The notes under the pieces: model-generated
Databases searched by the model: none
Seen by the model: only the letters and a program-made list of their open reading frames with translations
Told to the model about the DNA's origin: nothing
In this document: positions 1 through 64,000 of the stretch, piece after piece
How positions within the stretch are numbered: the stretch's first letter is position 1
How the letters are laid out: every line of letters starts with the position of its first letter
Made by a program: the position numbers and the translations under genes
IMG/VR virus record: IMGVR_UViG_2706794662_000007
Reading direction: 5' to 3' (one strand)
Length of the DNA: 64,000 bases
DNA from: a virus
Taxonomy: Duplodnaviria; Heunggongvirae; Uroviricota; Caudoviricetes

Positions 1-1276
1 TGATCCCTCCCTGCTGGTTACGTGAACCAGCAAAGTAGAGACGAGCCTCTCCTTTCGCTTCTTCTTCTTCGGTTTTGTTGATCGTTATTACCAGGTCAGC
101 AATACGTACTTTTTCGATGTTGTCGGCAGCGTGCATCATTGTGGCAACTTCTGACGCGCCACCTTCACGGTTTGTCTGCGATGCCGTGATCCCAGCAACG
201 TTATGCTTGTCATAAAGAGCACGTAAATCGGTGTAGATACTACGAATGTTGGCGCGATCATCACGAAGGTCATAACTGGCACGCATCAAATCTGCGTAGT
301 CGACAACAACCATGTCAGGCACCATGCCGTTGGCTTTCATGCTGTTAAGCATACGGTCCAGATCTGCCGGTGACATACTTCCTGACGGACGCTCAACCAC
401 CCACAAACTACCAATCCCCTTCGTGGCTCCCAACTCTGCCAACTTACGATGAACCTCATCGCGCCGTTCCACCAGCTTGGACATTTCTGTCTCCGACAAT
501 CTTGCATCAAAACGGTCGGATAAAATGGTGGTGTGAACCTCCAGCGAGAGATACAGAACATTGTAGCCAGCAAGCGTTGCGTTTATGGAAAACTCACCCA
601 TTGCGGTCGATTTACCGGATTTAGCGAACCCCATGAAGAGCACCATTTCACGCTTCGCCCAGCCTTTTTGGTACAGCAACCTATCGAGCAGAGGGAGTCC
701 AGTTGTAATGCTGTTTGGCACATACTCCTCTGAAGCCTCATATTCACGCGCTTTCAATCGCTCACTTGCGGAGGTGTAGTAGTCATAGATTCCGGTCGCT
801 TCGTTCGATCCAATCTGCTGAACCTTAGCCATGATTGCCATCGCTCCCTGAAAGTCGCCTTTCTCTTTCAGTTCAGCAGCCTTAATCAGAGCATCATCAA
901 ACGCTACACTTTTTGCGAAGGTTGATACCTGGTCAACCATGTACGAGGTATCGGACAATTTTTCTGCAAGAATGCGCTTAAACGCAGCAACAACATCGGC
1001 GAATAGTTCCTCACGGATAGTCTTATCGCGTTTCGCACGCTTAAGCATATCCAGAATTGCAGATGAAGAGGGCGCGCTCTTGTACATACGGTAATAGCCC
1101 GAAACCATATTAACCAATATGGCATTGGCCGCATTGGCAAATTGGCTAGGCACAACCAGATCTCCCGCACGAGTAAGAAACTCGTGATCACGACAAAAAT
1201 ATGCCGTCAGTCTGTTCTGGAAATCTTCATCAAACTCTTCGGACAGCCCGCGTCCTGTATGGCAAAGTTCTGTCAT
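1..1276 (-). CDS. DnaB-like replicative helicase / RecA-fold ATPase (partial, C-terminus beyond window start)
   Basis: frame open to position 1; ATG at 1276; Walker A-like FMGFAKSGKST and Walker B-like VVVDYADLM in own translation. Confidence 0.5.
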   Translation of the reverse strand, partial: MTELCHTGRGLSEEFDEDFQNRLTAYFCRDHEFLTRAGDLVVPSQFANAANAILVNMVSGYYRMYKSAPSSSAILDMLKRAKRDKTIREELFADVVAAFKRILAEKLSDTSYMVDQVSTFAKSVAFDDALIKAAELKEKGDFQGAMAIMAKVQQIGSNEATGIYDYYTSASERLKAREYEASEEYVPNSITTGLPLLDRLLYQKGWAKREMVLFMGFAKSGKSTAMGEFSINATLAGYNVLYLSLEVHTTILSDRFDARLSETEMSKLVERRDEVHRKLAELGATKGIGSLWVVERPSGSMSPADLDRMLNSMKANGMVPDMVVVDYADLMRASYDLRDDRANIRSIYTDLRALYDKHNVAGITASQTNREGGASEVATMMHAADNIEKVRIADLVITINKTEEEEAKGEARLYFAGSRNQQGGI

Positions 1277-1295
1277 GTGCTTTCCTTTGTTTTTT

Positions 1296-1312
1296 AAACA
1301 AATTGTTTTCTA
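1296..1312. promoter_or_regulatory. family-1 palindromic motif copy (AAACAAATTGTTTTCTA) 20 nt upstream of helicase start
   Basis: matches recurrent AGAAAACAA-N-TTGTTTTCT element. Confidence 0.5.
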
Positions 1313-1319
1313 GTATTAG

Positions 1320-2069
1320 TTAATTAGATAGGGGATCAATAAACCGCCGTGCTTCTTCCAGTTCTTCTGGAAAGTGGGCGGAAATAAGGCGCTCTGGAAC
1401 GATTTCCATTAGCCAGATAGCGGAGAAAATTGCGCGTATGCGCTTGCTGCGAGGGATGGTGCGCAAACACTCCAGAATCCACTCAAAATAGCTTTCCTGA
1501 ATCGGGTTGAACTGCATGTCTCCCATATGCTTAAAGCTAACAAGAGAGTCATCCAGACGGGTTGTTGCGCGTCTGGCTAATTTCTCTTCGAATATCTCAA
1601 CCAGCTCTGGCTGCCACAAATGCTGTGGGCGCGGCAGCTTGTCCCACAGCCGTCGTGCAGCTGCGGAAAGAACGGTGGAGATAAAGTAGTCGTATGAGCA
1701 GCAATAGCGGTCAGCAAACTGGCGTGCTTTCCATAGAGACGTTTTATTGGCAGTCGACAACTCCTGATAAGGCAGGCGTTTTAACCCGGTGGTGAACGGA
1801 GCTGTTTCAAAGTGTTCGCGACCGTGCGTCAGCATGATATTTGAGTACTGACGTTTGTATGCCTCCGTAAACAGACAGGTGGCCATAAGAGGATGCATGT
1901 CTCGGTAATCAAACCACTTCGTCTCGAAGAGTTCAGCCTCGTCTTTACAGCGCGACAAACCAATGTTTTCAGCGACCCACTTGTCCATAACAGCGGTATT
2001 CCACTCTGTCATGAAGTCGTACTGGTCGTTGTCGATGGTATCGAAAAAGATTTGGCTCATGTGGCTCAC
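1320..2069 (-). CDS. hypothetical protein, 249 aa (GTG at 2069 or ATG at 2060)
   Basis: ORF track; co-oriented just upstream of helicase gene. Confidence 0.45.
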   Translation of the reverse strand: MSHMSQIFFDTIDNDQYDFMTEWNTAVMDKWVAENIGLSRCKDEAELFETKWFDYRDMHPLMATCLFTEAYKRQYSNIMLTHGREHFETAPFTTGLKRLPYQELSTANKTSLWKARQFADRYCCSYDYFISTVLSAAARRLWDKLPRPQHLWQPELVEIFEEKLARRATTRLDDSLVSFKHMGDMQFNPIQESYFEWILECLRTIPRSKRIRAIFSAIWLMEIVPERLISAHFPEELEEARRFIDPLSN

Positions 2070-2176
2070 CTGGTAGGTAGTTACTTACTTATCACAATGG
2101 ACGGATGATAGCGACTGGTGTCAGTTTTTGGAAGTGAAAACGGAAGGGAGTTGTTCTGGTGGTGTCTTTTAAAAGA

Positions 2177-2229
2177 CCTGCTTCCGTATATATTTAATAA
2201 GTTACTTATTATTTATATACAGAAACAGG
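2177..2229. repeat. ~53-bp near-perfect palindrome, copy A (CCTGCTTCCGTATATAT...ATATACAGAAACAGG)
   Basis: inverted arms flank AT-rich centre TTAATAAGTTACTTATTA; near-identical copies at 33069-33123 and 63687-63747. Confidence 0.75.
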
Positions 2230-2334
2230 CTCCTAATGGATACCAAGAACAACATAATTTGACTCCAACTCCAGATGCTATGTCATTGACAGATTTATCA
2301 AGGGAGATCATGTTAGAATTAGTGTTTTAGCCTC

Positions 2335-3408
2335 GTGGATATTGTCACCATGCGCATGAATAGACTTCCAGGATATGGCCTTCCCGAACTGGCTTTTTGG
2401 CCTCAGCCTAAATATGAACGGAATAAATGGTCGATGTTCTGTCTGAAACTCCGTAATGATGGAACCCTTGCTTGGTATCGGCGATATGTTGATCGTGGTA
2501 TGCCAAACCACGCTGTTGATGACGACTACGATAACTATCCTGAAGCAAGAAAAGCGGCATTAGAGCTGAATAAAAACGTGAGCTTTGACATTGAAAAACT
2601 TCCTCTATCTATGTTTCAAAAGAAGTCATTGCGTTTGAAAGTTGACAAAGCACTCAAAGCCAAATCACGTCTCATGGATGAAGAGTATATAATGCTCAAC
2701 GAAGCAATTAAGGCACACGCCAACGATCCGCGAGTGACATTAAATGAGTTAATAATTAACCCAGATTACGAAACTTTGCGTCAACCCCTTTTTGACGTGC
2801 TAAGCGAGATGCCTTACTTACATTTTGTTTTTCTTCCCAAATTCCAAGTTTCACTTCAACTCGTTGCTCCTAACACTTGGGAATGTTCATATAACAACAA
2901 AGCTAAGACAGCGAAGATCTGCTACCAAGAACGCATAGCCAGAGGTTTTGGTTTATCAGGTGCTGCACATTGGGGAAAAACAAAAGCGACTATTCGCTCA
3001 ATGCTTCTGCCGCGTGCTAACCGGTTACTGCAACTCGCCAGCGTAAAAAGAATGCTGGATGAAGCTCTCAGGAATGGGCAAAAGGTACTGGTTGTTGGCA
3101 ACTTTGTTTTCTGGTTTGAGGACAAAAATCAGGTAGGTTGGAGTGTTAAAGTTGCTAGCGAAAGCGAAACCACCTCAAGAGGCAATACGCTCTGGAAAGA
3201 AGGAACTATCATTTCAAAAAATCACGGTCGAATTGTCGTGCTGCCGTATACAAAAGAAAACGGTAAACATGTAAAAGGTTATACCAAGAATGCCCCTAAC
3301 GACGGCAATGCAATTCCGAGACATAAGGATGAGTATGTTGAGTTGCCCTTTGAAATTTTGGATGGTGACTTGATGTTCAGTCTGTTCGGTGAGCTTAACT
3401 ACGAATAG
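2335..3408 (+). CDS. hypothetical protein, 357 aa; AT-richer than flanks (cargo-like)
   Basis: ORF track; only plus-strand gene in a minus-strand region; no motif recognised. Confidence 0.5.
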   Translation: MDIVTMRMNRLPGYGLPELAFWPQPKYERNKWSMFCLKLRNDGTLAWYRRYVDRGMPNHAVDDDYDNYPEARKAALELNKNVSFDIEKLPLSMFQKKSLRLKVDKALKAKSRLMDEEYIMLNEAIKAHANDPRVTLNELIINPDYETLRQPLFDVLSEMPYLHFVFLPKFQVSLQLVAPNTWECSYNNKAKTAKICYQERIARGFGLSGAAHWGKTKATIRSMLLPRANRLLQLASVKRMLDEALRNGQKVLVVGNFVFWFEDKNQVGWSVKVASESETTSRGNTLWKEGTIISKNHGRIVVLPYTKENGKHVKGYTKNAPNDGNAIPRHKDEYVELPFEILDGDLMFSLFGELNYE

Positions 3409-3468
3409 CTTTCATAGAACGAAATATTTCTAAGGCTGTCCAATGCAGACCAGCCTTAGAGATTTATA

Positions 3469-3828
3469 TCAACCTTTCTTCATTAACTCGCGTTTAATTT
3501 CATCGGTACGCATCGTGACATCGGCAGCAGTGATCGCCTCGTTAAGCTTCACGATGTCCTCGATTTCCTGCGGTGACTTCTCTGCCAGATGGAAAATAGC
3601 AGCACGAATCACATCAGAGCGGGTGAATTTCTCGAAGCGAGGGATGAACTTCATCATCTCCAGCAGTTCGAAGTATTCGTCCTCCAGTGACATTGTGCGG
3701 CTTTTAATTTTCTCTTTGCCACGAGTCGGGCGTCCCTGTGGTCTGACTGGTTGGCGCAAAGGAGTTGTGTTCTTAGCCGGTGCATCAGACTCTTTGCGCT
3801 TTGCTAGGTCACCCATTTTCATGGACAT
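3469..3828 (-). CDS. small partition partner candidate (ParG/ribbon-helix-helix-like DNA-binding protein)
   Basis: 119 aa, basic N-terminus, start overlaps parA stop (ATGA-type junction at 3828). Confidence 0.35.
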   Translation of the reverse strand: MSMKMGDLAKRKESDAPAKNTTPLRQPVRPQGRPTRGKEKIKSRTMSLEDEYFELLEMMKFIPRFEKFTRSDVIRAAIFHLAEKSPQEIEDIVKLNEAITAADVTMRTDEIKRELMKKG

Positions 3829-4496
3829 TATTCTTCTTCCTCCAGACTCAACAGATAATCTACAAATTCTTCAAACTCGGCTTCCGCCTTTTTGTCGCGC
3901 TCGCTACCGGTCATTTCAAAGATAGAACGACCAGACTCTTCCGCATCATCATAGACGTTGCGGTTATATAGATTGACTGGCGCAGACTCGATGCCAAACG
4001 TCTCAACAATCTCTTTAGCCGCCAGAATGCGAGACACTTGTGATGGCAAAGCCGGGCACTGGTTCATGACCGCGCGGACCTTCACTTTATCGTTTACATT
4101 GCGAACATTGTCGATAATAGGATCGATGTCACGTAAAGATTTCAAATCACGACGCTTAGGACGCAGCGGGATAATGATAACGTCAGCCATCAGCATCGCT
4201 TGTCGCTGAATTTCGGAGTCGAAGCCACCAGCATCTACCACTACAAACTCAGCTCTACCCTGAAGCGATTTTAGGTGCTTAATGATGTCATCCTGAACGT
4301 ATGCAAAAGGAATCAGCTCAAGGTCTTCGTTCTGTCGACGGTCTTCACACCAGCTCGTTGTCGTGCGCTGAATATCTATATCGGTAATATAAACCTTCTT
4401 CTTCTTTTTGACTTTCAGGCAAACGGCAATTTGCTGGGCAACGGTGGATTTGCCAGGCCCGCCCTTTGTGCCGCCAACCACAAAGATCTTGGTCAT
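3828..4496 (-). CDS. parA: ParA/ParF-type partition ATPase
   Basis: deviant Walker A GGTKGGPGKST at N-terminus; 222 aa. Confidence 0.8.
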   Translation of the reverse strand: MTKIFVVGGTKGGPGKSTVAQQIAVCLKVKKKKKVYITDIDIQRTTTSWCEDRRQNEDLELIPFAYVQDDIIKHLKSLQGRAEFVVVDAGGFDSEIQRQAMLMADVIIIPLRPKRRDLKSLRDIDPIIDNVRNVNDKVKVRAVMNQCPALPSQVSRILAAKEIVETFGIESAPVNLYNRNVYDDAEESGRSIFEMTGSERDKKAEAEFEEFVDYLLSLEEEE

Positions 4497-4530
4497 TGGA
4501 GAGTTTCCTTTGCGTCTATTATTATTGTCT

Positions 4531-4549
4531 GAAACAACTTGTTTTCTTA
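4531..4549. promoter_or_regulatory. family-1 palindromic motif copy (GAAACAACTTGTTTTCTTA) ~35 nt upstream of parA
   Basis: recurrent motif; candidate operator or partition-operon control site. Confidence 0.5.
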
Positions 4550-4630
4550 TATGTGATATAGCCTAAATGCCTACGGCTGCTGTGTAAAGGTTTAATGATA
4601 GGTACATAGATTTGGTAAGGACTTAATAAC

Positions 4631-4650
4631 AAAAAACCCGCCGTAGCGGG
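4631..4650 (-). terminator. rho-independent terminator after 258-aa gene
   Basis: hairpin CCCGCCGTAGCGGG with A-run on plus strand (U-tract on minus). Confidence 0.55.
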
Positions 4651-4658
4651 TTTAGGAA

Positions 4659-5435
4659 TTAGTGGTTGGTAGACCTGGCATCAAATGTTGTAACGCCCAC
4701 TTCAATGTGGCGGTCTTCTTTGGAGATGATGGTGAGAATCTGACTAGATGGGTCTATGCTGACAGCCATAGGGTTCCAGTGACGTAACTGAGCCTCGCTG
4801 TTCAATAGCAGCGCATCCCACGGTTTGACGCCATTCTGCCCAATACCACCTTCAACAAGGACATCTATAAATTCTTTATTTAAATTGTCATAGATTTGGA
4901 CACGACCGACCAAAAGCATACCTACAGCCCAAATTCTGGCACCGTAAACCGTCTGATGGTCATCACATACTACATGGTCATGCCAATTGAGAAGAAAATT
5001 GTAAACTCTTCTAGCAAGTCCCTTTTGTTCCTTTGAAGGGGTTACAAATGCCCCTTTAATCTGGACCCCAAGGTGAGAGCCTTTTTGTGAGCGAAACTGG
5101 AATCGTTTGTAGACGAACCTGGCGATCTGAATGCCGTCATCATCTTCTTGCTCATCACCAACTAATTCACGAACACTATGAACTATCTCTTCTTCTGAAT
5201 GCCCCTGCTCGTCAAGATCCATTGCATGTTCTTGAAGCCAATCTGCATCAGGGTCGCCTACAAATGACACTGTCAAACAGTAATCATAATTAGACCCGAT
5301 CAAGGACCACTCTGTGAGCCGTAAAACAGAAAAATCAGAGTTAACCATGTAGCCAACTCTGATTTTCTCTCTTGCTTCACATTCAGGGAAATCAGACAGT
5401 ACTTTTGAATACTCTGCTATGAATGATGGTGACAT
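4659..5435 (-). CDS. hypothetical protein, 258 aa (acidic central region)
   Basis: ORF track; abuts next ORF with 1-nt gap. Confidence 0.5.
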   Translation of the reverse strand: MSPSFIAEYSKVLSDFPECEAREKIRVGYMVNSDFSVLRLTEWSLIGSNYDYCLTVSFVGDPDADWLQEHAMDLDEQGHSEEEIVHSVRELVGDEQEDDDGIQIARFVYKRFQFRSQKGSHLGVQIKGAFVTPSKEQKGLARRVYNFLLNWHDHVVCDDHQTVYGARIWAVGMLLVGRVQIYDNLNKEFIDVLVEGGIGQNGVKPWDALLLNSEAQLRHWNPMAVSIDPSSQILTIISKEDRHIEVGVTTFDARSTNH

Positions 5436-5834
5436 TTAGTTAGCAAGCCGCATATCCGTAGATGAATCCAGTTTCGCTATTTTAACATCTACGCGGTATT
5501 TATCTTTGATAAATTTAGCTATTTTGCTTTCAATCTCATAGAAAGCATCCTGTTCACAACGCACAACATCGGGAAACTGTTTTTCTGGCTTAACAAGAAA
5601 ACGTAACCGATTGTTGAGCACCATCATTTCTGCAAACAATTTGATGGTAAACTTGCCTTCTTCAACGTCACTTTTAAGGTTAACGATGAAACGCTGATCC
5701 TTAAGCATACCCGGTTTGTTCATTTCACGAATTTGGAGCGAGTCATTCCAATGCCGCAACGGAACCGATGCGATCATCTTGGTACAGTCTCTTATCGTCT
5801 GAATAGAACGAGATGCGTTAAGCGCAGTATGCAT
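5436..5834 (-). CDS. hypothetical protein, 132 aa
   Basis: ORF track; translationally coupled to 4659-5435. Confidence 0.45.
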   Translation of the reverse strand: MHTALNASRSIQTIRDCTKMIASVPLRHWNDSLQIREMNKPGMLKDQRFIVNLKSDVEEGKFTIKLFAEMMVLNNRLRFLVKPEKQFPDVVRCEQDAFYEIESKIAKFIKDKYRVDVKIAKLDSSTDMRLAN

Positions 5835-6008
5835 GTTTCCACCTTAGCCGGTAATAACTTTATGTCATAGCGGCGACCTTGTCGGTTTAGAGGCTACGAG
5901 TATGCGTCGATTTATTAAAACAAGGTATGATTTACTTGACATCCATGCTTCAAATCTACCTTGTGCTCTAATAATATGCAAATTTTATGTTAGAAAATTC
6001 CGCTTTTA

Positions 6009-6239
6009 TTATGGCACTTTTCTGCCCCATCCACACAATCGCTCCCCTATCATATTGTGAAAAAGTACTTCCCTTTCAGTCTCTTCGGTCATGAGATCAT
6101 CACGGCTGATGTATAGCGGTGTAGCCGCATCGCAGAAAAGCACACCAGAGGATTGAGGCTTAATCACGCAACCACTTATTGTGCAACTCATGATGAACAG
6201 TAGAAGCATCTTTGCGCCGTAACTCATCAAGTGTTTCAT
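6009..6239 (-). CDS. o-spanin candidate (Rz1-like lipoprotein), start partly embedded in i-spanin gene
   Basis: signal peptide with lipobox ISGC (MKHLMSYGAKMLLLFIMSCTISGC); start taken at internal Met of 6009..6317 ORF. Confidence 0.4.
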   Translation of the reverse strand: MKHLMSYGAKMLLLFIMSCTISGCVIKPQSSGVLFCDAATPLYISRDDLMTEETEREVLFHNMIGERLCGWGRKVP

Positions 6240-6411
6240 TTTTGACATCCACTGTGCTTTGAAGTCGTTTCCTGTCTTCCTGTTTTGCCTTCTCTTCCAT
6301 TGCTCGTCGCGCCGCATTTCCGCCCATCGTGTAAGCGCCGACCAGAACGAAAAGAACGGCAGCCAGAGTAATCAAAGCAACTTTTAGCTTTATCATCAGG
6401 CTACCTAGCAT
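6160..6411 (-). CDS. i-spanin candidate (Rz-like)
   Basis: N-terminal TM helix then charged coiled-coil; sits after endolysin candidate. Confidence 0.45.
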   Translation of the reverse strand: MLGSLMIKLKVALITLAAVLFVLVGAYTMGGNAARRAMEEKAKQEDRKRLQSTVDVKNETLDELRRKDASTVHHELHNKWLRD

Positions 6412-6412
6412 A

Positions 6413-7132
6413 TTAGGCCATCCCTTTCTGGTGTTTTCTTACCTGCGACCAGGCAATGAATCCTGCCACAACAATAGTGGCAATACCGAAGATGATGCGT
6501 ACTGTATCCCCACTAGAGATATGACCTTGTGCTTTATCCATAGCAGCGGAAACCTGCGGCATAACATCGGCCAGCTGCGCCAGACCAATACCTGCTGTAA
6601 CAGTTGCGCCTGCTGTTTCTTTAGTTACAGGAACAGCCTTCACGGTTTTCACCGGCTTAACGACTCCAGCTCGACGCAGACCTTCCTCAATAACTTCTGC
6701 CGCATACCAGGTGTTCAGCGTTTTTAGCGGACCTCGCCCATTCTCATGGCGAATGATTGCCTCAACCAAAGGTCGAAGGATGTCGTAATCATGCAGATCG
6801 ATGATCATGTCTGCGGTTACACCAACAGCTTTAGACACCTCATTAATGTAGGTGTCAGTGTTGTTTTCATTCGGCGGTGCCCAACGTTCAATAACTTCGC
6901 GAATGGTATCAATACTTGAGCCGTCTTTGGCGCGACGTTTATCGTGGTAGGTAATTAGAGTCACTGCCAGAGCACGAATACCCCAAACAGGGTCTTTAAA
7001 CGTGCAAAAGCGAGGTTCGTCTGGATTCGCAACCAGACCTTGCCACGGTGATCCTTTATCAAGATTACCGGGGTTATTATTACGAATGCCTCTCGGAGTC
7101 TTCATCCTTGTTCTCCTGTTATTGCAGTCCAT
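6413..7132 (-). CDS. putative cell-wall hydrolase (endolysin candidate) with C-terminal TM segment
   Basis: position between holin-like and spanin-like genes; GIRNNNPGNL motif; assignment positional. Confidence 0.35.
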   Translation of the reverse strand: MDCNNRRTRMKTPRGIRNNNPGNLDKGSPWQGLVANPDEPRFCTFKDPVWGIRALAVTLITYHDKRRAKDGSSIDTIREVIERWAPPNENNTDTYINEVSKAVGVTADMIIDLHDYDILRPLVEAIIRHENGRGPLKTLNTWYAAEVIEEGLRRAGVVKPVKTVKAVPVTKETAGATVTAGIGLAQLADVMPQVSAAMDKAQGHISSGDTVRIIFGIATIVVAGFIAWSQVRKHQKGMA

Positions 7133-7442
7133 TTTTTACGCCATATGCGGCTAATCCTAAAATTAGTGCGGTTATAATAAACGACGTCACTTTAGAAATA
7201 ATGCCTCCAAAGAAGCCGCTTGAGATCGAATCTAACCTATTAAGTAGTTTATCCAGATTGGAATGTTGAATACTGTGTTGAGCCGGAGTCATGTCACCAA
7301 AATAGTTTTTCAACTGCTCATGAACCTCATGAACTATCTCCTCTCTGATTTCTTTTCCTAATTTACCAACAACTTCTCTGGCGACAATTTTAGCTATTCT
7401 CTCAACCTGATCATGAGTGACGCCTCCTACGTCATTAGCCAT
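7119..7442 (-). CDS. small membrane protein, holin candidate
   Basis: 107 aa, single C-terminal TM helix, first gene of lysis cassette. Confidence 0.3.
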   Translation of the reverse strand: MANDVGGVTHDQVERIAKIVAREVVGKLGKEIREEIVHEVHEQLKNYFGDMTPAQHSIQHSNLDKLLNRLDSISSGFFGGIISKVTSFIITALILGLAAYGVKNGLQ

Positions 7443-7476
7443 GCTTCCTCCATGAGCAATCTATTTTAATATCCCC

Positions 7477-7494
7477 TTACATAATTTTATGTAA
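7477..7494. promoter_or_regulatory. perfect 18-bp palindrome TTACATAATTTTATGTAA in AT-rich region upstream of lysis cassette
   Basis: read directly; candidate operator or late-promoter element. Confidence 0.4.
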
Positions 7495-7539
7495 TTTAAA
7501 TATCAACTGAAATTTAAATAATATATAACCTTTTATATT

Positions 7540-8052
7540 TTAACTAATTTTCAAATCTTGTGTAACCCCCGTCCTTTTCATTGCCGTTATAAAGGCCGAA
7601 CTAGGTGTTCCTTGCCAGTAATAGTGAAAACCGTTAATAACACTATTGTAAGTAAAAACTTGTGAGACTCCACCAACTGTTACTGTAATATTGCTTGCCC
7701 TTCCCCCTGCGATGTATAAACCCCCAGTGGGCGGTAAACCTGGAACGTAGTGAGCTTGCGTAAGCACGATCCCCACTAAACGACCTAAACCACAGCTCGA
7801 AGCACCAGCAATTGTACCTTGGTTCTTTTCAGCCAATGGCCAATCTGAACCTACAGCCCCCCAGTTTTCGACTTTATCAGGAGGATTCCCTTTATAGTAA
7901 GCGGTTGCAATTTTACAGCCCATAGATCGTCCCACCATTTGACTCATCATAAAAGGTTTACCCAATCCTAACTTAGTACCCGCAGCGCTCATCCATTGTT
8001 CGCCCGTTTCGCTCTTAGCCGAAGAACCGACCCATCCCGACGCTACCCCCAT
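7540..8052 (-). CDS. glycine-rich hypothetical protein, 170 aa, downstream of tail fibre
   Basis: ORF track; Gly-rich segments; position typical of fibre accessory/adhesin genes. Confidence 0.4.
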   Translation of the reverse strand: MGVASGWVGSSAKSETGEQWMSAAGTKLGLGKPFMMSQMVGRSMGCKIATAYYKGNPPDKVENWGAVGSDWPLAEKNQGTIAGASSCGLGRLVGIVLTQAHYVPGLPPTGGLYIAGGRASNITVTVGGVSQVFTYNSVINGFHYYWQGTPSSAFITAMKRTGVTQDLKIS

Positions 8053-8137
8053 TTTACCCCTCCTTTTGAATGCGTGGGGTGAGTATCACCCCCACAATTT
8101 AAATTCAGTAGAAACCAGAAACTCCAACAGCTGTCGT

Positions 8138-11100
8138 TTACTTCTCCCGAAGTTCTTTAATCTCATGACGAAGTGTTTTAAAGCCCTCGACTAACAATGC
8201 AATTATGCCGTTGTAGTTAAGACACAGACGTTTTTCACCAGATATAACGTCTGTGTCTTCAGTTACCAGTTCAGACAATGCTTTTTGTGCATCCTGAGCA
8301 ATTAAACCAACTGACGTTTTCCAACTATCATCAGAGAGTTGGATTTCATAAAGATAACCAGTAAGTGCCTCCAAACGATCTAACGCATTATCTAGCTTTA
8401 CCAGATTACGCTTGTTACGCTTATCTGAGCGGATCTGAACATCATTAAATGAGCCATTTCCATTTACAGTCAAATTACCTGTTATCGTACCCCCACCGAT
8501 AGGCAAAGCACCAATTTGAGCGGCACTTATACTAATATTTTTTGTTCCGTCGAAACTTACTCCATTTATAGTACGTGCTGTTTGTAGCTTAGTTGCTGAT
8601 GCTGCGTTACCAGATGTATTCTGATTTCCTGACGTATTCACACCTGGAAGATTAATGTTTGCGCTACCATCAAATGATACTCCACCTATTGTTCTTGATG
8701 TTTTTAATTTAGTAGCTGTTGCAGCATTACCTGATGTGTTCTGATTTCCAGCTTTGTTAACGCCTGGTAAATCTATATTCGCTGTACCATCAAACGATAC
8801 CCCCCCTATATTTCTCGCTGTTTTCAGTTTCGTAGCCGAAACTGCATTTCCATTTGAGGCAAGGGCGCCTATCTCTGAAGCCGTTGGTTTATTTTGAGAA
8901 CTGTAATTACGACGCCATGTTGGGCTATAGTTATCGCCGTTGTATGTATAAATAAACTCACTATTAAGAACAGCACCAGATGCACCTCCAGATGTTGAAG
9001 GTGTTGTAATGCGTATAGTGTAATTACTTGTACCGGTTGAAAACACCTCAATAACAGAACCAGCAAGAGGTATAACTCCACATCCCGTTGATGCATTTCC
9101 TATATAACAGTTACTACCATAAGACCAGCTACAACGTGTGCTCCACTGAGTTGCATCAAATGCCCCTTGTGAATTTAACCATGCGACAAATTGTGCAGTT
9201 GTCCACTCTTGAGTATTCCCCGTAGCAAGATTAGCAACATATTTTGCTGCACCTAGTTGTTTTGGCGTGATGCTTATATTCTTTGAGCCATCAAAACTGA
9301 CCCCATTTATTTTTCGTGCCGTTGCAAGTTTTGTCGCCGTTGCAGCATTACCTGACGTGTTCTGATTTCCAGCTTTATTGACACCAGGTAAGTCAATATT
9401 TGCAGTGCCATTAAACGATACCCCACCTATTGTTCTTGCCGTTTGCAGTCTCGTTGCGCTCCCTGCATTACCTGTTGTACTCTGATTTCCAACCTTGTTA
9501 ACGCCTGGTAAGTCAATATTTGCAGTGCCGTCAAATAACATTCCACCAATTGAACGAGGTGTTGCTAACTTAGTGGCAGAGGCAGCGTTTCCACTAGTAC
9601 TCTGAGTTCCTGTTGAGTTTACACCTGGTAGATTTATATCTGATGAACCATCAAACGGTACTCCGCCAATTTTTCGTGCTGCTTTTAATTTTGTTGCGGT
9701 ATCGGAATTTCCGTTAAGTGAGCCTGCAAGACCATTACTAAATGTTTGCTTTGCACTCCATGTATTGGCTGTACTCAATAAAGGTATTTTATCGCCACTT
9801 GTTCCATTTTCCTTCAATCCAAGATACTGAATAATCGCCTGTACACTTGCTTTAGAAAGAATATCTCGACCAACAGAAGTTATTGTTGCTAATCCAGCTG
9901 TATCATTCCCTGTAAAATAAGGAAGTTTATTAGCGGCTGTTGTTAGTCCAGCCAGTGCAGTCAGCGTAGCATCAAGAGGTTGTTTTGTGGCCAACTTGTT
10001 CGTCATTGTTGTGGCAAAATCGGGATCATCACCCAAAGCCCTTGCCAACTCATTAAGAGTATCAAGCGCTTCAGGTGATGATCCTACAAGACCTGAGATC
10101 GCTTCTCTTACATAAGCAGTTGTGGCAATTTGCGTATTATTAGTGCCTTGAGTCGCCGTTGGTGCCGTTGGTGTGCCAGTAAATGCTGGGCTGTTGATTG
10201 CTGCTTTTCTATCAGCAAGATCCTTTACACTTTTAACCGCTTTTGTTGTTGCGGCCAATGATTCAGAGGCGTTATTTGTATCGCTACTTAATTGAACCAG
10301 CCCTTTTTGTGAAGTTGTCGCGTCATTTGCAGTATATTTTGATTTAGCAAGATCAAACGCAGCCTTTACTGCTTTTGGTGTTGCTGCAAATTCTTCTGAC
10401 GAACTGCTCGTCTCACTGCTTAATTTGACAATACCCTTCATAGTCAAACTGGCATCATGTAATGATATCGCTGACAAAGCTCTTTCTGCTCTAGTAGCAG
10501 CTATCTCTGCACGCTCTGCCGATGCAAGTGCTGATGTTTGGCTTTGCTTTGCTTCTTCTGCTTTAGCCGCAGATTCAGCTGATTTCGATGATGCGTTACT
10601 AGCACTAGTTGAGGCTTCAGCAGACTTTCGGCTAGCTTCATCCTTCGAAGCTCTAGCAGCAGACGCATAAGTTGAAGCCTGATTAGCGGATGTCTTCGCA
10701 GACCTTGCCGACTCTCTAGCCTGATTTGCAGAAGTTGATGCACTGCCAGCACCAGAAGCAGCATTCATTTCAGATAATTTTGCAGCCTCTTTAGAGACCA
10801 ACGCAGCATTAGCCGAACTTGTGGCTTCTGTTGCCTTAGTGGAAGCTGTTGATGCAGAAATTGCAGCTGCGTTCTTCGCCTCTAAAGCACTTGTTTCTGA
10901 TGCTTTAGCACTTGATGCACTTTTATTTGCTGCATTTTTAGACGCTGTAGCATCCAACGCACTATTAGATGCCTGAGTAGCCTTACTGCTTGCTAGATTC
11001 GCACTCTTCGCCGCAGCCGACGCACTGGCCGCAGCCTGTTTTGCTTTATCTCCTGCGGAATTAATTGCGTTAGTATTATTTTCATACCATTCTACGTGCT

Positions 11101-11509
11101 TATTATGCTCCGCGATAATCTTAGAAAGAGGTTTTACATTAACATTAGTGCCATCTTCTCGCTCAAGAGTAACTTCATCTACGGCAGTTAACCAATTTCG
11201 AACTGTTTTTGCATCACCAGACATTCGTGATAAAAGAGCCGTAAATCTCGCACTAAACTGTGTCAAATCTCCTTCGTAGGTAGTGATGATCCTACATGGT
11301 ATATCACTTTGCGTTTCACCAGTATAGTTTTCAACCAACGTTAAGGTTGTGTCATTTGTTACGCTTTTAATTTCATACAATTTATTATCAGGTGCGACGA
11401 CAATCATGCCAGGCAACACACCATTGGCCGTAACGTTCCATGCTGTCCCAGCACCAACCAGAGTATTGCTGCCTTGTGTAAATGTGATAGTACCTTCCCT
11501 GTACCACAT
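8138..11509 (-). CDS. tail fibre protein with tandem ~38-aa fibre repeats and C-terminal intramolecular chaperone (S74-like) domain
   Basis: repeated ATKLxTARxIGGVSFDGTANIDLPGVN units; Ala/Ser-rich coiled region; C-terminal chaperone-like tail. Confidence 0.85.
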   Translation of the reverse strand: MWYREGTITFTQGSNTLVGAGTAWNVTANGVLPGMIVVAPDNKLYEIKSVTNDTTLTLVENYTGETQSDIPCRIITTYEGDLTQFSARFTALLSRMSGDAKTVRNWLTAVDEVTLEREDGTNVNVKPLSKIIAEHNKHVEWYENNTNAINSAGDKAKQAAASASAAAKSANLASSKATQASNSALDATASKNAANKSASSAKASETSALEAKNAAAISASTASTKATEATSSANAALVSKEAAKLSEMNAASGAGSASTSANQARESARSAKTSANQASTYASAARASKDEASRKSAEASTSASNASSKSAESAAKAEEAKQSQTSALASAERAEIAATRAERALSAISLHDASLTMKGIVKLSSETSSSSEEFAATPKAVKAAFDLAKSKYTANDATTSQKGLVQLSSDTNNASESLAATTKAVKSVKDLADRKAAINSPAFTGTPTAPTATQGTNNTQIATTAYVREAISGLVGSSPEALDTLNELARALGDDPDFATTMTNKLATKQPLDATLTALAGLTTAANKLPYFTGNDTAGLATITSVGRDILSKASVQAIIQYLGLKENGTSGDKIPLLSTANTWSAKQTFSNGLAGSLNGNSDTATKLKAARKIGGVPFDGSSDINLPGVNSTGTQSTSGNAASATKLATPRSIGGMLFDGTANIDLPGVNKVGNQSTTGNAGSATRLQTARTIGGVSFNGTANIDLPGVNKAGNQNTSGNAATATKLATARKINGVSFDGSKNISITPKQLGAAKYVANLATGNTQEWTTAQFVAWLNSQGAFDATQWSTRCSWSYGSNCYIGNASTGCGVIPLAGSVIEVFSTGTSNYTIRITTPSTSGGASGAVLNSEFIYTYNGDNYSPTWRRNYSSQNKPTASEIGALASNGNAVSATKLKTARNIGGVSFDGTANIDLPGVNKAGNQNTSGNAATATKLKTSRTIGGVSFDGSANINLPGVNTSGNQNTSGNAASATKLQTARTINGVSFDGTKNISISAAQIGALPIGGGTITGNLTVNGNGSFNDVQIRSDKRNKRNLVKLDNALDRLEALTGYLYEIQLSDDSWKTSVGLIAQDAQKALSELVTEDTDVISGEKRLCLNYNGIIALLVEGFKTLRHEIKELREK

Positions 11510-11603
11510 GTTGAATCTGCTCCTTTAATCAGGTGGGCTATCCTTGCCCACCATTAAGTATGTAACTACCTATTATTATCGATAAAAATATTTTTTTCCA
11601 TAA

Positions 11604-14600
11604 TCAAAGTCGACCAATTCTTACCCTGAGTACATTATTGTCGTCGTAAACGTCGATTCTCTGCCCATTGATAACTAATCTCCCATTTCCTCCACTGTTA
11701 CCGTTAATCTCAAGCGTTCCGTTTTTGCCAAATCTCCATCCGGCTCGTCCTCTTACGAAGTTTGTTGATTGTAAGTCACCTACCTTTGCGTTTGTGATAG
11801 TGCCATCTTTGATATAAGCACCGTTCATATACGCAACGCTGTTTTCGATAACAAATGGCGTTGTGATCTTCCCATTAACATTGTTGACCAAACCAAATCG
11901 ATCTGCCCGCACCAAAAACTGAGAAAGCCCCGTTGTATCAATACCCAGCGCAATGCCCGCTACATACTTCTGCCCACCACTCGTTGAAGTTTCCATCTTC
12001 AATGTGTACGAGGTTGATACTTTTCTATTAGCGTCAGCTATAGCAGAAGCCTGCTGCTGAATAACGGCAACATTTCCATCTACAGACGCTTTCAGTGTAT
12101 CAATTCGTTTTCCTAGAGCGTTGTCTGCACTTGTTCTGGCCTTTGACTCTGACGTAATCGCTGCATTGATATAATTTGTTGTTTGCGACTGGAGATTAGT
12201 TACCCTTGTCGAAAGCGCTGCATCAGCATCAGTTCTGGCTTTCGTCTCTTCTGCTACAGCAGCCTTTATATCTTTACCTGTTTGTGTCTTTAGTGAGTTA
12301 ATCTGCGACGTCAATGCGGTATCAGCGGCAGCTCTTGCTTGAGTTTCAACCGCAACAGCTGCACTTATATCCTTAGCAGTTTTTGTTTTAAAACTTGCCA
12401 AGTCTTTTGCAATGGCAGAATCCTGACTTGTACGAGATGTCGATTCTCGCTCTATCGAGGACTGAAGATTATTAGCCCTCGTAGTAAGAGAAGAAATTTG
12501 TCTGGATAATGCATCGTTAGCGTCAGTTCTTGCTTTGGTTTCAACTGCTACCGCCGCTGCAATGTCTTTACCTGTTTTTGTTTTTAAACTACTAACTTCT
12601 CTTGATAGTGCACTATCGCCTGATGCTCTGGCTTCTCTTTCCTCATTAATAGCAGCTGATATGTCATCATCTACTTTTGCCTGCAATTGATTAATTTGTG
12701 TGGATAACGCTGAATCGCCGCTAACTCGCGCTTGTTGCTCACTTTTAATAGCAGCAGATATATCGTTATTAACTTTTGTTTGAAGTTGAGTTATTTGCCT
12801 TGATAATGCTTCATCTTGCGTTGCTCTTGTTTGTTGCTCTTCTCTAATAGCGGTTGAAATATCAGTATTTACTTTAGACTCCAGTTGTGTGATCTGCTTT
12901 GAAAGAGTCTCATTGGCCGATGCTCTTGCAGATTGTTCGGTCCTTATTGCGGCACTGATATCACCTTCAAATTTACTCTGTAATTGTGTCACACGATTGG
13001 CTAACGCATTATCACCATCAGTTCTGGCTGTCGCTTCTTCGAGAATAGATGCTCGAATGTTGTCACCAATCTCGGCTCGTATCTCTTCAACCTTAGACGC
13101 CATTGCTGACACATCATCGACAAGAATCTTTTGAGTCGTGGCAATTTTCGCGTTATTTACCAGCTGTCTGTGCTGATCTTCGTCCTGCCGCAACGCAAGA
13201 TCGATATTTGTCTTAGAAATGGCTTCAAGATTAGTTGTGATTTCTGAACTTACTCTTCCTACCTCAGCAACCGTTCTCCGCATTTCTTCTACAGCCGCAA
13301 CACTTTCATCAACCGATGATCTCATCGTTTCTATCTTTTTAGCATTCGCTAGATCTGCTTGTGCACGAACTTTACGCTCTTCGGCAATTAAAGATGATGC
13401 ATTTTCAAGTGCCGCATTTGCTGCTTCTACGACACCAGCAACAGAATCACCTTGTTTTGATACTGTATTACGTAGTTCAATAAGTGCTGCATTTGAATTT
13501 TCAACTTGTCGTAATGCATCATCTACTTTTTCCCGAGTGCTAGAAACTTCCGTTCTAAGCTCGCTTTGCGCATTCTCCAGTGTCTCGCTGCGTTCAGTAA
13601 ACGATGTTTTGAACTCATCGATACTACTCGTTAGCTCCTTATTTAATGCGGAAATTTCACCTTCCAGAGATTCGACGCTCTGATCGATATGATTATTGAT
13701 TTCATCAACAGCTTGTTGAGAAGCCTTACTGTCAATTTCCTCATTTAAAGCCTGGCCAAGTTCTGACGAGGTAATTTTATTGGCTAAAAATGAAAGAACA
13801 TCTCGCGTTGTGGCCTCTGTACCAAGATTTGAGTTTGGGCGACTCAACATGCCACGCTTATTTGCTGATCTAACCCAGTAATACCAAGTTTCACTATCCC
13901 CAAGACCAGAATGTGTAAAGGTGGTGCTTGCAGACTCTGCGATCAGTTTCGCCGTATCCAGATTGTTGGTCTGGGATGCGTAAACATTAATGTGATCAAG
14001 GTCTACCGAATCTGGATTAACCCAATTCAGTATCACATTACGATAGTCTCCAACGGCCGTTAATGACGTTGGTGCATCCGGCGGTGTCATTGTGCCCAGC
14101 ACCTGATAAACGGTACTGATAATCTCTGTTTTTTTACCGTTGAATGAAACCGCATACAGTTGGAAGTCGTAGCGTCCATTCTCCGCGACATTAACGATTT
14201 CGTATTGCTCTTCGGTTACACGTGCCGATTGCCAGTTCGATACATTGTTTTCATCAGAACGTCGCCAACTGATCCAATACTCTGGAGATTTCCCTTCCCA
14301 TGTTGCAGTCAGTTTTACTGACAGGTTGCCTGGGCTTGAGAGATAAGTCCCTTCGGTGATTTGCAAATTAGACGGCTTGGAGTAAGTCGGGTCCAATACC
14401 GTCGTATTCTGCGGGATAAGCGTTGCACCATTGTCGATTGCCTCATATTTAGACGGATTGTTCTCAACAGCGGTGATGTCAAAGCTACCCGACGTTTCCC
14501 CCTGAGCGATGTTAACGATGCGAACGCGCATAGGTTCGAGATCTGGTTCTGTGATTGTCCATACACCGTTCAAAACAGGCGTTTCCGCTGACGACAGAGC

Positions 14601-16316
14601 TTTTGAAAACGTAACCTTTGTTATGTTTTCGCCAGTTTCAAGAACATCGCGTTCAACGATTTTGCCTTCCTGATTCAATATCCGAATAAAGCTGCCGCTT
14701 TTAGCTAACGACACAGGCGCATCGAGAGTGATGCTGTTTTTGGTAAACTCCACAATTCGACCGGAGTTACGTTTACCTGCACGATATTTGTTCTGAATCA
14801 GAACGGTTTCACCGGGCATCAGAAATGAGGCGTCTAAACCGGCAGTAAATGTAATTACATCCGACTCCATTCTGGCGGTATACAAAAGCCACAAACCAAC
14901 TCGGTGAGCCTGGCCTCGGCTTGTACATCCAAATGCTACGACTTCTGTTTTACGCTCACCATAACGGCGCATTGCGTCCTGATCTTCAACGTACTCAATG
15001 TTTTGCTTATAACCGTCCTCCTTGTTGTTGTAGGTTACGAGCGCAACGGATGGGCGATCTTTACGCGCAGAACCTTTATAGGTAAACAATCCATCTTTGA
15101 CGTTCGAGTTGGTAAACATCATTACTGGATCTGATGGGCTATCCTGCATGATGTTAACCATGCCACCAGCCCAAAACACCATGCCGCGGAATGCACCGGC
15201 AATATCCTGAATTAGTCGGTATGCATCCTGTCTACTGGTGATCTGCGTATTGATTGCAAAGCGTTTCTCTTTACCACCAAAGCCATCATCAACCTCTTCG
15301 TCACAATATCGACCGATCTGGTACAGTTGGCCGAGATCAATCATAGATTCCGACACATACTGACCAAGCCCATATCGAGAATTGGTAAGCAAGTCGAAGA
15401 GAATCCACGCAGGGTTTGAAGATGACAACAGCTTAAAAGAGCCATCCCATACGCCATCATAAGTGTTGCTAGCCTCGTTGTAGTTTGATGGTACGCGAAT
15501 TTTTAATCCCCGCACCAGATAGGAACGAGAAGGCATAGAGCCGCCAAACTGCTCAGAATTAACCTTCAGTCCCACCAACGCAGAGTTTGGGTAGTTCATC
15601 GGTGTATCAACGATCTCACCGATTGAGTCCACCCATGTATCGTTATAAAGATACTGACCGCTGTTATCATCAGTAATACGAACTACTCGAACACTGTATG
15701 CCCGACCTGGCTTGGGTAACTTCAGCTCATAACTACGATAATAAGCACCGGTTTTCTTCGCTGTTAACTTAATACCAACGTTTTTTTCACCTTCTGCGAC
15801 CACATCTACAAATGTTGAATCTCCATTTGAGATCTGGAACTTATACTCAACGGTAGTGCCGTTTGTATCACCCGTTTTTTGGTCTATTCTTCGCAGAGAA
15901 GGGAACTTCATGATGACTCGAACACGATCGGCCTCATCGTTATCTATTGAAACCGTCACATAATGCGATTTCTTTAGTTGGATATTGATCGATTTAGGTG
16001 TTTCGACGAAATCAAAGCCAGACATTGGTGTCTGGTCTTGCGAGCCGTCTCGAAAATCCCATGAAATTCCGCTAAAGTTTGAAGAGCCGTCTTCATTTAC
16101 TATGGGCAAATCGTCGACAAAAATAGATCTTGCGCCATTTACCAAGCCGCCAATTACGCCTTCTCCAAGAAGATCGAGAATAGAGGCCATAGCACGAGAA
16201 TTTACGGTATCGTCTGCTTCAACTGGTGTGCGACTAGAGCTTTTGCTACTTTTTTTGCCACCAGAACCTGCAATTAATAGAGGTAACTTTTTCTTCTTGA
16301 ACTGTTCCATGTCCAA
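11604..16316 (-). CDS. host-specificity / central tail tip protein (lambda J-like), 1570 aa
   Basis: N-terminal half aligns by eye with lambda gpJ; C-terminal half has ~28-aa coiled repeats. Confidence 0.85.
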   Translation of the reverse strand: MDMEQFKKKKLPLLIAGSGGKKSSKSSSRTPVEADDTVNSRAMASILDLLGEGVIGGLVNGARSIFVDDLPIVNEDGSSNFSGISWDFRDGSQDQTPMSGFDFVETPKSINIQLKKSHYVTVSIDNDEADRVRVIMKFPSLRRIDQKTGDTNGTTVEYKFQISNGDSTFVDVVAEGEKNVGIKLTAKKTGAYYRSYELKLPKPGRAYSVRVVRITDDNSGQYLYNDTWVDSIGEIVDTPMNYPNSALVGLKVNSEQFGGSMPSRSYLVRGLKIRVPSNYNEASNTYDGVWDGSFKLLSSSNPAWILFDLLTNSRYGLGQYVSESMIDLGQLYQIGRYCDEEVDDGFGGKEKRFAINTQITSRQDAYRLIQDIAGAFRGMVFWAGGMVNIMQDSPSDPVMMFTNSNVKDGLFTYKGSARKDRPSVALVTYNNKEDGYKQNIEYVEDQDAMRRYGERKTEVVAFGCTSRGQAHRVGLWLLYTARMESDVITFTAGLDASFLMPGETVLIQNKYRAGKRNSGRIVEFTKNSITLDAPVSLAKSGSFIRILNQEGKIVERDVLETGENITKVTFSKALSSAETPVLNGVWTITEPDLEPMRVRIVNIAQGETSGSFDITAVENNPSKYEAIDNGATLIPQNTTVLDPTYSKPSNLQITEGTYLSSPGNLSVKLTATWEGKSPEYWISWRRSDENNVSNWQSARVTEEQYEIVNVAENGRYDFQLYAVSFNGKKTEIISTVYQVLGTMTPPDAPTSLTAVGDYRNVILNWVNPDSVDLDHINVYASQTNNLDTAKLIAESASTTFTHSGLGDSETWYYWVRSANKRGMLSRPNSNLGTEATTRDVLSFLANKITSSELGQALNEEIDSKASQQAVDEINNHIDQSVESLEGEISALNKELTSSIDEFKTSFTERSETLENAQSELRTEVSSTREKVDDALRQVENSNAALIELRNTVSKQGDSVAGVVEAANAALENASSLIAEERKVRAQADLANAKKIETMRSSVDESVAAVEEMRRTVAEVGRVSSEITTNLEAISKTNIDLALRQDEDQHRQLVNNAKIATTQKILVDDVSAMASKVEEIRAEIGDNIRASILEEATARTDGDNALANRVTQLQSKFEGDISAAIRTEQSARASANETLSKQITQLESKVNTDISTAIREEQQTRATQDEALSRQITQLQTKVNNDISAAIKSEQQARVSGDSALSTQINQLQAKVDDDISAAINEEREARASGDSALSREVSSLKTKTGKDIAAAVAVETKARTDANDALSRQISSLTTRANNLQSSIERESTSRTSQDSAIAKDLASFKTKTAKDISAAVAVETQARAAADTALTSQINSLKTQTGKDIKAAVAEETKARTDADAALSTRVTNLQSQTTNYINAAITSESKARTSADNALGKRIDTLKASVDGNVAVIQQQASAIADANRKVSTSYTLKMETSTSGGQKYVAGIALGIDTTGLSQFLVRADRFGLVNNVNGKITTPFVIENSVAYMNGAYIKDGTITNAKVGDLQSTNFVRGRAGWRFGKNGTLEINGNSGGNGRLVINGQRIDVYDDNNVLRVRIGRL

Positions 16317-16326
16317 AAATCCTTGA

Positions 16327-16920
16327 TTACATAAGCTGGTCGATGGTGATAGAAGAACTCACGACCTGTGAGCCAACTAAAATTTCCTCGCCATAGATAA
16401 GCTGTACAGGGTTCCCCTGGTTTGTTGTGTTTTGAGGTCCATCAAAGTAATAAGAGTTCGAGTTATCCGCCTGCCTCACACTTTCGTTAGTGGCTTGCGG
16501 AGATATGATTTGCGCTATACCGCCCATCATCAGTGACAAACCGAGAGGGGCAAGAGCGGGCATCATTACCGCCGATACAACCAACAAAGCGGCCCCTACT
16601 ACCGTCTGAAACCACCCAAAAGCAGATCCGCCGCTTCCTCGCGGAACAGGGGTAATGCGGATTTTGGCAATGTTGTCAGACTGCCCCATCATCTGATATT
16701 CACTCTCGTCCACAGACCACTTGTGGCCCTGTTTATTGGTGATCTGGATGTGGTATCTGTCATAGGTTTTGATATTGCGCTTCATCCATGCTTTAAAACC
16801 AGGCTTATTGGCCTCAATTAAATCCAGAGCCTGTTTTGTATTGCGCACCTTTAGATGCCAGTGGCGGCCAAAATGTTTGGCCATAGGGCCGCCAAGCTGC
16901 ACATGAACTAACTCAGACAC
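16327..16920 (-). CDS. tail assembly protein (lambda I-like)
   Basis: 197 aa between K-like and J-like genes; hydrophobic C-terminal half. Confidence 0.6.
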   Translation of the reverse strand: MSELVHVQLGGPMAKHFGRHWHLKVRNTKQALDLIEANKPGFKAWMKRNIKTYDRYHIQITNKQGHKWSVDESEYQMMGQSDNIAKIRITPVPRGSGGSAFGWFQTVVGAALLVVSAVMMPALAPLGLSLMMGGIAQIISPQATNESVRQADNSNSYYFDGPQNTTNQGNPVQLIYGEEILVGSQVVSSSITIDQLM

Positions 16921-17732
16921 GTCTCATCTCCCTTGAGCAAGTCTCTGTGACGCAAGTGATGCGTCGTATGTTTCTGATACATCCCGCCGTAATAAGCACG
17001 ACAACTAAGGCGGTCGATCTGGTGATGAAGAATCATTCCATCGCCGATATAAACCGCACAGTGGTCAGGCATTTTTCCGTATTGGATAAAGAAGACGTCC
17101 CCACGTTGAGGTTCTGTTCCGGGCGCAAGCCGTACCAATCCTTCGTTTCGGTAGTTCTGGTCGAGAATGTCGTTATCGCCGGTGTACCACGATGGAATAT
17201 GCAGGTGTGCGTTCGGGTTTAGTTCGACGTTAAACTCACGCTTCAAATAGTCCCGACACAACATCCAGCAATCGAATACGCCAAATACATACGGTCTGCA
17301 CAGGTATGGCATTTCGAAACCATCAGGTGTGATCACATTCATCTCGCTAAAATGGAAAGGGGCATCTCCCTCAACATTCTTGCGAATAGCCAGAATCATC
17401 CACGGAACTTCCGTCGCTTCGCAGCCTGCACGATCGGCATCAGATGCTTCTGCTGATTCATCAGTATGTGAATGCCAGATTGCGATAACATCACCCGCAT
17501 CCTCAGCCGCCATAATGTCGTCAACGTGCATTACAAAAGTGTTCTGCGGGTTCTCCGAAACATTCCGCGCTTCCATAAAGCGATATTTGTCGCCATTAGT
17601 TCTAACCAGAAAGCCACACGCTTCATTAGGGTAGCGATTTATGGCGCAGAGATAGATTTGCTGCATAACGTCAGAGCCAAGCTCAGGGATTGCTTTATTA
17701 CCCATACCGCGTAGCTCCAATAAATCCACCAA
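16908..17732 (-). CDS. tail assembly protein K-like (JAB/MPN metalloprotease + NlpC/P60 domains)
   Basis: JAMM motif HSHTDESAEASD; conserved Cys/His of NlpC/P60 half. Confidence 0.8.
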   Translation of the reverse strand: MVDLLELRGMGNKAIPELGSDVMQQIYLCAINRYPNEACGFLVRTNGDKYRFMEARNVSENPQNTFVMHVDDIMAAEDAGDVIAIWHSHTDESAEASDADRAGCEATEVPWMILAIRKNVEGDAPFHFSEMNVITPDGFEMPYLCRPYVFGVFDCWMLCRDYLKREFNVELNPNAHLHIPSWYTGDNDILDQNYRNEGLVRLAPGTEPQRGDVFFIQYGKMPDHCAVYIGDGMILHHQIDRLSCRAYYGGMYQKHTTHHLRHRDLLKGDETCLS

Positions 17733-18165
17733 AATGGATCACACCGTCGGCAAAATAATTCCGACGCGCATTACAGGCGTCATAACGTTTTGTGCAGTAA
17801 TCCGCACCAGACATAGACGTCTGCTGGTTATTTTTGTCGAAATATGGACCGGTATAGCCGCATTCTGGCCCTCGGTATTTCCACGGGCAGGTGTTTTTAA
17901 TGATCTGACGATACGGCAGTTGTACCCCCATCAAATCGAACACACTGGACAATTCAAACTCGACAACCTGATGAGTTTCGAGAGTTTTCTGTTCGATAAA
18001 CCACATTTCATCCGGGAAATGTTGGTTTGGATCTGCTGTTGGGTTGCCGTCTTTAAAATTAACGGCATCGAGGAAGCGAGCCAGCGTCATCTTGCGAATA
18101 ATGCGGCAGCCAACAAGATCGTCGTTCGCCTGAACTTCCGCAGAGACGGTTCCGGCAAAGTTCGN
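17698..18165 (-). CDS. minor tail protein L-like (5' part lost in N-run)
   Basis: C-terminal Cys cluster CPWKYRGPECGYTG...C..RYDAC; N-terminus masked. Confidence 0.65.
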   Translation of the reverse strand, partial: XNFAGTVSAEVQANDDLVGCRIIRKMTLARFLDAVNFKDGNPTADPNQHFPDEMWFIEQKTLETHQVVEFELSSVFDLMGVQLPYRQIIKNTCPWKYRGPECGYTGPYFDKNNQQTSMSGADYCTKRYDACNARRNYFADGVIHFGGFIGATRYG

Positions 18166-18414
18166 NNNNNNNNNNNNNNNNNNNNNNNNNNNNNNNNNNN
18201 NNNNNNNNNNNNNNNNNNNNNNNNNNNNNNNNNNNNNNNNNNNNNNNNNNNNNNNNNNNNNNNNNNNNNNNNNNNNNNNNNNNNNNNNNNNNNNNNNNNN
18301 NNNNNNNNNNNNNNNNNNNNNNNNNNNNNNNNNNNNNNNNNNNNNNNNNNNNNNNNNNNNNNNNNNNNNNNNNNNNNNNNNNNNNNNNNNNNNNNNNNNN
18401 NNNNNNNNNNNNNN
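18166..18414. other. run of 249 N (unresolved or masked bases)
   Basis: literal n characters. Confidence 1.
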
Positions 18415-18488
18415 CCTTGAAATAAGTAGGCGCTGACATCCTGTCAGCGCCACAATGATAGTAAATTAGTACTTACTTATCCAGATAC

Positions 18489-18824
18489 TTAAGCCTCAAA
18501 TACTTGTCTGAATGTAGCAGTTAAGACACAGTACCCCTGATATCTCTTGACCGTATGACTGTCACATACAACTACAATCTGCTTGCCTCTTGGATTAACC
18601 CAATAGAACGATTCAACACCTGATCGCTCAGTAAGGAAGTCATCGATTGCATTAATTTCGTTGTATGATCTGGTAAAGGTTAACGACCATTCTTCTTTAA
18701 TACGATTAAGACCTTGAGCCTGTCGCTGCTCGTAGTCATCACCAAAATTAAGTACCGTTACATTCGGTTTTACGCTCTTTTCAGATTCGTAATCTGGATA
18801 CCAATTAAACGTTTGTCTTTCCAT
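18489..18824 (-). CDS. minor tail protein M-like
   Basis: 111 aa directly downstream of tape measure gene. Confidence 0.7.
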   Translation of the reverse strand: MERQTFNWYPDYESEKSVKPNVTVLNFGDDYEQRQAQGLNRIKEEWSLTFTRSYNEINAIDDFLTERSGVESFYWVNPRGKQIVVVCDSHTVKRYQGYCVLTATFRQVFEA

Positions 18825-18866
18825 CTCACATCCTTGTGAGACTGCCCCGACCGGGGCAGTCGATAG

Positions 18867-21800
18867 TTAGTTACGTTGAGTGTTTGGGTTGAGTGATCCG
18901 CCAGGGCGTTTCTCTTGAGCGATAGTCTCAAGCGCGATTGCTTTCATCCGTTGAGCGGCATTGTTCCATATGCTTTCTGTATCGCCGGATTCAGTTGTGC
19001 TACCGTCACTATGGACGTTGATCTCAATTGATACAGGAGAAAGAACATTTCCGCCTCCACTCATACCATCGGTACTGAGCGTTACAGGGATTGTTCGGCC
19101 ATCAGGCAATGGAACATACGCCTCATTCATAGAACCTTCCCCAAACAACGCTAATTGAGGCGAGTTAGCAATACCGCCTTTCTGGTATGCCCGGAGCGGG
19201 ATCACGCCGTCTTTTCCGAATATTCCTCCATTTGCAAACTTCGGGATTGCAGGAATGCCTTTAGTTCCGTCAGCCACACTGCTGGTTGCGGTTTTAGCAG
19301 AGCTTGATGTCAAGCTGTCGAAACCACCGCCAGCCCAAGCTGAAACAAGACCAGATGCAACCGTTGCTCCAAAACTCAACCACTTATTACCAGAGCCGGA
19401 AGCATTAGCTCCAAGCATTGCAAACGCGGCAGACAGCGCGCCGGTAACAGAGCTGAGGTTCTGCATCGAGAAGATGGAGTCCTTCACGGCTTTTGTCTCG
19501 GCATCTTTGGCTTCAGTGCTATCAAATAGCCCTGATACCCAGCTACCAATCGCATTTGTTGCAGTGCCAATTGCGCTGGTGGTCTGCTGTGTTGTTTGCC
19601 CTAATCCAGTTACCGAACTGGACGTCTCCTTCGTGGCTTCTCCTACCGACTTGTCGCCGTTAACAGTGTTGCCCATTCGTACCCCTTGATTGGCAACGGC
19701 GGAAGCAACCCCGGTCAGCAAATTACCACTCTGTGAACTACCAGCTGCGGTGGTTCCCATCCCCAACATGTTCATTAGAGGCAGCGTGATTTGCGACTTC
19801 ACGACCATATTGGTGATATCTTTCAAAATGGACTGAGATAGGCTGGAGAAACTCATCTTCCCGTTAATAACGAAATCAGTCAGGACATCAGTTAAGCCAC
19901 TAAACAAATCAGTCCAGGTGCTTTCGATCTGCTCTGCCAGGTTTTCGTATTCCAGTGCCAACTTCTGCGTCGCAGTCCCCGTCTCTTTAATAAGCGCGGT
20001 ATTGCCAGCAGCAATCAGTTGATTGATTTTCTTTGTATAAAGCGCCACAACTTTAGGATCAGACGCCTTATCACGAAGTTCTATCAACGCTTTGAGATTG
20101 CGGTTGTAGGTGTCTTCGAAATCAGCAACTTTCTCTTCACGAGACGGCGTATAGCCAGCACTAATAATGGAATCCGACTCCGGTGCCCAGGTGGAGATCA
20201 TCTGCTCAACATTGCGGCGATTAAACATCTCGCGATATTCAGGTGTCGCATTTTTGAGGTCTTCAAGACGTTTTTTCGCCTTGTCGATCATCTCTTGAGT
20301 GATGAACTCGTTAGGAACCGCATTAGCCAAATCTGTCAGCGATTTCGTTGTATCGCGAAGAGACTGATCAAACGATACCGTAGCCTTAGAGCTTTCACCC
20401 ATTTGCCCCATAAGCTGATCGGCTTTATCCAGAGCCTTCTGGTATCCGGCTGCCAGTTTCTGTTGCGCTGTCTGTTCTTTCTTGGCCGCACGCTGCGAGG
20501 CATTAGCTGATCGTTGGGCTGCTTTCTCGGCGGCTGCGGCATCCTGTTCACGAGCTTTAGTCAGTGCGGCAATGGCTGCGGCACGCTCTTCATCGCTCAT
20601 TTTCTCCAGAGAGCTGGCACTGGATGCTTTCTGCAAATTAAGCTGCGTCTTGAGTTGTTTAGGCCCAATAATCGGCTTACCTTCGAAGTCCATCATCGGA
20701 GTGCCGTCAGGCAAAGTACGTTGATAAGTCGCAGAATCCATCTGGTTTCGCATATATTGCGCCAGCGCCTTCTGAGCAGCTTTATCAGTTGTACCTAACC
20801 CAAGAACAGTCCCCTGGTTTGACATTACGCCCTTACCAGTTTTGGCCGCGTTATCTCTCTCGAACTCTGCCTGTGTCAGTTCCTGAGCAACGGCTTCCAA
20901 ATGCTCCTGATAACCACGGATACTGCCTTGCAGTTTCTGGATTTGCTCGGTATTTCCATCCTTTTTGGCTTTTTCAAGCTGATCATTAAGAGTCGCTATT
21001 TGCTTCTCGGTAGCATTCTTACGAGAAGAAAATGAATCAACCAGTTTTTGCGCAGGCTCCAGATAGCTTTTGTTTACCGTTTCACGTAACGGTGCCAATA
21101 GCTTGTTCTTTTCGTCATCTGAAAGTGAACCGTCATCATTGATTTTCTGGATCTTATCCAGAGCCTCCTGCCGGGCTTTCACGAATGTTGCCGCGAAAAT
21201 CTGGTTTTCCGCTCGAATTTTCTCAATCTGAGATTCGGCAGCCTCTTTAGCCAAACGCTTTGCTACAGCGCCGTCACCAAGAGCTATCGTGCCGGTTATC
21301 TTTTGATACTCTTCCTGATTTTTTTTCAGGCGTGCTTCGATGTCAGCCTTCGACTCTTTGTGAGTAATAACACCGGCAGAGTTAGATACGTAATTAACAC
21401 CCTCACCAGTTTTTAATGCTCGTTGATCAGCAAGAATCTGCTTTTCGAGCTTTTCTGCGCGGTCGGCCATTTGTGCACGTTTGGCCGCCGTCATCGCCTC
21501 TGGTATTTTCCTAATCTCGTCAACGACCTTTGAAGTTTCGCTGCGGAGCATGGTCATGTACGTGATTAGGCCAGCAACAGCTACAGTGGCAACTGTAAAT
21601 GCTGCCCCTATAGGATTTGCTGCAATGAACGCCGTTAATCCAGCAAAAGCGCCTTTAAGCCCCGTAATCGCCCCACGGATGGCGAAAATAAGAGAGGGGA
21701 TCGGAGCCAGCCCCATACGTGCCGCACGATTGAATCGAGTTACTGCTGTAGCGCCGAGGTTAAATGGAGTCTGTATGGCGGTCGCCATCGTGGCAAAGGT

Positions 21801-23444
21801 GCTAACCATCTTGCTGCCTGCGCCAACTACTCCCATGATCCCTGCTCGCATCAGTTTGAACGCAACCATCGCGGCCACGACCTTACCGAGATTAATTACC
21901 AGCTCTTGGTTCTTTGCTAACCATTGAGCAAGCTGACGCAACCCATCGATTGCCGTCGTTAACCCCGAACCTAAAGAATTGGCAAACGAAATCCCTTCGG
22001 CGCTATTCATGATTGAAGCCAGTTCTTTCATCCCCTTCGATAGAGAATCCAGATATCCGGCCTGACCAACCCGATCAGCAAATAACGTGAATGACGTCTG
22101 AAGTTGCGCCAGCGCACCTGTGTAGGTTTGCATCATGTCTTTCGCTGCGTTCTCATTCTCCGCACGCAGACCAACAAACATCAGAGACAACGCCTGTTTT
22201 GCCTCAACCGTACCGCTGGCAACGGCTTTAGTCAGTTCCCCCATAGTGATGCCTGCGGCGTCTGCCATTGCCTGCATCGCGTTAGGAACGGCTTCACCTA
22301 ATTGCTGACGTAGCTCTTCCATTGACACAACGCCCTTACCGGACATCTGCTGAACGGCCACAGCCGCACGTTTCAACAGCTCACTATCACCACCAAAACG
22401 AGCAACGGAGTCCACCAGCGCCTTCAGAGAACCATCGGTTGGATCTAAGCCAGCAGAACGAAACTTCACGAAGGAGTCTGTTAACGCCTGCATCGCGAAC
22501 GGCGCATTTTGAGCCATGTCTACGATGTACTTCATATCATCAGCGGCAGCCTGGCCCGGGTTGGACTTCTCCTTATTCAACCCTCGAAGCATCACCCGCA
22601 TACGTTCCATTTCGGCCGCAGCTTCAATAATAGGCTTCTGCCAACCAAACATGATACTGGTGACGGTTCTTGCAGCATCTCCGATCTCACCAAGCAGGAA
22701 AATGTTGCCACGAAGGCCAGAGAACATACTGCCTTCGTTATTTTTACCGATATGCCAAGAGTAACCACCACGTCCACCGCTACCCCCACCATTTCCGCTT
22801 CCTGATGTGCGAACGCGTACAGGCTTGTTAATGAGTTGCTGACGTCCGATAACTTCGTCCATCTGCTCACGAACTTTTTTTAGTCCCTCGGCAGCCTGGC
22901 TTGTTGTCACACCCCAATTACTGAGTCGCTTCGTCGTGGTGTTAAGGCGCGTATTCATGCCACTCACGGACGCAGAGGCTTCTTTGACCTCCGTACCAAA
23001 ACGGCTTGCGCTTTTGCTTGCATAGGTCGCCCAGTCAGAGAAATCATTTAGCTCTGATTGCACTTTACGTAATGACGCGGTGAGTTTATCTACTGAAGAA
23101 GTTGTCGTATCGACGCGCTCAATCAGAGCTTTAAGACCAGAATTGAGGCTGGTGATGTTGCCACGCATTTTACGCGTAGCATCTGAAGCAAGCTCAAAAC
23201 CGACAGCTACATCCTGTAGTTTATCTGCCGTAGAATCGAGCTTGCTTTCCAGAACGCCAATGATACGGGCGACCGAACCCAAAGAGCGTTCAAAGGTTTG
23301 GATTTTTTGAGCAGGCTTTGTTACCTGCTCACCAAATCGAGTAAGCAGTTTTCCCGCACGATCGATTGACGCTGTAAACTGTTTGTCTTCCAGCGACAGG
23401 ATAAACTCTACGTTTTGTGACATTCCCTTGTCATCCTCTGCCAA
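18867..23444 (-). CDS. tail tape measure protein, 1525 aa
   Basis: very long coiled-coil/helical protein with Gly-rich stretch and hydrophobic central segments; canonical position. Confidence 0.9.
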   Translation of the reverse strand: MAEDDKGMSQNVEFILSLEDKQFTASIDRAGKLLTRFGEQVTKPAQKIQTFERSLGSVARIIGVLESKLDSTADKLQDVAVGFELASDATRKMRGNITSLNSGLKALIERVDTTTSSVDKLTASLRKVQSELNDFSDWATYASKSASRFGTEVKEASASVSGMNTRLNTTTKRLSNWGVTTSQAAEGLKKVREQMDEVIGRQQLINKPVRVRTSGSGNGGGSGGRGGYSWHIGKNNEGSMFSGLRGNIFLLGEIGDAARTVTSIMFGWQKPIIEAAAEMERMRVMLRGLNKEKSNPGQAAADDMKYIVDMAQNAPFAMQALTDSFVKFRSAGLDPTDGSLKALVDSVARFGGDSELLKRAAVAVQQMSGKGVVSMEELRQQLGEAVPNAMQAMADAAGITMGELTKAVASGTVEAKQALSLMFVGLRAENENAAKDMMQTYTGALAQLQTSFTLFADRVGQAGYLDSLSKGMKELASIMNSAEGISFANSLGSGLTTAIDGLRQLAQWLAKNQELVINLGKVVAAMVAFKLMRAGIMGVVGAGSKMVSTFATMATAIQTPFNLGATAVTRFNRAARMGLAPIPSLIFAIRGAITGLKGAFAGLTAFIAANPIGAAFTVATVAVAGLITYMTMLRSETSKVVDEIRKIPEAMTAAKRAQMADRAEKLEKQILADQRALKTGEGVNYVSNSAGVITHKESKADIEARLKKNQEEYQKITGTIALGDGAVAKRLAKEAAESQIEKIRAENQIFAATFVKARQEALDKIQKINDDGSLSDDEKNKLLAPLRETVNKSYLEPAQKLVDSFSSRKNATEKQIATLNDQLEKAKKDGNTEQIQKLQGSIRGYQEHLEAVAQELTQAEFERDNAAKTGKGVMSNQGTVLGLGTTDKAAQKALAQYMRNQMDSATYQRTLPDGTPMMDFEGKPIIGPKQLKTQLNLQKASSASSLEKMSDEERAAAIAALTKAREQDAAAAEKAAQRSANASQRAAKKEQTAQQKLAAGYQKALDKADQLMGQMGESSKATVSFDQSLRDTTKSLTDLANAVPNEFITQEMIDKAKKRLEDLKNATPEYREMFNRRNVEQMISTWAPESDSIISAGYTPSREEKVADFEDTYNRNLKALIELRDKASDPKVVALYTKKINQLIAAGNTALIKETGTATQKLALEYENLAEQIESTWTDLFSGLTDVLTDFVINGKMSFSSLSQSILKDITNMVVKSQITLPLMNMLGMGTTAAGSSQSGNLLTGVASAVANQGVRMGNTVNGDKSVGEATKETSSSVTGLGQTTQQTTSAIGTATNAIGSWVSGLFDSTEAKDAETKAVKDSIFSMQNLSSVTGALSAAFAMLGANASGSGNKWLSFGATVASGLVSAWAGGGFDSLTSSSAKTATSSVADGTKGIPAIPKFANGGIFGKDGVIPLRAYQKGGIANSPQLALFGEGSMNEAYVPLPDGRTIPVTLSTDGMSGGGNVLSPVSIEINVHSDGSTTESGDTESIWNNAAQRMKAIALETIAQEKRPGGSLNPNTQRN

Positions 23445-23817
23445 ATATTTGCATCAGTTGCTCTTTGGCGTCAGGGTCTGCCCTATCCTGGCTTGGATCG
23501 TAGACTTTATCTGTTACGACTGGTCTTCCAATCCTGAGTTGCAAACCCTCCATGAACGCCTTCACGCCCTCGCCATCTGCCTGAGCAGCGCGAGCGACTT
23601 GCAGGTTGCGGACATCCTCTTCCGCACGTAGACGGTCGATGTTGCGACTGAGCATCCAGAACATCGTGAGAGGGATGTTCAGTAGTTCTAACGGCGACAC
23701 GGCGTAGTGAGCAACTATACGACTGAAATAGAATCCGAGATCTATTGAGACGGTCCTTGTCCCGGATTCATCGCGGGAAATTACTTTGCCCCTTCGCCAG
23801 CCGCTTTTTCGTTTTCT
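23431..23817 (-). CDS. tail assembly chaperone -1 frame extension (gpT-like)
   Basis: -1 frame open from 23817 across stop of 23781..24098; no canonical slippery heptamer identified. Confidence 0.3.
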   Translation of the reverse strand, partial: RKRKSGWRRGKVISRDESGTRTVSIDLGFYFSRIVAHYAVSPLELLNIPLTMFWMLSRNIDRLRAEEDVRNLQVARAAQADGEGVKAFMEGLQLRIGRPVVTDKVYDPSQDRADPDAKEQLMQIFGRG

Positions 23818-24098
23818 TCATCAATCACTTCCATAGCGAAGGTGAAGATCTGCTGAAGTTGCGGAACAGTCAGTTTTTCAAGAACTTCGTCGGGCACTGA
23901 AGGGATAACCTTGCGAACCAGATCTGCATAAGCTGTCACTTGCTCAACAGGAGACATATTGGTCAGATCTTTACCTTCCATCTGCTTAATGGAAACGAAC
24001 AGACCTACCGTCATTTCAACGATGGGATATTCCTGGCCGCCAAATTTGACACTTTTTTTAGGAGGTAGGATGGAGTCGAGATCGAGTAATTTTGTCAT
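23781..24098 (-). CDS. tail assembly chaperone (gpG-like)
   Basis: 105 aa acidic protein between major tail and tape measure genes. Confidence 0.45.
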   Translation of the reverse strand: MTKLLDLDSILPPKKSVKFGGQEYPIVEMTVGLFVSIKQMEGKDLTNMSPVEQVTAYADLVRKVIPSVPDEVLEKLTVPQLQQIFTFAMEVIDEENEKAAGEGAK

Positions 24099-24165
24099 TT
24101 GTTAAAATCCTTTTAAAAGAGAGGCCCATCATGAGCCTCAATTTATAGATTAATAAGTTGCTTGA

Positions 24166-24903
24166 TTATTGATTAACCGTCACTAATTTGGTTACTTTCT
24201 TGCTACCGCTATTGCTGGTGAATGATATGTTTGCAGAACCTTGTTCCACACCACGCACAAGACCAGTGTGATCAACAGTGGCTTTTTTATTATCAGATGA
24301 CCATACGCCTGTTTTATCAACTACATCATCTGGGGTGAAATTAGCAGTCAGTTGAACTGTCGCCCCGACCTTTACACTCGGAGATTCAGGTGTAATCGTC
24401 ACGTTTTTCACCGGTTTTGGGCCACTCATTTTGCCAAGAACCCCCTCATCATCAGGGTACGCGTTGAACTGAACAGAGAACACACGTACATCATCAGACT
24501 GGTAGGACATAGTGAAGTTGCCAGCGGTTGCCGCTTTCGGGAGCGTCAACACATAGTCGGTGGTGTCCTGCGGTGTCAGGACGAGTTCCTTCGCCACGTT
24601 GATCAGATTTACGCCCTGTGCAGATGTGATGGTGACGGAGTTGTCATCTTCGCTCAAAGTAGAACCAGGCATAAGATCGACCATGTTTTTGAGCACAGAC
24701 TCGGCCAGAGGTGCGGTAATGGTAATGTTACGCCCCTGAACCAATTCAGAGATTACTGTCTGACCTTGTTGATCGACTGTAACTTTAAGCGTTTCAGTGG
24801 CTACTTCAACCTGAACACCACCTTTGGTGTAACCCAGATCCACACCACCAAATGATACCTTGCAGGCACCAAGCTTGATGTTTTTTACATGGGTATTAGA
24901 CAT
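24166..24903 (-). CDS. major tail protein with C-terminal Ig-like domain
   Basis: position upstream of chaperones; C-terminal beta-rich segment. Confidence 0.65.
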   Translation of the reverse strand: MSNTHVKNIKLGACKVSFGGVDLGYTKGGVQVEVATETLKVTVDQQGQTVISELVQGRNITITAPLAESVLKNMVDLMPGSTLSEDDNSVTITSAQGVNLINVAKELVLTPQDTTDYVLTLPKAATAGNFTMSYQSDDVRVFSVQFNAYPDDEGVLGKMSGPKPVKNVTITPESPSVKVGATVQLTANFTPDDVVDKTGVWSSDNKKATVDHTGLVRGVEQGSANISFTSNSGSKKVTKLVTVNQ

Positions 24904-24976
24904 TGATGGAAACTCCTTTTTCCGTTAATTTCACGCATTCATTGCGCTATATTTAAGTATATACTTACCTATTTAT

Positions 24977-25465
24977 TTAATTCAATAAATAGCCAGCAAA
25001 TTCAACTGGAATACCGGCTTCTATTAACGATCCATCATTTTTCGGATAAACGACAGGCATAGCCATAGGCCGTACAAGTCGAAAATAGACCTCTCCAGAT
25101 TCCGTTTCCTCTACGGGAAACATATCAATGATCTTACGCGCTTTCTCAATAGTCGTTGTAATTGACGAGCCACGCACAATGATTGTGAACGACTCATGAT
25201 AAAAGCCCTGTAACTCATGATCGATACTGATACCGGTATTTGGGTTAATAAGCAGGACACCGGATTTGACATAGGCAGGTAAGTAATGACAGAAAATGTC
25301 TGTCCCTACCGTGCCAATCTTTGCCTTCTGCATCAAATTTGCAAATGCTTCAATAAACACATTAACCTCTCGTAAACCCGGCTTTTTTGGCAGCCTCAAG
25401 AATCGCTTCGGAGAACTGCTTCTCGCTAATTTCCACCGCTCTTTCCAGAAAGTGTGGACCAACAC
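24977..25465 (-). CDS. tail completion / terminator protein candidate (start uncertain)
   Basis: ORF track; overlaps upstream ORF by ~100 nt so true start is probably an internal Met. Confidence 0.35.
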   Translation of the reverse strand: MLVHTFWKERWKLARSSSPKRFLRLPKKPGLREVNVFIEAFANLMQKAKIGTVGTDIFCHYLPAYVKSGVLLINPNTGISIDHELQGFYHESFTIIVRGSSITTTIEKARKIIDMFPVEETESGEVYFRLVRPMAMPVVYPKNDGSLIEAGIPVEFAGYLLN

Positions 25466-25835
25466 GAGGTTTTACACCTTCAATTGGTGGGTTTGTCACG
25501 TTCTTCATTCGAGAAAGATAACCGAGACGGTATTTGCCCAGCTCCATGTACTTAGCATAGTCACCTACTTCTACGCCAGGATGCCCCTGACGTGGCTTTG
25601 CTCCAGACACAGAAAGCTCAATGCGCAGCCCTGAATAACCTTCTTTAATCACCCTAGCAAAGATGGCTGTCTCCAGAGATCCGGTTTCCAGCGGGGCCAT
25701 TGCACGGCTGAGGCGCTCAACCAAACGCGCCAGCTTTTCCATATCCCGAATAAGATATCGCTTAAATGCTTTCTGGCTGTTGTTGAGTCTATTCCCCGCA
25801 CGTTTGAACTGATGCGCATCGTATTTCAGACCCAT
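25362..25835 (-). CDS. head-tail joining protein candidate
   Basis: 157 aa in head-tail connector block. Confidence 0.35.
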   Translation of the reverse strand: MGLKYDAHQFKRAGNRLNNSQKAFKRYLIRDMEKLARLVERLSRAMAPLETGSLETAIFARVIKEGYSGLRIELSVSGAKPRQGHPGVEVGDYAKYMELGKYRLGYLSRMKNVTNPPIEGVKPRVGPHFLERAVEISEKQFSEAILEAAKKAGFTRG

Positions 25836-26170
25836 ATATTCGCCCCTACTTCAAGATGCCCAGGTCTTCCTCGTAGCCCCCAGCGGCGATGAACACTGGA
25901 CACCTTTAATTTTTGACCTTCAAGGATCAGTACATCATCAAGTTGTACAGCCGATTCCAAAGGGACAACTAACACAGCATCAAACAGCTCCAGACTCGCC
26001 TTGCCACGACTACCAGAGCTATCAGCACGAACTGACGATTTCTCATTACTCTGTTCGAATTTAACTACACCGACATTCGTCTTCCTGACGAACTGCAATT
26101 GCGCTTCACCGTAGACGTTCTTTGTGCCAAAGCGGTAGATCGCAATTTCTGTTTGCCATGAAATATTCAC
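25826..26170 (-). CDS. head-tail adaptor / head closure protein candidate
   Basis: 114 aa, position. Confidence 0.35.
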   Translation of the reverse strand: MNISWQTEIAIYRFGTKNVYGEAQLQFVRKTNVGVVKFEQSNEKSSVRADSSGSRGKASLELFDAVLVVPLESAVQLDDVLILEGQKLKVSSVHRRWGLRGRPGHLEVGANIWV

Positions 26171-26241
26171 GCTCTCTCCCTGTTGTCGATCTCATTGCCA
26201 GCCAAAACTATTGCTTCCAAAACCAAATAATGAGAAAGACA

Positions 26242-27075
26242 TTACGAACGTCGAACAATCATACGATTGTCTATATAACGGATCAGTAAACGCCAGGTGC
26301 TGCGAGCAACATGCACGTTTGCTGATTTACCTGTACGATACATGTTGGTCGTTTCACCGATCGATTCTGACAAAATGCCATCCTCTCGTGCTGCGACGAT
26401 ATCATTGCCATTTGCTATCTCACACGCTTCATTAACAACGGCTAGCATTAACGCTTCTTTGAAGTAGTCAGGGAACTCTTCAAACTTCTCCTGAGTCATC
26501 TTTTCCCAATCGACTAAATCATGCCGGTACGCTCCATCTGCTCCCCACGGAATGTCATACACATTCAGCATATTTTGAGGGCGATCGTATCGGTCAAAGT
26601 CGATACGTAGAATTTTGCGGATTGAGAACGGTAAAGTTTTAATACGTCTTGTAGCCTCAATGAGACGCTTGCGCATTAAGCCTTCACCATCCGACAGCAA
26701 AGTGTCCCCATTCAGCATATCGATCGCCTGCATTTGAGCATCAGCGACAGTTGCAAACGACTGTTCTGGTATCGACAGTTCAAAAGTATTCAGCAGAACA
26801 TACATTTGACGCTCTTCATGCGTAAGGCCCGATGCAACAGCCTTCACAATGACGTACCGCAGATCTCGTTCTTTCTCAGAGAGCTGGTTATATTCAGCCG
26901 ACACGACAACCGGAATCGACATTTGACCGCTGGTAATTTCTAGCGGCTCGCCATCAACGAGAATAGCCCCGGTGCTGTCCTTTACTGTGTAGGTGGCAGA
27001 TTCGATATCCAGCACGTTGAAGGCAAATGAAAGAGAAACAGCTTCACCGCTACGATACGAGTCGATCTGCGCCAT
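26242..27075 (-). CDS. hypothetical structural protein, 277 aa
   Basis: ORF track; inside morphogenesis operon. Confidence 0.4.
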   Translation of the reverse strand: MAQIDSYRSGEAVSLSFAFNVLDIESATYTVKDSTGAILVDGEPLEITSGQMSIPVVVSAEYNQLSEKERDLRYVIVKAVASGLTHEERQMYVLLNTFELSIPEQSFATVADAQMQAIDMLNGDTLLSDGEGLMRKRLIEATRRIKTLPFSIRKILRIDFDRYDRPQNMLNVYDIPWGADGAYRHDLVDWEKMTQEKFEEFPDYFKEALMLAVVNEACEIANGNDIVAAREDGILSESIGETTNMYRTGKSANVHVARSTWRLLIRYIDNRMIVRRS

Positions 27076-27509
27076 TACTCACCGCCTTGTGCTTTCATGA
27101 TGCCGTCAATCATTTCGACAATTCCTTTCGCCTTAACACCAATCTTATTCCCAATTAAACGTAAACCGGCAATACCCTCACTATCAGCAATTGACTCCAG
27201 TTCTTCCCGTGTGAAAGTTTGAATTGGTTTAGCTGGTTCATCTGCCGTTCCGCGCTTCATTGGAACAATGTCAGGTGCTGATGGCTCAACAATCTGATCT
27301 ACGTTCAGATCATTACGTTCGCCATATGCAGCAGATGGAGAAACGTTTTTACCCTCAACAGTTGATGCGCGCATTGATGCACAAATCCTCTGCTGGTCGA
27401 TAAAAGGTAACTCGGAAACGGATACCCCATTCTCAAACTTAACTCCACACAACATTCCCGAATAATCAGAAAATTGCGGTTCCAATAAACGAATTTTTGC
27501 TGGTTTCAT
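27075..27509 (-). CDS. hypothetical structural protein, 144 aa
   Basis: ORF track; first gene after capsid terminator. Confidence 0.4.
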   Translation of the reverse strand: MKPAKIRLLEPQFSDYSGMLCGVKFENGVSVSELPFIDQQRICASMRASTVEGKNVSPSAAYGERNDLNVDQIVEPSAPDIVPMKRGTADEPAKPIQTFTREELESIADSEGIAGLRLIGNKIGVKAKGIVEMIDGIMKAQGGE

Positions 27510-27545
27510 TACGCTTTCTCGCTATACAGGCATATTTAAAACCTA

Positions 27546-27572
27546 CAAAAAGGGTGGGCGTATAGCCCACCC
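27546..27572 (-). terminator. rho-independent terminator after major capsid gene
   Basis: hairpin GGGTGGGC-GTATA-GCCCACCC followed by U-tract on minus strand. Confidence 0.65.
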
Positions 27573-27606
27573 TTAAGCATAGGTAATTACACACCTATTA
27601 TTTTAG

Positions 27607-28527
27607 TTAAATTTTTACATTGTTCAGTGCAGCGATAGCCTTATCGTGCTTATTCGCCAGAGAGCAGTACCATTTCACACGAGTACGTACTGCATCTTTA
27701 TTCTGTACCGTGCCAATGTTCTCCACAACGATACCAGCATTGTCACCGCCATACAGACCGGTAAGACCATTTTCTTCTGACAAATGCAGACAATAAATGT
27801 TAGCAGTGCCTTCCTGGCCTTCCGTTTTCTGCTCTGAATCTTCAGTAACTTTAACCCCATTTTTAGGAATGAAGTCGTTAACAATAAATGGAATACCATT
27901 ATGGCACAGCATAGGACGACCGAAGTTCTCCATCATGATTTCAGACGGGCCTACGTTTACTGTACGCAGCAGCGCACGGTAAGCACGCAGGTGCTCTGAA
28001 CGCATCATGATGCAGTCAGCGCCCAAATCTTTCACCGCATCGACCAGCTCGTCGAACATAGAGAAAGTCATAGATGCACCAGCAATGTCGATCTTCTGAT
28101 CTTTGTGCATCAGACGCGGAATACCATCAAACGCTTTGGTATTAGTTTCAGAATTACCCAAGATCAGATTTCGACGGAATGCACGAGCCAGACCTTTAAC
28201 TTTCTGGCGAACCTGAACAGCCAACTGATTGTTAGTATCGGACATAGTTGTTGCTAAGAATTTATCAACGTCAACGTCACCAGCCAGAATACGCAGTTTT
28301 GCAACATGTTCGCTGAATGTTGCTGCGCCTTCCGCAATAGTATCGTTTACATCAATAAAGGTCGCTTCACTAAGCGTTGCTTCGCGATTATAAAGATATG
28401 CCTTCGAGTTAATCTTCATAAAAGGCAGAATCGCAAACAGGTCATCGCGATCGATGATAGTTTCGATCACACCCTGTTCAAGTTCATTATTGGATAGCTT
28501 TTCAGCTTCTTCACGCAGTAATGGCAT
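27607..28527 (-). CDS. major capsid protein candidate
   Basis: 306 aa directly after scaffold-like gene and followed by strong terminator. Confidence 0.55.
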   Translation of the reverse strand: MPLLREEAEKLSNNELEQGVIETIIDRDDLFAILPFMKINSKAYLYNREATLSEATFIDVNDTIAEGAATFSEHVAKLRILAGDVDVDKFLATTMSDTNNQLAVQVRQKVKGLARAFRRNLILGNSETNTKAFDGIPRLMHKDQKIDIAGASMTFSMFDELVDAVKDLGADCIMMRSEHLRAYRALLRTVNVGPSEIMMENFGRPMLCHNGIPFIVNDFIPKNGVKVTEDSEQKTEGQEGTANIYCLHLSEENGLTGLYGGDNAGIVVENIGTVQNKDAVRTRVKWYCSLANKHDKAIAALNNVKI

Positions 28528-28552
28528 CTATCAATTCCCTTTGATTTAGATG

Positions 28553-29440
28553 TTACTTAAGTCCAATTTTCCCAAGACCAGAGGTCAACTTGTCCATCGT
28601 CGACTTAGACTTCTGTTGGACTACCTTATGGGTTGGTTTGCTATTAGAACCAGCACCCTGTTTGGCTTCGCTGCGCATGACTGCGTCAGCCTCTGGATCT
28701 GCCCGCACAATGCGTTCAATCGCAGATTCAAATGACAACGTGTTTCCTTCACCGTCAACCAGAACAGCTCGATCTTTGTGGCCTGCCGGTTTGTCATAAC
28801 CCACTACGCTACCGTCATCACCGACTTCAAAATGAGAACCGTAGATCACGCGAGCTTTCGCGGGAGTCATTAGAACTTTGTCACGAAGGAAGGCAGAATT
28901 ACTAAATGACGCGCCAACGGTCATCTCAACTAATTGAGATTTCAGTGATGCGTTTTCACTTTCCAGTGCTGCATAACGTTCGTCACGCTGTGCCAGCTCT
29001 GCCTGGTGTGCTTCGATCATCTGTTTTTTAACAGCATCGAACTCACCACGACGCTCCAGTTCAGCTTGCTCCGCCTCACGACGTGTGTTTTCTGCGGCCT
29101 GTTCAGCCTCTAAAAGCTGGCGAGCACGCGCCGGGTCGATATCACCGTACTGAGCAAGCTGATCGGCCAATGTGCGCTCTTTCTCTTTGCGCTTCATGTT
29201 CTCCTTCAGCAGTTCAGCACCAGCTTTCTTGGTTTTACGAAGTTCGGCCAGTAACTCTTCCTGAGTCATGCCAGCGTATTCGTCATCGCCCTTCGGCTGC
29301 TCTTTTTGTTCACCCTGTTTGTCAGGATCTTGTGTACTCTGCTCATTATCAGCAGCTACACCGCCAGCGCCTCCACGCTCATGCGCTTCAGCGACATCCA
29401 TCAGACCACGACGGGCCAAAAGCATTTGCCACAGATTCAT
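28553..29440 (-). CDS. scaffolding protein candidate
   Basis: 295 aa, charged/helical central region, between portal and capsid genes. Confidence 0.5.
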   Translation of the reverse strand: MNLWQMLLARRGLMDVAEAHERGGAGGVAADNEQSTQDPDKQGEQKEQPKGDDEYAGMTQEELLAELRKTKKAGAELLKENMKRKEKERTLADQLAQYGDIDPARARQLLEAEQAAENTRREAEQAELERRGEFDAVKKQMIEAHQAELAQRDERYAALESENASLKSQLVEMTVGASFSNSAFLRDKVLMTPAKARVIYGSHFEVGDDGSVVGYDKPAGHKDRAVLVDGEGNTLSFESAIERIVRADPEADAVMRSEAKQGAGSNSKPTHKVVQQKSKSTMDKLTSGLGKIGLK

Positions 29441-29461
29441 AAAAATTCCTTTTGTTACTTA

Positions 29462-31036
29462 TCACTCGTTCTCTTGAGTAGATGAGTCCCCATTCCCTCG
29501 GGGTTGATCTTGCCCGCTTTCTTGGGCTGCACCACGATCATAAGTAAGTACTGACTTATTTTCAAGGGTATTTAGATCATTTTTTGGAGGAAAATTCAAG
29601 AGATCTTTATCAAATTCCTTTTTCATCGCCTCAGTAATGTTCGGGAAAATCTTCTCAATAAGCATTTCCATCTGGTGACGACGTACAGAGTCCGGTGCCT
29701 GAAGTAATGACAGTTTCTCGGCAACAGAAAATTCATCAGTAAGGCCACGAATATCGAAACTTTCTGGATACGCAATTAAAGAGTGGTCTTCGTCCAGATC
29801 TACCCCCATCCATTTCGCAACCAGTAGCATGATTTGGCGTTCAGCCCTTTCCAGACGCTCTGCTTTTGTGACAAGCAAGCTATTTACACGCTGGAAGTCA
29901 TACATTTTTGCGGCACCAGATGAATTATCGATTCCCTGTGCGTTGTCCTGCTTCGTTCGCTCACCAGCTACACCAACTGAATGGTAGATTTCGTTAATCA
30001 CCGTCTTAATCGTAGTGATGATCATCTGAGCTTGTTTCGGGTCTGGTGACAGATAAAACGGCTGGTTTCCACCTTCAGAATCGTAGGTGAAGACTCGCTT
30101 TGTGCCCATTTCAAGCACTTTAGTGTGGTTTTCATCACCAGGTAAAAGCGACTGTACCGGTATAGCCAACTGGCTAAATGTCTGATCCTGAATAATGGCA
30201 TCAAGGTTTGACAGATAGTTTGCAACCGCACGATCAAGATAAGCGATATCATCGATCAACGATGGGCTGAAATACGGTGATTCACTTTCTCCAATACAAT
30301 CAACAGGAAACACAGGAACTACGCCGAGATTATGCTCACCGCTATCCTCTAAAATAACTTTTGCCTGACGGCGACCTGCTCCACCAGCGCCCTTCTTCAC
30401 TTCCTCACGGAACAGATACCACTCGTTTTGTGTCCACAGACGATAACGTTGGTATTCCTGACCTGTAGAAGTAAAAGGATCTGCGTCATCACGAGCGACT
30501 TCCACAATTAACGCCCACAACATATTCCCGTCGTCGTCCCATGCCACATCCAGCATTTGCTGAGGTGAAATCCAGTAGGCGTAGGCGCGAGCATCTTTCT
30601 TTTTCTCGTCAGCTACTGACTCAACATCACCACTCATCGTGCTATCGACAACAACCCATATGCGACCGTAAATAGACGACTGCAAATCAATAGCGGCCAT
30701 AAATGAGTCAATAGAGGCATTCTGGCGAGTCGCACGTTTCCAGAAATTGCGGATCTGCTCTGGTGCCTCTTCGATATTTCTATGAATGTCTTCTTTAAAG
30801 AGATATTTGTTGATGAGGTTTACCACCTCACGAGTGTGGTTGAAGCGATAAGCACGTTCAACTCGCTCCTTAAACTCCTGATCTCCCTCTTTAAAGTAAC
30901 GAAAGATATTGTCTGTAAACCAACCACGCCCGCCAGCGTAAGTGCTGGCGAGGAAGTCCCAATGTTCTTTTTTCTTTTCGTATTCCGGGTGGCGTCGCGC
31001 CACCAGATCCTTAATTTGTTTGTCGTTCAATTCCAT
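29462..31036 (-). CDS. portal protein
   Basis: 524 aa immediately downstream of TerL. Confidence 0.7.
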   Translation of the reverse strand: MELNDKQIKDLVARRHPEYEKKKEHWDFLASTYAGGRGWFTDNIFRYFKEGDQEFKERVERAYRFNHTREVVNLINKYLFKEDIHRNIEEAPEQIRNFWKRATRQNASIDSFMAAIDLQSSIYGRIWVVVDSTMSGDVESVADEKKKDARAYAYWISPQQMLDVAWDDDGNMLWALIVEVARDDADPFTSTGQEYQRYRLWTQNEWYLFREEVKKGAGGAGRRQAKVILEDSGEHNLGVVPVFPVDCIGESESPYFSPSLIDDIAYLDRAVANYLSNLDAIIQDQTFSQLAIPVQSLLPGDENHTKVLEMGTKRVFTYDSEGGNQPFYLSPDPKQAQMIITTIKTVINEIYHSVGVAGERTKQDNAQGIDNSSGAAKMYDFQRVNSLLVTKAERLERAERQIMLLVAKWMGVDLDEDHSLIAYPESFDIRGLTDEFSVAEKLSLLQAPDSVRRHQMEMLIEKIFPNITEAMKKEFDKDLLNFPPKNDLNTLENKSVLTYDRGAAQESGQDQPRGNGDSSTQENE

Positions 31037-31062
31037 TTGAATAACCTTAGATAATTACTTAC

Positions 31063-32319
31063 CTATCGAGAACCACCAAGAATAACACGATTTTTTACTG
31101 GATACCTACGATGTACTGGATAGCCCAATGCGTCTGCACTATGCTCAATGCCACCTGTCTTATCCATATCTCGTGTTCCAGGCTTGTAGATGACTTTTTC
31201 CAGTGAATCAATCAAATGCTTGCACTTCGGATCGATATACAGCCGGATATCTCCAGATGCGGACATCAGCATTCGGTTAACAGCATTAACACGATCCGCA
31301 ATTGGCGGGTGCTTTTTCGAATAATCGACACGTAAGAATCCCTTCTCTTTGAATATGTCTACGTCAGACTCCCCACGAGCATGTTGGCGATAAGCACCTG
31401 CCGGATCTGGAAATACCGTTACCTGTGATTTCCAGCGCCAGAAGCGTCTCTCAAGCTCATCACAAACTTCTGCCGTGTTAGAGGAAAAGAGCACCAATTC
31501 ATCAATTGCCCATAGCTCACCATTTGGCTGAGGTTGCAAAATTACTGAAGACATCGGGTCAATGTTGAAGTCCTGCCCTACCCATATAGGCAACCGAGGG
31601 TTGAACTGAAGCGGTTTTACATGCACGTTACGATCGAACGGGTAGTAAACGCGCCCGGACATGTTCTCAAAGCTCGCCAGGTACTCCTGAGCGAACGATT
31701 TCGGGTCCATATCGTTCTTAGCAGCTTCAATTTCCGCCGTAGGTACAAACGGAGAATCGGCAGTTACAAACTGCCAGCTCTTCCACTGTCCCTTTCTTTG
31801 CAGCTCTACGTTCTGGCCTATAGTCCACAGTTTGTGAAATTCCGAGAAGCCTTTTGGCGTACCAATGATCAGTGCACCGCCGCGTGTCGATGAAAGAGTA
31901 GGTCGTAACACCTTGTACCAGGTGTCAGCCTTCATATCCTGAAATTCATCAAGCACTACAAAATGCAACGCTACGCCGCGCAGAGTGTCAGGCTTATCAG
32001 CACCTTTGAGGGCGATCTCCGAACCGTTCTTCAACACGATTGTCATCGTGGTGTCGTTCTTTTTCCTAACCCACTTACGAGGCAGAACTTCCTGTAGATC
32101 GTCCCACAAAATCTGGCGAGCCATCTGGTAAGTAGGAGCGACATACCAGACTCTTTGCTTTTTTTCCTTTGCCGCCGCACGAATAATAGTGGAGATCGAC
32201 AACCGGGATTTTCCCCAGCGTCGACCAGCACAAACAACTTTAAATCGATGCGGAGACTGGAAGACTTTCATCTGTCCAGAATGCAGTTGCACAAGACTGA
32301 GCGAGGACGGGATTGCCAT
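31063..32319 (-). CDS. terminase large subunit
   Basis: Walker A CAGRRWGKS and Walker B VVLDEFQD; C-terminal nuclease-like acidic residues. Confidence 0.85.
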   Translation of the reverse strand: MAIPSSLSLVQLHSGQMKVFQSPHRFKVVCAGRRWGKSRLSISTIIRAAAKEKKQRVWYVAPTYQMARQILWDDLQEVLPRKWVRKKNDTTMTIVLKNGSEIALKGADKPDTLRGVALHFVVLDEFQDMKADTWYKVLRPTLSSTRGGALIIGTPKGFSEFHKLWTIGQNVELQRKGQWKSWQFVTADSPFVPTAEIEAAKNDMDPKSFAQEYLASFENMSGRVYYPFDRNVHVKPLQFNPRLPIWVGQDFNIDPMSSVILQPQPNGELWAIDELVLFSSNTAEVCDELERRFWRWKSQVTVFPDPAGAYRQHARGESDVDIFKEKGFLRVDYSKKHPPIADRVNAVNRMLMSASGDIRLYIDPKCKHLIDSLEKVIYKPGTRDMDKTGGIEHSADALGYPVHRRYPVKNRVILGGSR

Positions 32320-32951
32320 TATTCGTCCTCCCCTTCACTTCCATCATCTGTCGCATCAAATTCGCTTAGAGCTTCTTCTTCCAACGTCTCAAGCAATTCG
32401 TCATCGATGATTTCAGGCTCGTCGTCTTCCTGACGTAATTTCGCCACCTGGGAAGGCGTAAGCTCACCAAATACCAGGTTCGGAATTTCTTCCTCGTCAT
32501 TTTCCGCATGATCCATGCCCAATGCTTTGGACGAAACTTCAAAGCATTTTGCAAGAGTATTACTGGCTCTCTGTAAGCTCTTGAGAGAATCCTCAATCGC
32601 CCCTAAAGGCTTACCCTCACGTTTGGCCGTAGTGACTTCGACCATCACCATCTGCCCCAACGCATACGCCCAGCCGTCATAACGTGTACGACGTTCTTCT
32701 ATCTTTTCCGCACGGGCTTTAGCGCGAAGCTCTGCGTCAGATTTAAGAGACTCACGAACCATCTTCCCAACAGAGTCCGCGCCTTTCTCTAATCCTCGCT
32801 TTTTGAAATGTCTGGAGAGTGTTTCACGACGAATGCCGTACTCTTCCTCCAGCTTTGAGAGTGTATATTCGCCTGACGTCCATTTGGCTTCAGCTTCGGC
32901 CCACTCCGCTGGTGTCAGGCGAGTTTTTACCTCGTCTTTTTCGACCGTCAT
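32319..32951 (-). CDS. terminase small subunit candidate
   Basis: 210 aa, helix-turn-helix-like N-terminus, acidic tail, overlaps TerL start. Confidence 0.55.
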   Translation of the reverse strand: MTVEKDEVKTRLTPAEWAEAEAKWTSGEYTLSKLEEEYGIRRETLSRHFKKRGLEKGADSVGKMVRESLKSDAELRAKARAEKIEERRTRYDGWAYALGQMVMVEVTTAKREGKPLGAIEDSLKSLQRASNTLAKCFEVSSKALGMDHAENDEEEIPNLVFGELTPSQVAKLRQEDDEPEIIDDELLETLEEEALSEFDATDDGSEGEDE

Positions 32952-33068
32952 AGATCCCTCTAAAACACACAGAGCGCGTCCATGCGCTCTAAAACAACTT
33001 GTTTACTGCATATGCTAACCAACTTGTTTTCTGGGGTGTTTAATTAGGTCTGGGCATGTCTTACTAAG

Positions 33069-33123
33069 CCTGCTTCTGTATATATTTAATAAGTTACTTA
33101 TTATTTATATATACAGAAGCAGG
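33069..33123. repeat. ~55-bp palindrome, copy B
   Basis: CCTGCTTCTGTATATATTTAATAAGTTACTTATTATTTATATATACAGAAGCAGG. Confidence 0.75.
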
Positions 33124-33147
33124 TCTTTAAATAAGCTCCCAGACCGA

Positions 33148-33414
33148 TTACATCACCAGTAACTTCGCTTTGGCTCGACCTAAAGTGGTTAACCCAAGAG
33201 TCCGGCGGTGATAGCGATTGTCACTGCGTTGGCGCGTATGTCCTTTCTCCACCAGCCCCTTTTTTATCAGAGCGCGAATTGAGAACTGGATGCTTTGCTT
33301 GGTTGTCTTGTACGGCAAAACTTCAAGCAATTCGTCCAGATCAAGTAGATGACCTCGCTCATAACCGAGATTGAGCGTTTTGATGATGTCCTTTTGTTTG
33401 TCGGTTAACGTCAT
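33148..33414 (-). CDS. winged-helix DNA-binding protein candidate
   Basis: 88 aa; helix-turn-wing pattern; sits beside palindrome B. Confidence 0.4.
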   Translation of the reverse strand: MTLTDKQKDIIKTLNLGYERGHLLDLDELLEVLPYKTTKQSIQFSIRALIKKGLVEKGHTRQRSDNRYHRRTLGLTTLGRAKAKLLVM

Positions 33415-33423
33415 GGCAAATCC

Positions 33424-34323
33424 TTATGCCGGTAAAGCAATTTCTAACGGTTTATCCAAAGGTTGTTTGTCGAATGCCAGCAGTGGCAGCGTGTCAGGCA
33501 GTCGACGACCAAAGTCAGGGTTTCGGTACACACCATACAACGGAGACGTAAAGCTCAGGTTGTGAATGTCCTTGAGCAGCTTCACAATGCTGGCCTCGTC
33601 CACCAGACTGTCGGCAATGTCCTGAATCGTCGTGCCACGATTCCGCCCAGCTTTTGCCAGGGAACTGTTCTTGTGGTAGTCCGCCACCAGATCACGCAGT
33701 GCACGGCGACGACGAGACTCGCTCATTGCGAACAACTCTTTGACGATCGCCTCGTTATCACCAGGGTCGGAACGGAAATGGCGCTGGAATACACGCAGTG
33801 CACTTTCATAGCTCTTCGGTCGCTCAGGGCGGATGAACTTAAACCCTGCTTTCATGGCGAAGGGATTGTATTTGCTCATCGAGGACTGGATCTCAATGAT
33901 TGGCCGGTCATGCATCCTGCTAACCAGGTTAATCATTCGATAAGAGACGCCTACGCCACGATACTGAGTATCCACAACTGAGCGACTGATCACCGCAAAG
34001 TTGTTATTCACGTACCGACCCCAGTACTGGTTAGCTACGGTGGTATTAGTGGTTGGTTTCAACTTAGGAAACATGCGGTGGCGAGGTGCCAACAGTAGTT
34101 TCGGGTAAGCCATAACCACGACGCCCACCAGACGGTCATCAAGTTCGCAGCGATAGTAAGTTGGCGCGAAAGGTTTGCCGTCTGTTTTGTAGTGAAGCGA
34201 CTTAAGAGCGTGCCAGTCCTCTACAGTTCCCTTTGTGACAGTCATTCGCTCCAGAAAGTCCAGATGACGCGGAAACTCTTCAGGGCGGTAGCGTTTGATG
34301 ATGATATCTGCCATGTCGATCAC
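33424..34323 (-). CDS. GNAT-fold acyltransferase-like protein with ~130-aa C-terminal extension
   Basis: motif-A-like segment VISRSVVDTQYRGVGVSYRMINL. Confidence 0.45.
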   Translation of the reverse strand: MIDMADIIIKRYRPEEFPRHLDFLERMTVTKGTVEDWHALKSLHYKTDGKPFAPTYYRCELDDRLVGVVVMAYPKLLLAPRHRMFPKLKPTTNTTVANQYWGRYVNNNFAVISRSVVDTQYRGVGVSYRMINLVSRMHDRPIIEIQSSMSKYNPFAMKAGFKFIRPERPKSYESALRVFQRHFRSDPGDNEAIVKELFAMSESRRRRALRDLVADYHKNSSLAKAGRNRGTTIQDIADSLVDEASIVKLLKDIHNLSFTSPLYGVYRNPDFGRRLPDTLPLLAFDKQPLDKPLEIALPA

Positions 34324-34574
34324 CTGCGCTCGATATTGGCATTGATGAAATCCAGGCGAAGAGACTCCATCGCCCCTACCATGACATACGGGCGCCCGCC
34401 GTTATGCCAGCAATCAAGAACACTGCCGTCGTTGTTGATCATCAACAGCGCCAGGCTCTGGCTTTTTCCTTCTCTGGCGTGCTGAAGTGCTTCTTCCAGC
34501 AGGCGGATGACTTCCACGTTGTTGTTATCAGTCTCTTTCGATGGCTTCAGCTCTACGATCTTCAAATCAGGCAT
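34320..34574 (-). CDS. hypothetical protein, 84 aa
   Basis: ORF track; coupled between ATPase and GNAT-like genes. Confidence 0.4.
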   Translation of the reverse strand: MPDLKIVELKPSKETDNNNVEVIRLLEEALQHAREGKSQSLALLMINNDGSVLDCWHNGGRPYVMVGAMESLRLDFINANIERR

Positions 34575-35205
34575 ATTCCACCTTCACGCGTTCTTTGTAG
34601 TGCTTGGTGATCTGCATATCCGGGCGCAGCGCGTTCTTCAGGTCTTCGTGAGTCGTCGCCACCATTACCGTCGCACCAACCTTTCGAGCGGCACGCTGGA
34701 GGTTAGACGCCACAACCTGAGCGGTTACACGGTCTAGAACAGCGCCGAACTCGTCAGCAGCCCATACTTTAGCGCCTGACTCAATCAGTTTGGCAATCTT
34801 GAGACGATATTTCTGGCCGTCTGACATTTCAGAAGGCTTGCGAACAAACAGATATGCATCGTTCAGACCAGCCATAGATAACAACCCAAGCGCATCACTG
34901 GTCGTTTTGCCCAACTGATCGATGACGTTAACCTCATTATCGAAGGTAAAATCATCGATGGAGGCTACAGACAGCCCTTCATCCTTCATCTGTCGTTGCA
35001 ACTCGCGCAGCACAACGGATTTGCCGGAACCGGATTGGCCGGTGATGTACACCACATCGCCCTGCTTCACTTCCAGCTCCAGATTGTCGTAAAGCGTCCA
35101 CTCTTTTTCGTCCAGGCCAAGCCCGAACGACTCAGCGATTTCCAACGTGCGCGTGGTTTTATTTACGCGTGTCTGAAACGATACGTTGATGATGTATTTG
35201 CTCAT
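34567..35205 (-). CDS. stand-alone ABC-type ATPase (nucleotide-binding domain only)
   Basis: Walker A GQSGSGKS, signature-like MSDGQKYR, Walker B VWAADEFG, H-loop TTHE; no membrane partner nearby. Confidence 0.6.
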   Translation of the reverse strand: MSKYIINVSFQTRVNKTTRTLEIAESFGLGLDEKEWTLYDNLELEVKQGDVVYITGQSGSGKSVVLRELQRQMKDEGLSVASIDDFTFDNEVNVIDQLGKTTSDALGLLSMAGLNDAYLFVRKPSEMSDGQKYRLKIAKLIESGAKVWAADEFGAVLDRVTAQVVASNLQRAARKVGATVMVATTHEDLKNALRPDMQITKHYKERVKVEYA

Positions 35206-35870
35206 GCAGCCATCTCCCCGGAAGAGATTTTCTCCGCATATGCCACAAATGCGTCTACCCCGCTTTCTCCCGTCATTTCTTCCATGTGGGCAAGCAAATC
35301 ACCAACAACAATGGCAGAGCCAGCAGGAAGCGTTTTAAAGCCCAATACGTCGACAACACGTACTTCTTCCGCTGCAACTTCACGACTGATCTCGGTGTGT
35401 TCATCCTTCTGTCGTTTAGTTTCTTCGCCAAGATCGATAACTAGCGAGTCGGTGTCCATTTCTTCTGTCATACTGCCAACGAGAACATTCAACTCACGCT
35501 CTTCGAAGCCGAAAACCTCGATATCGTCCAGAACAAGCGACTCAAGCTCTTTCTGTAGCTTAATTGCATCGTAATCAATGCTGGCAAGTCGGTTATCTTC
35601 AAGGCGCTTCGCACGAACCTCGTCATCACTGAGATCATCGCGAACAATAACCGGTACACGCTCAAGTCCAGCAAAAATTGCAGCCTCACGACGGCCGTGG
35701 CCAGTAATAATTACGTCGTTCTTATCGACCGTAATTGGCTGGTCAAATCCGCGCTTTTTAATGGCTGCGGCCAGATCTCTGATCTGCTGTTCATCATGCT
35801 TTTTGGCATTCATCTCATAGGGAATAAGATCTGCCGGGTCGCGATATACGATTTCAAACTTTTTGGTCAT
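35202..35870 (-). CDS. ParB N-terminal (ParB/Srx fold) domain protein
   Basis: ParB box-like ITGHGRREAA; start taken at Met giving TAATG junction with upstream gene. Confidence 0.6.
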   Translation of the reverse strand: MTKKFEIVYRDPADLIPYEMNAKKHDEQQIRDLAAAIKKRGFDQPITVDKNDVIITGHGRREAAIFAGLERVPVIVRDDLSDDEVRAKRLEDNRLASIDYDAIKLQKELESLVLDDIEVFGFEERELNVLVGSMTEEMDTDSLVIDLGEETKRQKDEHTEISREVAAEEVRVVDVLGFKTLPAGSAIVVGDLLAHMEEMTGESGVDAFVAYAEKISSGEMAA

Positions 35871-36550
35871 TACATACGCTCCTTGTAGTAGTCGACCAGC
35901 CACACCAGAGCCTCACCAGCGTTCTCCATTTCATTACCGGTGTTAATAGCCTGCTCTTTGATGATGTTTTTTATGGTTTCTGCAACACGATCTGACGCAT
36001 CGAAAGTTACTTTGAAGCGCATGGTCTGATGTTCCGCCCCCACACGTTCGGTTTTCTCTCGTTTGTCGGTATCGACAGGCTCATCACTACCACGAGACAA
36101 CGCCTCCAGTGCTTCAAGGTCGATTGCCGCCTCTTTTGCTAAAACCATCGAGATTTCGTCGTCATACGGGGCGATTTCAGACAGTTGATAGTCAAGTTCT
36201 GACTGAATTTCTTCAATGAAGCGTTGCAATGCGATTTGGTCGTCTTCACCGTATCGCTCGTTGTCCACCAGTGACATCTGTTTAGCTACGACATCGCTAA
36301 TTTTGCCCACAGAAAGCACTGGAACCGTTGAAATTCCTTGCTCAATAGCGGCACGCCAGCGATGTTCGCCGCCGAGGATTTCAAAAAATCCATCTTCAAG
36401 TTCACGAGCCAAAATTGGCTTAAAAAAGCCCAATTTTTCGATAGAACCTTTCAGTTTTTCGAAATTCTGCGCACCAACCGAATTGGTGTTCCAGGTATTC
36501 GGGCGAAGGTTGGCAACATCAACCTGCAAAATCGTGATTTTTACGTCCAT
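35870..36550 (-). CDS. ParB N-terminal domain protein, paralogous neighbour
   Basis: ParB box II-like ILGGEHRWRAA; ATG at 36550 preferred over GTG at 36568. Confidence 0.6.
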   Translation of the reverse strand: MDVKITILQVDVANLRPNTWNTNSVGAQNFEKLKGSIEKLGFFKPILARELEDGFFEILGGEHRWRAAIEQGISTVPVLSVGKISDVVAKQMSLVDNERYGEDDQIALQRFIEEIQSELDYQLSEIAPYDDEISMVLAKEAAIDLEALEALSRGSDEPVDTDKREKTERVGAEHQTMRFKVTFDASDRVAETIKNIIKEQAINTGNEMENAGEALVWLVDYYKERM

Positions 36551-36632
36551 TTTATTGCTACAATCCACTAAGTAATCACTTACTTATTATAATAGCCAAA
36601 TAACATACAAAAGGCACTAAGGAAAGAGGTTT

Positions 36633-38192
36633 ATGACTGTTCGGATTGTATCTAACGCAGTAAATGCGCTTATTTCTGGCGCAGATGACAAGGTAAAGCA
36701 ACTGGTGCAGCAAATGTTGAGCTACGAAGTCGAGGCTGGCGACTGGAAGGGCACAAGCACAATGTTCAACTGGAGCAAAAACTCGTTCCCTGCTGGCTTT
36801 GCCAAGCCCGTGGCGGCTAATTTGAACAAGGCGGGCATCAAATGTGTTCATATCCGCAAAGACAAAGCCCCGGCGCTTGGTAAACCAAATCCGGCGGTTA
36901 ACCCATTCCCATACAATCCTGATTATGCGTATCAGGATCAGACTGTGGAAACACTGGTTCGAGAGGGAATGATGATTGCGCAGATCGCTACTGGTGGCGG
37001 GAAATCTAACGTTGCCTGCAAAGCAGCTGCACGTATCGGTCGAATGACATTATTTTTAACAACCCGCTCTGTTCTGATGTTTCAAATGGCCGAAAACTTC
37101 CAGAGATCCATCGACTACCGCGCCAAAAATGGCGAACCGTGGTTAAAAGACCAAAAGGTTGGAGTCATTGGCTCGGGTGAGTTCCAGGTATCACGACATA
37201 TCAACGTCGCTACAGTTCAAACTCTTGCAAGTTTCCTCGAAGAACCACCACGCGATGCAACACCAGATAAGAAAAGCTACCACCTCAAACGTCGGGAGTT
37301 GGTGAAACGCTTCCTTTCAAGTGTCTCTCTTCTTATTCTGGAAGAGGCGCATGAGTCTTCAGGCTCAAATTTCTATGACATCGCCAGATTATGTGTGAAC
37401 GCAGACTATCGTCTGGCGCTTACAGCCACGCCGTTCATGAAGGATTCGACGGAAGCCAACATGCGCCTGATGGCGGTGGCCGGGCGAATTGAAATTAAAG
37501 TCACAGAAAAGTATCTGATTGATCGAGGCATTCTGGCAAAGCCGTACTTCCTTTATCATAAAGTTGCCTACAAGCCAGACGAGGCCAGAATCAAGGCCGA
37601 ACTTGCCAACAAACACCTCAATTTTAGAGTTGGTATGAGCACCGCCTACCAAAAGGCTTATCAGTTGGGGATCGTGTATAATTTGGGACGTAACGAGGCC
37701 ATTGTGCGCGAAGCATTGCTCTATAAGCAACATTCTCTCAATTGTATGACTCTGGTTCGCCTTAAACGCCACGGGCAAATCCTGATGGAAATGATGAAAG
37801 AGTCCGGCCTTAGAGTTGACTTCATCTATGGGGAATCTAACCAGGCGACAAGGCAAGCAAAGCTGAACAGTTTAGCGTCTGGAGAAATAGATGTTTTAAT
37901 AGGCTCGACTATTCTGGATGTCGGTGTTGATGTGCCAAGCGTTGGTGCGGTCATTCTTGCTGGTGGTGGGAAAGCAGAAGTTGAAATGAGGCAGCGTGTC
38001 GGTCGTGGCTTACGAGCCAAGAAGAATCAGGCAAACGTGTGTTTTATCACTGATTTCATTGACATTAGCAACAAATACCTGTTGTCTCACTCTTATGAGC
38101 GAAAACACATCATCGACACCACACCTGGCTTTGCAGAAGGTGTATTGCCTATTGATGGCGCATTCGATTTTGGAGTTCTGAAACGAGATTAG
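36633..38192 (+). CDS. superfamily-2 DEAD/DEAH-box helicase
   Basis: motif I ATGGGKS, motif II LILEEAHE, motif III TATP, motif VI QRVGRGLR. Confidence 0.7.
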   Translation: MTVRIVSNAVNALISGADDKVKQLVQQMLSYEVEAGDWKGTSTMFNWSKNSFPAGFAKPVAANLNKAGIKCVHIRKDKAPALGKPNPAVNPFPYNPDYAYQDQTVETLVREGMMIAQIATGGGKSNVACKAAARIGRMTLFLTTRSVLMFQMAENFQRSIDYRAKNGEPWLKDQKVGVIGSGEFQVSRHINVATVQTLASFLEEPPRDATPDKKSYHLKRRELVKRFLSSVSLLILEEAHESSGSNFYDIARLCVNADYRLALTATPFMKDSTEANMRLMAVAGRIEIKVTEKYLIDRGILAKPYFLYHKVAYKPDEARIKAELANKHLNFRVGMSTAYQKAYQLGIVYNLGRNEAIVREALLYKQHSLNCMTLVRLKRHGQILMEMMKESGLRVDFIYGESNQATRQAKLNSLASGEIDVLIGSTILDVGVDVPSVGAVILAGGGKAEVEMRQRVGRGLRAKKNQANVCFITDFIDISNKYLLSHSYERKHIIDTTPGFAEGVLPIDGAFDFGVLKRD

Positions 38193-38194
38193 TT

Positions 38195-38473
38195 ATGAGC
38201 GAAAAGAAAACAACTTATTGTCAGGTGGCATTGTCCGATAAGGCCAATGACAAACTTGGAAAGTTTCAAATGAAACTAAAAGAAAAAAACATCAAAATGT
38301 CTAAGGCTGAAGTTATCAATACCATTCTGGAGACGATGACGATGGCTGAATTTGACAAAGTTTCATCTGCCGTTGGAGTCTCTGCTAAGGCTCGTGAGAA
38401 AATCATGCGCATCTATGAGAACTCTAATATGACAAAGGAAGATTTAGAGCAAATTCTAAGCAAACTGCCGTAA
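38195..38473 (+). CDS. hypothetical protein, 92 aa, AT-rich
   Basis: ORF track; 3-nt gap after helicase gene. Confidence 0.4.
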   Translation: MSEKKTTYCQVALSDKANDKLGKFQMKLKEKNIKMSKAEVINTILETMTMAEFDKVSSAVGVSAKAREKIMRIYENSNMTKEDLEQILSKLP

Positions 38474-38654
38474 TATTGGATTCTTAGTCAATTTCAGAAT
38501 TGCCAGACTTGAAGAGCTAATAGACAGAGTGCGGCAACAACGCCTTTGCCGCACAGCTTTTAGAGAAAACACGTCTGCTATTTACAGTTGAAAACTTATC
38601 GTTTGAGACTATTGGATATTTATAATTCTACTTTGCAATAATCGCTGTATAAAA

Positions 38655-39248
38655 ATGAAACGTTCGTTACTTCTTGCTTGTATATACCTCTCGTCATTTT
38701 CCGCCAATGCGTTGTCAGATATCGTCTCCGACATGCAAAAAACGTACAGCATGTATACTTCTGAAGACGTACTAAAATACGAATCACGAGGTCTGATTCA
38801 ACCAGTCTGGTTCAGATTCTCAGATAACGCAGAAGAAACAATACTTAATGCAGGAAAAGAAAGATTACGGTTGCAAATTAACGGAACCGCTGTACCAGAA
38901 AACGTTAATGTAAGCTCTGACGAAGCCATGAAGCCATCTGGAATTGTTTTGGAAGTTCAAGACGGCACACTTTACTGTGATGAAATGGCTACAACAGGTT
39001 GCCAAGTAAACATTAGGGTTGGCAATGAAGAGCCTATCGTTACTTACGCCAAGGCTGAAGGGAATACAAGTGGAAAGGTATTGTTTATCGATGAAAATAC
39101 CTCAAAACGTATCGTTCGTGACATACAGAAAACAGCGAACTCTAAATCCGTCGATAAAAAAATCTATGTTGAGGTTCCCTTCTTTGTCGTTGGTAACAAA
39201 GAATTTAAATTTGGGTTGCTGAAAACACCTCTAAGAGTATCAGAATGA
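38655..39248 (+). CDS. secreted/periplasmic protein with signal peptide
   Basis: N-terminus MKRSLLLACIYLSSFSANA with AxA cleavage site. Confidence 0.5.
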   Translation: MKRSLLLACIYLSSFSANALSDIVSDMQKTYSMYTSEDVLKYESRGLIQPVWFRFSDNAEETILNAGKERLRLQINGTAVPENVNVSSDEAMKPSGIVLEVQDGTLYCDEMATTGCQVNIRVGNEEPIVTYAKAEGNTSGKVLFIDENTSKRIVRDIQKTANSKSVDKKIYVEVPFFVVGNKEFKFGLLKTPLRVSE

Positions 39249-39766
39249 GAACATTGGACATCACCTACGGCATACCGGCTGAAGTATGGCCGCGAGACTA
39301 CGAACATGCTGAACGTACCTTGCTCTTCTGGCGGAGTGCAAAATTTCCTGTAAGAGTCACTCTCGAAGACGGCCAAGTGTTTTGCATGTATGTCTACGGG
39401 CTATTGAGCGCAAGAAATAAGCTGAACCTCACACCAGATCCGCTTAGCAACACAAATCGTATAAGGCTCCCTCTTGAGCGCATTAGCACAATTGAGTCGG
39501 GCATAGAAGAGGTTGACACTTCATTCACAGGTCGACTAACGCTAAACAATGAACAGATGGTTAATCAGCCATCACGTCGTGACTTTTTTAAGATATGTCG
39601 TCAGGCTTACCAAAACGGCAAATCTATAAGGGTCTACATGGCAGACGGTCGCGAAATTGAGGGAACGTCAGATGGCGTTGACGCCTGTCTAGTCACACTT
39701 AAGTTGGAAGACGGTAGAAAAATACTTATTTTCTTCGATTGGGTTGAACGAATCCTTCCGTTTTAA
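39245..39766 (+). CDS. hypothetical protein, 173 aa
   Basis: ATGA overlap with preceding secreted-protein gene. Confidence 0.45.
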   Translation: MRTLDITYGIPAEVWPRDYEHAERTLLFWRSAKFPVRVTLEDGQVFCMYVYGLLSARNKLNLTPDPLSNTNRIRLPLERISTIESGIEEVDTSFTGRLTLNNEQMVNQPSRRDFFKICRQAYQNGKSIRVYMADGREIEGTSDGVDACLVTLKLEDGRKILIFFDWVERILPF

Positions 39767-39959
39767 TTTCTATAAGGGTAATAACCGGCTAAGTCCGGTT
39801 ATTATTTTACATGCCATTCATTTTATACTCTTTCAATTCTACCCCGTATAAATATATAAGGTCTAAAGCCGGAATCGATTATTTATTTAGGGAACACCCT
39901 CGACGATCTAACATTTATTTCTAGGACTTTCATCCCTGCAAAAAAACTTAAAAAAACAC

Positions 39960-39988
39960 TTGCAATCTTTTTTCGCGTATCGATAATT
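39960..39988 (+). promoter_or_regulatory. sigma70-like promoter (TTGCAA, 17-bp spacer, ATAATT)
   Basis: hexamers read directly; ~75 nt upstream of 40064 gene. Confidence 0.45.
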
Positions 39989-40063
39989 GAACGCATCAGG
40001 AACGAGTGCAAAACACTTTCTTTCTTGAGTTAAATTTTAATATTTATACTAAGGAATAAAATC

Positions 40064-40714
40064 ATGGCTAACATTATCATTTCTAAAAAGTCCATCATTG
40101 AAGCTGCATCTATTGTATCCGACGAACTGCGCGAAAAAGCAGATCTGGCAACTCAAACATATAACGAACATTATAAAAATGGTACGCACACTAAAGCAGA
40201 CAAAGCAAATATGCAAGCTGCGACCACTAAACTTGCTTACTTCATCAACAACGTCGTAAACGCTGTAGAAGACGAAAAATTATGCTCTGTTTTCTACTAT
40301 GCGATTAAAGCAAGCAAACAAGCGCCAGAAGTATTTTTTCGTGACGCTATGACTAATAGTTATTCACTGGAAAAACTGGTTTATCTGGTTAAATCAATTA
40401 AAGCTGGAAAATGTGTTTATTCCGTCGCTGATATGTCTGGATCTCGTGTATTCGCTTTAATCGATATGATTAACGACGAGATCGACACGTTCACGAATGG
40501 CGCTGTTTTCGATTTAATGAATGAAGCCAAAAAAGCGTGTGAAATTAAATTGGACGCTGGCTATACTCAAGCTAACCAGCTAATCAATCTTTGCGAACGT
40601 CTCGGACTTGTTGAGAAAGTCAAAGGAATGGGAAGCGCCAAAGCTGGTACACAGCAATATCGCTTTATCAAGAATGATTTCTACAATTATCTAGCTGACG
40701 CTTTCAAAGCGTAA
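40064..40714 (+). CDS. hypothetical protein, 216 aa, AT-rich cargo gene
   Basis: ORF track; own promoter and downstream hairpin. Confidence 0.5.
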   Translation: MANIIISKKSIIEAASIVSDELREKADLATQTYNEHYKNGTHTKADKANMQAATTKLAYFINNVVNAVEDEKLCSVFYYAIKASKQAPEVFFRDAMTNSYSLEKLVYLVKSIKAGKCVYSVADMSGSRVFALIDMINDEIDTFTNGAVFDLMNEAKKACEIKLDAGYTQANQLINLCERLGLVEKVKGMGSAKAGTQQYRFIKNDFYNYLADAFKA

Positions 40715-40763
40715 TTAATGGAATCAAGCGCCCACTATGGGCGCTTTAAAGGAGCTTTAAAAA

Positions 40764-40967
40764 ATGGTCAGCTATGACAAGATCCGCGCGGAATATCGCG
40801 CAAAGTATCGCGCTTATAAACTAGAATTAATCAATGATTTAATCGCGCAACGCGACCAATTAAATTTTACGTTTTCTGATTTGCTTAACAGCAAACGAGA
40901 TTGCAAGCGTAAACGTGAATACTTACGTTTAAGCGCATTAATCGGAAAACTTCATAATTCTATTTAA
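40764..40967 (+). CDS. small hypothetical protein, 67 aa
   Basis: ORF with SD AAAGGAG upstream. Confidence 0.35.
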   Translation: MVSYDKIRAEYRAKYRAYKLELINDLIAQRDQLNFTFSDLLNSKRDCKRKREYLRLSALIGKLHNSI

Positions 40968-40987
40968 TTTTTTTAAGGAGCTTAATC

Positions 40988-41215
40988 ATGGTTATTTTCA
41001 TCTCTGGCGTAAATATCAATAATCATACTCTTGTTTATGATATTGCTGGTTTAGCTGGATATGCTCTAAGTTCTGAAGTGGTTGATGAAACAACGTTTAA
41101 AATAAACATCAATGACGTAGAACATAGAGCGCGCGCAGGAATCAATGAAGCAGATGTTACTTTAATGCTTCAAGAATTTTTAAACGCTGGTTTTAATATT
41201 CGCTTAGAAAAATAA
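40988..41215 (+). CDS. small hypothetical protein, 75 aa
   Basis: ORF with SD TAAGGAG upstream. Confidence 0.35.
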   Translation: MVIFISGVNINNHTLVYDIAGLAGYALSSEVVDETTFKININDVEHRARAGINEADVTLMLQEFLNAGFNIRLEK

Positions 41216-41223
41216 AAACAATA

Positions 41224-41246
41224 GCGCCCATAGTGGGCGCTTTTTT
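41224..41246 (+). terminator. rho-independent terminator
   Basis: GCGCCCA-TAG-TGGGCGC hairpin followed by TTTTTT. Confidence 0.65.
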
Positions 41247-41268
41247 CGTTTCCAATACTCCCACCATA

Positions 41269-41293
41269 ACGCGCCAATGATGGCGCGTTTTTT
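41269..41293 (+). terminator. second tandem terminator-like hairpin
   Basis: CGCGCCAATGATGGCGCG followed by TTTTTT. Confidence 0.55.
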
Positions 41294-41579
41294 ATTGTCT
41301 TTGACTCACTCCAACAACATAAAAATAAGCGCCAAAATAACGCCATAGACGCGCTTTTATATCCTTGCCAGTACATACCCATTACTTAACACATTAACGC
41401 GCTTAAAACGCGTTATATTGCGCTATAGCGCATAGTTAATCATTGGCTTTTAGTCTTGCTATGTGATCCGCGTTTATTTGTCGGCGCGGATCGGCATTTT
41501 GTTTTGTTCCGTATCCGCTCGCGTATTATGTGCGCGTGATTTTTCACATAATCACACCACTTAATCACGTATGCGATTA

Positions 41580-41843
41580 NNNNNNNNNNNNNNNNNNNNN
41601 NNNNNNNNNNNNNNNNNNNNNNNNNNNNNNNNNNNNNNNNNNNNNNNNNNNNNNNNNNNNNNNNNNNNNNNNNNNNNNNNNNNNNNNNNNNNNNNNNNNN
41701 NNNNNNNNNNNNNNNNNNNNNNNNNNNNNNNNNNNNNNNNNNNNNNNNNNNNNNNNNNNNNNNNNNNNNNNNNNNNNNNNNNNNNNNNNNNNNNNNNNNN
41801 NNNNNNNNNNNNNNNNNNNNNNNNNNNNNNNNNNNNNNNNNNN
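41580..41843. other. run of 264 N
   Basis: literal n characters. Confidence 1.
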
Positions 41844-42324
41844 ACACGCCATCAAGGATGTGGATGCGGTTGCTTGCGTATACATTCAGCATAAAGTTAG
41901 CGCAAAACAGTTTCCATGTATCAACGCCAGCGGTATACGTAATGTTTTTGCATTTAATTGCATTGTTGGCGATCCGCATCCCCTGCGATACTGCTTCATC
42001 GTCGGAAAATTTGAACGACGATTGAGTTTTAATCCAGACAGAAATCTGCGTAGCGAACTCAATCAGCTTGGACTGGCAGAATCGCCCGGAGCGCACCGGA
42101 AAGACGAACGTTCCGAATCCAGAATTTACCACATACGCTTTCTCAAATACCCGCGAGTAACGACGATTGCCAATGATGTCGCGTGCAATAATGCATTTTT
42201 CTTGTGCTGACAGTTCTACCGTCTCATTGTCGCGCCATGCACCAAGTACTCGTTTTTCAATGTCAGAGAACGTTACAGCGATATTGCCATGTGCGGGTGC
42301 GTTTACAGTAGCGATAAAATTCAT
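41844..42324 (-). CDS. hypothetical protein (N-terminal 160 aa visible, 3' part masked)
   Basis: ORF from ATG 42324 into N-run; family-1 motif 20 nt upstream. Confidence 0.45.
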
Positions 42325-42528
42325 GATTAATTCCTTATCGTAAATAACAAATTGTTTTCTTGTTGGCGTTAATTATCGTTGTACGAATAAGGCGTCAAAG
42401 TGGAAAGTTGCGGTAGCCGGACGGGAACAGGTGGGTTTGTCGGTTGCCTGGAGGTAAGAGGTTGGTGTTTTTAGCCTGCGGGAAACAGGATGGTCATTTA
42501 AGGCCACCAGCAGTGGTGGCCTTAATAA

Positions 42529-42672
42529 TTATCGACCGATTACGCTAAGGATCTTTTCCTCAACTGATTTGTTGTTGCGACTAAACTGCCTTGCGTATCT
42601 GATGACAGAAGAGGCGTTTTGCTTTCTGACTATCTCGGCTCTTTCCTTCAGGCGTTTCTTGAAATCGCCCAT
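42529..42672 (-). CDS. small basic ORF, 47 aa (below ORF-track threshold)
   Basis: own translation MGDFKKRLKERAEIVRKQNASSVIRYARQFSRNNKSVEEKILSVIGR; followed by hairpin at 42500-42523. Confidence 0.25.
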   Translation of the reverse strand: MGDFKKRLKERAEIVRKQNASSVIRYARQFSRNNKSVEEKILSVIGR

Positions 42673-42674
42673 AT

Positions 42675-43049
42675 TTACCACCAGGCGCAGAAGGTCAGTC
42701 TGTTATTGTGAAAGTCGTGGTTCTTAATCAGCTCTTCCACAAGTTTTTTCAACTCCCCCACGTCATGCCAGTACCCTTCATCGTACTCCTGACTGCCGAA
42801 GAAAAAACCTTCACAGGTAGGTAAGTACTCTTCGCAGTTACTTTCGTTCATGTGCATCAAATGAGCTTTCAGAGCACAAATGTCATTCATCGTTAATTCT
42901 AAAAGCTCACAATTTTTGACTTCACCTACGTTGCGTTCCATCCACCCAAAGAGAGCATTGAACTTACGGAAGTAAGCAACCTTCTTTCTGGATGCATCGT
43001 TATTCAGATCGTTTTTTGGTTGCGTCTCAATGTAGATATCAAGTCCCAT
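42675..43049 (-). CDS. hypothetical protein, 124 aa (Cys-containing)
   Basis: ORF track. Confidence 0.45.
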   Translation of the reverse strand: MGLDIYIETQPKNDLNNDASRKKVAYFRKFNALFGWMERNVGEVKNCELLELTMNDICALKAHLMHMNESNCEEYLPTCEGFFFGSQEYDEGYWHDVGELKKLVEELIKNHDFHNNRLTFCAWW

Positions 43050-43167
43050 GATGGTTTCCTTATCAAGTTGCTTTCAGTGAAAGCATTTTCACAAATCAGA
43101 TAAGGCAGAAAACAAATTGTTATCGGGCATAAGAAAATGGCGCGGTTTACGCGCCATTCAAAGAGGA

Positions 43168-43575
43168 TTAAGCGAATACGCTTTCAGGGATTAAGGTGTC
43201 AGCAGGAATGCCGGAGGTAATGCGCAGACCATACTGACCAATCCAGGTAGTGTTAGTGTTCAGACTGGAAGCGAATACGGTGTTAACCATATTCATCATG
43301 GTTTCAAACACCTCTTTATTCACCTTACGGAAGTAACTTTCAATTTTCAACAACAACGGGTCCGTTGCATCAAAAATGGACTGATATTGCGCCTCATATT
43401 CCCCGCCTGATGTATCTCCTTTACGCACAATAGTACTTGCCTGAACTTCAGTTCCAGTTTCGGTGTTGTACGTAACGACGGTGATTTTAGCTACATTCTT
43501 ACCTTCGGCGCTTTCTGAAGCATAGTAGACATCAACTGTCAGGTTTTCTCGTTTAACGCTCATATCACTCTCCAT
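43168..43575 (-). CDS. hypothetical protein, 135 aa
   Basis: ORF track. Confidence 0.45.
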   Translation of the reverse strand: MESDMSVKRENLTVDVYYASESAEGKNVAKITVVTYNTETGTEVQASTIVRKGDTSGGEYEAQYQSIFDATDPLLLKIESYFRKVNKEVFETMMNMVNTVFASSLNTNTTWIGQYGLRITSGIPADTLIPESVFA

Positions 43576-43627
43576 AGTGTCTTGGTTATTTTTCTATTTT
43601 ATAGACATAGGTATGTACTTACAATAC

Positions 43628-43652
43628 AAAAAACCCCGTAAGGATGGCGGGG
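43628..43652 (-). terminator. rho-independent terminator
   Basis: CCCCG...CGGGG hairpin with U-tract on minus strand. Confidence 0.6.
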
Positions 43653-43688
43653 CTGTCGTACTGTCGACTAATTACCACTTGCACATTA

Positions 43689-44000
43689 TCAGGCTATTGC
43701 CATCACTGATGCTCTCTGAATCTCTTGCTGGGCCACGCGGTTAACTTCCATCAAAGCCAGTTCGAGCTGATGTTCCGGCCACATTCTTTGAAATGCCATC
43801 CAGCCTTTTCCACGCTGGCGACGAACATTCATTACATAACGAGTAAAGGTGTTTTTATCGAAAGACACCGCTGTTTCACGGAACAGACGAATAGAGGTTC
43901 CATTGGCAACGATGTCCAGCAAAGTTAATTGAGCAACCAGTGCAGGCTTCTCTTTTCTCTTCTGGTCTTTGTCCAGACCAAGAACCAATGATTTTTTCAT
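43689..44000 (-). CDS. hypothetical protein, ~103 aa (start at ATG 44000)
   Basis: track ORF began at TTG inside family-1 motif; ATG 44000 more plausible. Confidence 0.4.
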   Translation of the reverse strand: MKKSLVLGLDKDQKRKEKPALVAQLTLLDIVANGTSIRLFRETAVSFDKNTFTRYVMNVRRQRGKGWMAFQRMWPEHQLELALMEVNRVAQQEIQRASVMAIA

Positions 44001-44154
44001 CACAACTCCGTAAACAACTTGTTTTCTCAATGGCGTAAATAATACCAGTAAGAAAACGGCTACAAAGCATATTGATCAGGCGCATGAGCGATATGCAGGT
44101 TCTTCCCTGCGGCTACAGATGAAGTTAAGCCAGCAATGCTGGCTTTGGTTGGGC

Positions 44155-44484
44155 TTACGCGAATATCGCAAGGAAGTCCTGAACGTCCCAATGCTGGACG
44201 AGGTGAAGATAGACCTTAGAAATCACGTCATTTTCGCTATCGCATGTGAAGTAGTACTTCTGGCTGCGGTTGTATGTGTCCACACAAAATTCGCTCATAT
44301 CCATAAAGTCAGCATCTTCACCCATGTCGCAAATCATCAAAGCAGGTGCGTCATCACGAGTCATCAGCTCCAGCACCCATCTTGAATTAATCAGAGTGGA
44401 AGACCAACCTTCCAGCTCATAAAACTGGTCAAACTCTTTTTGAGTCAATTTCTTAATTTGGTTGATGTCGATATTTGCAAACAT
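44155..44484 (-). CDS. hypothetical protein, ~109 aa (start at ATG 44484 with AAGGA SD)
   Basis: ORF track adjusted; family-1 motif 14 nt upstream. Confidence 0.4.
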   Translation of the reverse strand: MFANIDINQIKKLTQKEFDQFYELEGWSSTLINSRWVLELMTRDDAPALMICDMGEDADFMDMSEFCVDTYNRSQKYYFTCDSENDVISKVYLHLVQHWDVQDFLAIFA

Positions 44485-44622
44485 AAAGCAATCCTTAAAC
44501 ATGTTGTTTTCTGAATTACGTAAACAATACCAGTAAGAAAACGGCCACAAAGTATATCGTTACGGTGCTGCGCTGCCCCGAGGTTAATAGCGACAAAAGC
44601 CACCGTGCTGGTGGCCTCACTC

Positions 44623-44841
44623 TTAATCTTGGTCGTCCGGGAACTCGCTGTGTACCGCGCCCACCAGCTCCCGCTTTTCATCTTCACTCAGCAGGTGCCA
44701 GATATCCTTCCCTTTGGGCGATTCCCCTTCTGCCGGGACGAACGACCACAACTTGCGGTACAACTCCGGCCCCACTGCATCCAGACACTCAGCCAGGGAA
44801 TCCACGCCCCACACCTCAACCGTCACAGGCATCTTAATCAT
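44623..44841 (-). CDS. hypothetical protein, 72 aa
   Basis: ORF track. Confidence 0.35.
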   Translation of the reverse strand: MIKMPVTVEVWGVDSLAECLDAVGPELYRKLWSFVPAEGESPKGKDIWHLLSEDEKRELVGAVHSEFPDDQD

Positions 44842-45226
44842 CTCTTCATCCTCACTTCGTTTCTATAACGTCTAAATATGCTGTTTACTTGTTGGTGTTA
44901 TTATCGCAATAAGATAAAGGCGAAAAAGGATTTTATGTCGGGAAAGCCAGGCTGGGCAGTGAATATCCGGGAACGACACGAGAGCCAGTATTTACGATAT
45001 TCTGCTCTACGCGCGCCGCGGGGCTGGTGGGTAGAATAATCCTCTCCCCGAAAACCTACTGAAATCGATTGTGACCCGCTGGCTGTCTGGCACAATTACG
45101 CTGTATCTGGCATTCAGAGGGAATCCAGCGGTAAGCAAGTCAGCCTGCACGTGAGCGCCTCTCTTCTTCCCGCACATTACAGGTGGGTAGCTGCAACTCT
45201 CTCTCTCTCGCTATACCGGTACGCCG

Positions 45227-45362
45227 CCGTTCCAGAACCGGCATCGAGCCTTTTCCCGAAATCCACACAGGCAACTCGACCGTTTCCCTGAAAATCCCCA
45301 GCCGTTCCCCCGAAGGCAACCCAGCCGTTTCTGTAGCTGGATGCAACCTTTTCCCTGTATGG
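45227..45362. repeat. iteron-like array: six direct repeats of CCGTT(T)CC-type units at ~22-bp spacing
   Basis: copies near 45227, 45249, 45280, 45302, 45325, 45347 read directly; inside ORF-poor region. Confidence 0.5.
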
Positions 45363-46412
45363 ACCGAAGGCTGACCGTAGGGGGTGTTACGGGGGATAAA
45401 ATCAGGAGTTGAATAAATACGAAAAAGGAGGCGACCCCCCTCCTTCCCTCTCCACTTATACATACCTGGCTTCTTCGCTATACATGTTGTGTTTTATCTG
45501 TCTCAACCTCTCTATAGGCGTTAATGCTCACTCCTTCCAGAATGTTCTATACGGCGACTATTTCTGTTGGTGAATTGGGTGTGTTGTTTTCTCTGTCGGT
45601 GTATGTGGTTTCGTTAGTTTTGCGGTGGTTCTTCTATGGGGGTGTTCTCGTCGTTTTGGTGATTGTTCTTCTCCGTGTATGGAGTAATGGCAGGTGGGCG
45701 ATTGCTTTCGTTATTGTGTTTGAGTTGTTTGTCTGGAGTGTGTGAAGGCTTTTGTAGTTATTCGTGTATTGGGTAATGGCGTTTCCCGTGATTGTTATGT
45801 TTCGTGTCTTTTGGGATTGAGAGAAACCTTGCGGTTACAGGCTTCGTTAGGGTTTCAGCGGTTCAGGTGTTTCTTCGCTGTTTGGGTAATGGCGTGTCGT
45901 GGGTATCGCGCGTATGAATGTTTTCGGATTGCCTGTGAAAGTTAGGTTGGTTGTCCGGTAGCCTGGGGAGAAGAGGTGGGTCTTTTCGGTAGCCTGCCAT
46001 AAAGAGGTTGGTTGTTTTGGGTAATGGCATATGTGTTATTTGGTTGTTTTGTTATGCCTGAAAATAAGTTGTTTATATGGTTGTGTAACGCAACGGGAGC
46101 GATTTTGAGCGTGTGTTTTTGTTGGTAGTGTGTTGAGTCGTCTGTGGTGAAATTTGGACGCTGTGGCGCTATCTGCTGCGTAGAATTACGGGTATAAGAA
46201 GTGATGTGTGATAACGTCAATTTTTTAGACCAAATCGGGAGAAAGCGTTGATGTTTCGTTGATCTGTTATTTAGTTGTTTTCTTATTGGTATAAACAACC
46301 ATAACCTATTGATATTTAATGATGTGATTGCTGGTATGGGAGGGTAGTAGTGGCGATCAACGGGTTCTTATAGAAAAGAATCAAATTGTGACCGCCATTA
46401 TCAACGGTTTGA

Positions 46413-46598
46413 TTAGATGAGATGGTCTAATTCATCATCTATCATGGCTTTGACGCTGGAGTCGTTCACTCCATATTTATTTATGAGCTGTTTCAGCTCT
46501 GTCGAAAACTGAAGGTAGATATCGTGAGCGTTTTTCACTGTAGGTTCAACGCCACTCATTTCAAGCGCCTTTAGTAGATATGAGTCTTCTTTAAGCAT
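46413..46598 (-). CDS. small hypothetical protein, 61 aa
   Basis: ORF track. Confidence 0.3.
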   Translation of the reverse strand: MLKEDSYLLKALEMSGVEPTVKNAHDIYLQFSTELKQLINKYGVNDSSVKAMIDDELDHLI

Positions 46599-46634
46599 AA
46601 ATTCTCCGTTATCTAGTATGAAGCGATTGCCGGA

Positions 46635-46934
46635 TTACCATTGCCAGCACTCAAGCCCTTCAACGACCGGTGCGCCACAATCAAAATGTACAGAGTTAAA
46701 GCCTACATCAAGTACTTTCTGAATGTTCGCAATCGCACCCTCGGATATACCATATCGACGCAACTCATCTTTCCAGTCATCGTCCTGTAACCCGGCGTGG
46801 ACAATGCAACCGTACTCAATTTGTGAAACCCAATCCAGCTCATTGCTTGCGATCATGAATCGGCGAGCATCTTCCTCTGATGTATGAGATGAACTGATCA
46901 ATGCCACCTGGTAGGCTTGGGTAATGTTCAACAT
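46635..46934 (-). CDS. hypothetical protein, 99 aa
   Basis: ORF track; two family-1 motif copies upstream. Confidence 0.4.
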   Translation of the reverse strand: MLNITQAYQVALISSSHTSEEDARRFMIASNELDWVSQIEYGCIVHAGLQDDDWKDELRRYGISEGAIANIQKVLDVGFNSVHFDCGAPVVEGLECWQW

Positions 46935-46988
46935 TTCAACTACTCCAAAACAAGTTGTTTTCTTATGTGGCTTATTATCTCAATCAAC

Positions 46989-47011
46989 AAAAGGTAGAAA
47001 ACAAATTGTTT
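46989..47011. repeat. 23-bp element AAAAGGTAGAAAACAAATTGTTT, left copy of exact direct repeat flanking metG-apbC
   Basis: identical 23-mer at 50832-50854. Confidence 0.8.
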
Positions 47012-47047
47012 TAGGGCTTGTGTAAATCAGGAGGGATTGTGTCTATA

Positions 47048-47075
47048 TGAAAATGCCCGGCGTGTTGCCGGGCAT
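47048..47075 (-). terminator. metG rho-independent terminator
   Basis: GCCCGGC-GTGTT-GCCGGGC hairpin plus U-tract on minus strand. Confidence 0.6.
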
Positions 47076-47095
47076 TGCGAAGAGAGGTTGTTTAA

Positions 47096-49034
47096 TTACT
47101 TAACCTGGTGGCCAGGTTTAGCACCAGCATCCGGGCTTAACAGGAAGATATCTTTCCCGCCAGGACCGGCAGCCATCACCATGCCTTCAGAGATACCGAA
47201 GCGCATTTTACGTGGTGCCAGGTTAGCCACCATAATGGTGTGACGACCAATCAGTGCCTGTGGATCTGGATAAGCGGAACGGATGCCTGAGAAGACATTA
47301 CGCTTTTCACCACCGAGATCCAGCGTCAGGCGAAGCAGTTTGTCAGAACCTTCGACAAACTCCGCGTTTTCAATCAGCGCCACACGCAGGTCAACTTTGG
47401 CGAAGTCGTCAAAGGTGATGGTTTCCTGAATCGGTTCGTCAGCCAGTGGGCCAGTTACCGGTGCAGCTGTGGCTTTCACTTCTTCTTTGGATGCTTCCAC
47501 CAGTGCTTCCACCTGTTTCATATCGATACGGTTATACAGTGCCTTGAACGGATTCACTTTATGGCCCAGAAGCGGTTGCTGGATACCATCCCAGGTCAGT
47601 TCTGTATTCAGGAATGCTTCTGCACGTTCAGTCAGTTTCGGCAGTACCGGTTTCAGGTACGTCATCAGCACGCGGAACAGGTTAATGCCCATAGAGCAAA
47701 TCGCCTGCAGATCTGCATCGCGACCTTCCTGCTTCGCCACCACCCACGGAGCCTGTTCATCGACATAGCGATTAGCCAGGTCAGCCAATGCCATGATTTC
47801 ACGGATAGCTTTACCAAATTCGCGGCTTTCCCATGCTTCGCCAATCACTTCAGCGGCATCAGTAAAGGTTTTGTACAGTTGCGGGTCAGCCAGTTCGCTT
47901 GTCAGCACGCCGTCAAAACGCTTGTTGATAAAGCCTGCATTACGGGAGGCCAGGTTAACCACTTTGTTCACGATATCGGCATTCACGCGCTGAACGAAAT
48001 CTTCCAGGTTGAGATCGATATCATCAATGCGCGAAGAGAGTTTCGCAGTGTAGTAGTAACGCAGGCTGTCAGCGTCAAAATGATTCAGCCAGGTGCTGGC
48101 TTTAATAAAGGTGCCGCGAGACTTGGACATCTTCGCGCCGTTCACCGTCACATAGCCGTGAACAAACAGGTTGGTCGGCTTGCGGAAGTTGCTGCCTTCC
48201 AGCATGGCAGGCCAGAACAGACTGTGGAAGTAAACGATATCTTTGCCGATGAAGTGGTACAGCTCGGCGGTGGAGTCTTTCTTCCAGTATTCGTCGAAGC
48301 TTACGCTGTCGCCGCGCTTGTCGCACAGATTCTTGAAAGAACCCATGTAGCCAATCGGCGCGTCCAGCCAGACGTAGAAATATTTGCCCGGCGCGTTCGN
48401 NNNNNNNNNNNNNNNNNNNNNNNNNNNNNNNNNNNNNNNNNNNNNNNNNNNNNNNNNNNNNNNNNNNNNNNNNNNNNNNNNNNNNNNNNNNNNNNNNNNN
48501 NNNNNNNNNNNNNNNNNNNNNNNNNNNNNNNNNNNNNNNNNNNNNNNNNNNNNNNNNNNNNNNNNNNNNNNNNNNNNNNNNNNNNNNNNNNNNNNNNNNN
48601 NNNNNNNNNNNNNNNNNNNNNNNNNNNNNNNNNNNNNNNNNNNNNNNNNNNNNNNNNNNNNNNNNNNNNNNNNNNNNNNNNNNNNNNNNNNNNNNNNNNN
48701 NNNNNNNNNNNNNNNNNNNNNNNNNNNNCTCTTCGCTGTGCGTCGAGTGATAGTTGTCATAGCTGATGTTAAAGCCTGCGAAATCAGTCTGATGTTCCTG
48801 ACTCATTTCGCCAATCATCTGTTCCGGTGTGATACCAAGCTGCTGTGCTTTCAGCATGATTGGCGTACCGTGGGCATCGTCGGCACAGATGAAATTAACC
48901 TCGTGGCCGCGCATTCGCTGGTAACGAACCCAGACATCAGCCTGGATGTGCTCCAGCATATGGCCGAGGTGGATTGAGCCGTTAGCGTACGGCAGCGCGC
49001 ACGTCACCAGAATTTTCTTCGCGACTTGGGTCAT
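47096..49034 (-). CDS. metG: methionine--tRNA ligase (interrupted by N-run; frame differs on the two sides of the mask)
   Basis: N-terminus [29 protein letters not shown] and C-terminus ...[24 protein letters not shown] recognised as enterobacterial MetRS. Confidence 0.9.
48390..48728. other. run of 339 N inside metG
   Basis: literal n characters. Confidence 1.
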
Positions 49035-49191
49035 AGTAGGCATTACTTCTTTGTAGTGAAAAGGGGCTTGATAGTAACAAAATGGCCTTATGTCTGCCAT
49101 GTGATAACAGCATTTCTCATAAATGATTAAATGTCGTAGCTGGAGTACACTACAAGGCGACAATTGCGCAAATTAAAATAAAGGAGACGGG

Positions 49192-50292
49192 ATGAGCGAG
49201 TCCAAATCGCCGGATGCCCTGAGAGCAATGGTAGCCGGTACGCTGGCTAATTTTCAGCACCCAACCCTGAAACACAACTTGACTACGCTTAAAGCGTTAC
49301 ACCATGTTGCGTTGATGGATGACACACTGCATGTCGAACTAATCATGCCTTTCGTGTGGAATAAGCCTTTTGAAGACCTGAAAGAGCAATGTAGTGGTGA
49401 TCTGCTCCGTATCACTGGCGCAAAGGCTATTGACTGGAAGCTGTCGTACAACATTGCCACGCTTAAGCGCGTCAAAAACCAACCAGGCATTAATGGCGTT
49501 AAGAACATTATCGCCGTCAGCTCAGGCAAGGGCGGCGTGGGTAAATCCTCCACAGCAGTAAACTTGGCACTGGCTTTGGCTGCTGAAGGTGCGAAAGTTG
49601 GTATTTTGGATGCCGATATCTATGGTCCATCAATTCCAACCATGCTGGGCGCGGAAAACCAACGTCCAACCTCACCGGACGGTACTCACATGGCACCTAT
49701 CATGTCTCATGGCCTGGCAACCAACTCTATTGGTTATCTGGTCACCGATGACAATGCAATGGTGTGGCGTGGACCGATGGCGAGCAAGGCGCTGATGCAG
49801 ATGTTGCAGGAAACACTGTGGCCTGATCTGGACTATCTCGTTCTCGATATGCCACCGGGCACTGGTGATATTCAATTGACGCTGGCGCAGAACATTCCTG
49901 TAACTGGTGCGGTTGTGGTAACTACGCCGCAAGACATCGCGCTGATCGATGCGAAGAAAGGCATTGTGATGTTCGAAAAAGTCGAAGTGCCGGTACTGGG
50001 TATCGTTGAAAACATGAGTGTGCATATTTGCAGTAACTGCGGTCATCACGAGCCAATTTTTGGCACCGGTGGAGCACAGAAACTGGCCGAGAAATACAAC
50101 ACGCAGTTGTTAGGCCAAATGCCACTTCATATCTCTCTTCGTGAAGATCTGGATAACGGAACACCAACCGTTATTAGTCGTCCAGATAGCGAATTTACGG
50201 CTATTTATCGTGACCTCGCAGATCGCGTTGCTGCCCAAATGTATTGGCAAGGTGAAGTAATACCTGGCGAAATCGCATTCCGCGCAGTGTGA
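49192..50292 (+). CDS. apbC: iron-sulfur cluster carrier protein ApbC/Mrp
   Basis: 366 aa, Walker A SGKGGVGKS, CxxC near C-terminus; divergent from metG as in enterobacterial chromosomes. Confidence 0.9.
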   Translation: MSESKSPDALRAMVAGTLANFQHPTLKHNLTTLKALHHVALMDDTLHVELIMPFVWNKPFEDLKEQCSGDLLRITGAKAIDWKLSYNIATLKRVKNQPGINGVKNIIAVSSGKGGVGKSSTAVNLALALAAEGAKVGILDADIYGPSIPTMLGAENQRPTSPDGTHMAPIMSHGLATNSIGYLVTDDNAMVWRGPMASKALMQMLQETLWPDLDYLVLDMPPGTGDIQLTLAQNIPVTGAVVVTTPQDIALIDAKKGIVMFEKVEVPVLGIVENMSVHICSNCGHHEPIFGTGGAQKLAEKYNTQLLGQMPLHISLREDLDNGTPTVISRPDSEFTAIYRDLADRVAAQMYWQGEVIPGEIAFRAV

Positions 50293-50298
50293 TAAAAA

Positions 50299-50317
50299 GG
50301 CGGTGCATTGCACCGCC
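50299..50317. terminator. hairpin GGCGGTGCATTGCACCGCC; U-tract only on minus strand
   Basis: read directly; lies between apbC stop and UmuD'-like gene stop. Confidence 0.45.
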
Positions 50318-50329
50318 TAATCAGTTCTC

Positions 50330-50719
50330 CTACATCACAGGACAATCATCAAACTCGCCACTTCTTGCGTCGTTGATAATGTGAGTGATCACACCAAACA
50401 CGGCATTGCTGCCCGTGCATCCATCGTCATCCTTTGGCAATGCTTCCTTCTTACCGGTTCTTAAATCCTCCAGATGCTGACGTGGAGACTTCCGGTATCT
50501 TTTTACGCGATATTCCCCATCCAGAGCGCATACAAGCAGAGAACCATCAACCGGGGTAAGTGAGGAATCAACCACCAGCAATGCACCCTGTAATATTCCC
50601 TCACGATGATGACTATCAGCTGCTCTCATGAAGTAGGTCGCTGAAGGATGTCTAATTATCTGCTGATCAAGAGAAATACGGCTCTCAGCATAATCCGCCG
50701 CAGGAGAAGGGAAGCCCAT
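50330..50719 (-). CDS. UmuD'-like S24 peptidase-fold protein (starts at the position equivalent to the UmuD self-cleavage site)
   Basis: MGFPSPAADY...HPSATYF matches UmuD from Gly25 onward; Ser and Lys of dyad retained (AADS, RVKR). Confidence 0.75.
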   Translation of the reverse strand: MGFPSPAADYAESRISLDQQIIRHPSATYFMRAADSHHREGILQGALLVVDSSLTPVDGSLLVCALDGEYRVKRYRKSPRQHLEDLRTGKKEALPKDDDGCTGSNAVFGVITHIINDARSGEFDDCPVM

Positions 50720-50735
50720 AGCGTTTTGCCCTCAA

Positions 50736-50755
50736 TACTGTTCATTTACACAGTA
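50736..50755. promoter_or_regulatory. LexA (SOS) box TACTGTTCATTTACACAGTA
   Basis: perfect CTGT-N8-ACAG core 17-36 nt upstream of UmuD'-like start; in-frame TGA upstream excludes longer ORF. Confidence 0.7.
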
Positions 50756-50831
50756 TACATGAAAGAAGCTCACTCAGTGCAACTGATCGGTACATAGCAC
50801 CAGACAAAGGAACGTTATTTTCTCGAACAAG

Positions 50832-50854
50832 AAAAGGTAGAAAACAAATTGTTT
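50832..50854. repeat. 23-bp element AAAAGGTAGAAAACAAATTGTTT, right copy of direct repeat, followed by hairpin 50855-50875
   Basis: identical to 46989-47011. Confidence 0.8.
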
Positions 50855-50904
50855 AAGGCCACAACTAGTGGCCTTAATGGAGAAGGGATGCTTATTGGCT
50901 ATGG

Positions 50905-51423
50905 CTAAAAATCAAANNNNNNNNNNNNNNNNNNNNNNNNNNNNNNNNNNNNNNNNNNNNNNNNNNNNNNNNNNNNNNNNNNNNNNNNNNNNNNNNNNNN
51001 NNNNNNNNNNNNNNNNNNNNNNNNNNNNNNNNNNNNNNNNNNNNNNNNNNNNNNNNNNNNNNNNNNNNNNNNNNNNNNNNNNNNNNNNNNNNNNNNNNNN
51101 NNNNNNNNNNNNNNNNNNNNNNNNNNNNNNNNNNNNNNNNNNNNNNNNNNNNNNNNNNNNNNNNNNNNNTTTAAAGGAAGATAGGTTCCCCATAGTAGCT
51201 GTCTGCCGTGCGCTCGTGTGAAATACCGGGCCATCTTCGGATTGCTATGCTGCTTAGGAGCGCCTGGTCTGTATGTCTGATACCCGGCCAACATCCCATC
51301 AAACCTGTATAGAGGGAATGTAACAACTCCTTCGCTTTCATCGATCCACTGTCTATATGGATGCACATCATAGCGGTAGTTACGAGTTAGCAAATGAGCT
51401 TCCAGCTTTCCAAATTTAGTCAT
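50905..51423 (-). CDS. hypothetical protein interrupted by N-run
   Basis: N-terminal part MTKFGKLEAHLLTRNYRYDVHPYRQWIDESEG... visible; start at internal Met. Confidence 0.4.
   Translation of the reverse strand: MTKFGKLEAHLLTRNYRYDVHPYRQWIDESEGVVTFPLYRFDGMLAGYQTYRPGAPKQHSNPKMARYFTRAHGRQLLWGTYLPLXXXXXXXXXXXXXXXXXXXXXXXXXXXXXXXXXXXXXXXXXXXXXXXXXXXXXXXXXXXXXXXXXXXXXXXXXXXXXXXXXXXXXFDF
50917..51169. other. run of 253 N
   Basis: literal n characters. Confidence 1.
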
Positions 51424-51436
51424 AACTTCGCATCCC

Positions 51437-52291
51437 TCATAACACTTCCCATTTATCACCATATTTCTCCATAGCTCTTAGCCAATAAACATGGCCACTA
51501 GGCATAGTGATGTGAGGCTCGCCAAACTCTTCTCCATGTACATCAAAGATGTCCCCAACAGAAAATTGGGGGATTTCTGTTCCGTTTTCACCTATATGTG
51601 TAATTCGTATACGTTTCGGTTGGGATTGTCCACCTTTGAGCGAGTTGTTCACTGCTCTGGCAATTTTCTCCCGCAATTGCTGCGTTCCGTGATACGTAAC
51701 CGCAATATCCCGCAACTCATTCACTAGTTCTCGAATTTGGTGATCTTTAAGCTCATTATTTGGGTGATTGGTAACAACTCTGGTTAATTCCCCATTGTCT
51801 TTTGCTCTTACGTATGCAGCTCTTGTGCATTCGCCCCATGTATTACCGCCTACATTAACTTCGTAGATTAGGCTGGACTTATCTGTCAATTCGGAACAAA
51901 TACGGGCCGTGGTCTGGCAACTAGAGCATTCGCAGTTATCGCGGAAACCGTGGTCTACTGGCTTCGGTTTAACATCATCAACTTTTTCTACCCTATTGGA
52001 ATTTAAATACTTCGAAGCCTTGCTATGCCAATCGCTGGTTTTAGGATCTTGTCCATCCATCAAACGCCAGGCTTCAGCTATTAACTCATAACTAGTGACT
52101 GTAGCTTCCTGCGCATCACCAATAAGTCGTGTAATCTCTCTTTCAAGCCGACCGCCTAACTCCGTTTTAGTGCAATGTTCTGACCAATCGCCAGTCTCAA
52201 GAAGCGCGAGAATGCTTAAAATATCGTCCAATAGAACGGTAGTATTATCGACTTCCTTCTGAAACTCACCGGCTACTGATTTATGCATCAT
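51437..52291 (-). CDS. hypothetical protein, 284 aa (Cys cluster CECSSC)
   Basis: ORF track. Confidence 0.5.
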   Translation of the reverse strand: MMHKSVAGEFQKEVDNTTVLLDDILSILALLETGDWSEHCTKTELGGRLEREITRLIGDAQEATVTSYELIAEAWRLMDGQDPKTSDWHSKASKYLNSNRVEKVDDVKPKPVDHGFRDNCECSSCQTTARICSELTDKSSLIYEVNVGGNTWGECTRAAYVRAKDNGELTRVVTNHPNNELKDHQIRELVNELRDIAVTYHGTQQLREKIARAVNNSLKGGQSQPKRIRITHIGENGTEIPQFSVGDIFDVHGEEFGEPHITMPSGHVYWLRAMEKYGDKWEVL

Positions 52292-52569
52292 TCGTCATCC
52301 TCATCCGAGTCATCCTCATCACAGGATGAGAGTAGTGGGTTAGTCATTCGCCCTACTTGAGTGGCGTAGCAACGCCGACAGAGATTGCGCAGCACACTGT
52401 ATATTTCGAACATCTCGGTTCGTTCATCGCCAACATCAAGCTCAGATGCTATAGCGTGGCATTCAGTCGCGAGAGCCGATATTTTCTGAAATAACTCTGC
52501 TTTATTCACTCTTCGACTCCTGCGGAGGTTCTGGTAGCGGCATCCAGTGAGTTGCTTGCTCAATACCAT
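52288..52569 (-). CDS. small hypothetical protein with acidic C-terminus (start uncertain)
   Basis: ORF track; 5' part overlaps upstream gene so true start likely internal. Confidence 0.3.
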   Translation of the reverse strand: MVLSKQLTGCRYQNLRRSRRVNKAELFQKISALATECHAIASELDVGDERTEMFEIYSVLRNLCRRCYATQVGRMTNPLLSSCDEDDSDEDDE

Positions 52570-53119
52570 TACCCGGCTTAATCGTTACATCTCCGCGCCG
52601 AAAGGTGATTCCGGTATAGCGTGCGGAGCATATTAGCGGTTCAACCAGAGAGCTATCGAAATTCACCGAAATAAGCACGTTCTGGCCCTTTTCAGGCATT
52701 CGCTCACTACAGCTTATCCAACCATCCGGAGTTACCGGATGGGGTCCAGCGAACTCGGGAATGTCAGGACCTTTTCTGATAGCTTTAGCCAGATCCAGCG
52801 GGTCATCGTAAAGCCAGTCGCCAGTTTGTGGGTGATTTGCTTCTGCAAGCTGCGCAGCCCATTCAAGACCATCTTTTTGACCTTGGAGATAATCAAGCGG
52901 CAACTCTTCATGATTACTTGCAGGTTCTGCACTATCAGCTTCGCGCCGCTTCTGTAGCTCTGCTGCCATCGCTCTCACGACTTCAACTGGTGCCCTTGCA
53001 GCAAACTCTATGTTGGTGATCAGCTCATTAAGATATTGCTCGCCTGGATACTGTTTCTTATCGGTTATAGTGGTCATATCACTCTCCTTTTCCCTGAAGC
53101 ATAGCAGCGCGGCAGGCAT
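52502..53119 (-). CDS. DUF551-like prophage protein
   Basis: C-terminal ATHWMPLPEPP signature segment. Confidence 0.5.
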   Translation of the reverse strand: MPAALLCFREKESDMTTITDKKQYPGEQYLNELITNIEFAARAPVEVVRAMAAELQKRREADSAEPASNHEELPLDYLQGQKDGLEWAAQLAEANHPQTGDWLYDDPLDLAKAIRKGPDIPEFAGPHPVTPDGWISCSERMPEKGQNVLISVNFDSSLVEPLICSARYTGITFRRGDVTIKPGNGIEQATHWMPLPEPPQESKSE

Positions 53120-53465
53120 TCCAGCCTCTCACCTCTGCAATAGCGGCAACAGCATCAACCGCGTACATGCTAAGAGGATTAGGCATTGGTTTTTCTTCCG
53201 GTACTACTGGAACGGGTGGAGCGGCGTAGACCTCAATAATTCCATTATCAATAGGCCATTCTCCATCCTTGAGGTAGTCACTTGTGCCGTCAACTTGCTG
53301 TTCTGCAATGTGGAATGCACCTATTGGTTTTGCTTCCAGCGATGCCAGAGCAATTCGTGCCAGTTCTTCCGCTTCTTCTGCTGGCAGTACAACGTTGCTA
53401 CCAGGTCCGTATGTTTCGCGCCACTGTTTGATTGTCAGTAGTCGCTCTTTGGTAATAGTGGTCAT
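53079..53465 (-). CDS. Ea22-like early-region protein candidate
   Basis: 128 aa, N-terminus MTTITKERLL shared with neighbouring ORFs. Confidence 0.4.
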   Translation of the reverse strand: MTTITKERLLTIKQWRETYGPGSNVVLPAEEAEELARIALASLEAKPIGAFHIAEQQVDGTSDYLKDGEWPIDNGIIEVYAAPPVPVVPEEKPMPNPLSMYAVDAVAAIAEVRGWNACRAAMLQGKGE

Positions 53466-53489
53466 GTGTTACTCCTTAACCCGCAGTGC

Positions 53490-53739
53490 NNNNNNNNNNN
53501 NNNNNNNNNNNNNNNNNNNNNNNNNNNNNNNNNNNNNNNNNNNNNNNNNNNNNNNNNNNNNNNNNNNNNNNNNNNNNNNNNNNNNNNNNNNNNNNNNNNN
53601 NNNNNNNNNNNNNNNNNNNNNNNNNNNNNNNNNNNNNNNNNNNNNNNNNNNNNNNNNNNNNNNNNNNNNNNNNNNNNNNNNNNNNNNNNNNNNNNNNNNN
53701 NNNNNNNNNNNNNNNNNNNNNNNNNNNNNNNNNNNNNNN
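53490..53739. other. run of 250 N
   Basis: literal n characters. Confidence 1.
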
Positions 53740-53749
53740 AGTTGCCATA

Positions 53750-54271
53750 TCACTCTCCTTTGATGCGAATGCCTGCTGCAATGCTGTTTATGATGCTGTC
53801 AGTGCATGGAGTAGAAAGCTGGGCATCTCCAGCAATTTTCATGACCTCAACATCCGCATATCGAATACCGAGGTGTATCAGACCGGCTATACCTGACTTA
53901 AGTCGAACATTTTCCATAAACAGATCTTTTTCCCGCTGTTTAGCGGCTTCCAACTCCATCGACAATTTTTCCAACTGCTCTTTATGCTTCTTGTATTCCT
54001 GATACGCGTGCCAAGACTGACCTTTGCGCACACTATCAGTGATATCAGCAACCTGCTCCGGTGTTAGCGTGGTCAGTGGCTGTGCTGGAAAAATCATCAC
54101 TTTCCCGGCATCCCAATCAAAACCCGCCTGAATTGACTGAACCTCAACTGATGGTGTTGAACCGATGCGACCAGGCGAATGAACAACGATCGTTACATCC
54201 ATATCGCGACGATGGCTGTGGTTGTTGGACAAAATACGATTCACCAACTCAGAAAATTTGGAAAATTTCAT
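53750..54271 (-). CDS. Ea22-like protein (start at MKFSKF)
   Basis: C-terminus AAGIRIKGE identical to 54593..55123 product. Confidence 0.45.
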
Positions 54272-54591
54272 GCTGATCCCTCTTTCTCTCCCCGGATAAT
54301 TCTGTTGCACACATCCACACACTCGTCGCAGATGAAAACGGCGTCCCCAGCAATTAACTTTTTGACGGCGTACTGGGATTTGTTGCAGAAGCTGCAACAA
54401 AGTGTTCGCCTGACTGATAAGGATGGAGCGCCAGATGTCAGCCGCTCCATATCGTTCTTGCGACGCAATATCACACGGCTGAACTCAACCAGTTTCTCCG
54501 GGGATATCTCCTCCTCCGTAGCAAGCGCCTCTAATCGTTCGAGTATGTGGAAGGCTTTTTTCTGGGTAATTGCAGAATGCGATGTGGTCAT
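54268..54591 (-). CDS. ClpX-type C4 zinc-finger protein (domain-only)
   Basis: [34 protein letters not shown] parallels the ClpX N-terminal zinc-binding domain. Confidence 0.55.
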
Positions 54592-54592
54592 C

Positions 54593-55123
54593 TCACTCTC
54601 CTTTGATGCGAATGCCAGCGGCGCGGGAATCATTCCATCGCTTTACTTCTTCACGAATTACGTCAATGCATTCTTTCGAATCCATTAGGTAATCTTCATC
54701 AAAAAGACGTTCCTGTTCGTTTTCTATCGCAACAATGATTGCTTCAACTAACTTTTGTGCCTGAGAATCACTTTCTAACTCTGCTATGCGCTTACTTCCA
54801 TCCGAGATAACGCCCTCGTAATACTCACGCTGCTCGTTGAGTTTTGATTTTGCCAACTCCAGTTGTTTTGTTAGTTCCGCAATACGGCAAACATCGTTGA
54901 TACGCGTTTCCTCTAATGCGTTGATCTCATCCAGTAGTGCCAGCACGGTTTCTGGTCCGGCCAGAAATTTGAAGGCGTTGAGGGCATCAATATCAACACC
55001 GCTATCTTTAAGTTCCTGTTCACTTAACAAGTCATCATCAGCTGGCAACATTAACAGGCGTTCCATTGCTGGAATTGCACGTTCCGCCACCTCACGCAGT
55101 GCCTGGTAATTAATTTCGCTCAC
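54593..55123 (-). CDS. Ea22-like coiled-coil protein
   Basis: 176 aa; C-terminus AAGIRIKGE; stop-start junction duplicated at 53745. Confidence 0.45.
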
Positions 55124-55364
55124 TGGCTGCCTCCTGCTTTTCTGCCTTCAACACCATGCGAGAACCATCATCCAGCTCCCACACTATCTCACCACCTTCA
55201 GCCATGACCAGTTGCCACACCAATTGAGCAGCCTCATTGGTAACATCACGACCTGGATCATTGCCAACGCGCATACGTCCACCTTCAACATCGCGCATTT
55301 TTGCCAGCATGATAGTTTTTGATAGCGGTGAAAAACCAAGCTGTAGTCGTGCTGAATTACTCAC
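55110..55364 (-). CDS. small hypothetical protein, 84 aa
   Basis: ORF track. Confidence 0.4.
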   Translation of the reverse strand: MSNSARLQLGFSPLSKTIMLAKMRDVEGGRMRVGNDPGRDVTNEAAQLVWQLVMAEGGEIVWELDDGSRMVLKAEKQEAASERN

Positions 55365-55903
55365 TGGTTGCCTCCTTTGCGAAGCTGGGCAGCAAAGTCA
55401 ACTAACCACTCAGTCATTTCAACCTTCCCTACCAGGTCTGAACCAGGGTGCATACAGCAATCACTCTGCGCCGCTTTGAAATCCTTATACTCATATTCTT
55501 GGGCCACCAGATTTTTTGCAGCTTCTATAGCAGCATCCACCCCCTGCGCACGTACTTCAGCCAGAAAAGCATCGGTGGCTGGAGTCTCCGTTAATTCGCT
55601 AACCCAATTATCTCCGTGTTCCTCGGCACACATCGCATCGAATGCTCGCTCAGATTCTTTCAGGGCTGCATTCTCCGCCGCTAATGCGTCTCTCTGCGCC
55701 CGCAACTTCTCAATTTCGGCAGCCATGTAGTAACCAACCATAGCGAAGACGGCAAAAGAGTTGTCTGCCTCATCAGGCGACACTGAGGCCATTAGCAGAC
55801 CATCGTAATAATCGTGACTCCCATTGGTGATCGCCACCTCATAGGAGTCGTGGTTCTCACGCTTGTGAATGAGAACTACGGGGTTTTCGATTTTGTTACT
55901 CAT
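55361..55903 (-). CDS. Ea22-like protein, 180 aa
   Basis: ORF track; coiled-coil centre. Confidence 0.45.
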   Translation of the reverse strand: MSNKIENPVVLIHKRENHDSYEVAITNGSHDYYDGLLMASVSPDEADNSFAVFAMVGYYMAAEIEKLRAQRDALAAENAALKESERAFDAMCAEEHGDNWVSELTETPATDAFLAEVRAQGVDAAIEAAKNLVAQEYEYKDFKAAQSDCCMHPGSDLVGKVEMTEWLVDFAAQLRKGGNQ

Positions 55904-56041
55904 GTGTTTTTCTCTTCTTTGCTGTTACATAAGCACTACCAAGTGCTGGTTTATTTTCACAAATAAGAAAATGTAGAAAACAATTTATTTAAGGCCACAA
56001 CTTATGGCCTTTATTTATTCATGCCGAAGGATTTGTAGCGT

Positions 56042-56422
56042 CTAATTGCCGTATAAAATGGGGTGAGGTGCTTGCCAGTAGGCTCCACCGGTCCATGTGA
56101 ACCCCATGCGAATAAGAGTGTTTATTGCGGCTTTGGTAGACTCCGATTCGACACTGGCTTTACGAAACTCTTGAACCTCTTTCGCCAACCTGTATGTAAT
56201 TGTGCAGGGGACGATTGCAGCCCAGCCTTTCTCATGACTGTTAATGACCATCTGGATGTGACCATCCAGAATAGGTTGATTAGACATGTTATTGAAAATG
56301 TCTGCCTGTTTTTGAATGTGAAGAAAAAGCCTTGCCAGCTCCATTTGCTCACTACGAGACAAGGGATTATCAAGAGGGCTTTTTGCAAAAGCGGCTATAC
56401 GCTGTGCGTCAATGCCAAACAT
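56042..56422 (-). CDS. hypothetical protein, 126 aa
   Basis: ORF track. Confidence 0.45.
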   Translation of the reverse strand: MFGIDAQRIAAFAKSPLDNPLSRSEQMELARLFLHIQKQADIFNNMSNQPILDGHIQMVINSHEKGWAAIVPCTITYRLAKEVQEFRKASVESESTKAAINTLIRMGFTWTGGAYWQAPHPILYGN

Positions 56423-57126
56423 CAGCGCACCTCACCATCTTTATGGCTGGAGTTAACTTCCGCCATTAAATGTCTGACGTAATCGACAAGAGAGCCACCT
56501 GGTGGAATCTGGCATTCCTCAACTAACTGGAAGTAGATATCCGCAGCATTACGTGTATTGCTACCCGCGCATATTCTTTCTTCCCGAAGTGCATGAAGCT
56601 CGTTGATCAAACGGTCACACTCTCCGTTACGCTGATCCACAACAGCCTCAAGTTCTGCGACGCGTTCACCTGGCGTCTTACCTTCTTCGCGTTGGATGGT
56701 AACGACGAAATCGCCAATTGCAGGGACGTTGTAATCCAGCTCAAGGTAGTTTTTGGCACCGCTGCGGACGAACTCACCCGCGAACATGGTGGCGAACATC
56801 TCAGAGGCCATTGTGCTGTTGAAAAGTGACTCCAGATCTAACGGAGTCCCGGCAGCCAGAGCCTCTTTTGCTGTATCCATTGTATCCATGAACCGATCAA
56901 ACTCATTAGCGCGCTTTTCCAGGTCTTTCCATTGCTCGCTCCAACGTTTGGCAATGAAGTCTATGAATGTTTTCGCGGATTCATCAAAATCCCCCTCAAA
57001 CTTAACGATGCCTTTATCAATAATGATCTGGCCTACCGCATCCTCTGCATAACCTTTCAATGTAAACTTGAAAGGAAAATCAGAATGGCCTGTGACGTTA
57101 AAATGCTCTAACTGGAGGTTGTTCAT
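56422..57126 (-). CDS. hypothetical coiled-coil protein, 234 aa
   Basis: ORF track. Confidence 0.45.
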   Translation of the reverse strand: MNNLQLEHFNVTGHSDFPFKFTLKGYAEDAVGQIIIDKGIVKFEGDFDESAKTFIDFIAKRWSEQWKDLEKRANEFDRFMDTMDTAKEALAAGTPLDLESLFNSTMASEMFATMFAGEFVRSGAKNYLELDYNVPAIGDFVVTIQREEGKTPGERVAELEAVVDQRNGECDRLINELHALREERICAGSNTRNAADIYFQLVEECQIPPGGSLVDYVRHLMAEVNSSHKDGEVR

Positions 57127-57187
57127 ATGTTTTTCTCTTATCGTTTAGTTATTACATTCTTACACAAATTAAGTAAGTATTTACCTA

Positions 57188-58892
57188 TCATTTAACGCGT
57201 TTGAAAACGTATACGCTGACTGTGATCCCTGTGTCTTCAAACTCGTTGGTAAACGACTTCCCTCTGGCATAAACGTAATTATCCATCGTCATCCAGTCCA
57301 GTATTGGCGCNNNNNNNNNNNNNNNNNNNNNNNNNNNNNNNNNNNNNNNNNNNNNNNNNNNNNNNNNNNNNNNNNNNNNNNNNNNNNNNNNNNNNNNNNN
57401 NNNNNNNNNNNNNNNNNNNNNNNNNNNNNNNNNNNNNNNNNNNNNNNNNNNNNNNNNNNNNNNNNNNNNNNNNNNNNNNNNNNNNNNNNNNNNNNNNNNN
57501 NNNNNNNNNNNNNNNNNNNNNNNNNNNNNNNNNNNNNNNNNNNNNNNNNNNNNNNNNNNNNNNNNCCAGATCGGCGTTAATATAGGCCAGAAGATCCCCA
57601 CGTCCGGCTTGAGGCTCCAACAGCTTCTCACCAGGCTTCAATTCAGTGGCTCTGGCAACGTACTCAGCAATCAAGCGTGGGGTAGGGTAGAACTGGTGTG
57701 ATTTTGTATCCGGTATTAAACCGGTAGCCACAATCGTATTTAGCGTATGGCCGATCTCATACGGGAACTGCCAGTGCTTTTTCTCCTGCACGCCGCCAAT
57801 GAAGCTCAGTGTGCGCTCAAGCTCTTCCACCTGCGACTTCTGGAGAGCTGAATCAGAGAAGTACCATACGCCTTTGTCTTTGCTCAATCGCCCGTCACGA
57901 AGCGCAGTGCGAACCGGCACGGAGATCGTCTTCTGGATTAACCCGAACTGCTTTGGTGCCCGTGTTTTTGGCGCAGTTCGGCATGGCGCGGGGATTGCAG
58001 CAGGCATACTGTAAGCCAGCACCTCATTCAACTTCCAGGCCACGTCAGGATGTATTTCAAAGTGAACGTTGCCGTTCTTGAACATCTTCACGCGCATCAG
58101 ATTTCCATCGACGTTCATCCAGTCACCGGTCTGGCAGTCGTTTGCCCGATACGCAGCTGATAGCACCTCAGCAGTGCGGTTGATGGTAATAAATTCTTTG
58201 TGCGCGAAGAAATGAAGCAAGACACGCAGATCGTCGATGTAGTCCTCTTTGCGATAGTTCACGCTAACGCTGTCACGCCAGAAATCAGAAATGCAGTCAG
58301 CGATTATCAGACGCTCGCTGAAACCGTTTGTCTTATTTGTCTTGTGCGCAGGACTCAGCGCCTTAAACAAGCCATACACGCGCTCAGAGAGATATTTGTG
58401 CCTGTCATTCAGCAAATTAAGCATCGTTGGTATGACCGTTTCTGCTTTGAACTCCGGTACACCAACGAACTCTTTAACCTTCATCTGATAGCCGGTTCTG
58501 TCAGTTTTGATGACTTCCTGCTTGCCCTCGATAAATAGCTCACGCCACTCGTCGCGACGGGAAGCTGGCATGATCAGCAGAACGTTAGTCATATCCGTAA
58601 CCTTCCTCCAGTACTCGGCCCAAATATTCTGTTTCACCCATTCCAGATCGACGTTATCCAGCCAGACTCGATTCAAACGTGAGCGATCTTCATCTGGTCG
58701 GTGGTTTAGTCGAAGCAGGCGATTAATCATGTTGTGGCGTTCATCGCCATAAACGAAGTCGTGTACCTGATACATGAAGGAGATCTCTTTCTCGCACTCG
58801 GCCACAATTTCGTGGATGACGTTCATTTCCTGTCGATAGTCGATAGCAGTGTTTGAGCTGGCATCGCCCATGATGGAAAGGGCTGTATTCAT
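57188..58892 (-). CDS. gamma-class N6-adenine DNA methyltransferase-like protein with ~390-aa N-terminal extension (interrupted by N-run; C-terminal frame uncertain)
   Basis: motif X-like QFYPTPR and motif I-like LEPQAGRGDL just before mask. Confidence 0.5.
57311..57565. other. run of 255 N
   Basis: literal n characters. Confidence 1.
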
Positions 58893-58995
58893 AATTGCAC
58901 CATTAAGAAATGATTTGTTTAATGATGCAATTATTTCAAAAATAAAAAGGTGCTAAATAGAAATTAACAGGCAATACTTAAAATAAAGGCATTGA

Positions 58996-59670
58996 CTAAT
59001 CATACTTGGATGTATTTATAACCAGGACTTTATTTGTATATAGTTTTTTTACATTCCATGTAACATTACTTGAATACCATTCACCATTATATATTTGGTT
59101 TCCCGTTGCGCCTGTCATTGTTACGTATACAGGTCTGTCGTAAGGTGTTCGTCTATAGTTATATACTCCAACCATTGCAGGCATTATCGCACACGGGTAT
59201 CCCATATTTATGGTAAATTGAGGATTTGTAATAGTGATAATCTCTGCATCAAGGGGCATCATCTCACCGTGATATACCATTTTACCTGCGCTATTATACA
59301 TGGCAATACCATATCCTGAATGTGGTAACACCATATCAGAAAAAGCATAAACTGTTATCGTTCCGGGGTTTCCTCCAACCTGATTCAGTCTGAGAACATT
59401 ATACCCATCTCTAAATTCATGAACGAACATCATATTCGCCTTATTACTGCTTTTTATAAAGAAAAAACATGATTTGTTCGACGGTATTGAAGTCTTAAAA
59501 ACAGAACCTTTAGACGTGGACATTGTCCCCCTATTAATCAAATTTTGCGGTGTAAATTCTGGACTCATCCACACATTACCATTTGACTGAGTAATTGACA
59601 TCCCGAACATTATTGTTATCCCCAATATGTATATATATAAGATCCAAGTCCCTTGTATAAATTTGACCAA
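58996..59670 (-). CDS. hypothetical protein in strongly AT-rich island, N-terminal TM segment
   Basis: ORF track; overlaps 59616..59897 in another frame. Confidence 0.35.
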   Translation of the reverse strand: MVKFIQGTWILYIYILGITIMFGMSITQSNGNVWMSPEFTPQNLINRGTMSTSKGSVFKTSIPSNKSCFFFIKSSNKANMMFVHEFRDGYNVLRLNQVGGNPGTITVYAFSDMVLPHSGYGIAMYNSAGKMVYHGEMMPLDAEIITITNPQFTINMGYPCAIMPAMVGVYNYRRTPYDRPVYVTMTGATGNQIYNGEWYSSNVTWNVKKLYTNKVLVINTSKYD

Positions 59671-59897
59671 CTTACTGTATTGCCGTTAATAGTGATAGTT
59701 GGTGTAGGTATATTTACATGGTTATCGTTATTTAAAGGCATCAATGAGCACACAGCATGTAATGATTTGCCAGGTGGTGGATTTGGGTAAGTCTTAGAGC
59801 CTGACGTGGTTGTAAATCGATCAAGAAAAAAAATAGGAGTAAGGAAGCCGGTAACGTTAACTCCCTTATTATTGTAGATCCCTGTACCGTATGCCAT
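59616..59897 (-). CDS. hypothetical ORF, possibly 5' part of a frameshifted gene continuing into 58996..59670
   Basis: 55-nt overlap in different frames. Confidence 0.3.
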   Translation of the reverse strand: MAYGTGIYNNKGVNVTGFLTPIFFLDRFTTTSGSKTYPNPPPGKSLHAVCSLMPLNNDNHVNIPTPTITINGNTVSWSNLYKGLGSYIYTYWG

Positions 59898-59951
59898 TTT
59901 TCATCCTTGTTTTTATCAACATAATATGGCCGATCATGCGGCCATATCAGA

Positions 59952-60521
59952 TCAATTAGAGCTTTGAAAGGCTTTGTGTGGCTGTGTTGCGAGGTTATGT
60001 CGATGGCTTAACTCACGCATCATGTCTTCAAGGCGACTCTTTGTGTCGTCGAGTTGGTCAGCCATTGCTCCTAAAAGCTGACGAACTACCATCGGATCGT
60101 CGCTGTTTAGTGATGGCATTTTATAACCCGCCTGAGAAGACATCAGATTGAATGCTGACATCAACATCGTTAGAGAGGATTTAAGCCCGGCAATTTCACG
60201 ATCTTTGCTGGCAATAATCGTCTCACTTTTGTTACTGTCATGAGTTCCTTGAGTCTCGATCACCATATCCAAAGTCTCTTGCAACTTATCAGCTCTCTGT
60301 TTTTCAGCAAGATAATGAACACCGAAATGATGTGCTAAAGCTACAACCTGAGTTGGCTCTTCAAAGGTGGACTCAAAATTAAGTGCTGTAACCACTCTCT
60401 CAAAAATGGAAACGTCTTCTATTCCTCGAAGAATGGCTAACATTTTGACAAGTTCATTAGCATCCATTTCTTCGAATAGGGCGTTTTGTTCATCAGCTAT
60501 TGCTTTGCATTTCTCGCACAT
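59952..60521 (-). CDS. hypothetical protein, 189 aa
   Basis: ORF track; family-1 motif 17 nt upstream. Confidence 0.45.
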   Translation of the reverse strand: MCEKCKAIADEQNALFEEMDANELVKMLAILRGIEDVSIFERVVTALNFESTFEEPTQVVALAHHFGVHYLAEKQRADKLQETLDMVIETQGTHDSNKSETIIASKDREIAGLKSSLTMLMSAFNLMSSQAGYKMPSLNSDDPMVVRQLLGAMADQLDDTKSRLEDMMRELSHRHNLATQPHKAFQSSN

Positions 60522-60818
60522 ATGTTTTCCTTAATGCTTAAACAAGTTGTTTTCTTATTGGCTTTATTGTGATGTGGCATAAAAGGGGAGCAAGCTAAAC
60601 GTAAAGGTGCAAACTCTCTATTTCGGTCAACGAAACACAATGGCCATTTGACCCTTGTCATTAACACGTTGCTTTACGGACTAGCGGATAAGCGAAGTAG
60701 ATCGCCAGACCAATGAGGACGCCATCAGAAATGACAGACATCATCTTTCCCGTAAAATCCACCAACACCGCCATCACCAGAAGAGCAATGACGGTCACAA
60801 GCCGGAATCTCTCAAGCA

Positions 60819-61244
60819 TTAGAGATAAGCATCCAGTGACAACTGAAGCGCCTGGGCGATCTTTTTCAGCGCCTGCTCTTCTGGTTCATCAATGCCGTCT
60901 TGGTCGGCAATATCAAGGCACAGACAAAGTACATCTACTGCATCATCAGTCCCGGCCACATCCGCCAGCTCACGTAAAGCCTGGGCATTAGCACGGCGCG
61001 GTGAGGCTTCGTATTGAGCGCGGATATTGGCGCTCATCTGGGCTATCTCACCAGCAAAAGGAGAAAATGCAGGCAGAGCTGCAATTGTTTTCTCAAGAAT
61101 GGAAATTTCTTTTGCATCGCATGTACCGTTGGCATAGGAGATCATGTACCCACCCCACACGGTGGCTTCAACCGCATCACGGTTCTCCATTTTTTTGACT
61201 TCGATAACTGCTTTACGAGTTTTCTTTTTGAAGAAACCTAACAT
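60819..61244 (-). CDS. TerB-like protein candidate
   Basis: 141 aa; N-terminus MLGFFKK and acidic D-x-D-E C-terminal helices resemble TerB. Confidence 0.4.
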   Translation of the reverse strand: MLGFFKKKTRKAVIEVKKMENRDAVEATVWGGYMISYANGTCDAKEISILEKTIAALPAFSPFAGEIAQMSANIRAQYEASPRRANAQALRELADVAGTDDAVDVLCLCLDIADQDGIDEPEEQALKKIAQALQLSLDAYL

Positions 61245-61337
61245 GTGTTTTCCTTTTGTTATTGGTCAAAACAAGTTGTTTTCTAGTTAAATAAATTGCT
61301 TACGCAAAGACGGTCAATGCATATGCACTAACAACCG

Positions 61338-61526
61338 TCAGAAATAACCAAGTACCGAACCGACTGGAAAAATAAAAATCCCAACTACACGAGCCAAGGT
61401 CATGCCAGCCTGAAACTGGAGATCGCCAGAGCAAACAAGTTTTATAATGTTCGATACCCAACCGGCGGCCATGAGGGCAAGAATTGCCAGCCAAATTTTT
61501 CCAAAGTGATTTGAAAACCAGTTCAT
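61338..61526 (-). CDS. small membrane protein, 62 aa
   Basis: two hydrophobic helices. Confidence 0.3.
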   Translation of the reverse strand: MNWFSNHFGKIWLAILALMAAGWVSNIIKLVCSGDLQFQAGMTLARVVGIFIFPVGSVLGYF

Positions 61527-61774
61527 ACAACCGCCTTAGTCACAGCATGATCCTGAGTAACTGGATGAACTTGAGGTATCGCATCCACCGTCATCCCATC
61601 CAGAGTGACAGGTCGCTCTACTGGAGTGGTGGTAATTGTCGTCGACGGAGGTGTGGTGATGGATGAATCCGGCATCAAAAGGCTCTGACCGGCTGGAACG
61701 GCTACCGTCGCCAGTGAAACTATAATGAGAACGTAGGCCATTGGTTTCAGCCTCTTTCTTTGAAAATTTTCCAT
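61523..61774 (-). CDS. small secreted/membrane protein, 83 aa
   Basis: N-terminal hydrophobic segment MAYVLIIVSLATVAVPA. Confidence 0.35.
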   Translation of the reverse strand: MENFQRKRLKPMAYVLIIVSLATVAVPAGQSLLMPDSSITTPPSTTITTTPVERPVTLDGMTVDAIPQVHPVTQDHAVTKAVV

Positions 61775-62051
61775 TCGAACTGTCCTTGTTGTTTTTCTCC
61801 TTCACTAAAGGCCGTGCATTTTTCGCTTCGCGTGAAGAACCAGAGGCAACAATCGCCCACACGTTCGCAACAACTGACGCTTGATTATCTAAACGTTCAT
61901 TCAGCAACCGAACGGTAGTCTCTAGTTCATCAAGGCGTGACATAACACGACCGCTAAATAATTCGGCCAAAATTTGACGTAAAGAACGAGGACGTTTAGT
62001 TACAGAAGTGAAATAGGTTTGACGTGCCATGTGGACTCCATCCAGTGTCAT
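61536..62051 (-). CDS. hypothetical ORF; only N-terminal ~85 aa look protein-like
   Basis: overlaps 61523..61774 in another frame. Confidence 0.25.
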   Translation of the reverse strand: MTLDGVHMARQTYFTSVTKRPRSLRQILAELFSGRVMSRLDELETTVRLLNERLDNQASVVANVWAIVASGSSREAKNARPLVKEKNNKDSSNGKFSKKEAETNGLRSHYSFTGDGSRSSRSEPFDAGFIHHHTSVDDNYHHSSRATCHSGWDDGGCDTSSSSSYSGSCCD

Positions 62052-62175
62052 AAAGAGTTGCGGCTGGCAATCGCCAGCCGCCTTTCTCGTTCCATCCTGG
62101 AACTGTGTCTTACCGACACATTGTCATCCTGACGCCGATAAGATACATGATTTATAATGATAGGTAAACACTTAC

Positions 62176-62769
62176 TTACTGTTTGTTATAAACAAAACCA
62201 ATATCTTTCTTGTGAGGCATATCTGCTGCTGAAAAAGCTGCGATCTTCGCGAGTCGATCACATATTTCATTTTCACGATGCCCGGCGTGACCTTTAACCC
62301 ACTTCCAGCGAACATTATGTCGACTTGCGGCCTCATCCAGACGCTTCCACAGATCAACATTCTTTACCGGTTTTTTGTCAGAAGTCATCCATCCATTGCG
62401 TTTCCACCATTTCATCCACTGTGTCATGCCGTTTTTCAGATACTGGCTATCAGAGTGCAAAATAACGTTGCATGGATATTTCAAACGCTCCAGCCCGATA
62501 AGTGCCCCCATCATCTCCATGCGGTTATTGGTGGTGCTATGAAAACCATCTGAGAACTCGCGTTCCTCGCCACGATACTGGAGAACGATACCGTAACCGC
62601 CCGGGCCACCCGGATTTTTAAGGCAAGAGCCATCACTAAAGATTTTCACGGTTTTAAGCTGGGGATTGAACTCTACGACAGGCGTTGTGGGATTGGTGCG
62701 GGGAGAATTTTTGTTTTTGTCTTTTTTGCGAGTTTTTGCTTGCGGTCGGGCTGGTGTCTTCGTTGTCAT
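62176..62769 (-). CDS. ribonuclease HI homologue with basic N-terminal extension
   Basis: FSDGSC, NNRME, HSDSQY, ENEICD segments match RNase HI catalytic DEDD positions; start at [10 protein letters not shown]. Confidence 0.8.
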
Positions 62770-62892
62770 ATAAACTCCTGAATCAAGCGCCGCGCCGATT
62801 TTTCCTCGCGCGTGCGCACACGCGTGCGTGTTAATAATTATTAAAATAAACAAATTACTTCCCAGAACAGGTTTTTATAAACCTGAACTGAA

Positions 62893-62930
62893 CGAACGAA
62901 GTGAGTGAAGTTCACCTCGAACGAAGTGAG
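62893..62930. repeat. direct repeats CGAACGAAGTGAG (x2, 25 bp apart) flanking palindrome GTGAAGTTCAC
   Basis: read directly in 490-bp ORF-free region. Confidence 0.6.
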
Positions 62931-63350
62931 AGGTTGTCTTTTCAGGTAATACTCTCCCAGGGAGGTGAGTATAAAATTCCTCACCAACCTGGTCGTTTCA
63001 TAACCTGAAAAGCTATGGTCTAAGTCTACTGCCAGCTTAGACTTGGGAAGTTATGGATGACAGCACCCCAGAACCGAGATCTTCCCACACTTTATGAAGG
63101 GGAGTACTGGATTCAACCTCTCGAAACACCCCAGACTCGACAATCATAAAGTGACCCTTGTCTCCGCTCACTTTGGTTCCCCCTTCCCCGACACCTAAAC
63201 GGCACCGGTTCTACGCTGGTAGTGAGCTTTTTTAAACCTGACGCCAGTGACGCTTACCCCCACCCATCAGGTCGAGTCTCCAGTCTACGACTGGAAACTA
63301 TCAGATCTTAGCACTTACAATTCATCTTATGAATAGTTTGTACTTATCTA

Positions 63351-63605
63351 TCATTTCGATTGATTATTTTCTCGACCATGTAGTTGAACATTCAAGGCAA
63401 ACACCTCGTTGATCAACTCACCTAAAAGCTGTTCAACAAGTTCGCGATGCTCCCCAAGATGCAAGCACTTAATTGCCCACTCGTACAAGTTGAAAGCCTG
63501 CTCACGATCTTTCATCATTTCACGAGCCTGGGCCAGAAAATCGCTGTCTACGAGCGCAACGACATTAGTCGGGTATGACATGTTGGTTTCCTTAAAGTGG
63601 TTCAT
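63351..63605 (-). CDS. hypothetical protein, 84 aa
   Basis: ORF track. Confidence 0.4.
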   Translation of the reverse strand: MNHFKETNMSYPTNVVALVDSDFLAQAREMMKDREQAFNLYEWAIKCLHLGEHRELVEQLLGELINEVFALNVQLHGRENNQSK

Positions 63606-63686
63606 AAAATCGATTTTAAAGCGTCTGGGAAGGGGGTCTAGTGGATTCTGTAGTGATGTTCAGGTCTGGAGTCTCTGATACAAAAC

Positions 63687-63747
63687 AGCCTGCTTCCGTA
63701 TATTAATAATTAATATGTAGTTATTTATATATATACAGAAGCAGGCT
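63687..63747. repeat. ~60-bp palindrome, copy C
   Basis: AGCCTGCTTCCGTATAT...ATATATACAGAAGCAGGCT. Confidence 0.75.
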
Positions 63748-63776
63748 AATTACAGACGCCAGAACAAACTAAGCAG

Positions 63777-64000
63777 CCTTCTTTGATGGTCTTTTTTTCC
63801 TGATCACATTCGCAGGATCATACCCTCCCAGACTTTTCATGACGTCCAAAGGGATCTTGCTTATAGAGTGCCCAGCGTCCTGACAGAATCCTCGAAAAAC
63901 AACGAGCATACTGCCACCGGGGTTGATGTTTACTTCTACCTGACCCAAATTGACGTCAGGCTCGACAAACGCTACGCGGCCACCAGACAGAATAATCGTC
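63777..64000 (-). CDS. partial ORF entering from beyond window end
   Basis: own translation ...VEVNINPGGSMLVVFRGFCQDAGHSISKIPLDVMKSLGGYDPANVIRKKRPSKKAA; stop at 63777. Confidence 0.3.

Follow-up and report, generated by a model that had tools for sequence, protein, structure and literature searches.

Partition proteins can double as global regulators, as KorB of RK2 (OB palindromes) and the RHH protein omega of pSM19035 do; in both, a small palindrome or repeat is present at many promoters of the replicon and the centromere-binding protein autoregulates the par operon. Operators are also scattered over the phage-plasmid P1, where Ossb comes directly after the P2ssb −10 and OrepL overlaps that of PkilA (P1 record). 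Other proteins that act at phage or flagellar genes are the RinA-type activators, which bind immediately 5′ of terS, and the FljA-type proteins, which block translation of fliC mRNA. No lifecycle regulator is named for the SSU5/pHCM2-type phage-plasmids in a 2024 review. These elements, among them S. Typhi pHCM2 and much of Y. pestis pMT1, are very common in the Enterobacteriaceae and some carry resistance genes. The family of the ParA partner considered below alone spans 791 PLSDB plasmids, nearly all of about 105–115 kb and non-mobilizable.

The DNA analysed here (64 kb, referred to as the window) is that of an SSU5-type phage-plasmid. It shows 99% identity to Escherichia phage CMS-2020a, and its relatives include Cyrano, Salmonella phage SSU5, pHCM2 and pMT1. 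An earlier note on this DNA described a recurrent palindromic motif. The probable function of this motif is to provide binding sites for a master regulator of phage genes.

Sequence and distribution of the motif

The consensus of the 19-base motif is AGAAAACAA-N-TTGTTTAAG, an asymmetric 19-mer containing a symmetric 13-bp dyad core, AAACAA-N-TTGTTT. The outer three positions are AGA at one end and AAG at the other (positions 17–19 are AAG at most sites); they are non-complementary. The dyad symmetry that had been noticed thus holds for the core and not for the whole 19-mer, and the perfect palindrome AGAAAACAA-N-TTGTTTTCT is realised nowhere.

A copy is present at all 14 of the coordinates originally listed. 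The enrichment is evident from the 19-mer with up to 3 mismatches (13 matches in the window, 0.06 expected) and from ACAANTTGT (12 matches, 1.8 expected). At a weight-matrix score of at least 18 there are 15 sites, 14 of which lie outside ORFs, defined as DNA not under an ATG-ORF of at least 90 aa (17% of the window; binomial P = 2.6e-10), in agreement with the intergenic family that was proposed. The claim of at least 15 copies is to be lowered to 14 convincing ones. The fifteenth strong site, at 38205–38223, lies in the first codons of a gene, is not kept in relatives and is a chance match. Six masked N runs could conceal further copies. The distance to the start codon, given before as usually 11–35 nt, is 5–32 nt for the 10 sites in gene direction, roughly as stated, but about 57–120 nt for the 4 inverted ones.

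The motif is specific to the element family. Strong sites number 13–18 per ~100-kb SSU5-type genome and 13 in the 64-kb window, as against 0 in 818 kb of unrelated enterobacterial chromosomal DNA and 0 in 50 kb of P1; the comparison with unrelated enterobacterial DNA thus sustains the original observation. Among viral contigs having a match, multiple strong sites occur at 24 of 48 SSU5-like loci and at 1 of 72 unrelated loci. In Cyrano, 14 of 16 sites fall within intergenic DNA, which makes up 13% of that genome. No published report of the motif was found, nor was its sequence found in the literature searched.

Promoter geometry and conservation of the sites

Relative to a −10-like hexamer (GATAAT, in many cases with TGn), the motif is found in one of two fixed registers. 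Class A sites lie about 10 nt 3′ of the hexamer, at ~+5 to +23, directly before the SD and ATG. Class B sites are inverted and lie 16 nt 5′ of the −10, at about −47 to −29, with the TTTTCT arm at the −35 position. The sites in the window are:

1293–1311, minus strand: class A site AGAAAACAATTTGTTTAAA, 16 nt 5′ of the ATG of a DnaB-like helicase gene
4529–4547, minus strand: class A site AGAAAACAAGTTGTTTCAG, 32 nt 5′ of the ATG of parA (3828–4496)
32989–33007, minus strand: proximal terS tandem site AGTAAACAAGTTGTTTTAG; 3′ of it a GC hairpin and T run (32972–32989), then the SD and the ATG at 32951
33014–33032, minus strand: distal terS tandem site AGAAAACAAGTTGGTTAGC, right arm degenerate, centre 25 bp from that of the proximal site
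42342–42360, minus strand: class A site; GATAAT 11 nt upstream (42372–42377) and TTGACG beyond, ATG 17 nt downstream
43107–43125, plus strand: class B site, in the opposite orientation to the minus-strand genes; a hairpin (43139–43155) precedes it in gene direction, GAAAAT exactly 16 nt downstream (43085–43090)
44009–44027, minus strand: class A site; TGg-TATTAT 11 nt upstream (44039–44044), ATG 8 nt downstream
44494–44512, minus strand: class A site AGAAAACAACATGTTTAAG; TATTGT 11 nt upstream, ATG 9 nt downstream
46945–46963, minus strand: class A site; shares the −10 hexamer GATAAT (46974–46979) with the class B site at 46996, the promoter being flanked on both sides
46996–47014, plus strand: class B site, centre 51 bp from that of the class A site at 46945, TTTTCT arm at −35
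50839–50857, plus strand: class B site; preceded by a hairpin (50857–50873), GAAAAT 16 nt downstream (50817–50822); upstream of a LexA box (50736–50755) and an S24-peptidase gene
55975–55993, plus strand: class B site; preceded by a hairpin (55993–56009), GAAAAT 16 nt downstream (55953–55958); upstream of an Eae-like gene (55361–55903)
60537–60555, minus strand: class A site AGAAAACAACTTGTTTAAG, the top score; CACAAT 10 nt upstream, ATG 15 nt downstream
61266–61284, minus strand: class A site before a tciA-like gene (60819–61244); TTGACC-N17-TTATTT upstream

The DnaB-like helicase gene extends beyond the left end of the window.

Of 39 distinct class A sites, 59% have their best −10-like hexamer 9–11 nt upstream (12% in shuffles), and 12 of 17 class B sites have GATAAT or GAAAAT at exactly 16 nt downstream; TGn accompanies 17 of the 39 and 10 of the 17, respectively. 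Overall, 45 of 62 sites (about three quarters) are 3′ of the −10 and the other 17 are inverted and 5′ of it. A generic sigma-70 scan with strict −35/−10 elements calls none of the motif promoters, owing to weak −35 hexamers or a 15-nt spacing of these to the −10. The promoters are predicted from the recurrent −10/TGn offset, and the sites lie within about −50 to +25 of these putative promoters in a reproducible register. The AGAAAAC end of the 19-mer always points toward the promoter core. The motif is therefore used in both orientations, as previously noted, but it is not orientation-free, since the 19-mer is asymmetric and one end is promoter-facing. A simple symmetric dimer site would not usually be so strictly asymmetric or so fixed in orientation.

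Motif and geometry are kept in elements from E. coli, Salmonella, Klebsiella and Yersinia despite diverged flanks; a search of related genomes, as had been suggested, recovers the motif and its registers in Cyrano, SSU5, pMT1 and Klebsiella elements. Sites orthologous to 1293–1311, again with diverged flanks, are present in Cyrano, SSU5, Klebsiella pJN2-26, pVH1-2-1 and LR890700. The upstream regions of parA and the helicase in five elements (35–100% protein identity) share only the motif and SD; in the five diverged parA regions, the motif is the sole conserved block besides the SD. The class A and class B pair around one promoter, with centres 51 bp apart, is also found in Cyrano, SSU5 and Klebsiella, and the terS tandem pair in Cyrano, SSU5 and pMT1. 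Six intact sites are retained in pMT1.

Proposed operator function, candidate binders and alternative explanations

The explanation we favour, at somewhat better than even confidence, is that the motif is a cis-acting DNA operator of SSU5/pHCM2-type elements, at which a protein encoded by the phage-plasmid would shut promoters. A sequence-specific DNA-binding protein, as the earlier note had it, best fits a family of intergenic, promoter-linked sites with a dyad core; the sites, their restriction to this family, their geometry and their conservation are observed, and from them we infer action on DNA, repression as the effect and the candidates for the binder. The operator would lie in either of two mirror-image registers on sigma-70-type extended −10 promoters, between the start site and the ribosome-binding site in class A, and the bound protein, probably a dimer, would exclude RNA polymerase or prevent its escape. 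Coordinated shut-off of about 15–20 transcription units would follow, among them those of the replicative helicase, RNR-beta, parA, many small early-type genes and the terS late operon. In the Cyrano lysogen, 12 of 13 motif-headed units are at background, the exception being parA, and repA, the toxin-antitoxins, the uvsW-to-FljA-like block and CYRAN_45 are expressed without a motif. The lysogen RNA-seq is compatible with repression but non-specific, as silence is not confined to motif units (1 of 13 expressed, compared with 15 of 63 others; Fisher p = 0.18).

Based on sequence comparisons, the leading candidates for the binder are an 88-aa and a 119-aa protein; these are the two regulators pointed to before and the two that survive comparative filters. 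They are listed here together with a disfavoured RNA-level binder:

33148–33414, minus strand: 88-aa protein with weak likeness to a wHTH, encoded immediately 5′ of the terS control region (candidate binder 1)
3469–3828, minus strand: 119-aa RHH-like ParA partner, directly 3′ of parA (candidate binder 2)
39245–39766, plus strand: FljA-family protein with a tandem Hfq/Sm-like fold (RNA-level binder, disfavoured)

Fold support for the 88-aa protein is limited to sub-threshold NCBIfam matches to Sta1, Lrs14 and the LexA N-terminus. It is 84–100% identical in four relatives and 74% identical in the most divergent element, the putative recognition helix TTKQSIQFSIR being unchanged, and it is found in pMT1 and SSU5. 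The gene shows no expression in the Cyrano lysogen; with this protein as binder, the system would be a lytic-phase switch. The 119-aa protein has an RHH-like pattern with no Pfam or PDB profile match (weak matches are to aCcr1, SegB and TraM). Its conservation is high, its putative DNA-reading strand does not vary, and the gene is on in the plasmid state. The parA product is ParA-like (PHROG 164), and the parA/119-aa operon is the only candidate-regulator operon with the motif in front. The protein does not occur in pMT1, although the sites do. As binder, it would provide plasmid-state silencing and par autoregulation. There is a slim prospect that both proteins read the same operators in a CI/Cro-like switch, the 119-aa protein in the plasmid state and the 88-aa protein in the lytic phase, with the ~15 sites doubling as centromeres. 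If so, a partition protein would also be a global silencer of phage promoters, and one 19-bp element would link segregation, prophage silencing and the early-to-late switch, including in pHCM2 and pMT1.

Most sites lie 5–32 nt ahead of a start codon, in 5′ leaders beside the SD, where the class A motif might be read in the 5′-UTR by the FljA-family protein, which would block translation and destabilise the mRNA as FljA does on fliC. The protein has a full-length PF03614 match (E = 1.4e-68) and two predicted tandem Hfq/Sm-like domains with no HTH, its gene is a core gene of the group expressed in the lysogen, and the Salmonella fliC leader has CAAGUUGU...UAAGGA in common with the motif and SD. 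This reading is nevertheless quite improbable: class B sites, inverted and 5′ of the −10 at a fixed 16-nt offset, have no rationale at the RNA level, and at parA and the helicase the motif abuts the −10-like hexamer, so that part of it may be untranscribed. Moreover, matrix scores of the fliC leaders are 2.1 and −6.0, and the shared 8-mer is missing from that of E. coli; the FljA-family protein retains just 26% identity in LR890700, an element in which the core of the motif has not changed, and its gene has its own promoter without the motif. A hairpin in the RNA is not supported: 66.0% of cells are paired compared with 66.8% in shuffles, the five inner pairs are without compensatory change, every departure breaks a pair, and the MFE is −0.7 to −3.9 kcal/mol (z −1.1 to +0.6). 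The motif could also be an intrinsic promoter/leader cassette that has no trans-factor of its own and was spread by duplication and recombination, in which the TTTTCT arm would be a −35 or UP-like element and the A-rich/U-rich leader an initial-transcribed or translational enhancer. The class B arm falls on the −35 position, AU-rich leaders can boost translation, and flanks are partly common among copies (e.g. 44027 and 44512, or the GCCTTTTCTTATTTG spacer). We consider it unlikely, given that the same 13-bp dyad core recurs in opposite orientations and different registers at otherwise unalignable promoters, that neither a −35 nor an enhancer role needs dyad symmetry, and that the motif is conserved in relatives beyond the adjacent spacer.

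Two further possibilities accept a DNA-binding protein and differ in its role. The sites could be dispersed centromere-like elements for a ParA/119-aa RHH partition system, comparable to the four separate sites IR1–4 of N15, with any effect on transcription secondary; the Sop system of N15 is reported to influence late gene expression. The motif is the only conserved element 5′ of parA, the par locus is without a classical repeat array (2000–5900, beside the par operon, holds no array of iterated sub-sites, and parA is preceded by one motif copy), and the small ParA partner, whose putative DNA-reading strand is invariant, is strongly conserved and has plasmid-state expression. Little credence is given to this, however, since the tight −10 register points to promoter control beyond mere placement in free DNA and pMT1 has kept sites without this par system; in addition, three ~55-bp palindromes of a separate family, one at the end of the par operon, are alternative centromere candidates, and the RHH fold of the 119-aa candidate is without a profile match. 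Positive control, by an activator such as the 88-aa protein (compare RinA and P1 Lpa), would leave the promoters silent in lysogens where the activator is lacking. Weak −35 regions, class B sites centred near −38 (an activator-compatible position), the tandem pair before terS directly 3′ of the 88-aa gene and the silence of that gene in the lysogen are in its favour. It is still very doubtful, because three quarters of the sites lie at the typical repression position 3′ of the −10 and because the parA operon, which carries a site, is expressed in the lysogen while the putative activator is off. A defined operator, some 15 promoters mapped as its targets and a short list of two binders make it directly testable how these elements are kept silent and how they are switched on. 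The motif also provides a compact signature for recognising the family and for annotating its transcription units.

Comparison with known systems

As regards FljA and fliC, the likeness is that the element has a gene for a member of this protein family and that the majority of sites lie in leaders beside the SD; the differences are that the known target leaders mismatch the motif, that inverted copies lie upstream of promoters and that the protein has diverged. The C1 regulon of P1 resembles the layout proposed here, with scattered single operators on a phage-plasmid that overlap or lie just 3′ of sigma-70 lytic promoters. The C1 operator, however, is a 17-bp sequence, ATTGCTCTAATnAATTT, with no dyad core, whereas the motif has a dyad core and two mirror-image registers. 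A matrix from the operators annotated in the P1 record gives one marginal match in the window (14.5, at 46218), compared with 5 in 50 kb of P1, and neither P1 homology nor a C1 homologue was found in the window, which matches SSU5-type phage-plasmids only. At 11 promoters of P1, the Lpa-dependent late ones, a short inverted repeat keeps a constant spacing to the −10, as the motif does. The Lpa box differs in being a 9-bp AAGTNACTT, 4 nt 5′ of the −10 (the ‘−22 region’), and activating, and the motif is unrelated to it in sequence; AAGTNACTT-N4-TAnnnT, a pattern derived from the P1 record, is absent from both strands of the window. The description of the layout as P1-type is therefore not upheld: the window is SSU5-type, the C1 and Lpa sequences differ and the motif matrix finds nothing in P1.

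No homology to KorB or omega was found in the element. In contrast to those systems, the two ParB-N-domain proteins encoded here are not expressed in the lysogen, and what connects the RHH candidate with the motif is circumstantial. The SopB sites of N15 resemble the present ones in being several separate inverted-repeat copies on a phage-plasmid rather than a single centromere array, and the N15 partition system is likewise reported to affect phage gene expression. N15, though, combines a large SopB of type Ia with 4 sites of the GTGCGACCnnGGTCGCAC type, whereas the SSU5-type element has about 15–18 sites in a strict promoter register and a small type Ib-like ParA, with putative binding by a par protein.

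Occurrence and anatomy of the motif

The motif is a promoter-linked element that recurs across the window, with the duplex AGAAAACAACTTGTTTAAG as an example. Each of the 14 copies listed in the earlier note was found, and the excess over shuffled controls was clear: the 19-mer with up to 3 mismatches occurs 13 times versus 0.06 expected from dinucleotide shuffles, and the core, ACAANTTGT, 12 times versus 1.8 expected. The intergenic location claimed for the copies was also borne out. The sites were used to derive a weight matrix, with which 15 positions score at least 18; of these, 14 are found in the 17% of the window that no ATG-ORF of at least 90 aa covers (P = 2.6e-10). The one exception, at 38205-38223, is regarded as a chance match because it lies in the first codons of the gene for a 92-aa protein and is not conserved in relatives. 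These counts exclude six masked runs, about 250-330 nt each, which could conceal extra motif copies or genes:

18165-18414, N run
41580-41843, N run
48400-48728, N run
50917-51169, N run
53490-53739, N run
57311-57565, N run

The consensus of 62 strong sites pooled from four genomes is AGAAAACAA-N-TTGTTTAAG, in which positions 1-9 and 11-16 are each conserved in at least 89% and position 10 is free. The perfect palindrome described in the earlier note had to be abandoned. Positions 17-19 are mostly AAG where a perfect palindrome would need TCT, and the motif is therefore a 13-bp dyad core within an asymmetric 19-mer.

Orienting the sites by the downstream gene gave two classes, A (n = 45) and B (n = 17). 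In class A, AGAAAACAA reads in the direction of the gene, the start codon is 5-32 nt downstream of the site and the best -10-like hexamer (mostly GATAAT or TATTAT, often with TGn) is 9-11 nt upstream in 59% of 39 distinct cases versus 12% in shuffles. Class B sites are inverted, are usually preceded by a terminator-like hairpin of the upstream gene, and in 12 of 17 have GATAAT or GAAAAT exactly 16 nt downstream, such that the TTTTCT arm occupies the place of the -35 hexamer of other promoters. At promoters with both classes the centre-to-centre distance is always 51 bp, with the AGAAAAC ends pointing to the promoter core. The spacing to the -10-like hexamer deviates at parA, the helicase gene, terS, RNR-beta and tciA. 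Because the -35 hexamers of the motif-linked promoters are weak or stand 15 nt away from the -10, a generic sigma-70 scan did not call these promoters; their assignment is accordingly based on the recurrent -10/TGn offset.

Conservation in SSU5-type phage-plasmids

The close matches of the window are all SSU5-type siphoviral phage-plasmids. Scans covered the complete genomes of Cyrano, SSU5, the Klebsiella phage pJN2-26, Y. pestis pMT1 and the divergent Klebsiella plasmid LR890700, and a 38-kb segment of pVH1-2-1. SSU5-type genomes of about 100 kb have 13-18 strong sites and the 64-kb window has 13. The expectation that unrelated DNA would lack the motif held, as neither a site nor the 13-bp core was found in 818 kb of enterobacterial chromosomal DNA (105 loci) or in 50 kb of P1. 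When viral contigs containing an exact match were compared, multiple strong sites were present in 24 of 48 SSU5-like loci versus 1 of 72 unrelated loci. Annotated intergenic DNA makes up 13% of the Cyrano genome and holds 14 of its 16 sites; the remaining two overlap start codons whose calls are probably too far upstream.

A search of related genomes, as proposed in the earlier note, revealed that the motif is kept at orthologous promoters (terS, parA, helicase, cobT and others) in elements of E. coli, Salmonella, Klebsiella and Yersinia. The only blocks common to the regions upstream of parA and the helicase gene in five elements (35-100% protein identity) are the motif and the SD. The core and both geometries are preserved in the roughly 15 sites of the most divergent element, LR890700, where position 3 alone is relaxed. 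The motif sequence was not described in the literature searched and a 2024 review gives no regulator for the SSU5 group. The motif is real and family-specific, a putative promoter-linked operator that is apparently undescribed.

Other elements were also noticed in the window:

2177-2229, AT-rich near-perfect palindrome of about 55 bp, CCTGCTTCYGTATATAT...ATATATACRGAAGCAGG
33069-33123, second copy of the palindrome
63689-63745, third copy of the palindrome
32972-32989, GC hairpin followed by a T run in the terS leader, after the proximal motif site and ahead of the SD
50736-50755, perfect LexA box, TACTGTTCATTTACACAGTA
50330-50719, S24-peptidase (UmuD-like) gene, with the LexA box just upstream

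The palindrome has syntenic copies in Cyrano, SSU5, pJN2-26 and pMT1; the linear SSU5 records begin inside one, and LR890700 has half-copies beside the par operon end and before terS. The palindrome may serve as a dispersed centromere, as a binding site for a protein or as a terminator acting in both directions. The stem of the terS-leader hairpin is conserved and its loop variable in four genomes; it is a terminator- or attenuator-like element of the late-operon leader, hinting at antitermination control. In SSU5 and the Klebsiella relatives, LexA boxes precede a small gene of about 88 aa, downstream of a class B site; the boxes are relevant because ciprofloxacin induces Cyrano.

Candidate binding proteins

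Candidates were filtered by protein conservation wherever the motif occurs and by the Cyrano lysogen transcriptome. The proteins considered in the window are:

33148-33414 (-), 88-aa protein, weakly wHTH-like
3469-3828 (-), 119-aa protein, RHH-like ParA partner
38195-38473 (+), 92-aa protein, RHH-like pattern KKTTYCQVALS, helix, MSKAEVINTILETM
35202-36568, two ParB-N-domain proteins
39245-39766 (+), FljA-like protein

The 88-aa and 119-aa proteins, already named as candidates in the earlier note, are the two leading candidates after the comparative filter. The 119-aa protein is encoded directly after parA and has the sequence pattern of an RHH partition/autorepressor protein, with an invariant IKSRTMS strand and 91-99% identity in close relatives; profile and structure checks of the RHH fold were negative or weak. 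Its gene has the highest lysogen expression among the conserved candidate regulators of Cyrano, and it is the sole candidate with the motif preceding its operon. The loss of this protein from pMT1, which keeps six intact motif sites, counts against it only mildly: pMT1 is weak as a natural knockout because the site flanks are equally conserved, and recent descent could explain the retention.

The 88-aa gene is immediately upstream of the terS control region and present in every genome examined. Its product is 74-100% identical, and even the most divergent element has the identical putative recognition helix; the homologues listed are all at least 75% identical. Winged-helix similarity is sub-threshold, and profile and structure checks of the wHTH fold were negative or weak. 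The gene is not expressed in the Cyrano lysogen, and its product would therefore be a lytic-phase regulator.

pMT1 keeps homologues of 58 of the 123 Cyrano proteins. The entire terS-to-tail operon is still there, as are the 88-aa, 92-aa and FljA-like proteins; the small ParA, its 119-aa partner and the replicative helicase have been lost.

Other candidates were rejected. CYRAN_45, a "putative repressor" with a classical HTH, is missing from SSU5 and has its own switch region with different dyads. Between CYRAN_45 and a divergent small gene (Cyrano 42574-42826, outside the window) are GGTAAG-TG-CTTACC and related half-sites, which probably form an independent switch of the CI/Cro type with operators of its own; SSU5 lacks this module. 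For the 92-aa protein, the reading strand varies, LR890700 has no homologue and the site at the coding start is the chance match; the Cyrano lysogen strongly expresses its gene, which lies between those for a UvsW-like helicase and the FljA-like protein. Both ParB-N-domain proteins are silent in this lysogen. The site of a host transcription factor was rejected given its zero copies in the 818 kb of enterobacterial chromosomal DNA, and the half-site spacing of PurR, KdgR, TyrR and 434-type operators seems to differ from that of the motif.

Proposed mechanism, alternatives and known systems

The reading to which we give somewhat better than even weight is that the sites are DNA operators for a phage-plasmid-encoded protein giving coordinated shut-off. 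In class B the bound protein would occlude the -35 region of an extended -10 promoter and in class A the start and early-transcribed region, such that about 15-20 transcription units would be shut off together. In published RNA-seq of the Cyrano lysogen, 12 of the 13 units headed by the motif show background levels, the exception being parA. Such silence fits repression without being diagnostic of it, because 48 of 63 motif-free unit heads are silent too (Fisher p = 0.18). The units expressed without a motif are repA, the toxin-antitoxins, the uvsW-to-FljA-like block and CYRAN_45. The analysis shows the sites themselves, their specificity, their registers and their conservation, and from these we infer the DNA-level action, its negative sign and the binding protein. 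Activator sites are very unlikely, and an intrinsic promoter/leader cassette is unlikely.

An RNA-level reading was examined because most copies lie in 5' leaders. The window encodes a full-length protein of the FljA family, which prevents translation of fliC mRNA; its predicted structure has two tandem Hfq/Sm-like domains and no HTH. A hairpin was rejected: the paired fraction is the same as in shuffles, the stem is about -0.7 kcal/mol, the five inner pairs have no compensatory change (all departures break a pair) and about 80% of sites leave the three outer pairs unpaired. Several findings make an RNA operator read by the FljA-like protein improbable: the motif matrix gives the fliC leaders scores of just 2.1 and -6.0, class B sites are inverted and keep a fixed position upstream of the -10, and the protein falls to 26% identity in LR890700, which keeps the motif core unchanged. 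With the motif defined, the regulation of a very common family of phage-plasmids can be tested directly.

The P1-type layout suggested in the earlier note was rejected, as sequence, geometry and phylogeny all speak against it. The window contains neither P1 operators nor Lpa boxes, and both, as given in the P1 record, are unlike the motif in sequence and geometry. The P1 C1 operators are likewise scattered over the genome, and the motif layout works similarly without being part of the C1 system. The dispersed copies also resemble the separate IR centromere sites of N15; that they are themselves dispersed centromere sites of this type is quite unlikely. The layout is reminiscent of KorB and omega, plasmid global regulators that double as partition proteins.

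Follow-up and report, generated by a model that had tools for sequence, protein, structure and literature searches.

A dispersed 20-bp palindrome in an SSU5-like phage-plasmid as a candidate operator family of its immunity repressor

The window analysed here, a stretch of 64,000 nt of DNA, belongs to an SSU5-like phage-plasmid whose full genome is roughly 109 kb, and it shares 98.9% identity with Escherichia phage CMS-2020a. Short inverted repeats recur along the window, several of them at gene junctions, which raises the question of what they are for. The initial annotation, which counted at least 11 copies, offered a second operator family, an RNA processing site, or a late-gene control element, and named enrichment over background and conservation of site positions in related elements as tests. 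We found no description of the motif in the published literature.

The repeat was confirmed as a 20-bp palindrome dispersed over the genome. It is imperfect and has a fixed register (ATARGTAAGT·ACTTACYTAT, consensus ATAGGTAAGTACTTACCTAT), with recurring halves ATAGGTAAGTA...TACTTACCTAT and an AGGT-N8-ACCT core present in every site. When one mismatch was allowed, ATAGGTAAGTA gave 10 matches compared with 0.53 expected, and none of 100 shuffles reached 10, so the repeat is enriched over background. ATARGTA-N6-TACYTAT with up to two mismatches gave 13 matches compared with 0.28 expected. The window contains 12 copies, 11 of which are intergenic, and the closest full genome contains ~25. The ten strong copies listed initially were all real, with coordinates 0–9 bases off the true starts in one common 20-bp register, while a supposed weak copy at 4597 did not score as a motif member, and a strong site at 29540-29559 and a weak one at 63332-63351 had been missed. 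Six masked N-runs of 250–329 nt each could in principle conceal extra copies in the window, which is unlikely because the sites of the related element Cyrano across the corresponding span, except the one upstream of the holin gene, all have window counterparts. The copies are located as follows:

2073..2092, ATAAGTAAGTAACTACCTAC on the minus strand: 12 nt ahead of the start codon (ATG) of ORF 1320-2069 (minus), which opens the helicase-primase operon.
11554..11573: junction between the genes for host-specificity protein J (11604-16316, minus) and the tail fibre (8138-11509, minus).
18461..18480: junction between the genes for minor tail proteins M (18489-18824, minus) and L; hairpin GGCGCTGACAGGATGTCAGCGCC comes next.
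24953..24972: flanked by the tail-completion gene and the gene for an Ig-domain tail protein (24166-24903, minus).
27579..27598: 8 nt past the stop codon of the major capsid gene (ORF 27607-28527, minus); a perfect ATAGGT-N8-ACCTAT repeat.
29540..29559: within the portal gene (29462-31036, minus), at its 3' end; the next gene follows at a distance of 100 nt.
31047..31066: overlapping the stop codon of TerL (31063-32319, minus), with its end 10 nt ahead of the portal ATG (31036).
36568..36587: between two divergent genes, one with a ParB_N domain (minus, ATG near 36550) and the other for a UvsW-like DEAD-box helicase (36633-38192, plus).
43607..43626: directly past a terminator on the minus strand (43628-43660), with ORF 43168-43575 (minus) downstream.
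57169..57188: between a DUF4942-type gene (57279-58892, minus) and an Ead/Ea22-like gene (56422-57126, minus).
62160..62179: between an RNase H-like gene (62176-62853, minus) and ORF 61536-62051 (minus), with -10-like hexamers on both sides.
63332..63351: weak site with one good half, ATAGATAAGT, immediately past ORF 63351-63605 (minus).

The junctions named in the initial annotation (M/L, TerL/portal, capsid/next gene, and J/fibre) were all correct, and so was its description of 27579-27598 as a perfect inverted repeat. Related half-sites had also been assigned to the centres of three large palindromes. Two of these (centres near 2197 and 33089) indeed carry ATAAGT-T-ACTTAT, which has the hexamers of the motif at a spacing of 1 bp rather than 8 bp, while the centre of the third (63687-63747) differs.

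The position of the sites relative to sigma-70 promoter elements varies, since a site may lie in the spacer, at the -35, at the -10/+1 region, or downstream of the start, and four geometries were verified in the window. The 29540 site occupies the spacer of the best sigma-70 promoter of its region (TTGAAA at 29565-29560, 17 nt, TATGAT at 29542-29537, minus strand; 10/12 consensus matches), and this hexamer pair was kept in every relative examined though the flanks had diverged. The 43607 site contains the -35 TTGTAA (43624-43619), 17 nt from the -10 TAAAAT (43601-43596), and its half-site is degenerate (TATTGTAAGT) because the -35 lies within it. Just upstream of the 2073 site is a sigma-70-like promoter (TTCCAA at 2133-2128, 17 nt, TATCAT at 2110-2105), given which the site would correspond to about +6 to +25 of the transcript; the orthologous sites of SSU5, Cyrano, and Klebsiella pJN2-26 have the same promoter hexamers. 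The 36568 site is abutted by a perfect TATAAT (36588-36593, plus strand). Full -35/-10 promoters in gene direction were present at 11–12% at each of three offsets, which may overlap between sites, compared with 2–3% in mirror orientation and 0.1% in the background. At most sites, motif positions 18–23 form a good -10-like hexamer (TAT plus 3 nt), such hexamers being ~100-fold enriched at palindrome ends, and most sites are without a recognisable -35.

Some sites are located inside operons with no promoter at all (TerL/portal and capsid/terminator). The 27579 site, directly followed by the capsid intrinsic terminator (stem 27572-27556, then a T-run), has no convincing promoter geometry, and the 31047 site has a weak -10 match and no -35; both are therefore candidate roadblock-type sites. 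At the 11554 site, the hairpin GGTGGGCAAGGATAGCCCACC comes next on the minus strand. Across five orthologous junctions, the site is upstream, not downstream, of the hairpin or terminator, which is not what a simple promoter-operator arrangement would show.

The site positions were conserved in related elements. Strong sites at orthologous gene junctions number 24 in SSU5, 19 in Cyrano, and 22 in pJN2-26, and 58 of the 65 are intergenic (21/24, 18/19, and 19/22), in genomes with 12–13% non-coding DNA (binomial P from 1e-15 to 1e-17 for the intergenic excess). Orthologous junctions were occupied in elements of E. coli, Salmonella, Klebsiella, Cronobacter, and Pectobacterium, with turnover in the precise sequences of the sites. 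Because these sequences turn over yet stay near the consensus, selection seems to act on protein recognition rather than on identity. The sites are shared by a very large plasmid family, with 664–823 matching PLSDB records.

The candidate regulator is a 128-aa Cro/C1-type HTH immunity repressor, a homologue of CYRAN_45, whose gene is located beyond the window, beside the integrase gene. The protein is annotated as XRE-type HTH, not as C1-like; it has no S24 peptidase domain, and its Pfam HTH matches were sub-threshold (HTH_19, E = 8e-4). The repressor gene is expressed in the Cyrano lysogen, and Cyrano is inducible by ciprofloxacin (PMC9928086). In all lineages of the AGT clade, a variant site with the core GGTAAGYACTTACC begins inside the -10 of the repressor-gene promoter TTTACA-16-TAATAT, so that the repressor gene has a site of its own, as expected under autoregulation. 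The repressors of lineages with this promoter-overlapping variant share 56–100% identity, and the promoter is conserved. The elements from Cronobacter and Pectobacterium show another arrangement, with the site close to the repressor gene located 100–200 nt upstream.

All members of the motif family share the outer bases ATAGGTA, while clades differ in the three inner bases of the half-sites. In a sample of 23 IMG/VR contigs and the Cronobacter JZ38 and Pectobacterium Drgb1 plasmids, which comprises only three clades and is confounded by phylogeny, the inner triplet tracked the recognition-helix variant of the repressor: AGT occurred with GYKN(A/P)N(N/I)LSLIK, GTT with GYENANNLSNIKTG, and TTT with GYS(A/S)HNN(I/V)SMLKSG. 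Other DNA-binding proteins diverge too between the three motif clades, and the link between repressor and sites is correlative. AGT-type and GTT-type motifs were both found in Enterobacter hosts, so motif specificity follows the element rather than the host. The virulent SSU5 is without the integrase-repressor module, which a 99%-identical Enterobacter plasmid carries exactly at the breakpoint, and the deletion looks recent because the flanks are 99% identical. SSU5 retains all palindrome sites despite this loss, so the sites are not needed as targets of an activator from that module.

A transcribed palindrome could instead form a hairpin for mRNA processing, stabilisation, or translational repression. 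The sites lie between cistrons, often by stop codons or ribosome-binding sites, and a possible partner is a FljA-like protein encoded by the element (39245-39766, plus strand), a strong Flag1_repress homologue (Pfam E = 1.4e-68); in Salmonella, FljA acts on fliC mRNA. However, half-site complementarity was 473 compared with 476 ± 6.5 in shuffles (P = 0.71), and 144 half-site deviations were one-sided, compared with 7 that were compensatory. Scores of left and right halves favoured neither in SSU5 (12:11) and pJN2-26 (10:10), so that strand bias was absent in two of the three genomes, and Cyrano showed a weak bias (13:6, P = 0.02). In the E. coli clade, the gene-proximal upstream half was nearer the consensus (Wilcoxon P = 0.02), which hints at some directionality. 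Because the halves vary independently, with no compensatory changes and no consistent strand bias, the motif is predicted to be a protein-bound DNA palindrome, not an RNA hairpin. The AU-rich stem of 8–10 bp would also often be mismatched, one site serves a divergent gene pair in its promoter region, and the position of another, within the spacer of a sigma-70 promoter that is itself conserved, is maintained, all of which makes an RNA-level role, including the RNA processing site suggested initially, highly improbable. We give equally little credence to a host protein target, or to a passive 'linker' promoting recombination between related elements. Such roles would suit sites at module boundaries that are common to a very large plasmid family, but the AGT and GTT variants coexist in Enterobacter hosts, there is no match to the LexA box, and sequence turnover near the consensus indicates that protein recognition, not identity, is selected.

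The palindrome could also bind a phage activator that replaces the missing -35 of lytic promoters, with the copy at the repressor promoter shutting it off in lytic growth. P1 Lpa late promoters have a -10 plus an inverted repeat near -22, and p4 of phi29 is likewise an activator. The good -10-like hexamers and poor -35 at most sites would fit, the genes behind the sites are lytic and silent in lysogens, and the repressor-less SSU5 keeps high-quality sites, although these say little here because the deletion looks recent. We consider this reading unlikely. The geometry is not fixed, since a site may coincide with the spacer, include the -35, begin inside the -10, or cover +6 to +25, and the -10-like hexamers belong to the palindrome because they are equally frequent in gene and mirror directions (54% vs 51%). 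In six orthologous groups the start codon is 1–17 nt from the site end, so a transcript beginning ~10 nt beyond the site would not include the Shine-Dalgarno sequence. The annotations of SSU5, Cyrano, and pJN2-26 contain no Lpa-like or sigma-like gene, and replication and nucleotide-metabolism genes, not only late genes, are preceded by sites. The features of a P1 Lpa-type late promoter, namely a fixed repeat-to-(-10) distance, a -10 hexamer on the downstream side only, and restriction to late genes, were not seen. The late-gene control element proposed initially was likewise too narrow, because sites in full genomes are found equally often ahead of genes for replication, recombination, and nucleotide metabolism and ahead of those for structure and lysis. 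Dispersed centromere-like or loading sites for a ParB_N protein, serving partition, DNA condensation, or KorB-like long-range silencing, have precedents in the dispersed centromere sites of phage-plasmid N15 and the dispersed KorB operators of RK2. One site is directly upstream of the ParB_N operon, whose two proteins (35870-36568 and 35202-35903, minus strand) have ParB N-terminal domains. Yet Pfam shows in them the ParB_N domain only and no HTH, the separate ParA-type partition locus (3828-4496, minus) is without any site of the family, core promoter elements are overlapped in gene direction, and the repressor-promoter site and recognition-helix co-variation point elsewhere, which leaves this role very unlikely.

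The symmetric palindrome with independent halves, the variable promoter overlap, and the link to an HTH repressor favour the operator family among the readings offered at the outset. On this sequence evidence, the motif is probably a dispersed operator family for a dimeric regulator of the element, most likely the 128-aa HTH immunity repressor. In the plasmid (lysogenic) state, repressor dimers would occupy ~25 palindromes across the genome. At a site overlapping a sigma-70 promoter, bound repressor would block initiation or early elongation, and at promoter-less sites in short intra-operon gaps (TerL/portal and capsid/terminator), it could plausibly act as a roadblock to read-through transcription. 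Removal of the repressor would then derepress all lytic modules at once. As the inner half-site bases vary in step with the recognition helix of the repressor, they would define immunity groups. A wider proposal, which we put forward tentatively and with some doubt, is that SSU5-like phage-plasmids of Enterobacterales possess a palindromic equivalent of 'stoperators', in which ~25 sites combine promoter block with roadblocks in structural and replication operons, and the inner 6 bp of the site (AGTACT, GTTAAC, or TTTAAA) together with the three helix variants mark mutually heteroimmune groups. If so, such groups would decide superinfection and coexistence among widespread elements that carry resistance genes.

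Among known systems, the sites most resemble the dispersed operators of P1 C1 and the operators and stoperators of L5, but are palindromic here. Mycobacteriophage L5 and cluster A phages repeat a single short repressor site more than 20 times genome-wide, at promoters and in short intergenic gaps of early and late operons (PMC9283540). The palindromes are similar in their many copies genome-wide and their location at promoters and in intra-operon gaps. L5 sites are 13-bp, asymmetric, and strictly oriented with transcription, and the repressor binds them as a monomer that has two DNA-binding domains (PMC9283540). In contrast, the 20-bp palindromes have equivalent halves and no consistent orientation, and an L5-type stoperator in the strict sense, being an asymmetric, oriented 13-bp site, was excluded. 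Also unlike L5, the candidate repressor is small with a single HTH (128 aa), presumably acts as a dimer, and belongs to a plasmid prophage of a Gram-negative host. L5 stoperators stop elongating RNA polymerase, whereas here an elongation block is a candidate role suggested by the promoter-less sites. D29, a lytic relative of L5, is reportedly a repressor-deletion derivative that still carries sites, which parallels SSU5.

P1 is a plasmid prophage of enterobacteria whose master repressor C1 acts at 22 widely dispersed operators, each a 17-bp asymmetric ATTGCTCTAATAAATTT (PMC8546580). The SSU5-like elements are likewise enterobacterial plasmid prophages with dispersed candidate operators rather than one immunity region, but the palindromic consensus given above excludes the asymmetric C1 operator. 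The late structural operons of P1 are under indirect control via Lpa, whereas here palindromes are found within structural and lysis operons. The c repressor of Streptomyces phage phiC31 binds conserved inverted repeats in many, mostly intergenic copies genome-wide; those sites are palindromes of similar length, but their sequence, host, and repressor family are unrelated to those described here. Three features of dispersed operators in general, namely many copies genome-wide, location at promoters or in short intergenic gaps, and a repressor gene with its own site, were found in these elements, and binding of the sites by the immunity repressor is predicted. The LexA SOS box is CTGT-N8-ACAG, and the motif resembles it in its 4-N8-4 palindrome, an AT-rich interior doubling as a -10-like sequence, and variable placement relative to promoters. 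A LexA SOS box was excluded, as the AGGT-N8-ACCT core has different recognition bases; the candidate binder is without an S24 peptidase domain. A separate LexA-like box, the sole well-placed one in the window, is located at 50738-50753, upstream of a umuD-like gene.

The recurrent motif occurred far more often in the window than expected by chance: ATAGGTAAGTA with up to one mismatch had 10 matches (0.53 expected), and the outer pattern ATARGTA-N6-TACYTAT with up to two mismatches had 13 (0.28 expected). Aligned in register, the copies form a 20-bp imperfect palindrome, ATARGTAAGT·ACTTACYTAT (consensus palindrome ATAGGTAAGTACTTACCTAT), with zero length variation between them. All ten strong copies listed in the initial annotation were recovered by this alignment, and the gene junctions it named were right, but a strong copy inside the portal gene (29540) had been missed and the 'weak copy' at 4597 falls outside the family.

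Recurrent palindromic sites in the window (site starts) and their promoter context.
2073, strong: 12 nt downstream of TTCCAA-17-TATCAT, at about +6 to +25
11554, strong
18461, strong
24953, strong
27579, strong: between the stop codon of the capsid gene and its terminator, without a credible promoter
29540, strong: in coding sequence (portal 3' end), filling the spacer of TTGAAA-17-TATGAT
31047, strong: overlapping the TerL stop codon, 10 nt from the portal ATG, without a credible promoter
36568, strong: between divergent genes, abutting a perfect TATAAT
43607, strong: after a terminator, with the −35 element TTGTAA inside one half-site
57169, strong
62160, strong
63332, weak

An 8-kb stretch of the window (24000-32000) shared 98.9% identity with Escherichia phage CMS-2020a (CP054387), 97.8% with PhiR41_1, and 93% with phage Cyrano of E. 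coli LF82; for Salmonella phage SSU5 and the SSU5-like elements of Klebsiella the figure was about 80% and about 78%, respectively. Judged from these identities, the window belongs to an SSU5-like phage-plasmid roughly 109 kb long. Its genes are mostly oriented on the minus strand, and gene names were taken from annotated relatives. Phage-plasmids of the SSU5 type, which carry resistance genes, are very frequent among clinical Enterobacterales: the backbone matched 664–823 PLSDB plasmids, their sources being Klebsiella, Escherichia, Enterobacter, Yersinia, and Salmonella. Six masked runs of N, 250–329 nt each (18165-18414, 41580-41843, 48400-48728, 50917-51169, 53490-53739, and 57311-57565), break several ORFs and could hide features, and comparison with Cyrano suggests that loss of motif copies to them is unlikely.

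The relatives SSU5, Cyrano, and Klebsiella pJN2-26 were scanned with a symmetric weight matrix, which found 24, 19, and 22 strong sites, respectively. The strong sites were intergenic in 21/24, 18/19, and 19/22 cases (binomial P from 1e-15 to 1e-17), in genomes of which only 12–13% is non-coding. In the closest complete genome, about 25 sites scored at least 12 with the matrix. Site positions were orthologous between relatives. On the late side they lie between the TerL and portal genes, inside the 3' end of the portal gene, after the capsid gene, before the tail-tube gene, between M and L, between J and the fibre gene, and ahead of the holin gene. Early-side sites precede the helicase-primase operon and the ligase, SSB, sbcD, nrdA, thyX, and dam genes, and another lies between a ParB_N gene and a UvsW-like gene. 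With sites on both sides the motif is not late-specific, and the initial suggestion of a late-gene control element is too narrow. The exact sequence of orthologous sites varied between relatives yet stayed near the consensus, which, as a pattern of sequence turnover, is what is expected of a selected binding site. Two local differences from Cyrano and SSU5 were also seen: the copy upstream of the holin gene is missing from this element, which has a different sequence there (7443-7540), and so is the Ig-like decoration gene that those relatives have after the capsid gene (region 27510-27606).

Among 65 sites, half-to-half complementarity amounted to 473 pairs, compared with 476 ± 6.5 when right halves were shuffled among sites (P = 0.71), and departures from the consensus were one-sided in 144 cases and compensatory in 7. 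Preference for one half relative to gene direction was absent in SSU5 (12:11) and pJN2-26 (10:10), with a weak bias in Cyrano (13:6, P = 0.02). The site flanks are AT-rich and roughly symmetric, and a divergent gene pair is served by one site. These observations fit binding by a dimeric protein on DNA and speak against a translational operator. The covariation and strand tests rejected an RNA hairpin, as well as the RNA processing site that had been proposed earlier, for which neither compensatory covariation nor a consistent strand preference was found.

When the sites served as anchors for a scan with a sigma-70 matrix, −10-like hexamers proved about 100-fold enriched at the palindrome ends. 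The hexamer formed by TAT and the following 3 nt (positions 18–23) scored well at 51% of sites in gene direction and 54% mirrored, against a background of 0.5%. Complete −35/−10 promoters were found at 11–12% for each of three offsets in gene direction, compared with 2–3% mirrored and 0.1% in the background, their enrichment being confined to the gene direction. The geometry of site and promoter was not constant among the window sites, and a single fixed architecture, with the −10 always just upstream or always downstream of the motif, was rejected, as neither fits all sites. The promoter at site 29540 has matching hexamers in every relative examined, despite its coding location, and the degeneracy of one half of site 43607 is explained by the −35 element within it. 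The distance between start codon and site is only 1–17 nt in six orthologous groups, so a transcript initiated downstream of the site would lack the ribosome-binding sequence. Such variable placement over core promoter elements is the behaviour of repressor operators, unlike that of activator-dependent promoters. At several junctions a GC-rich hairpin (minus strand; 11530-11551, 18424-18446, and 27550-27575) follows the motif ahead of the next gene. The one after the capsid gene is a true terminator with a T-run, and SSU5 has the motif-then-hairpin order before nrdA as well. A simple promoter model does not account for this consistent order of stop codon, site, hairpin, and next gene.

The window does not include the immunity region, which in Cyrano comprises the integrase, a 128-aa HTH 'putative repressor' (CYRAN_45), and a small divergent gene; CYRAN_45 is expressed in lysogens, and ciprofloxacin induces the phage (PMC9928086). 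The repressor of the closest full genome is 97% identical, and Pfam HTH matches of the repressor are sub-threshold. Upstream of the repressor gene, a conserved promoter, TTTACA-16-TAATAT, leads directly into a variant site (AT-CGGTAAGCACTTACC-AGA): the final AT of the −10 also opens the site, an arrangement kept across repressor lineages of 56 to 100% identity. We found no homologue of the repressor in SSU5, which is described as virulent. An Enterobacter ludwigii plasmid, 99% identical, has about 6 kb exactly at the SSU5 breakpoint (about 42643 of SSU5; NZ_CP134672.1 3630-9333), and this module encodes phoH, Gp49, grxA, a toxin, the integrase, the 128-aa regulator at 8470-8856, and the small divergent gene. 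By this comparison, SSU5 is a recent repressor-deletion derivative with its sites retained, and loss of the module probably accounts for its lytic lifestyle. D29 stands in the same relation to the L5-type phages, being likewise a repressor-deletion derivative that still has the sites.

In more distant relatives, the outer ATARGTA...TACYTAT is kept and the inner six bases vary by clade, and the recognition-helix region of the repressor changes in step with them. Searches with repressor or integrase peptide patterns failed to locate the repressor in the divergent clades; it was found by searching again with the repressors of annotated Cronobacter and Pectobacterium plasmids.

Inner bases of the motif and recognition-helix region of the repressor, by clade.
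AGTACT (triplet AGT), this clade: GYKN(A/P)N(N/I)LSLIK
GTTAAC (triplet GTT), Cronobacter JZ38 plasmid and five IMG/VR contigs: GYENANNLSNIKTG
TTTAAA (triplet TTT), Pectobacterium Drgb1 and related contigs: GYS(A/S)HNN(I/V)SMLKSG

Two repressors of the AGT clade that are only 56% identical overall have the same helix. Both AGT and GTT types occur in Enterobacter hosts, so specificity goes with the element rather than with its host. This co-variation is suggestive of a link between repressor and motif, with only three clades and confounding by phylogeny. Ranking candidate binders by between-clade divergence was uninformative because all candidates, including the other DNA-binding proteins, diverge together between the three clades.

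We consider it likely that the motif is a transcription-related binding site for a dimeric protein encoded by the element, and somewhat more probable than not that this protein is the immunity repressor, bound to a network of dispersed operators. Under this model the motif would be the operator of a dispersed repression network in which repressor dimers occupy about 25 palindromes, occluding promoters where site and promoter overlap and plausibly blocking read-through at sites without a promoter. When the repressor is lost or inactivated, all lytic modules would be derepressed together.

A target for an activator, of the P1 Lpa type, is an unlikely reading given the variable placement of sites over core promoter elements. 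ParB-type loading sites, which would suit the two ParB_N proteins encoded beside one site, appear quite improbable. We give very little credence to an RNA element, possibly tied to the FljA-like protein at 39245-39766, as complementarity was no higher than in shuffled sites and one-sided departures prevailed over compensatory ones, and just as little to a recombination linker or a host-factor site, the latter facing the presence of both AGT and GTT types in Enterobacter hosts. A promoter for a phage RNA polymerase or sigma factor was rejected, the symmetric palindrome not being promoter-like; no gene for either is annotated in SSU5, Cyrano, or pJN2-26. The host LexA box, similar in its 4-N8-4 layout, was rejected as well: its recognised core bases differ from those of the motif, and its counts in a scan were at chance level.

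Literature searches with the motif sequence and SSU5 regulation found no published account of the motif or of SSU5-type lysis-lysogeny control. The C1 repressor of P1, also a plasmid prophage, has 22 dispersed 17-bp asymmetric operators (PMC8546580), and mycobacteriophage L5 carries, at promoters and in short intergenic gaps, over 20 operators and 'stoperators' that are 13 bp long, asymmetric, orientation-dependent, and bound by a monomer (PMC9283540). The present system resembles both in layout but lacks the sequence, symmetry, and orientation features that define them. The closest palindromic analogue may be the conserved inverted repeats of phiC31. An operator consensus together with a candidate repressor gives a testable regulatory map of the whole element, and the inner triplet with the recognition helix would allow immunity groups to be predicted from sequence alone, which would be useful for typing elements, foreseeing co-residence, and the selection or engineering of SSU5-type phages as biocontrol agents. 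Should the sites without a promoter halt elongating polymerase, the stoperator principle would reach beyond actinophages to plasmid prophages of Gram-negative bacteria.

The window also has three large palindromes, in which GC-rich arms (CCTGCTTCYGTATATA ... TATATACAGAAGCAGG) enclose an AT-rich centre.

2165-2225, upstream of the helicase operon
33035-33157, upstream of terS
63687-63747, beside the dam region

The initial annotation held that their centres carry related half-sites. This is true of two of the three (ATAAGT-T-ACTTAT), with a different spacing, and the third centre differs. The ATAAGT/ACTTAT hexamers are thus shared in two, but with a 1-bp spacing, and the palindromes were rejected as family members and kept as a separate feature. 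SSU5 and Cyrano had low-scoring matches at two of the three corresponding positions. The palindromes may serve as major early/late control regions, as origins, or as bidirectional terminators.

A LexA-box-like sequence, CTGTGTAAATGAACAG (50738-50753, minus strand), lies 19–34 nt upstream of a umuD-like S24 peptidase gene (50330-50719, minus strand), a placement that suggests SOS control of this gene; LexA-like boxes overall were at chance level. Directly upstream of terS, an operon (33148-36568, minus strand) encodes two ParB_N-domain proteins, an ABC-type ATPase, an 88-aa protein that is DNA-binding by Cyrano annotation, and two proteins annotated without function, one of 299 aa; it is distinct from the ParA partition locus at 3828-4496. 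A 173-aa protein (39245-39766, plus strand) gave a full-length match to Flag1_repress (Pfam; FljA repressor of phase-1 flagellin; E = 1.4e-68). This FljA-like protein is kept in SSU5, Cyrano, pJN2-26, and the Cronobacter plasmid, and its role in the phage-plasmid may be manipulation of host flagellin.

Follow-up and report, generated by a model that had tools for sequence, protein, structure and literature searches.

A candidate stand-alone anti-phage defense gene in a replaceable slot of SSU5/pHCM2-type phage-plasmids

A lone plus-strand gene beside the partition locus

The window analyzed here, a 64,000-nucleotide stretch of viral DNA (IMGVR_UViG_2706794662_000007), begins with a long series of minus-strand genes that is interrupted by a single gene on the plus strand. 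What does this gene encode, and why is it located between a large palindrome and a partition locus? The original prediction described its product as a protein of 357 amino acids without a recognizable motif and proposed that it is an independently regulated cargo or immunity gene.

We confirmed the open reading frame on the plus strand at 2335-3408, which encodes 357 amino acids when counted from a GTG start codon. The product is probably 352 amino acids long (2350-3408), because the matching PHROG profile and the homologs all start at the ATG at 2350. Residues 6-357 of the longer version align to positions 1-352 of the 352 positions of phrog_22329 (E 9e-256), and the equivalent of this ATG is the start in 40 of 40 aligned homologs. 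Recorded lengths are 357 amino acids (RefSeq, one Shigella sonnei record) and 324 amino acids (another record). The target gene is a real gene; pairwise dN/dS values, 0.15 for the comparison with Klebsiella and 0.07 for that with Citrobacter, indicate that it is under purifying selection. The protein is a full-length member of phrog_22329, a family of unknown function that carries no functional information, and every source labels it a hypothetical protein.

The position of the gene was also described correctly. It is the sole plus-strand gene up to about 36.6 kb, and the other plus-strand open reading frames of at least 120 amino acids in this region all sit within longer minus-strand ones. 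Its GC content (42.5%, GC3 0.405) is indeed lower than that of the adjoining genes (47-50%, GC3 0.51-0.58). GC content by itself is weak evidence here, since the gene is no outlier within the 64 kb (mean 44.6%, standard deviation 4.4) and 28% of segments of equal size are even lower.

The predicted partition locus (3469-4496, minus strand) is present as well. It consists of ParA (3828-4496), which has MipZ/ParA matches in Pfam and belongs to phrog_164, and a ParB-like partner of 119 amino acids (3469-3828). The partner is annotated as a "RelE/ParE putative toxin" in phage Cyrano. It had no match in Pfam, and NCBIfam and PADLOC yielded sub-threshold matches only, to an aCcr1-like family (21 bits against a cut-off of 60) and to HEC-02B (E 0.006). 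We suspect that this is a small centromere-binding protein to which the toxin label was wrongly attached.

A replaceable slot in a conserved backbone

The initial 6 kb of the window is 98% identical to SSU5/pHCM2-type phage-plasmids (Escherichia phages PhiR41_1, Cyrano and CMS-2020a) and 79% identical to Klebsiella phage-plasmids. The order of minus-strand genes is constant in all related elements: primase, DnaB-like helicase, a phrog_2500 gene, a slot, the small ParB-like gene and ParA. The phrog_2500 gene (1320-2069, minus strand), which precedes the helicase and primase genes, forms the left flank of the slot and the partition locus forms the right flank. Both flanks are conserved and the content between them varies among sister elements.

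The target gene occupies the slot in this window and in the 138 plasmid records that matched a 1320-4496 query over 80% or more of its length. At the same place PhiR41_1 and pTB212 encode a plus-strand protein of 255 amino acids with a GIY-YIG domain that matches PD-T4-3 (PADLOC PDLC04031; E 1.6e-23). PD-T7-5 (E 1.8e-139) together with PDC-S31/DUF2971 is found in pS2-S1K81-2, PDC-S31/DUF2971 in Cyrano and SSU5, and a 564-residue P-loop NTPase matching PDC-S49 (E 5.4e-22) in NZ_OW849379.1. The PDC-S31 matches of slot occupants have E values down to 1.6e-41. In Citrobacter, Salmonella and S. Typhi pHCM2-type plasmids the slot contains a homolog of the target gene plus DUF2971, and the S. Typhi copy is 75% identical to ours. 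SSU5, Cyrano and PhiR41_1 lack the target gene, as do several hundred sister plasmids that share the backbone. We take PD-T4-3 and PD-T7-5 to be experimentally derived defense systems; the former reportedly comes from a functional screen (Vassallo et al. 2022).

The cargo status that had been proposed for the gene is thus borne out: together with an upstream region and a terminator hairpin of its own, it forms a self-contained cassette that is exchanged horizontally and that occupies a replaceable slot, bounded by conserved backbone genes, in SSU5/pHCM2-type phage-plasmids. Two other occupants are useful for comparison. PD-T4-3 is found in exactly the same slot, as a lone divergent plus-strand gene just to the right of the palindrome, and like the target it is a single gene encoding a few hundred residues. 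The two proteins share no sequence or domain kinship, and PD-T4-3 has a GIY-YIG nuclease domain whereas the target has no recognizable catalytic domain. PDC-S31/DUF2971 is both an alternative occupant of the slot and a recurrent immediate neighbor of the target gene, and it is likewise a computational defense candidate without a known mechanism. The proteins are unrelated, however, and PDC-S31 is catalogued in PADLOC v2 whereas the target family is not.

Cargo swapping at hotspots is a known phenomenon. In the P2 and P4 defense hotspots of temperate phages and their satellites, unrelated cassettes of one or a few genes are rapidly exchanged (PMC13586616). The slot described here resembles them in its fixed position between conserved core genes and in the presence of different cargo on near-identical backbones, and differs in that it sits in a siphovirus phage-plasmid of the SSU5 type, between the replication genes and parAB. 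We did not find this position described as a hotspot in the literature searched.

Over 1.4 kb around the target gene, which includes the cassette, the window is 100% identical to four S. sonnei plasmids of 107-109 kb, among them p1538007_2 (CP104415.1). A 2025 preprint assigns this plasmid to "clade K" alongside the phage-plasmid pWPMR2, which has been linked to extensively drug-resistant S. sonnei. According to the same preprint, DefenseFinder v1.3.0 detects no defense system in clade K phage-plasmids, p1538007_02 included, and pHCM2-type plasmids are likewise without a detectable one. The preprint also reports that PD-T4-3 and PD-T7-5 are present in SSU5-group elements of E. coli and Shigella, and that SSU5-type elements of S. 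sonnei carry anti-defense genes, such as Rad. The target gene is carried by both of the groups without a detected defense system, clade K and the pHCM2-type plasmids.

Damaged copies of the gene were also observed. In the E. coli J-8 plasmid NZ_CP047004.1, which is otherwise 99% identical, the gene is split by IS1, and in one S. Typhi assembly it has a frameshift near residue 233. These are possible cases of cargo decay, or of sequencing error for the S. Typhi frameshift. An apparent 84-residue remnant in S. Typhi plasmids was discarded, as it reflects an assembly gap in one record and a single frameshift, possibly a sequencing error, in another.

Boundaries of the cassette

The palindrome named in the original prediction is present at 2177-2229 (palindrome A), with 26-nucleotide arms that are 85% complementary. 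It is a backbone element at the left edge of the slot: it is kept in PhiR41_1, Cyrano, Klebsiella, Citrobacter and pTB212 irrespective of the neighboring cargo, and backbone similarity stops directly to its right (at about 2232) and restarts at the ParB-like gene. The divergent position of the gene beside this palindrome had been read as a sign of independent regulation. That argument fails, because the palindrome is part of the backbone and has a second copy 30.9 kb away; judged from these comparisons, it lies outside the cassette and is not the operator of the target gene. Transcribed as minus-strand RNA, the palindrome has a predicted folding energy of -37.6 kcal/mol (z -10.1), with UCUUUU after it. 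Because this hairpin is very stable and is followed by such a sequence, transcripts of the minus strand might be terminated or insulated at palindrome A; the palindrome may otherwise be a binding site for a protein or regulator.

The second, near-identical copy of this 53-bp AT-rich palindrome (33069-33121) is located just upstream of the terS-like and terL genes, between them and an open reading frame of 88 amino acids (33148-33414, minus strand). The two copies have the palindrome alone in common and their flanks differ. They bracket about 30.9 kb of minus-strand genes that includes packaging, head, tail and lysis genes, parAB and the cargo slot.

The predicted role in immunity has to be considered in two senses. 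In the sense of a phage repressor it does not hold, with no helix-turn-helix (HTH) match in the protein and no copy of the gene in many sister elements. A CI-type immunity repressor was rejected on the same lack of an HTH match, on the conservation of the adjacent palindrome where the gene is absent and on its distant second copy. In the sense of anti-phage defense the prediction is plausible, because the same slot elsewhere holds PD-T4-3, PD-T7-5 and PDC-S31.

The region between the palindrome and the start codon (2232-2349, plus strand) is specific to the cassette. These approximately 120 nucleotides are shared only by plasmids that bear the target gene (those of E. coli/Shigella, Klebsiella and Citrobacter), and a plasmid bearing PD-T4-3 has unrelated sequence at this place. 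There is no clear Shine-Dalgarno sequence in the region, and a scan of it for consensus -35/-10 elements found no promoter. Reading the alignment by eye, we noted TGtTAGAAT at 2311-2319 on the plus strand, a motif kept as TGnTA(G/A)A(A/C)T in all three groups of plasmids, which we infer to be a putative extended -10 promoter.

Downstream, between the convergent target and ParB-like genes, lies a hairpin (3426-3463) with 13-nucleotide arms that are 92% complementary and a predicted fold of -18.5 kcal/mol (z -3.7). It is retained 3' of the gene in Klebsiella and also in Citrobacter, although DUF2971 comes next there, and the Citrobacter stem has one compensatory pair change (T-A to G-C). The hairpin is probably a terminator that moves along with the cassette. 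Since both the upstream region and the hairpin stay with the gene, the mobile unit consists of one promoter region, one open reading frame and one terminator. Rfam and tandem-repeat scans of the locus returned nothing except chance matches of the microRNA type in the palindrome.

The same location could be taken to indicate that the protein initiates plasmid replication or is otherwise essential for replication or recombination, as the gene is flanked by a replication module (DnaB-like helicase and primase) on one side and parAB on the other and adjoins a large AT-rich palindrome. We consider this most improbable. Sister elements with the same backbone (SSU5, Cyrano, PhiR41_1 and several hundred plasmids) replicate without the gene, which effectively refutes a Rep function, and the palindrome is conserved in elements that lack it. 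Additionally, Pfam and NCBIfam searches found no Rep, helicase or recombinase domains in the protein, and there are no iterons and no direct or tandem repeats at the locus. Clear homology to a routine replication or recombination protein, which the original prediction had named as grounds for abandoning its proposal, was looked for and not found.

Domain analysis and structure models

The absence of a recognizable motif in the protein holds in searches of Pfam, NCBIfam, PADLOC and PDB sequences. The search against PADLOC v2.0.0 returned zero families at E values up to 1, and a profile built from the C-terminal domain had no accepted match in the PDB. The designed lectin MITSUBA-1 was the single weak PDB match (E 2e-4 over 36 residues) and was dismissed as a match of composition. 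The models described below did not match known effector folds or solved structures in the searches run. Remote-homology searches and structure prediction, which had been suggested as checks for this gene, therefore produced no known domain or fold and no homology to routine replication or recombination proteins.

The protein can be divided into two halves with different rates of evolution. The N-terminal half (residues 1-190, nucleotides 2350-2919) is variable and the C-terminal half (residues 191-352, nucleotides 2920-3405) is highly conserved, with mean column conservation of 0.49 and 0.75, respectively, and dN is about five times higher in the N-terminal half. The C-terminal half is composed of a basic helical segment, a beta-rich core and an acidic tail. 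The core (residues 276-327, nucleotides 3175-3330) carries the motif W-x-E-G-x-I-x-S-K-N-H-G-R-I-V-V-L-P-Y-x-K-E-N-G-x-x-V-x-G-(H/Y)-T-K-N, and the tail (nucleotides 3331-3405) ends in an invariant Y-E. Two basic stretches (+8 and +6) are followed by the acidic tail (-7). W282, S289, N291, G293, R294, T312 and R324 are invariant. The types of residue that are conserved (S, N, T, R, G, P and W) are unlike those of a classical nuclease, NADase or protease site.

In a first AF2 run residues 1-220 were modelled confidently, with pLDDT above 90 over most of them, and the C-terminal half had low confidence. The N-terminal region shows a pattern of three strands, a helix and a long helix, which is present twice. 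Modelled separately from a deeper alignment of 126 sequences in a second run, residues 200-352 gave two helices and a beta-rich domain with moderate confidence (pLDDT 80.7, pTM 0.76). Comparison of the two N-terminal units with the C-terminal unit by hhalign revealed no internal repeat.

A further possibility, which we regard as quite unlikely, is that the protein has no direct role in phage defense and instead acts in mobile elements as a regulator that binds DNA or as a nucleoid-associated protein, such as a silencer or maintenance factor.

Size and distribution of the family

More than 300 full-length homologs were found. A word-indexed search returned 346 clusters, and the best 120 of these 346 are about 350 amino acids long save for a few truncated copies, with 48-100% identity to the query. 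A second word-indexed search with the C-terminal profile retrieved mainly fragments. Just 142 relatives were retrieved when a profile was searched against 1.84 billion representative proteins, and we therefore consider the family to be small and tight.

Homologs that are 43-80% identical occur across Alpha-, Beta- and Gammaproteobacteria. Genome scans located full-length copies (43-74%) in Enterobacterales, Vibrio, Aeromonas, Pseudomonas, Janthinobacterium, Bradyrhizobium, Sphingomonas, Caulobacter and others. The distribution is patchy. Among complete E. coli genomes the gene is present in 37 of 5426, in every case on a plasmid of 72-126 kb (most are 108-116 kb). Phage records contain it in 6 of 50,697 cases, all of which derive from phage-plasmids or a P2-like (Peduoviridae) phage: three are Klebsiella SSU5-like phage-plasmids, and the other three are records of a P2-like phage or prophage element from a single Vibrio cyclitrophicus host strain.

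The remotest relatives retain only a C-terminal core of about 50 residues, and their N-termini differ (coiled coils, zinc ribbons or longer helical regions). The motif of this core, W.EG.I.SRN.G..IV.P..K.DGT.V.GYTRN.PG.G...PR, is located C-terminally in otherwise unrelated proteins of approximately 210-510 amino acids. A Pfam scan of 20 remote relatives gave one sub-threshold match to DUF6613 and zinc-ribbon matches in the N-termini, with no known domain otherwise. From these alignments, the core looks like an undescribed mobile domain. One remote relative, from the planctomycete Algisphaera, is encoded amid housekeeping genes. Searches of the literature for the accession numbers and of the DefensePredictor supplements returned no mention of the target family.

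Genomic neighborhoods of the homologs

The target is a stand-alone gene, with no conserved partner among 78 non-redundant loci. The commonest neighbor family, a P-type ATPase flanking one Pseudomonas insertion site, was present in 10 of the 78. We delimited open reading frames in these fetched loci by a crude greedy method.

We examined 120 representatives of neighbor clusters encoded at most two genes away from the target. Defense matches among them include LmuB (five members, 6.6e-107), GajB (three, 1.4e-137) and MkoA (two, E 0), that is, components of Lamassu, Gabija (where GajB occurs with OLD-TOPRIM ATPases) and Mokosh, respectively. PDC-S06 (two, 7e-186) and AbiLi-like and AriA-like ATPases were also matched. 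Additionally, DUF2971 (twice), an N6 methylase, integrases, HipA-like kinases and OLD-TOPRIM proteins are encoded within two genes.

Individual loci show the same kinds of genes. In a Bradyrhizobium island the order is HNH, TIR_2, AbiJ_NTD3, DUF2971, target and DUF5677. In the tail-module accessory region of a Mu/P2-like prophage of Pseudomonas brassicacearum the target is flanked by a SMEK_N gene and a SLATT gene. In the P2-like Vibrio phage 1.202.O it directly follows the integrase and adjoins a pair of AAA_21 ATPases and a repressor. It is located just past the integrase at the edge of a lambdoid prophage in Salmonella, and next to an integrase in an Aeromonas island. Homologs in unrelated genomes are thus found among defense genes or at prophage accessory sites, by raw tallies counted without matched random genes.

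Two minor arrangements deserve mention. The P. brassicacearum trio of SMEK_N, target and SLATT 2TM-effector genes is encoded on one strand (7007-9597 of the fetched locus). Target homologs are adjacent to DUF2971/PDC-S31 in three unrelated settings, namely a Citrobacter plasmid (1216-3096 of the fetched locus), S. Typhi plasmids and Bradyrhizobium (6940-9068 of the fetched locus). This adjacency could be a coincidence inside defense islands or a functional pairing.

The neighborhoods bear on two other explanations. One is that the gene is a selfish addiction toxin that acts by post-segregational killing from a site beside the partition locus. Its location next to parAB, the recurrence of HipA-like kinases near the homologs and the KacT toxin-antitoxin pair in the neighboring variable region of the related phage Cyrano would agree with this. 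A toxin-antitoxin module was nevertheless rejected: the cassette has a single open reading frame and no partner, an Rfam scan found no known antitoxin RNA in it, no neighbor is conserved over the 78 loci, and the gene has been kept as a single gene through three proteobacterial classes. We judge addiction of any kind to be very unlikely.

The other explanation is that the gene is counter-defense or host-takeover cargo, which neutralizes a host system so that the phage-plasmid or prophage can establish itself, instead of protecting the host. The gene is borne by temperate phages and phage-plasmids, the reported presence of Rad and similar genes in SSU5-type elements of S. sonnei fits such a role, and the acidic C-terminal tail could mimic nucleic acid. 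However, many homologs are located in chromosomal islands that also contain TIR, AbiJ, Lamassu and Gabija genes and whose fetched flanks yielded no called phage genes; the other occupants of the slot are defense genes; and the gene is in only six of the 50,697 phage records, none of them from a known virulent phage. With 352 amino acids and a long, strongly conserved domain, the protein also differs from most of the small anti-defense proteins that are known. On balance counter-defense seems unlikely, if worth keeping in mind.

A candidate defense protein

Taken together, the exchange of the target gene with known and candidate defense genes and the neighborhoods of its homologs suggest that it is a candidate stand-alone, single-gene defense protein directed against phages or other mobile elements, a reading to which we assign a probability of roughly 55%. 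Inference from genomic neighborhoods is imperfect, as hotspots and prophage accessory sites also hold anti-defense genes, toxin-antitoxin systems and virulence cargo. Defense candidates of this sort are plentiful, and about half of them fail on testing.

Because no known defense family or effector fold matches the protein, its mechanism is conjecture. If it is a defense protein, the resident plasmid prophage would express it from the cassette. On the basis of conservation and charge, the fast-evolving N-terminal half (residues 1-190) might serve as a sensor of an infection cue, and the basic, beta-rich and conserved C-terminal module (residues 191-327) might be the effector, perhaps with nucleic acid as its target. 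The invariant acidic tail could hold the effector inactive until it is triggered, and the infected cell or the invading phage would then be arrested.

The C-terminal module is common to at least three proteobacterial classes and is joined to other N-terminal domains in remote relatives, one of them from Planctomycetota. Tentatively, we consider it possible that the family is an unrecognized single-protein immune sensor-effector, in which the module W-x-E-G-x-I-x-S-x-N-x-G ... G-x-T-(K/R)-N ... R with its acidic tail would represent a new effector fold and a new mode of action. The gene would then be hidden defense cargo of pWPMR2/p1538007_2-type plasmids of extensively drug-resistant S. sonnei and of pHCM2-type plasmids of S. 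Typhi.

What is new here is the target family, which is uncatalogued and without a fold match, and the hotspot of SSU5-type phage-plasmids, which is not described in the literature searched. If the gene is protective, it would define a new defense family with an effector domain that matched no solved structure in the searches run, and for this reason it might act by a new mechanism. SSU5-type phage-plasmids would then have their defense hotspot between the replication genes and parAB, a position that could be mined for more systems. A concrete function would also be available for a phage-plasmid that extensively drug-resistant lineages of S. sonnei pass on stably, and likewise for the pHCM2-type plasmids of S. 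Typhi, both of which are currently described without resistance or defense cargo. If it is not protective, the target is an ordinary unexplained accessory gene.

A second variable region is located close to the slot, at 4600-5900, between parA and the lysis genes. In the window it contains two minus-strand genes of phrog_3307 and phrog_2594 (4659-5435 and 5436-5834), which have no assigned function and no PADLOC match. The equivalent region encodes an antitoxin and the KacT acetyltransferase toxin in Cyrano and two other hypothetical genes in SSU5, and it may be a further cargo hotspot.

What the first reader, a model, noticed from the sequence alone, without database searches (positions are those of the whole stretch)
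3469..4650. Plasmid-type partition locus inside a tailed-phage genome (phage-plasmid signature)
A ParA/ParF-type ATPase with deviant Walker A and an overlapping small partner lie 2.5 kb from a DnaB-like helicase and upstream of lysis and tail genes. No integrase is visible anywhere in the window. Together this suggests extrachromosomal maintenance as a phage-plasmid, which conflicts with the adjacent chromosomal metG-apbC and therefore needs resolving.
Basis: partly seen in the sequence, partly recalled or inferred. Interest (0 to 1): 0.55.

Follow-up and report, generated by a model that had tools for sequence, protein, structure and literature searches.

The report
Partition operon of SSU5-type phage-plasmid

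Summary
A 222-aa ParF-like Walker ATPase (3828-4496, minus strand) overlaps by one base a 119-aa partner gene (3469-3828, minus strand).

The window is 100% identical to Shigella sonnei AUSMDU00008333 plasmid 2 (LR213459.1, positions 28347-92388). This is a circular 108-kb member of the SSU5/pHCM2 phage-plasmid group.

The supposed conflict disappears. metG-apbC is cargo carried on about 200 such plasmids, and it differs by 6-7% from the E. coli chromosomal copy.

The parA locus occurs in 264 of 5,426 complete E. coli genomes, always on plasmids and never on a chromosome. A tyrosine recombinase lies 8.6 kb outside the window. There are no chromosomal flanks: the record's two ends join inside a RepB-type initiator gene.

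Some things are not settled:
- The partner belongs to a tiny orphan family, and an RHH-like fold is only weakly suggested.
- No iterated centromere is present.

The 60 bases upstream of parA are about 98% conserved. They hold a 17-bp palindrome that recurs before at least 14 other operons.

Verdict: a correct but already known phage-plasmid partition locus, with an uncharacterised partner protein and centromere.

The parts
3828..4496 (-). parA: 222-aa small Walker-type (type Ib, ParF-like) partition ATPase. Signature lysine K11, P-loop K16/S17, D39/D41 (Walker A'), D88 (Walker B).
   Evidence: ORF. Pfam MipZ, AAA_31 and CbiA hits. PHROG 164 at 4e-51. PDB ParF 4dzz at E 1.2e-10 over residues 9-199. 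NCBIfam ParA_partition scores 115.7 bits, below its equivalog cutoff of 180.
3469..3828 (-). Partner gene, the putative centromere-binding and ATPase-stimulating protein (119 aa). Residues 1-47 form a disordered basic N-terminal tail with a conserved M-G-D-L-A-K-R motif. A conserved SRTMSxEDE and (F)TRSDVIRAAI core follows, then two C-terminal helices.
   Evidence: One-base overlap with parA. No Pfam hit. PHROG 5111, function unknown. The family is narrow: 25 clusters and 18 representatives among 1.84 billion proteins. All relatives whose contigs were examined sit directly downstream of a parA. AlphaFold2 models have pLDDT 65 and 70.
4532..4591 (-). Ultra-conserved non-coding core upstream of parA. 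It holds the inferred promoter, TTTACA (4588-4583), a 17-nt spacer and TAGGCT (4565-4560), followed by the AT palindrome TATATCACATATA.
   Evidence: Mean pairwise identity is 0.98 in 11 elements, against 0.71-0.92 across parA. TTTACA-17-TAGGCT also recurs in the divergent loci L013 and L025. The strict consensus scan did not call this promoter, so it is an inference.
4530..4546 (-). 17-bp palindromic operator GAAAACA-AGT-TGTTTCA (core AAACAAGTTGTTT at 4532-4544). It lies 35 nt upstream of the parA ATG.
   Evidence: It is the only upstream element still shared with the divergent groups L023, L025, L026 and L014.
4506..4510 (-). Shine-Dalgarno-like AAGGA, 9 nt before the parA ATG.
   Evidence: Read from the sequence. 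Conserved in the alignments.
4634..4653 (-). Intrinsic terminator of the preceding 258-aa gene. It marks the upstream boundary of the par operon.
   Evidence: 8-bp stem, 5 G-C pairs, T tract.
3426..3463 (.). Hairpin with 13-nt arms (92% complementary), just past the partner's stop codon. It lies between the convergent partner gene and ORF 2335-3408 and is probably a bidirectional terminator.
   Evidence: inverted repeat I5.
2177..2229 (.). Copy 1 of a 53-57-bp AT-centred palindrome, CCTGCTTCYGTATATA...TATATACAGAAGCAGG, flanked by inverted TCTGG / CCAGA boxes. It lies between the par operon and the module of the 249-aa gene, helicase and primase. It is a second candidate cis site: centromere, origin, or terminator/regulatory element.
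   Evidence: six arm matches in the window against 0.01 expected. The other copies are at 33069-33123 and 63689-63745.
1..1276 (-). DnaB-like replicative helicase, C-terminal 425 codons, cut by the window start. Its promoter carries the same palindromic operator at 1296-1308.
   Evidence: Pfam DnaB_C at 8e-13. Annotated as helicase in PhiR41_1, Cyrano and SSU5. Operator.
47096..50292 (.). metG (minus strand, interrupted in the window by the masked run 48400-48728) and apbC (plus strand). These are cargo genes of the phage-plasmid, not chromosome.
   Evidence: metG is intact (677 aa) in the source record.

Best explanation
**What it is.** The locus is the two-gene partition operon of a type Ib (ParF-like, small Walker ATPase) system. 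It belongs to a circular, low-copy, 108-kb SSU5/pHCM2-group phage-plasmid, Shigella sonnei AUSMDU00008333 plasmid 2.

**Shown here**
- The identity of the ATPase.
- The operon architecture.
- The extrachromosomal circular context, with a RepB/Rep3 initiator.
- The exclusively plasmid location of the locus in complete genomes.
- The cargo status of metG-apbC.

**Inferred from what is established for ParF-ParG, delta-omega and other type Ib systems**
- ATP-bound ParA dimers coat the nucleoid.
- The 119-aa partner binds one or more cis sites on the plasmid as a dimer through its conserved SRTMSxEDE / TRSDVIRAAI core, which is probably ribbon-helix-helix-like.
- Its disordered basic N-terminal tail, with the conserved G-D-L-A-K-R motif, stimulates ParA's ATPase.
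- The plasmid copies are thereby driven apart before division.

**Transcription.** The operon is read from a weak sigma-70-type promoter (TTTACA-17-TAGGCT) inside a 60-nt block that is more conserved than the genes. A 17-bp palindromic operator lies between the promoter and the ribosome-binding site. The same operator sits in front of at least 14 other operons of the element. Partition-gene expression therefore appears wired into an element-wide regulatory circuit.

**Not identified.** The centromere itself.
For: **Nature of the element**
- The window equals LR213459.1 positions 28347-92388 at 100% identity.
- The junction of the record's ends matches circular p09EL50 at 99.95% over 6 kb, and RepB spans the ends.
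- Related plasmids are typed IncFIB and non-mobilizable.
- The nearest relatives are phage-plasmids or phages: CMS-2020a, PhiR41_1, Cyrano and SSU5.
- Cyrano, whose aligned parts are 93% identical to window 1-12000, is kept at 5.5 copies per cell. It makes virions, is induced 39-fold by ciprofloxacin, and expresses the partner homologue CYRAN_29 at 9 times background in lysogens (PMC9928086).
- The SSU5 supergroup is a described phage-plasmid group (PMC7969092). It is common in S. sonnei (bioRxiv 10.1101/2025.09.12.675607).

**Nature of the locus**
- ParF is the best PDB match, and the Walker motifs are read from the sequence.
- The locus is in 264 of 5,426 E. coli genomes: 265 places on plasmids and none on chromosomes.
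- The partner always lies directly downstream of a parA in every lineage found.
- The partner's invariant residues cluster in a strand-like stretch and at the start of a helix.

**Upstream region**
- The upstream core is 98% conserved.
- The operator is strongly enriched: 14 sites with at most 2 mismatches against 0.5 expected. All sites are 11-122 nt upstream of minus-strand start codons.
Against: - No experiment on this system was found in the searchable literature.
- No iterated centromere array lies next to the genes.
- The partner has no significant Pfam or PDB sequence match, and hhalign against ParG gives probability 0.1.
- ParA scores below NCBIfam's ParA_partition equivalog cutoff.
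- A tyrosine recombinase is encoded 8.6 kb outside the window, so occasional integration cannot be excluded by sequence alone.
- PLSDB labels the record 'linear', although the junction analysis contradicts this.
Confidence: 0.85

Rival explanations
1. The element is an integrated prophage sitting in the chromosome next to metG-apbC. Its ParA-like gene is then a relic or serves another purpose.
For: metG and apbC are neighbouring chromosomal genes in E. coli, and every one of 5,426 genomes has the pair. A tyrosine recombinase is encoded just outside the window.
Against: - The source record is a closed 108-kb circle with a plasmid initiator.
- metG-apbC is flanked on both sides by phage-plasmid genes in circular plasmids.
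- Plasmid copies are 95-99% identical to the window, while chromosomal copies are 92-94%.
- The par locus is never chromosomal in 5,426 complete genomes.
Confidence: 0.02
2. The 119-aa ORF is not the centromere-binding partner. It is a toxin or antitoxin (annotated 'RelE/ParE putative toxin' in Cyrano), or an unrelated small protein. ParA then works with the two ParB_N-domain proteins encoded at 35202-36568.
For: - The Cyrano annotation.
- Two ParB_N proteins exist on the element (Pfam 3e-13 and 1.5e-8; PHROG 'ParB-like partition protein').
- The partner has no recognised DNA-binding family.
Against: - No RelE/ParE or other toxin family hit at any threshold.
- A one-base overlap with parA, conserved in every lineage.
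- The ParB_N genes lie 31 kb away, beside the terminase genes and next to an ABC-type ATPase.
- They are retained in Yersinia pMT1, which has no homologue of this ParA and uses a type Ia ParA/ParB pair instead.
- Small ParA proteins of type Ib classically pair with an adjacent small protein (established knowledge).
Confidence: 0.06
3. The ATPase is not a DNA-segregation motor. It is a ParA/MinD-family positioning or exclusion protein that acts on the host, for example on division-site placement (MipZ/MinD-like), or in phage defence.
For: The top Pfam hit is MipZ, and RefSeq sometimes names it 'division plane positioning ATPase MipZ'. It is below the ParA_partition equivalog cutoff.
Against: - The MipZ match covers only the N-terminal P-loop half. 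The full-length best match is ParF.
- It is a persistent gene of a low-copy (about 5 copies), 108-kb, non-mobilizable replicon that needs active partition.
- pMT1 replaced it with a bona fide type Ia parAB pair rather than simply losing it, which fits functional equivalence.
Confidence: 0.05
4. The partner is both centromere-binding protein and global regulator, in the manner of KorB or omega. The dispersed 17-bp palindromes would be its binding sites and jointly act as centromeres and operators. The three 55-bp palindromes are an alternative set of dispersed sites.
For: - The palindrome is the only element upstream of parA shared by groups whose partner keeps an identical DNA-reading core.
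- AAAACAA heptads lie upstream of parA in 7 of 8 partner-bearing lineages.
- No other repeat array is near the genes.
- The palindrome is about 25-fold enriched.
- Precedents from established knowledge: RK2 KorB with 12 OB palindromes, pSM19035 omega with three promoter-centromeres, and N15 with four dispersed sites.
Against: - pMT1 has no partner or ParA homologue yet keeps 7 sites against 0.4 expected, plus one 55-bp palindrome. This is weak evidence, because pMT1 is so similar that the sites could persist without selection.
- L012, L013 and L017 have partner homologues with the same predicted DNA-facing residues but no such palindrome.
- The 10-bp half-site spacing and the fixed distance from start codons fit an ordinary HTH repressor such as the regulator beside the recombinase (CYRAN_45-like).
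Confidence: 0.12

Closest known systems
SSU5 / pHCM2 group phage-plasmids (Salmonella phage SSU5, S. Typhi pHCM2, E. coli pLF82 = Cyrano, p09EL50, S. sonnei pWPMR2-like elements)
   Same: - Same element type and gene order: tail fibre, lysis genes, parA, partner, helicase, primase.
- 80-98% nucleotide identity.
- IncFIB/RepB-type replicon.
- Same tyrosine recombinase.
- The window is 100% identical to a deposited member of this group.
   Different: Nothing essential differs. Only the accessory slots change. Here a 357-aa ORF lies between the partner and the helicase module, and two unknown ORFs lie upstream of parA where Cyrano and p09EL50 carry a DUF1778-GNAT toxin-antitoxin pair.
TP228 ParF-ParG-parH (type Ib partition)
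   Same: - A small Walker ATPase without an N-terminal DNA-binding domain. ParF is the best solved relative (E 1e-10).
- A small downstream partner with a flexible N-terminal tail and a short conserved core.
- A cis regulatory region immediately upstream of the ATPase gene.
   Different: - The partner shows no detectable sequence relationship to ParG (hhalign probability 0.1).
- It is 43 residues longer and has two extra C-terminal helices.
- There is no parH-like array of tetramer boxes. Instead there is a single palindrome inside a 60-nt invariant block.
RK2 IncC-KorB and pSM19035 delta-omega (partition proteins that double as global regulators with dispersed sites)
   Same: A short palindrome or repeat recurs at many promoters of the same replicon, including the promoter of the ParA gene.
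   Different: No evidence shows that the partner is the protein that binds these sites. KorB is a ParB-family HTH protein, and omega binds arrays of 7-10 heptads rather than single palindromes. The sites persist in pMT1, which lacks the partner.
P1 ParA-ParB-parS and N15 SopA-SopB (the classical phage-plasmid partition systems)
   Same: The biological role is the same: active segregation of a low-copy plasmid prophage. P1 also carries a tyrosine recombinase (Cre) used for multimer resolution, not integration. N15 has dispersed palindromic centromeres (established knowledge).
   Different: Those are type Ia systems, with a large ParA that has an HTH domain and a large ParB. This is type Ib. A type Ia pair is what replaced this locus in Yersinia pMT1.

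Membership tests
SSU5/pHCM2-group phage-plasmid | Extensive nucleotide and gene-order similarity to SSU5, pHCM2 and their relatives | tested here: met
   Aligned parts are 98% identical to CMS-2020a and p09EL50, 95% to PhiR41_1, 93% to Cyrano and 80% to SSU5, in the same gene order.
SSU5/pHCM2-group phage-plasmid | Extrachromosomal circular replicon with its own replication initiator | tested here: met
   The record's ends join collinearly with circular p09EL50, and RepB/Rep3_N spans the junction. Iteron-like repeats lie beside it. The par locus has no chromosomal place among 265.
SSU5/pHCM2-group phage-plasmid | Complete tailed-phage morphogenesis and lysis gene set | tested here: met
   Long intact ORFs are present for the tail fibre, J-like tip protein, tape measure (1525 aa), portal and terminase, plus holin, endolysin and spanin. 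Names come from relatives.
SSU5/pHCM2-group phage-plasmid | Virion production and infectivity of this very element | not testable with these tools
   Shown only for relatives: SSU5 and PhiR41_1 are phage records, and Cyrano virions were seen by qPCR and TEM (PMC9928086).
Type Ib (ParF-like) partition system | Small Walker-type ATPase with a deviant Walker A (KGGxxK[ST]) and no N-terminal HTH domain | tested here: met
   222 aa with K11-G-G-P-G-K16-S. The alignment to ParF covers residues 9-199. No other domain was found.
Type Ib (ParF-like) partition system | Small partner gene immediately downstream in the same operon | tested here: met
   One-base overlap, conserved in all 10 intact relatives aligned (the eleventh, L022, is frameshifted), and the same synteny in distant lineages.
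Type Ib (ParF-like) partition system | Partner is a dimeric site-specific DNA-binding protein (RHH in ParG, omega and pB171 ParB) | tested here: inconclusive
Type Ib (ParF-like) partition system | Centromere made of iterated short repeats adjacent to the operon | tested here: not met
   No repeat array was found at 3300-4800 or by TRF on the whole plasmid. Only a single 17-bp palindrome in an invariant block and a 53-bp palindrome 1.2 kb downstream.
Type Ib (ParF-like) partition system | Stabilises a replicon; ATPase stimulated by the partner | not testable with these tools
   Requires stability and biochemical assays.
ParG family (Pfam ParG / TP228 ParG) | Detectable sequence homology to ParG | tested here: not met
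   hhalign probability 0.1. No Pfam hit at E up to 10. No PDB hit with the family profile.
KorB/omega-type global regulator-centromere protein | Multiple copies of one operator at promoters around the replicon | tested here: met
   14 sites with at most 2 mismatches against 0.5 expected. All are upstream of start codons.
KorB/omega-type global regulator-centromere protein | The partition protein itself binds those operators | not testable with these tools
   The indirect evidence is mixed.
Integrated temperate prophage | Integrase plus att sites with chromosomal flanks | tested here: not met
   A recombinase gene is present outside the window. The replicon is closed, with no chromosomal flank, and the locus is never chromosomal.

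The most novel reading that the evidence does not exclude
The 119-aa orphan partner may be a new class of centromere-binding protein that also acts as a master regulator of the phage-plasmid.
- It would bind the dispersed GAAAACA-N3-TGTTTTC palindromes, and possibly the three 55-bp dyad elements.
- It would thereby couple plasmid segregation to repression of replication, early and late phage operons.
- This would be a KorB/omega-like logic, not yet described for a tailed phage-plasmid.
Probability: 0.12. Interest if true: 0.55.

Novelty: already known. Interest (0 to 1): 0.25.

Why it matters
SSU5-type phage-plasmids are widespread in clinical Enterobacteriaceae. One survey found them in 18% of S. 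sonnei isolates. They also carry resistance genes such as dfrA51. Their stable inheritance depends on this locus.

Recognising such contigs as phage-plasmids avoids two annotation errors:
- calling them prophages or ordinary plasmids;
- reading their captured housekeeping genes (metG, apbC) as chromosome.

The element and its lifestyle are already described. Three points remain open:
- which protein reads the element-wide operator;
- where the centromere is;
- what fold the orphan partner has.

All three are modest but tractable questions about how a phage-plasmid coordinates maintenance with the lysis-lysogeny decision.

Tried and rejected
**Partner fold**
- Foldseek against the PDB gave nothing.
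- hhalign against ParG gave probability 0.1. My recalled ParG sequence was first verified against 1p94.
- A family-profile search of PDB sequences found nothing. Pfam at E up to 10 found nothing meaningful.
- The RHH assignment therefore stays an inference.

**Centromere search**
- The repeat finder on 3300-4800 returned only chance-level pairs.
- TRF on the whole plasmid found no array near the locus, only iteron-like repeats beside RepB.
- I considered TAGGC/ACCT boxes in the upstream block. I dropped them because they are not conserved in the divergent groups.

**RNA explanations for the conserved block**
- Rfam found no family in the window, and there are no tRNA genes.

**Apparent metG frameshift**
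- It is an artefact of a masked N run whose length differs from the true sequence.

**Using Yersinia pMT1 to decide who binds the palindromes**
- pMT1 has no partner or ParA homologue, yet it keeps the palindromes.
- The test is inconclusive because pMT1 is too similar to the group for neutral decay to have erased 17-bp sites.

**Promoter scan**
- The consensus scan did not call the promoter I infer.
Full report
**1. The observation**

The ORF list and the sequence show two co-directional minus-strand genes.

The first, at 3828-4496, encodes 222 aa.
- It has a deviant Walker A motif (VVGGT-K11-GGPG-K16-ST), a Walker A' aspartate pair (D39, D41) and a Walker B aspartate (D88).
- Pfam gives MipZ 7e-14, AAA_31 9e-14 and CbiA 1e-7. 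PHROG 164, 'ParA-like partition protein', gives 4e-51.
- The best solved relative is ParF of plasmid TP228 (4dzz, E 1.2e-10, aligned over residues 9-199).
- NCBIfam's ParA_partition model scores 115.7 bits, below its equivalog cutoff of 180. It is therefore a relative of that family, not a curated equivalog.

The second gene, at 3469-3828, encodes 119 aa. It starts on the last base of the parA stop codon (TAATG).

It contains the terminator of the preceding gene at 4634-4653.
- A DnaB_C helicase fills 1-1276 and is cut by the window edge.
- Lysis and tail genes follow from about 6 kb.
- metG and apbC are really present at 47-50 kb.
- No tyrosine recombinase is encoded in the window.

**2. What the window is**

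The par locus is 100% identical to LR213459.1, Shigella sonnei AUSMDU00008333 plasmid 2, 108,101 bp. After fetching the whole record, the window maps to positions 28347-92388 at 100% identity. The only exceptions are six masked N runs in the window.

The record's last and first 3 kb, joined together, align without a break to the circular E. coli O104:H4 plasmid p09EL50 (99.95% over 6,000 bases). A RepB/Rep3_N initiator gene spans the record ends. Iteron-like repeats lie beside it. The molecule is therefore a closed circle with a plasmid replicon and no chromosomal flank.

The nearest relatives are phage-plasmids or phages:
- Escherichia phage CMS-2020a, 98%;
- PhiR41_1, 95%;
- Cyrano (pLF82), 93%;
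- Salmonella phage SSU5, 80%.

About 110-kb E. coli plasmids are also close relatives. This is the SSU5/pHCM2 supergroup of phage-plasmids (PMC7969092). The group was found in 18% of surveyed S. sonnei isolates (10.1101/2025.09.12.675607).

For Cyrano, experiments show 5.5 copies per cell, virion production and 39-fold induction by ciprofloxacin. The homologue of the partner gene (CYRAN_29, there annotated as a RelE/ParE toxin) is expressed at 9 times background in lysogens (PMC9928086).

**3. The 'conflict' with metG-apbC**

On p09EL50, metG and apbC lie between phage-plasmid genes on both sides. The window's metG segment is found on 208 PLSDB plasmids, nearly all non-mobilizable and about 100-120 kb.

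In complete E. coli genomes it has 220 plasmid places and 5,424 chromosomal places. The 168 records at 95% identity or more are consistent with the plasmid copies. Chromosomal copies are 92-94% identical. The pair is therefore a diverged, captured copy carried as cargo.

The apparent frameshift of metG in the window is an artefact. A masked run at 48400-48728 does not keep the true length. In the source record metG is intact, 677 aa.

**4. Integrase**

The closely related p09EL50 encodes a tyrosine recombinase (Pfam Phage_integrase, 1e-9) with a divergent small HTH regulator beside it. The identical gene is at record positions 18632-19732 of the source plasmid, 8.6 kb left of the window.

The replicon is a closed circle. 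The par locus occupies 265 plasmid places and no chromosomal place in 5,426 complete E. coli genomes. The recombinase is therefore more likely a multimer-resolution or other plasmid-borne recombinase, as Cre is for P1. That role is an inference.

**5. The partner protein**

It has no Pfam family and belongs to PHROG 5111 of unknown function. It has no PDB sequence match, alone or as a family profile.

The family is very small.
- It has 25 clusters among 5.8 billion sequences.
- It has 18 representatives among 1.84 billion.
- Every relative whose contig could be read lies directly after a parA, in the same order of tail fibre, lysis genes, parA and partner, followed by the helicase where the contig extends that far.

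Across 16 diverse members the invariant or near-invariant residues fall into three groups:
- an N-terminal [MFL]-G-[DG]-L-x-K motif within a disordered basic tail;
- I41-x-S43-R44-x-x-S47-x-E49-x-E51;
- R70-S-D72-V-x-R75-A-A.

AlphaFold2 models (pLDDT 65 and 70) show residues 1-47 disordered and helices at about 48-59, 70-82, 86-97 and 101-118. The pattern is a short polar/hydrophobic strand, a helix, a loop and a helix that starts with S/T-R-S-D. This is what a ribbon-helix-helix protein looks like.

The support for that fold is weak.
- The RHH family aCcr1 gives a sub-threshold NCBIfam hit.
- hhalign against ParG gives probability 0.1.

I conclude it is the functional analogue of ParG or omega by position and architecture. 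It is not a demonstrable member of any known family. The toxin annotation in Cyrano has no support.

**6. Cis elements**

There is no iterated repeat array near the genes, so a classical type Ib centromere is not seen.

Aligning 11 elements from Shigella, Escherichia, Salmonella, Enterobacter, Citrobacter and Klebsiella shows an unusually conserved block. Positions 4532-4591 upstream of parA have 0.98 mean pairwise identity, against 0.71-0.92 along parA.

The block holds TTTACA (4588-4583), a 17-nt spacer and TAGGCT (4565-4560). This arrangement recurs in the divergent loci L013 and L025, and I take it as the promoter. The strict consensus scan did not call it.

Downstream of the promoter lies a palindrome, GAAAACA-AGT-TGTTTCA (4546-4530). 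In more divergent groups (L023, L025, L026, L014) the rest of the upstream region is unrelated. The sequence CATAAGAAAACA-NN(N)-TGTTTTC is nevertheless kept in place.

The palindrome is not specific to parA.
- The core AAACAANTTGTTT matches 34 times on both strands in the window, against 3.1 expected.
- On the whole plasmid the 17-mer has 14 sites with at most 2 mismatches, against 0.5 expected.
- The 15 window sites all lie 11-122 nt upstream of a minus-strand start codon.
- These include the helicase (1296), parA (4532), the late operon (32992 and 33017) and a dozen early genes between 42 and 61 kb.

It is thus an element-wide operator, and the par promoter is one of its targets.

**7. Who binds the operator, and where is the centromere?**

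Arguments for the partner as the binder:
- The operator is the only shared upstream element among groups whose partner keeps an identical putative DNA-reading core.
- AAAACAA heptads occur upstream of parA in 7 of 8 partner-bearing lineages.

Arguments against:
- L012, L013 and L017 have partner homologues but no such palindrome.
- The 10-bp half-site spacing and the fixed promoter-proximal position fit an ordinary HTH repressor.
- Yersinia pestis pMT1 is a member of the supergroup that replaced this locus with a type Ia ParA/ParB pair.
  - It has no homologue of either protein.
  - It still has 7 sites against 0.4 expected.
  - This last test is weak, because pMT1 is too similar for neutral decay to have erased the sites.

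A second candidate cis element turned up. It is a 53-57-bp AT-centred palindrome, CCTGCTTCYGTATATA...TATATACAGAAGCAGG, flanked by inverted TCTGG/CCAGA boxes.
- It is present three times, at 2177-2229, 33069-33123 and 63689-63745. That is six arm matches against 0.01 expected.
- Copy 1 lies between the par operon and the module of the 249-aa gene, helicase and primase. Accessory genes have been inserted between it and the partner gene in different relatives.
- Each copy sits 86-118 nt upstream of the first gene of a minus-strand operon. That argues for a transcription-linked role (terminator or regulatory site), or for an origin in the case of copy 1, rather than a centromere.
- N15-like dispersed centromeres cannot be excluded.
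- One copy persists in pMT1.

The centromere is therefore not identified.

**8. Mechanism proposed**

Shown here:
- A ParF-like ATPase and an adjacent small partner form an operon on a circular, low-copy, non-mobilizable phage-plasmid.
- The operon has an unusually constrained promoter region containing an operator shared with most other operons.

Inferred from the established behaviour of type Ib systems:
- ParA-ATP binds the nucleoid.
- The partner dimer binds plasmid sites.
- Its N-terminal tail triggers ATP hydrolysis.
- The resulting ParA gradient separates plasmid copies.
- The shared operator ties par expression to the regulatory state of the element.

**9. Comparison and novelty**

The element is a member of the SSU5/pHCM2 phage-plasmid group. 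All testable defining features are met, and the window is identical to a deposited plasmid of that group.

The locus works like a type Ib ParF-ParG system. Two family features are not satisfied: an iterated adjacent centromere was tested and not met, and an RHH partner is inconclusive. The partner is not a ParG homologue.

The phage-plasmid reading and the ParA annotation are already in the literature and in database records, so the finding as given is already known. What appears undescribed in the literature I could search is the orphan partner family, the invariant promoter block, the element-wide 17-bp operator and the triple 55-bp palindrome.

**10. Verdict**

The finding is correct and ordinary, and the apparent contradiction is resolved. 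Interest is 0.25. The most novel reading still open is a KorB/omega-like dual role for the partner, at about 0.12 probability.

Noticed in passing
window 1296-1308, 4532-4544, 32992-33004, 33017-33029, 42345, 43110, 44012, 44497, 46062, 46948, 46999, 50842, 55978, 60540, 61269 (13-mer starts): A 17-bp palindrome, GAAAACA-N3-TGTTTTC, recurs 11-122 nt upstream of the start codons of at least 15 minus-strand genes or operons. These include the helicase, parA, the late operon (two tandem copies) and many early genes. There are 14 sites with at most 2 mismatches on the plasmid against 0.5 expected. It looks like the operator of an element-wide regulator. The binding protein is unknown.
   Followed up: partly
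window 2177-2229, 33069-33123, 63689-63745: Three copies of a 53-57-bp AT-centred palindrome, CCTGCTTCYGTATATA...TATATACAGAAGCAGG. Each is flanked by inverted TCTGG/CCAGA boxes and lies 86-118 nt upstream of the first gene of an operon. The copies are about 31 kb apart on the circle. They are conserved in SSU5, Cyrano and p09EL50, and one copy is kept in Yersinia pMT1. The function is unknown: terminator/insulator, regulatory site, origin or dispersed centromere.
   Followed up: partly
window 47096-50292: A second copy of metG (methionyl-tRNA synthetase) and apbC is carried as plasmid cargo. It is 6-7% diverged from the E. coli chromosomal copy, present on about 200 plasmids, and intact in the source record. 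Why a phage-plasmid keeps an aminoacyl-tRNA synthetase is unexplained.
   Followed up: partly
window 18165-18414, 41580-41843, 48400-48728, 50917-51169, 53490-53739, 57311-57565: Six masked runs of N. Their lengths differ from the true sequence (for example 329 N where the record has 424 bases), so ORFs that cross them look frameshifted.
   Followed up: yes
window 39245-39766 (+): A 173-aa protein matches Pfam Flag1_repress (FljA-type repressor of phase-1 flagellin) at E 1e-68. The phage-plasmid may therefore modulate host flagellin expression. It is also a candidate DNA- or RNA-binding regulator.
   Followed up: no
window 34567-36568 (-): Two adjacent ParB_N-domain proteins (233 and 232 aa) and an ABC-type ATPase (212 aa) lie in the gene block next to the terminase genes. 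They are conserved in pMT1. They are probably not the partition ParB, and their role is unknown.
   Followed up: partly
window 50330-50719 (-): A HumD-family (UmuD-like, S24 peptidase) gene, with NCBIfam E 2e-65, as in phage P1. It is preceded by an operator palindrome.
   Followed up: no
window 2335-3408 (+) and 4659-5834 (-): These are variable accessory slots on both sides of the par operon.
- Between the partner gene and the helicase module: here a 357-aa ORF of PHROG 22329; a P-loop NTPase in p09EL50; a DUF2971 gene and small ORFs in SSU5.
- Upstream of parA: here two unknown ORFs; a DUF1778-GNAT (KacAT-type) toxin-antitoxin pair in Cyrano and p09EL50.
   Followed up: partly
outside the window: LR213459.1 18248-19732 and 107869-1092: A tyrosine recombinase with a divergent 128-aa HTH regulator, which is the likely lysogeny repressor (CYRAN_45-like). 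A RepB/Rep3 initiator with iteron-like 12-, 26- and 42-bp repeats spans the record's ends.
   Followed up: partly
Yersinia pestis pMT (NZ_CP045164.1) 43494-45667: pMT1 shares the SSU5-type structural module (terminase 97% aa identity). It has lost the block of lysis genes, parA, partner and helicase, and carries a type Ia ParA/ParB pair elsewhere. This looks like a natural swap of partition systems within the supergroup.
   Followed up: partly
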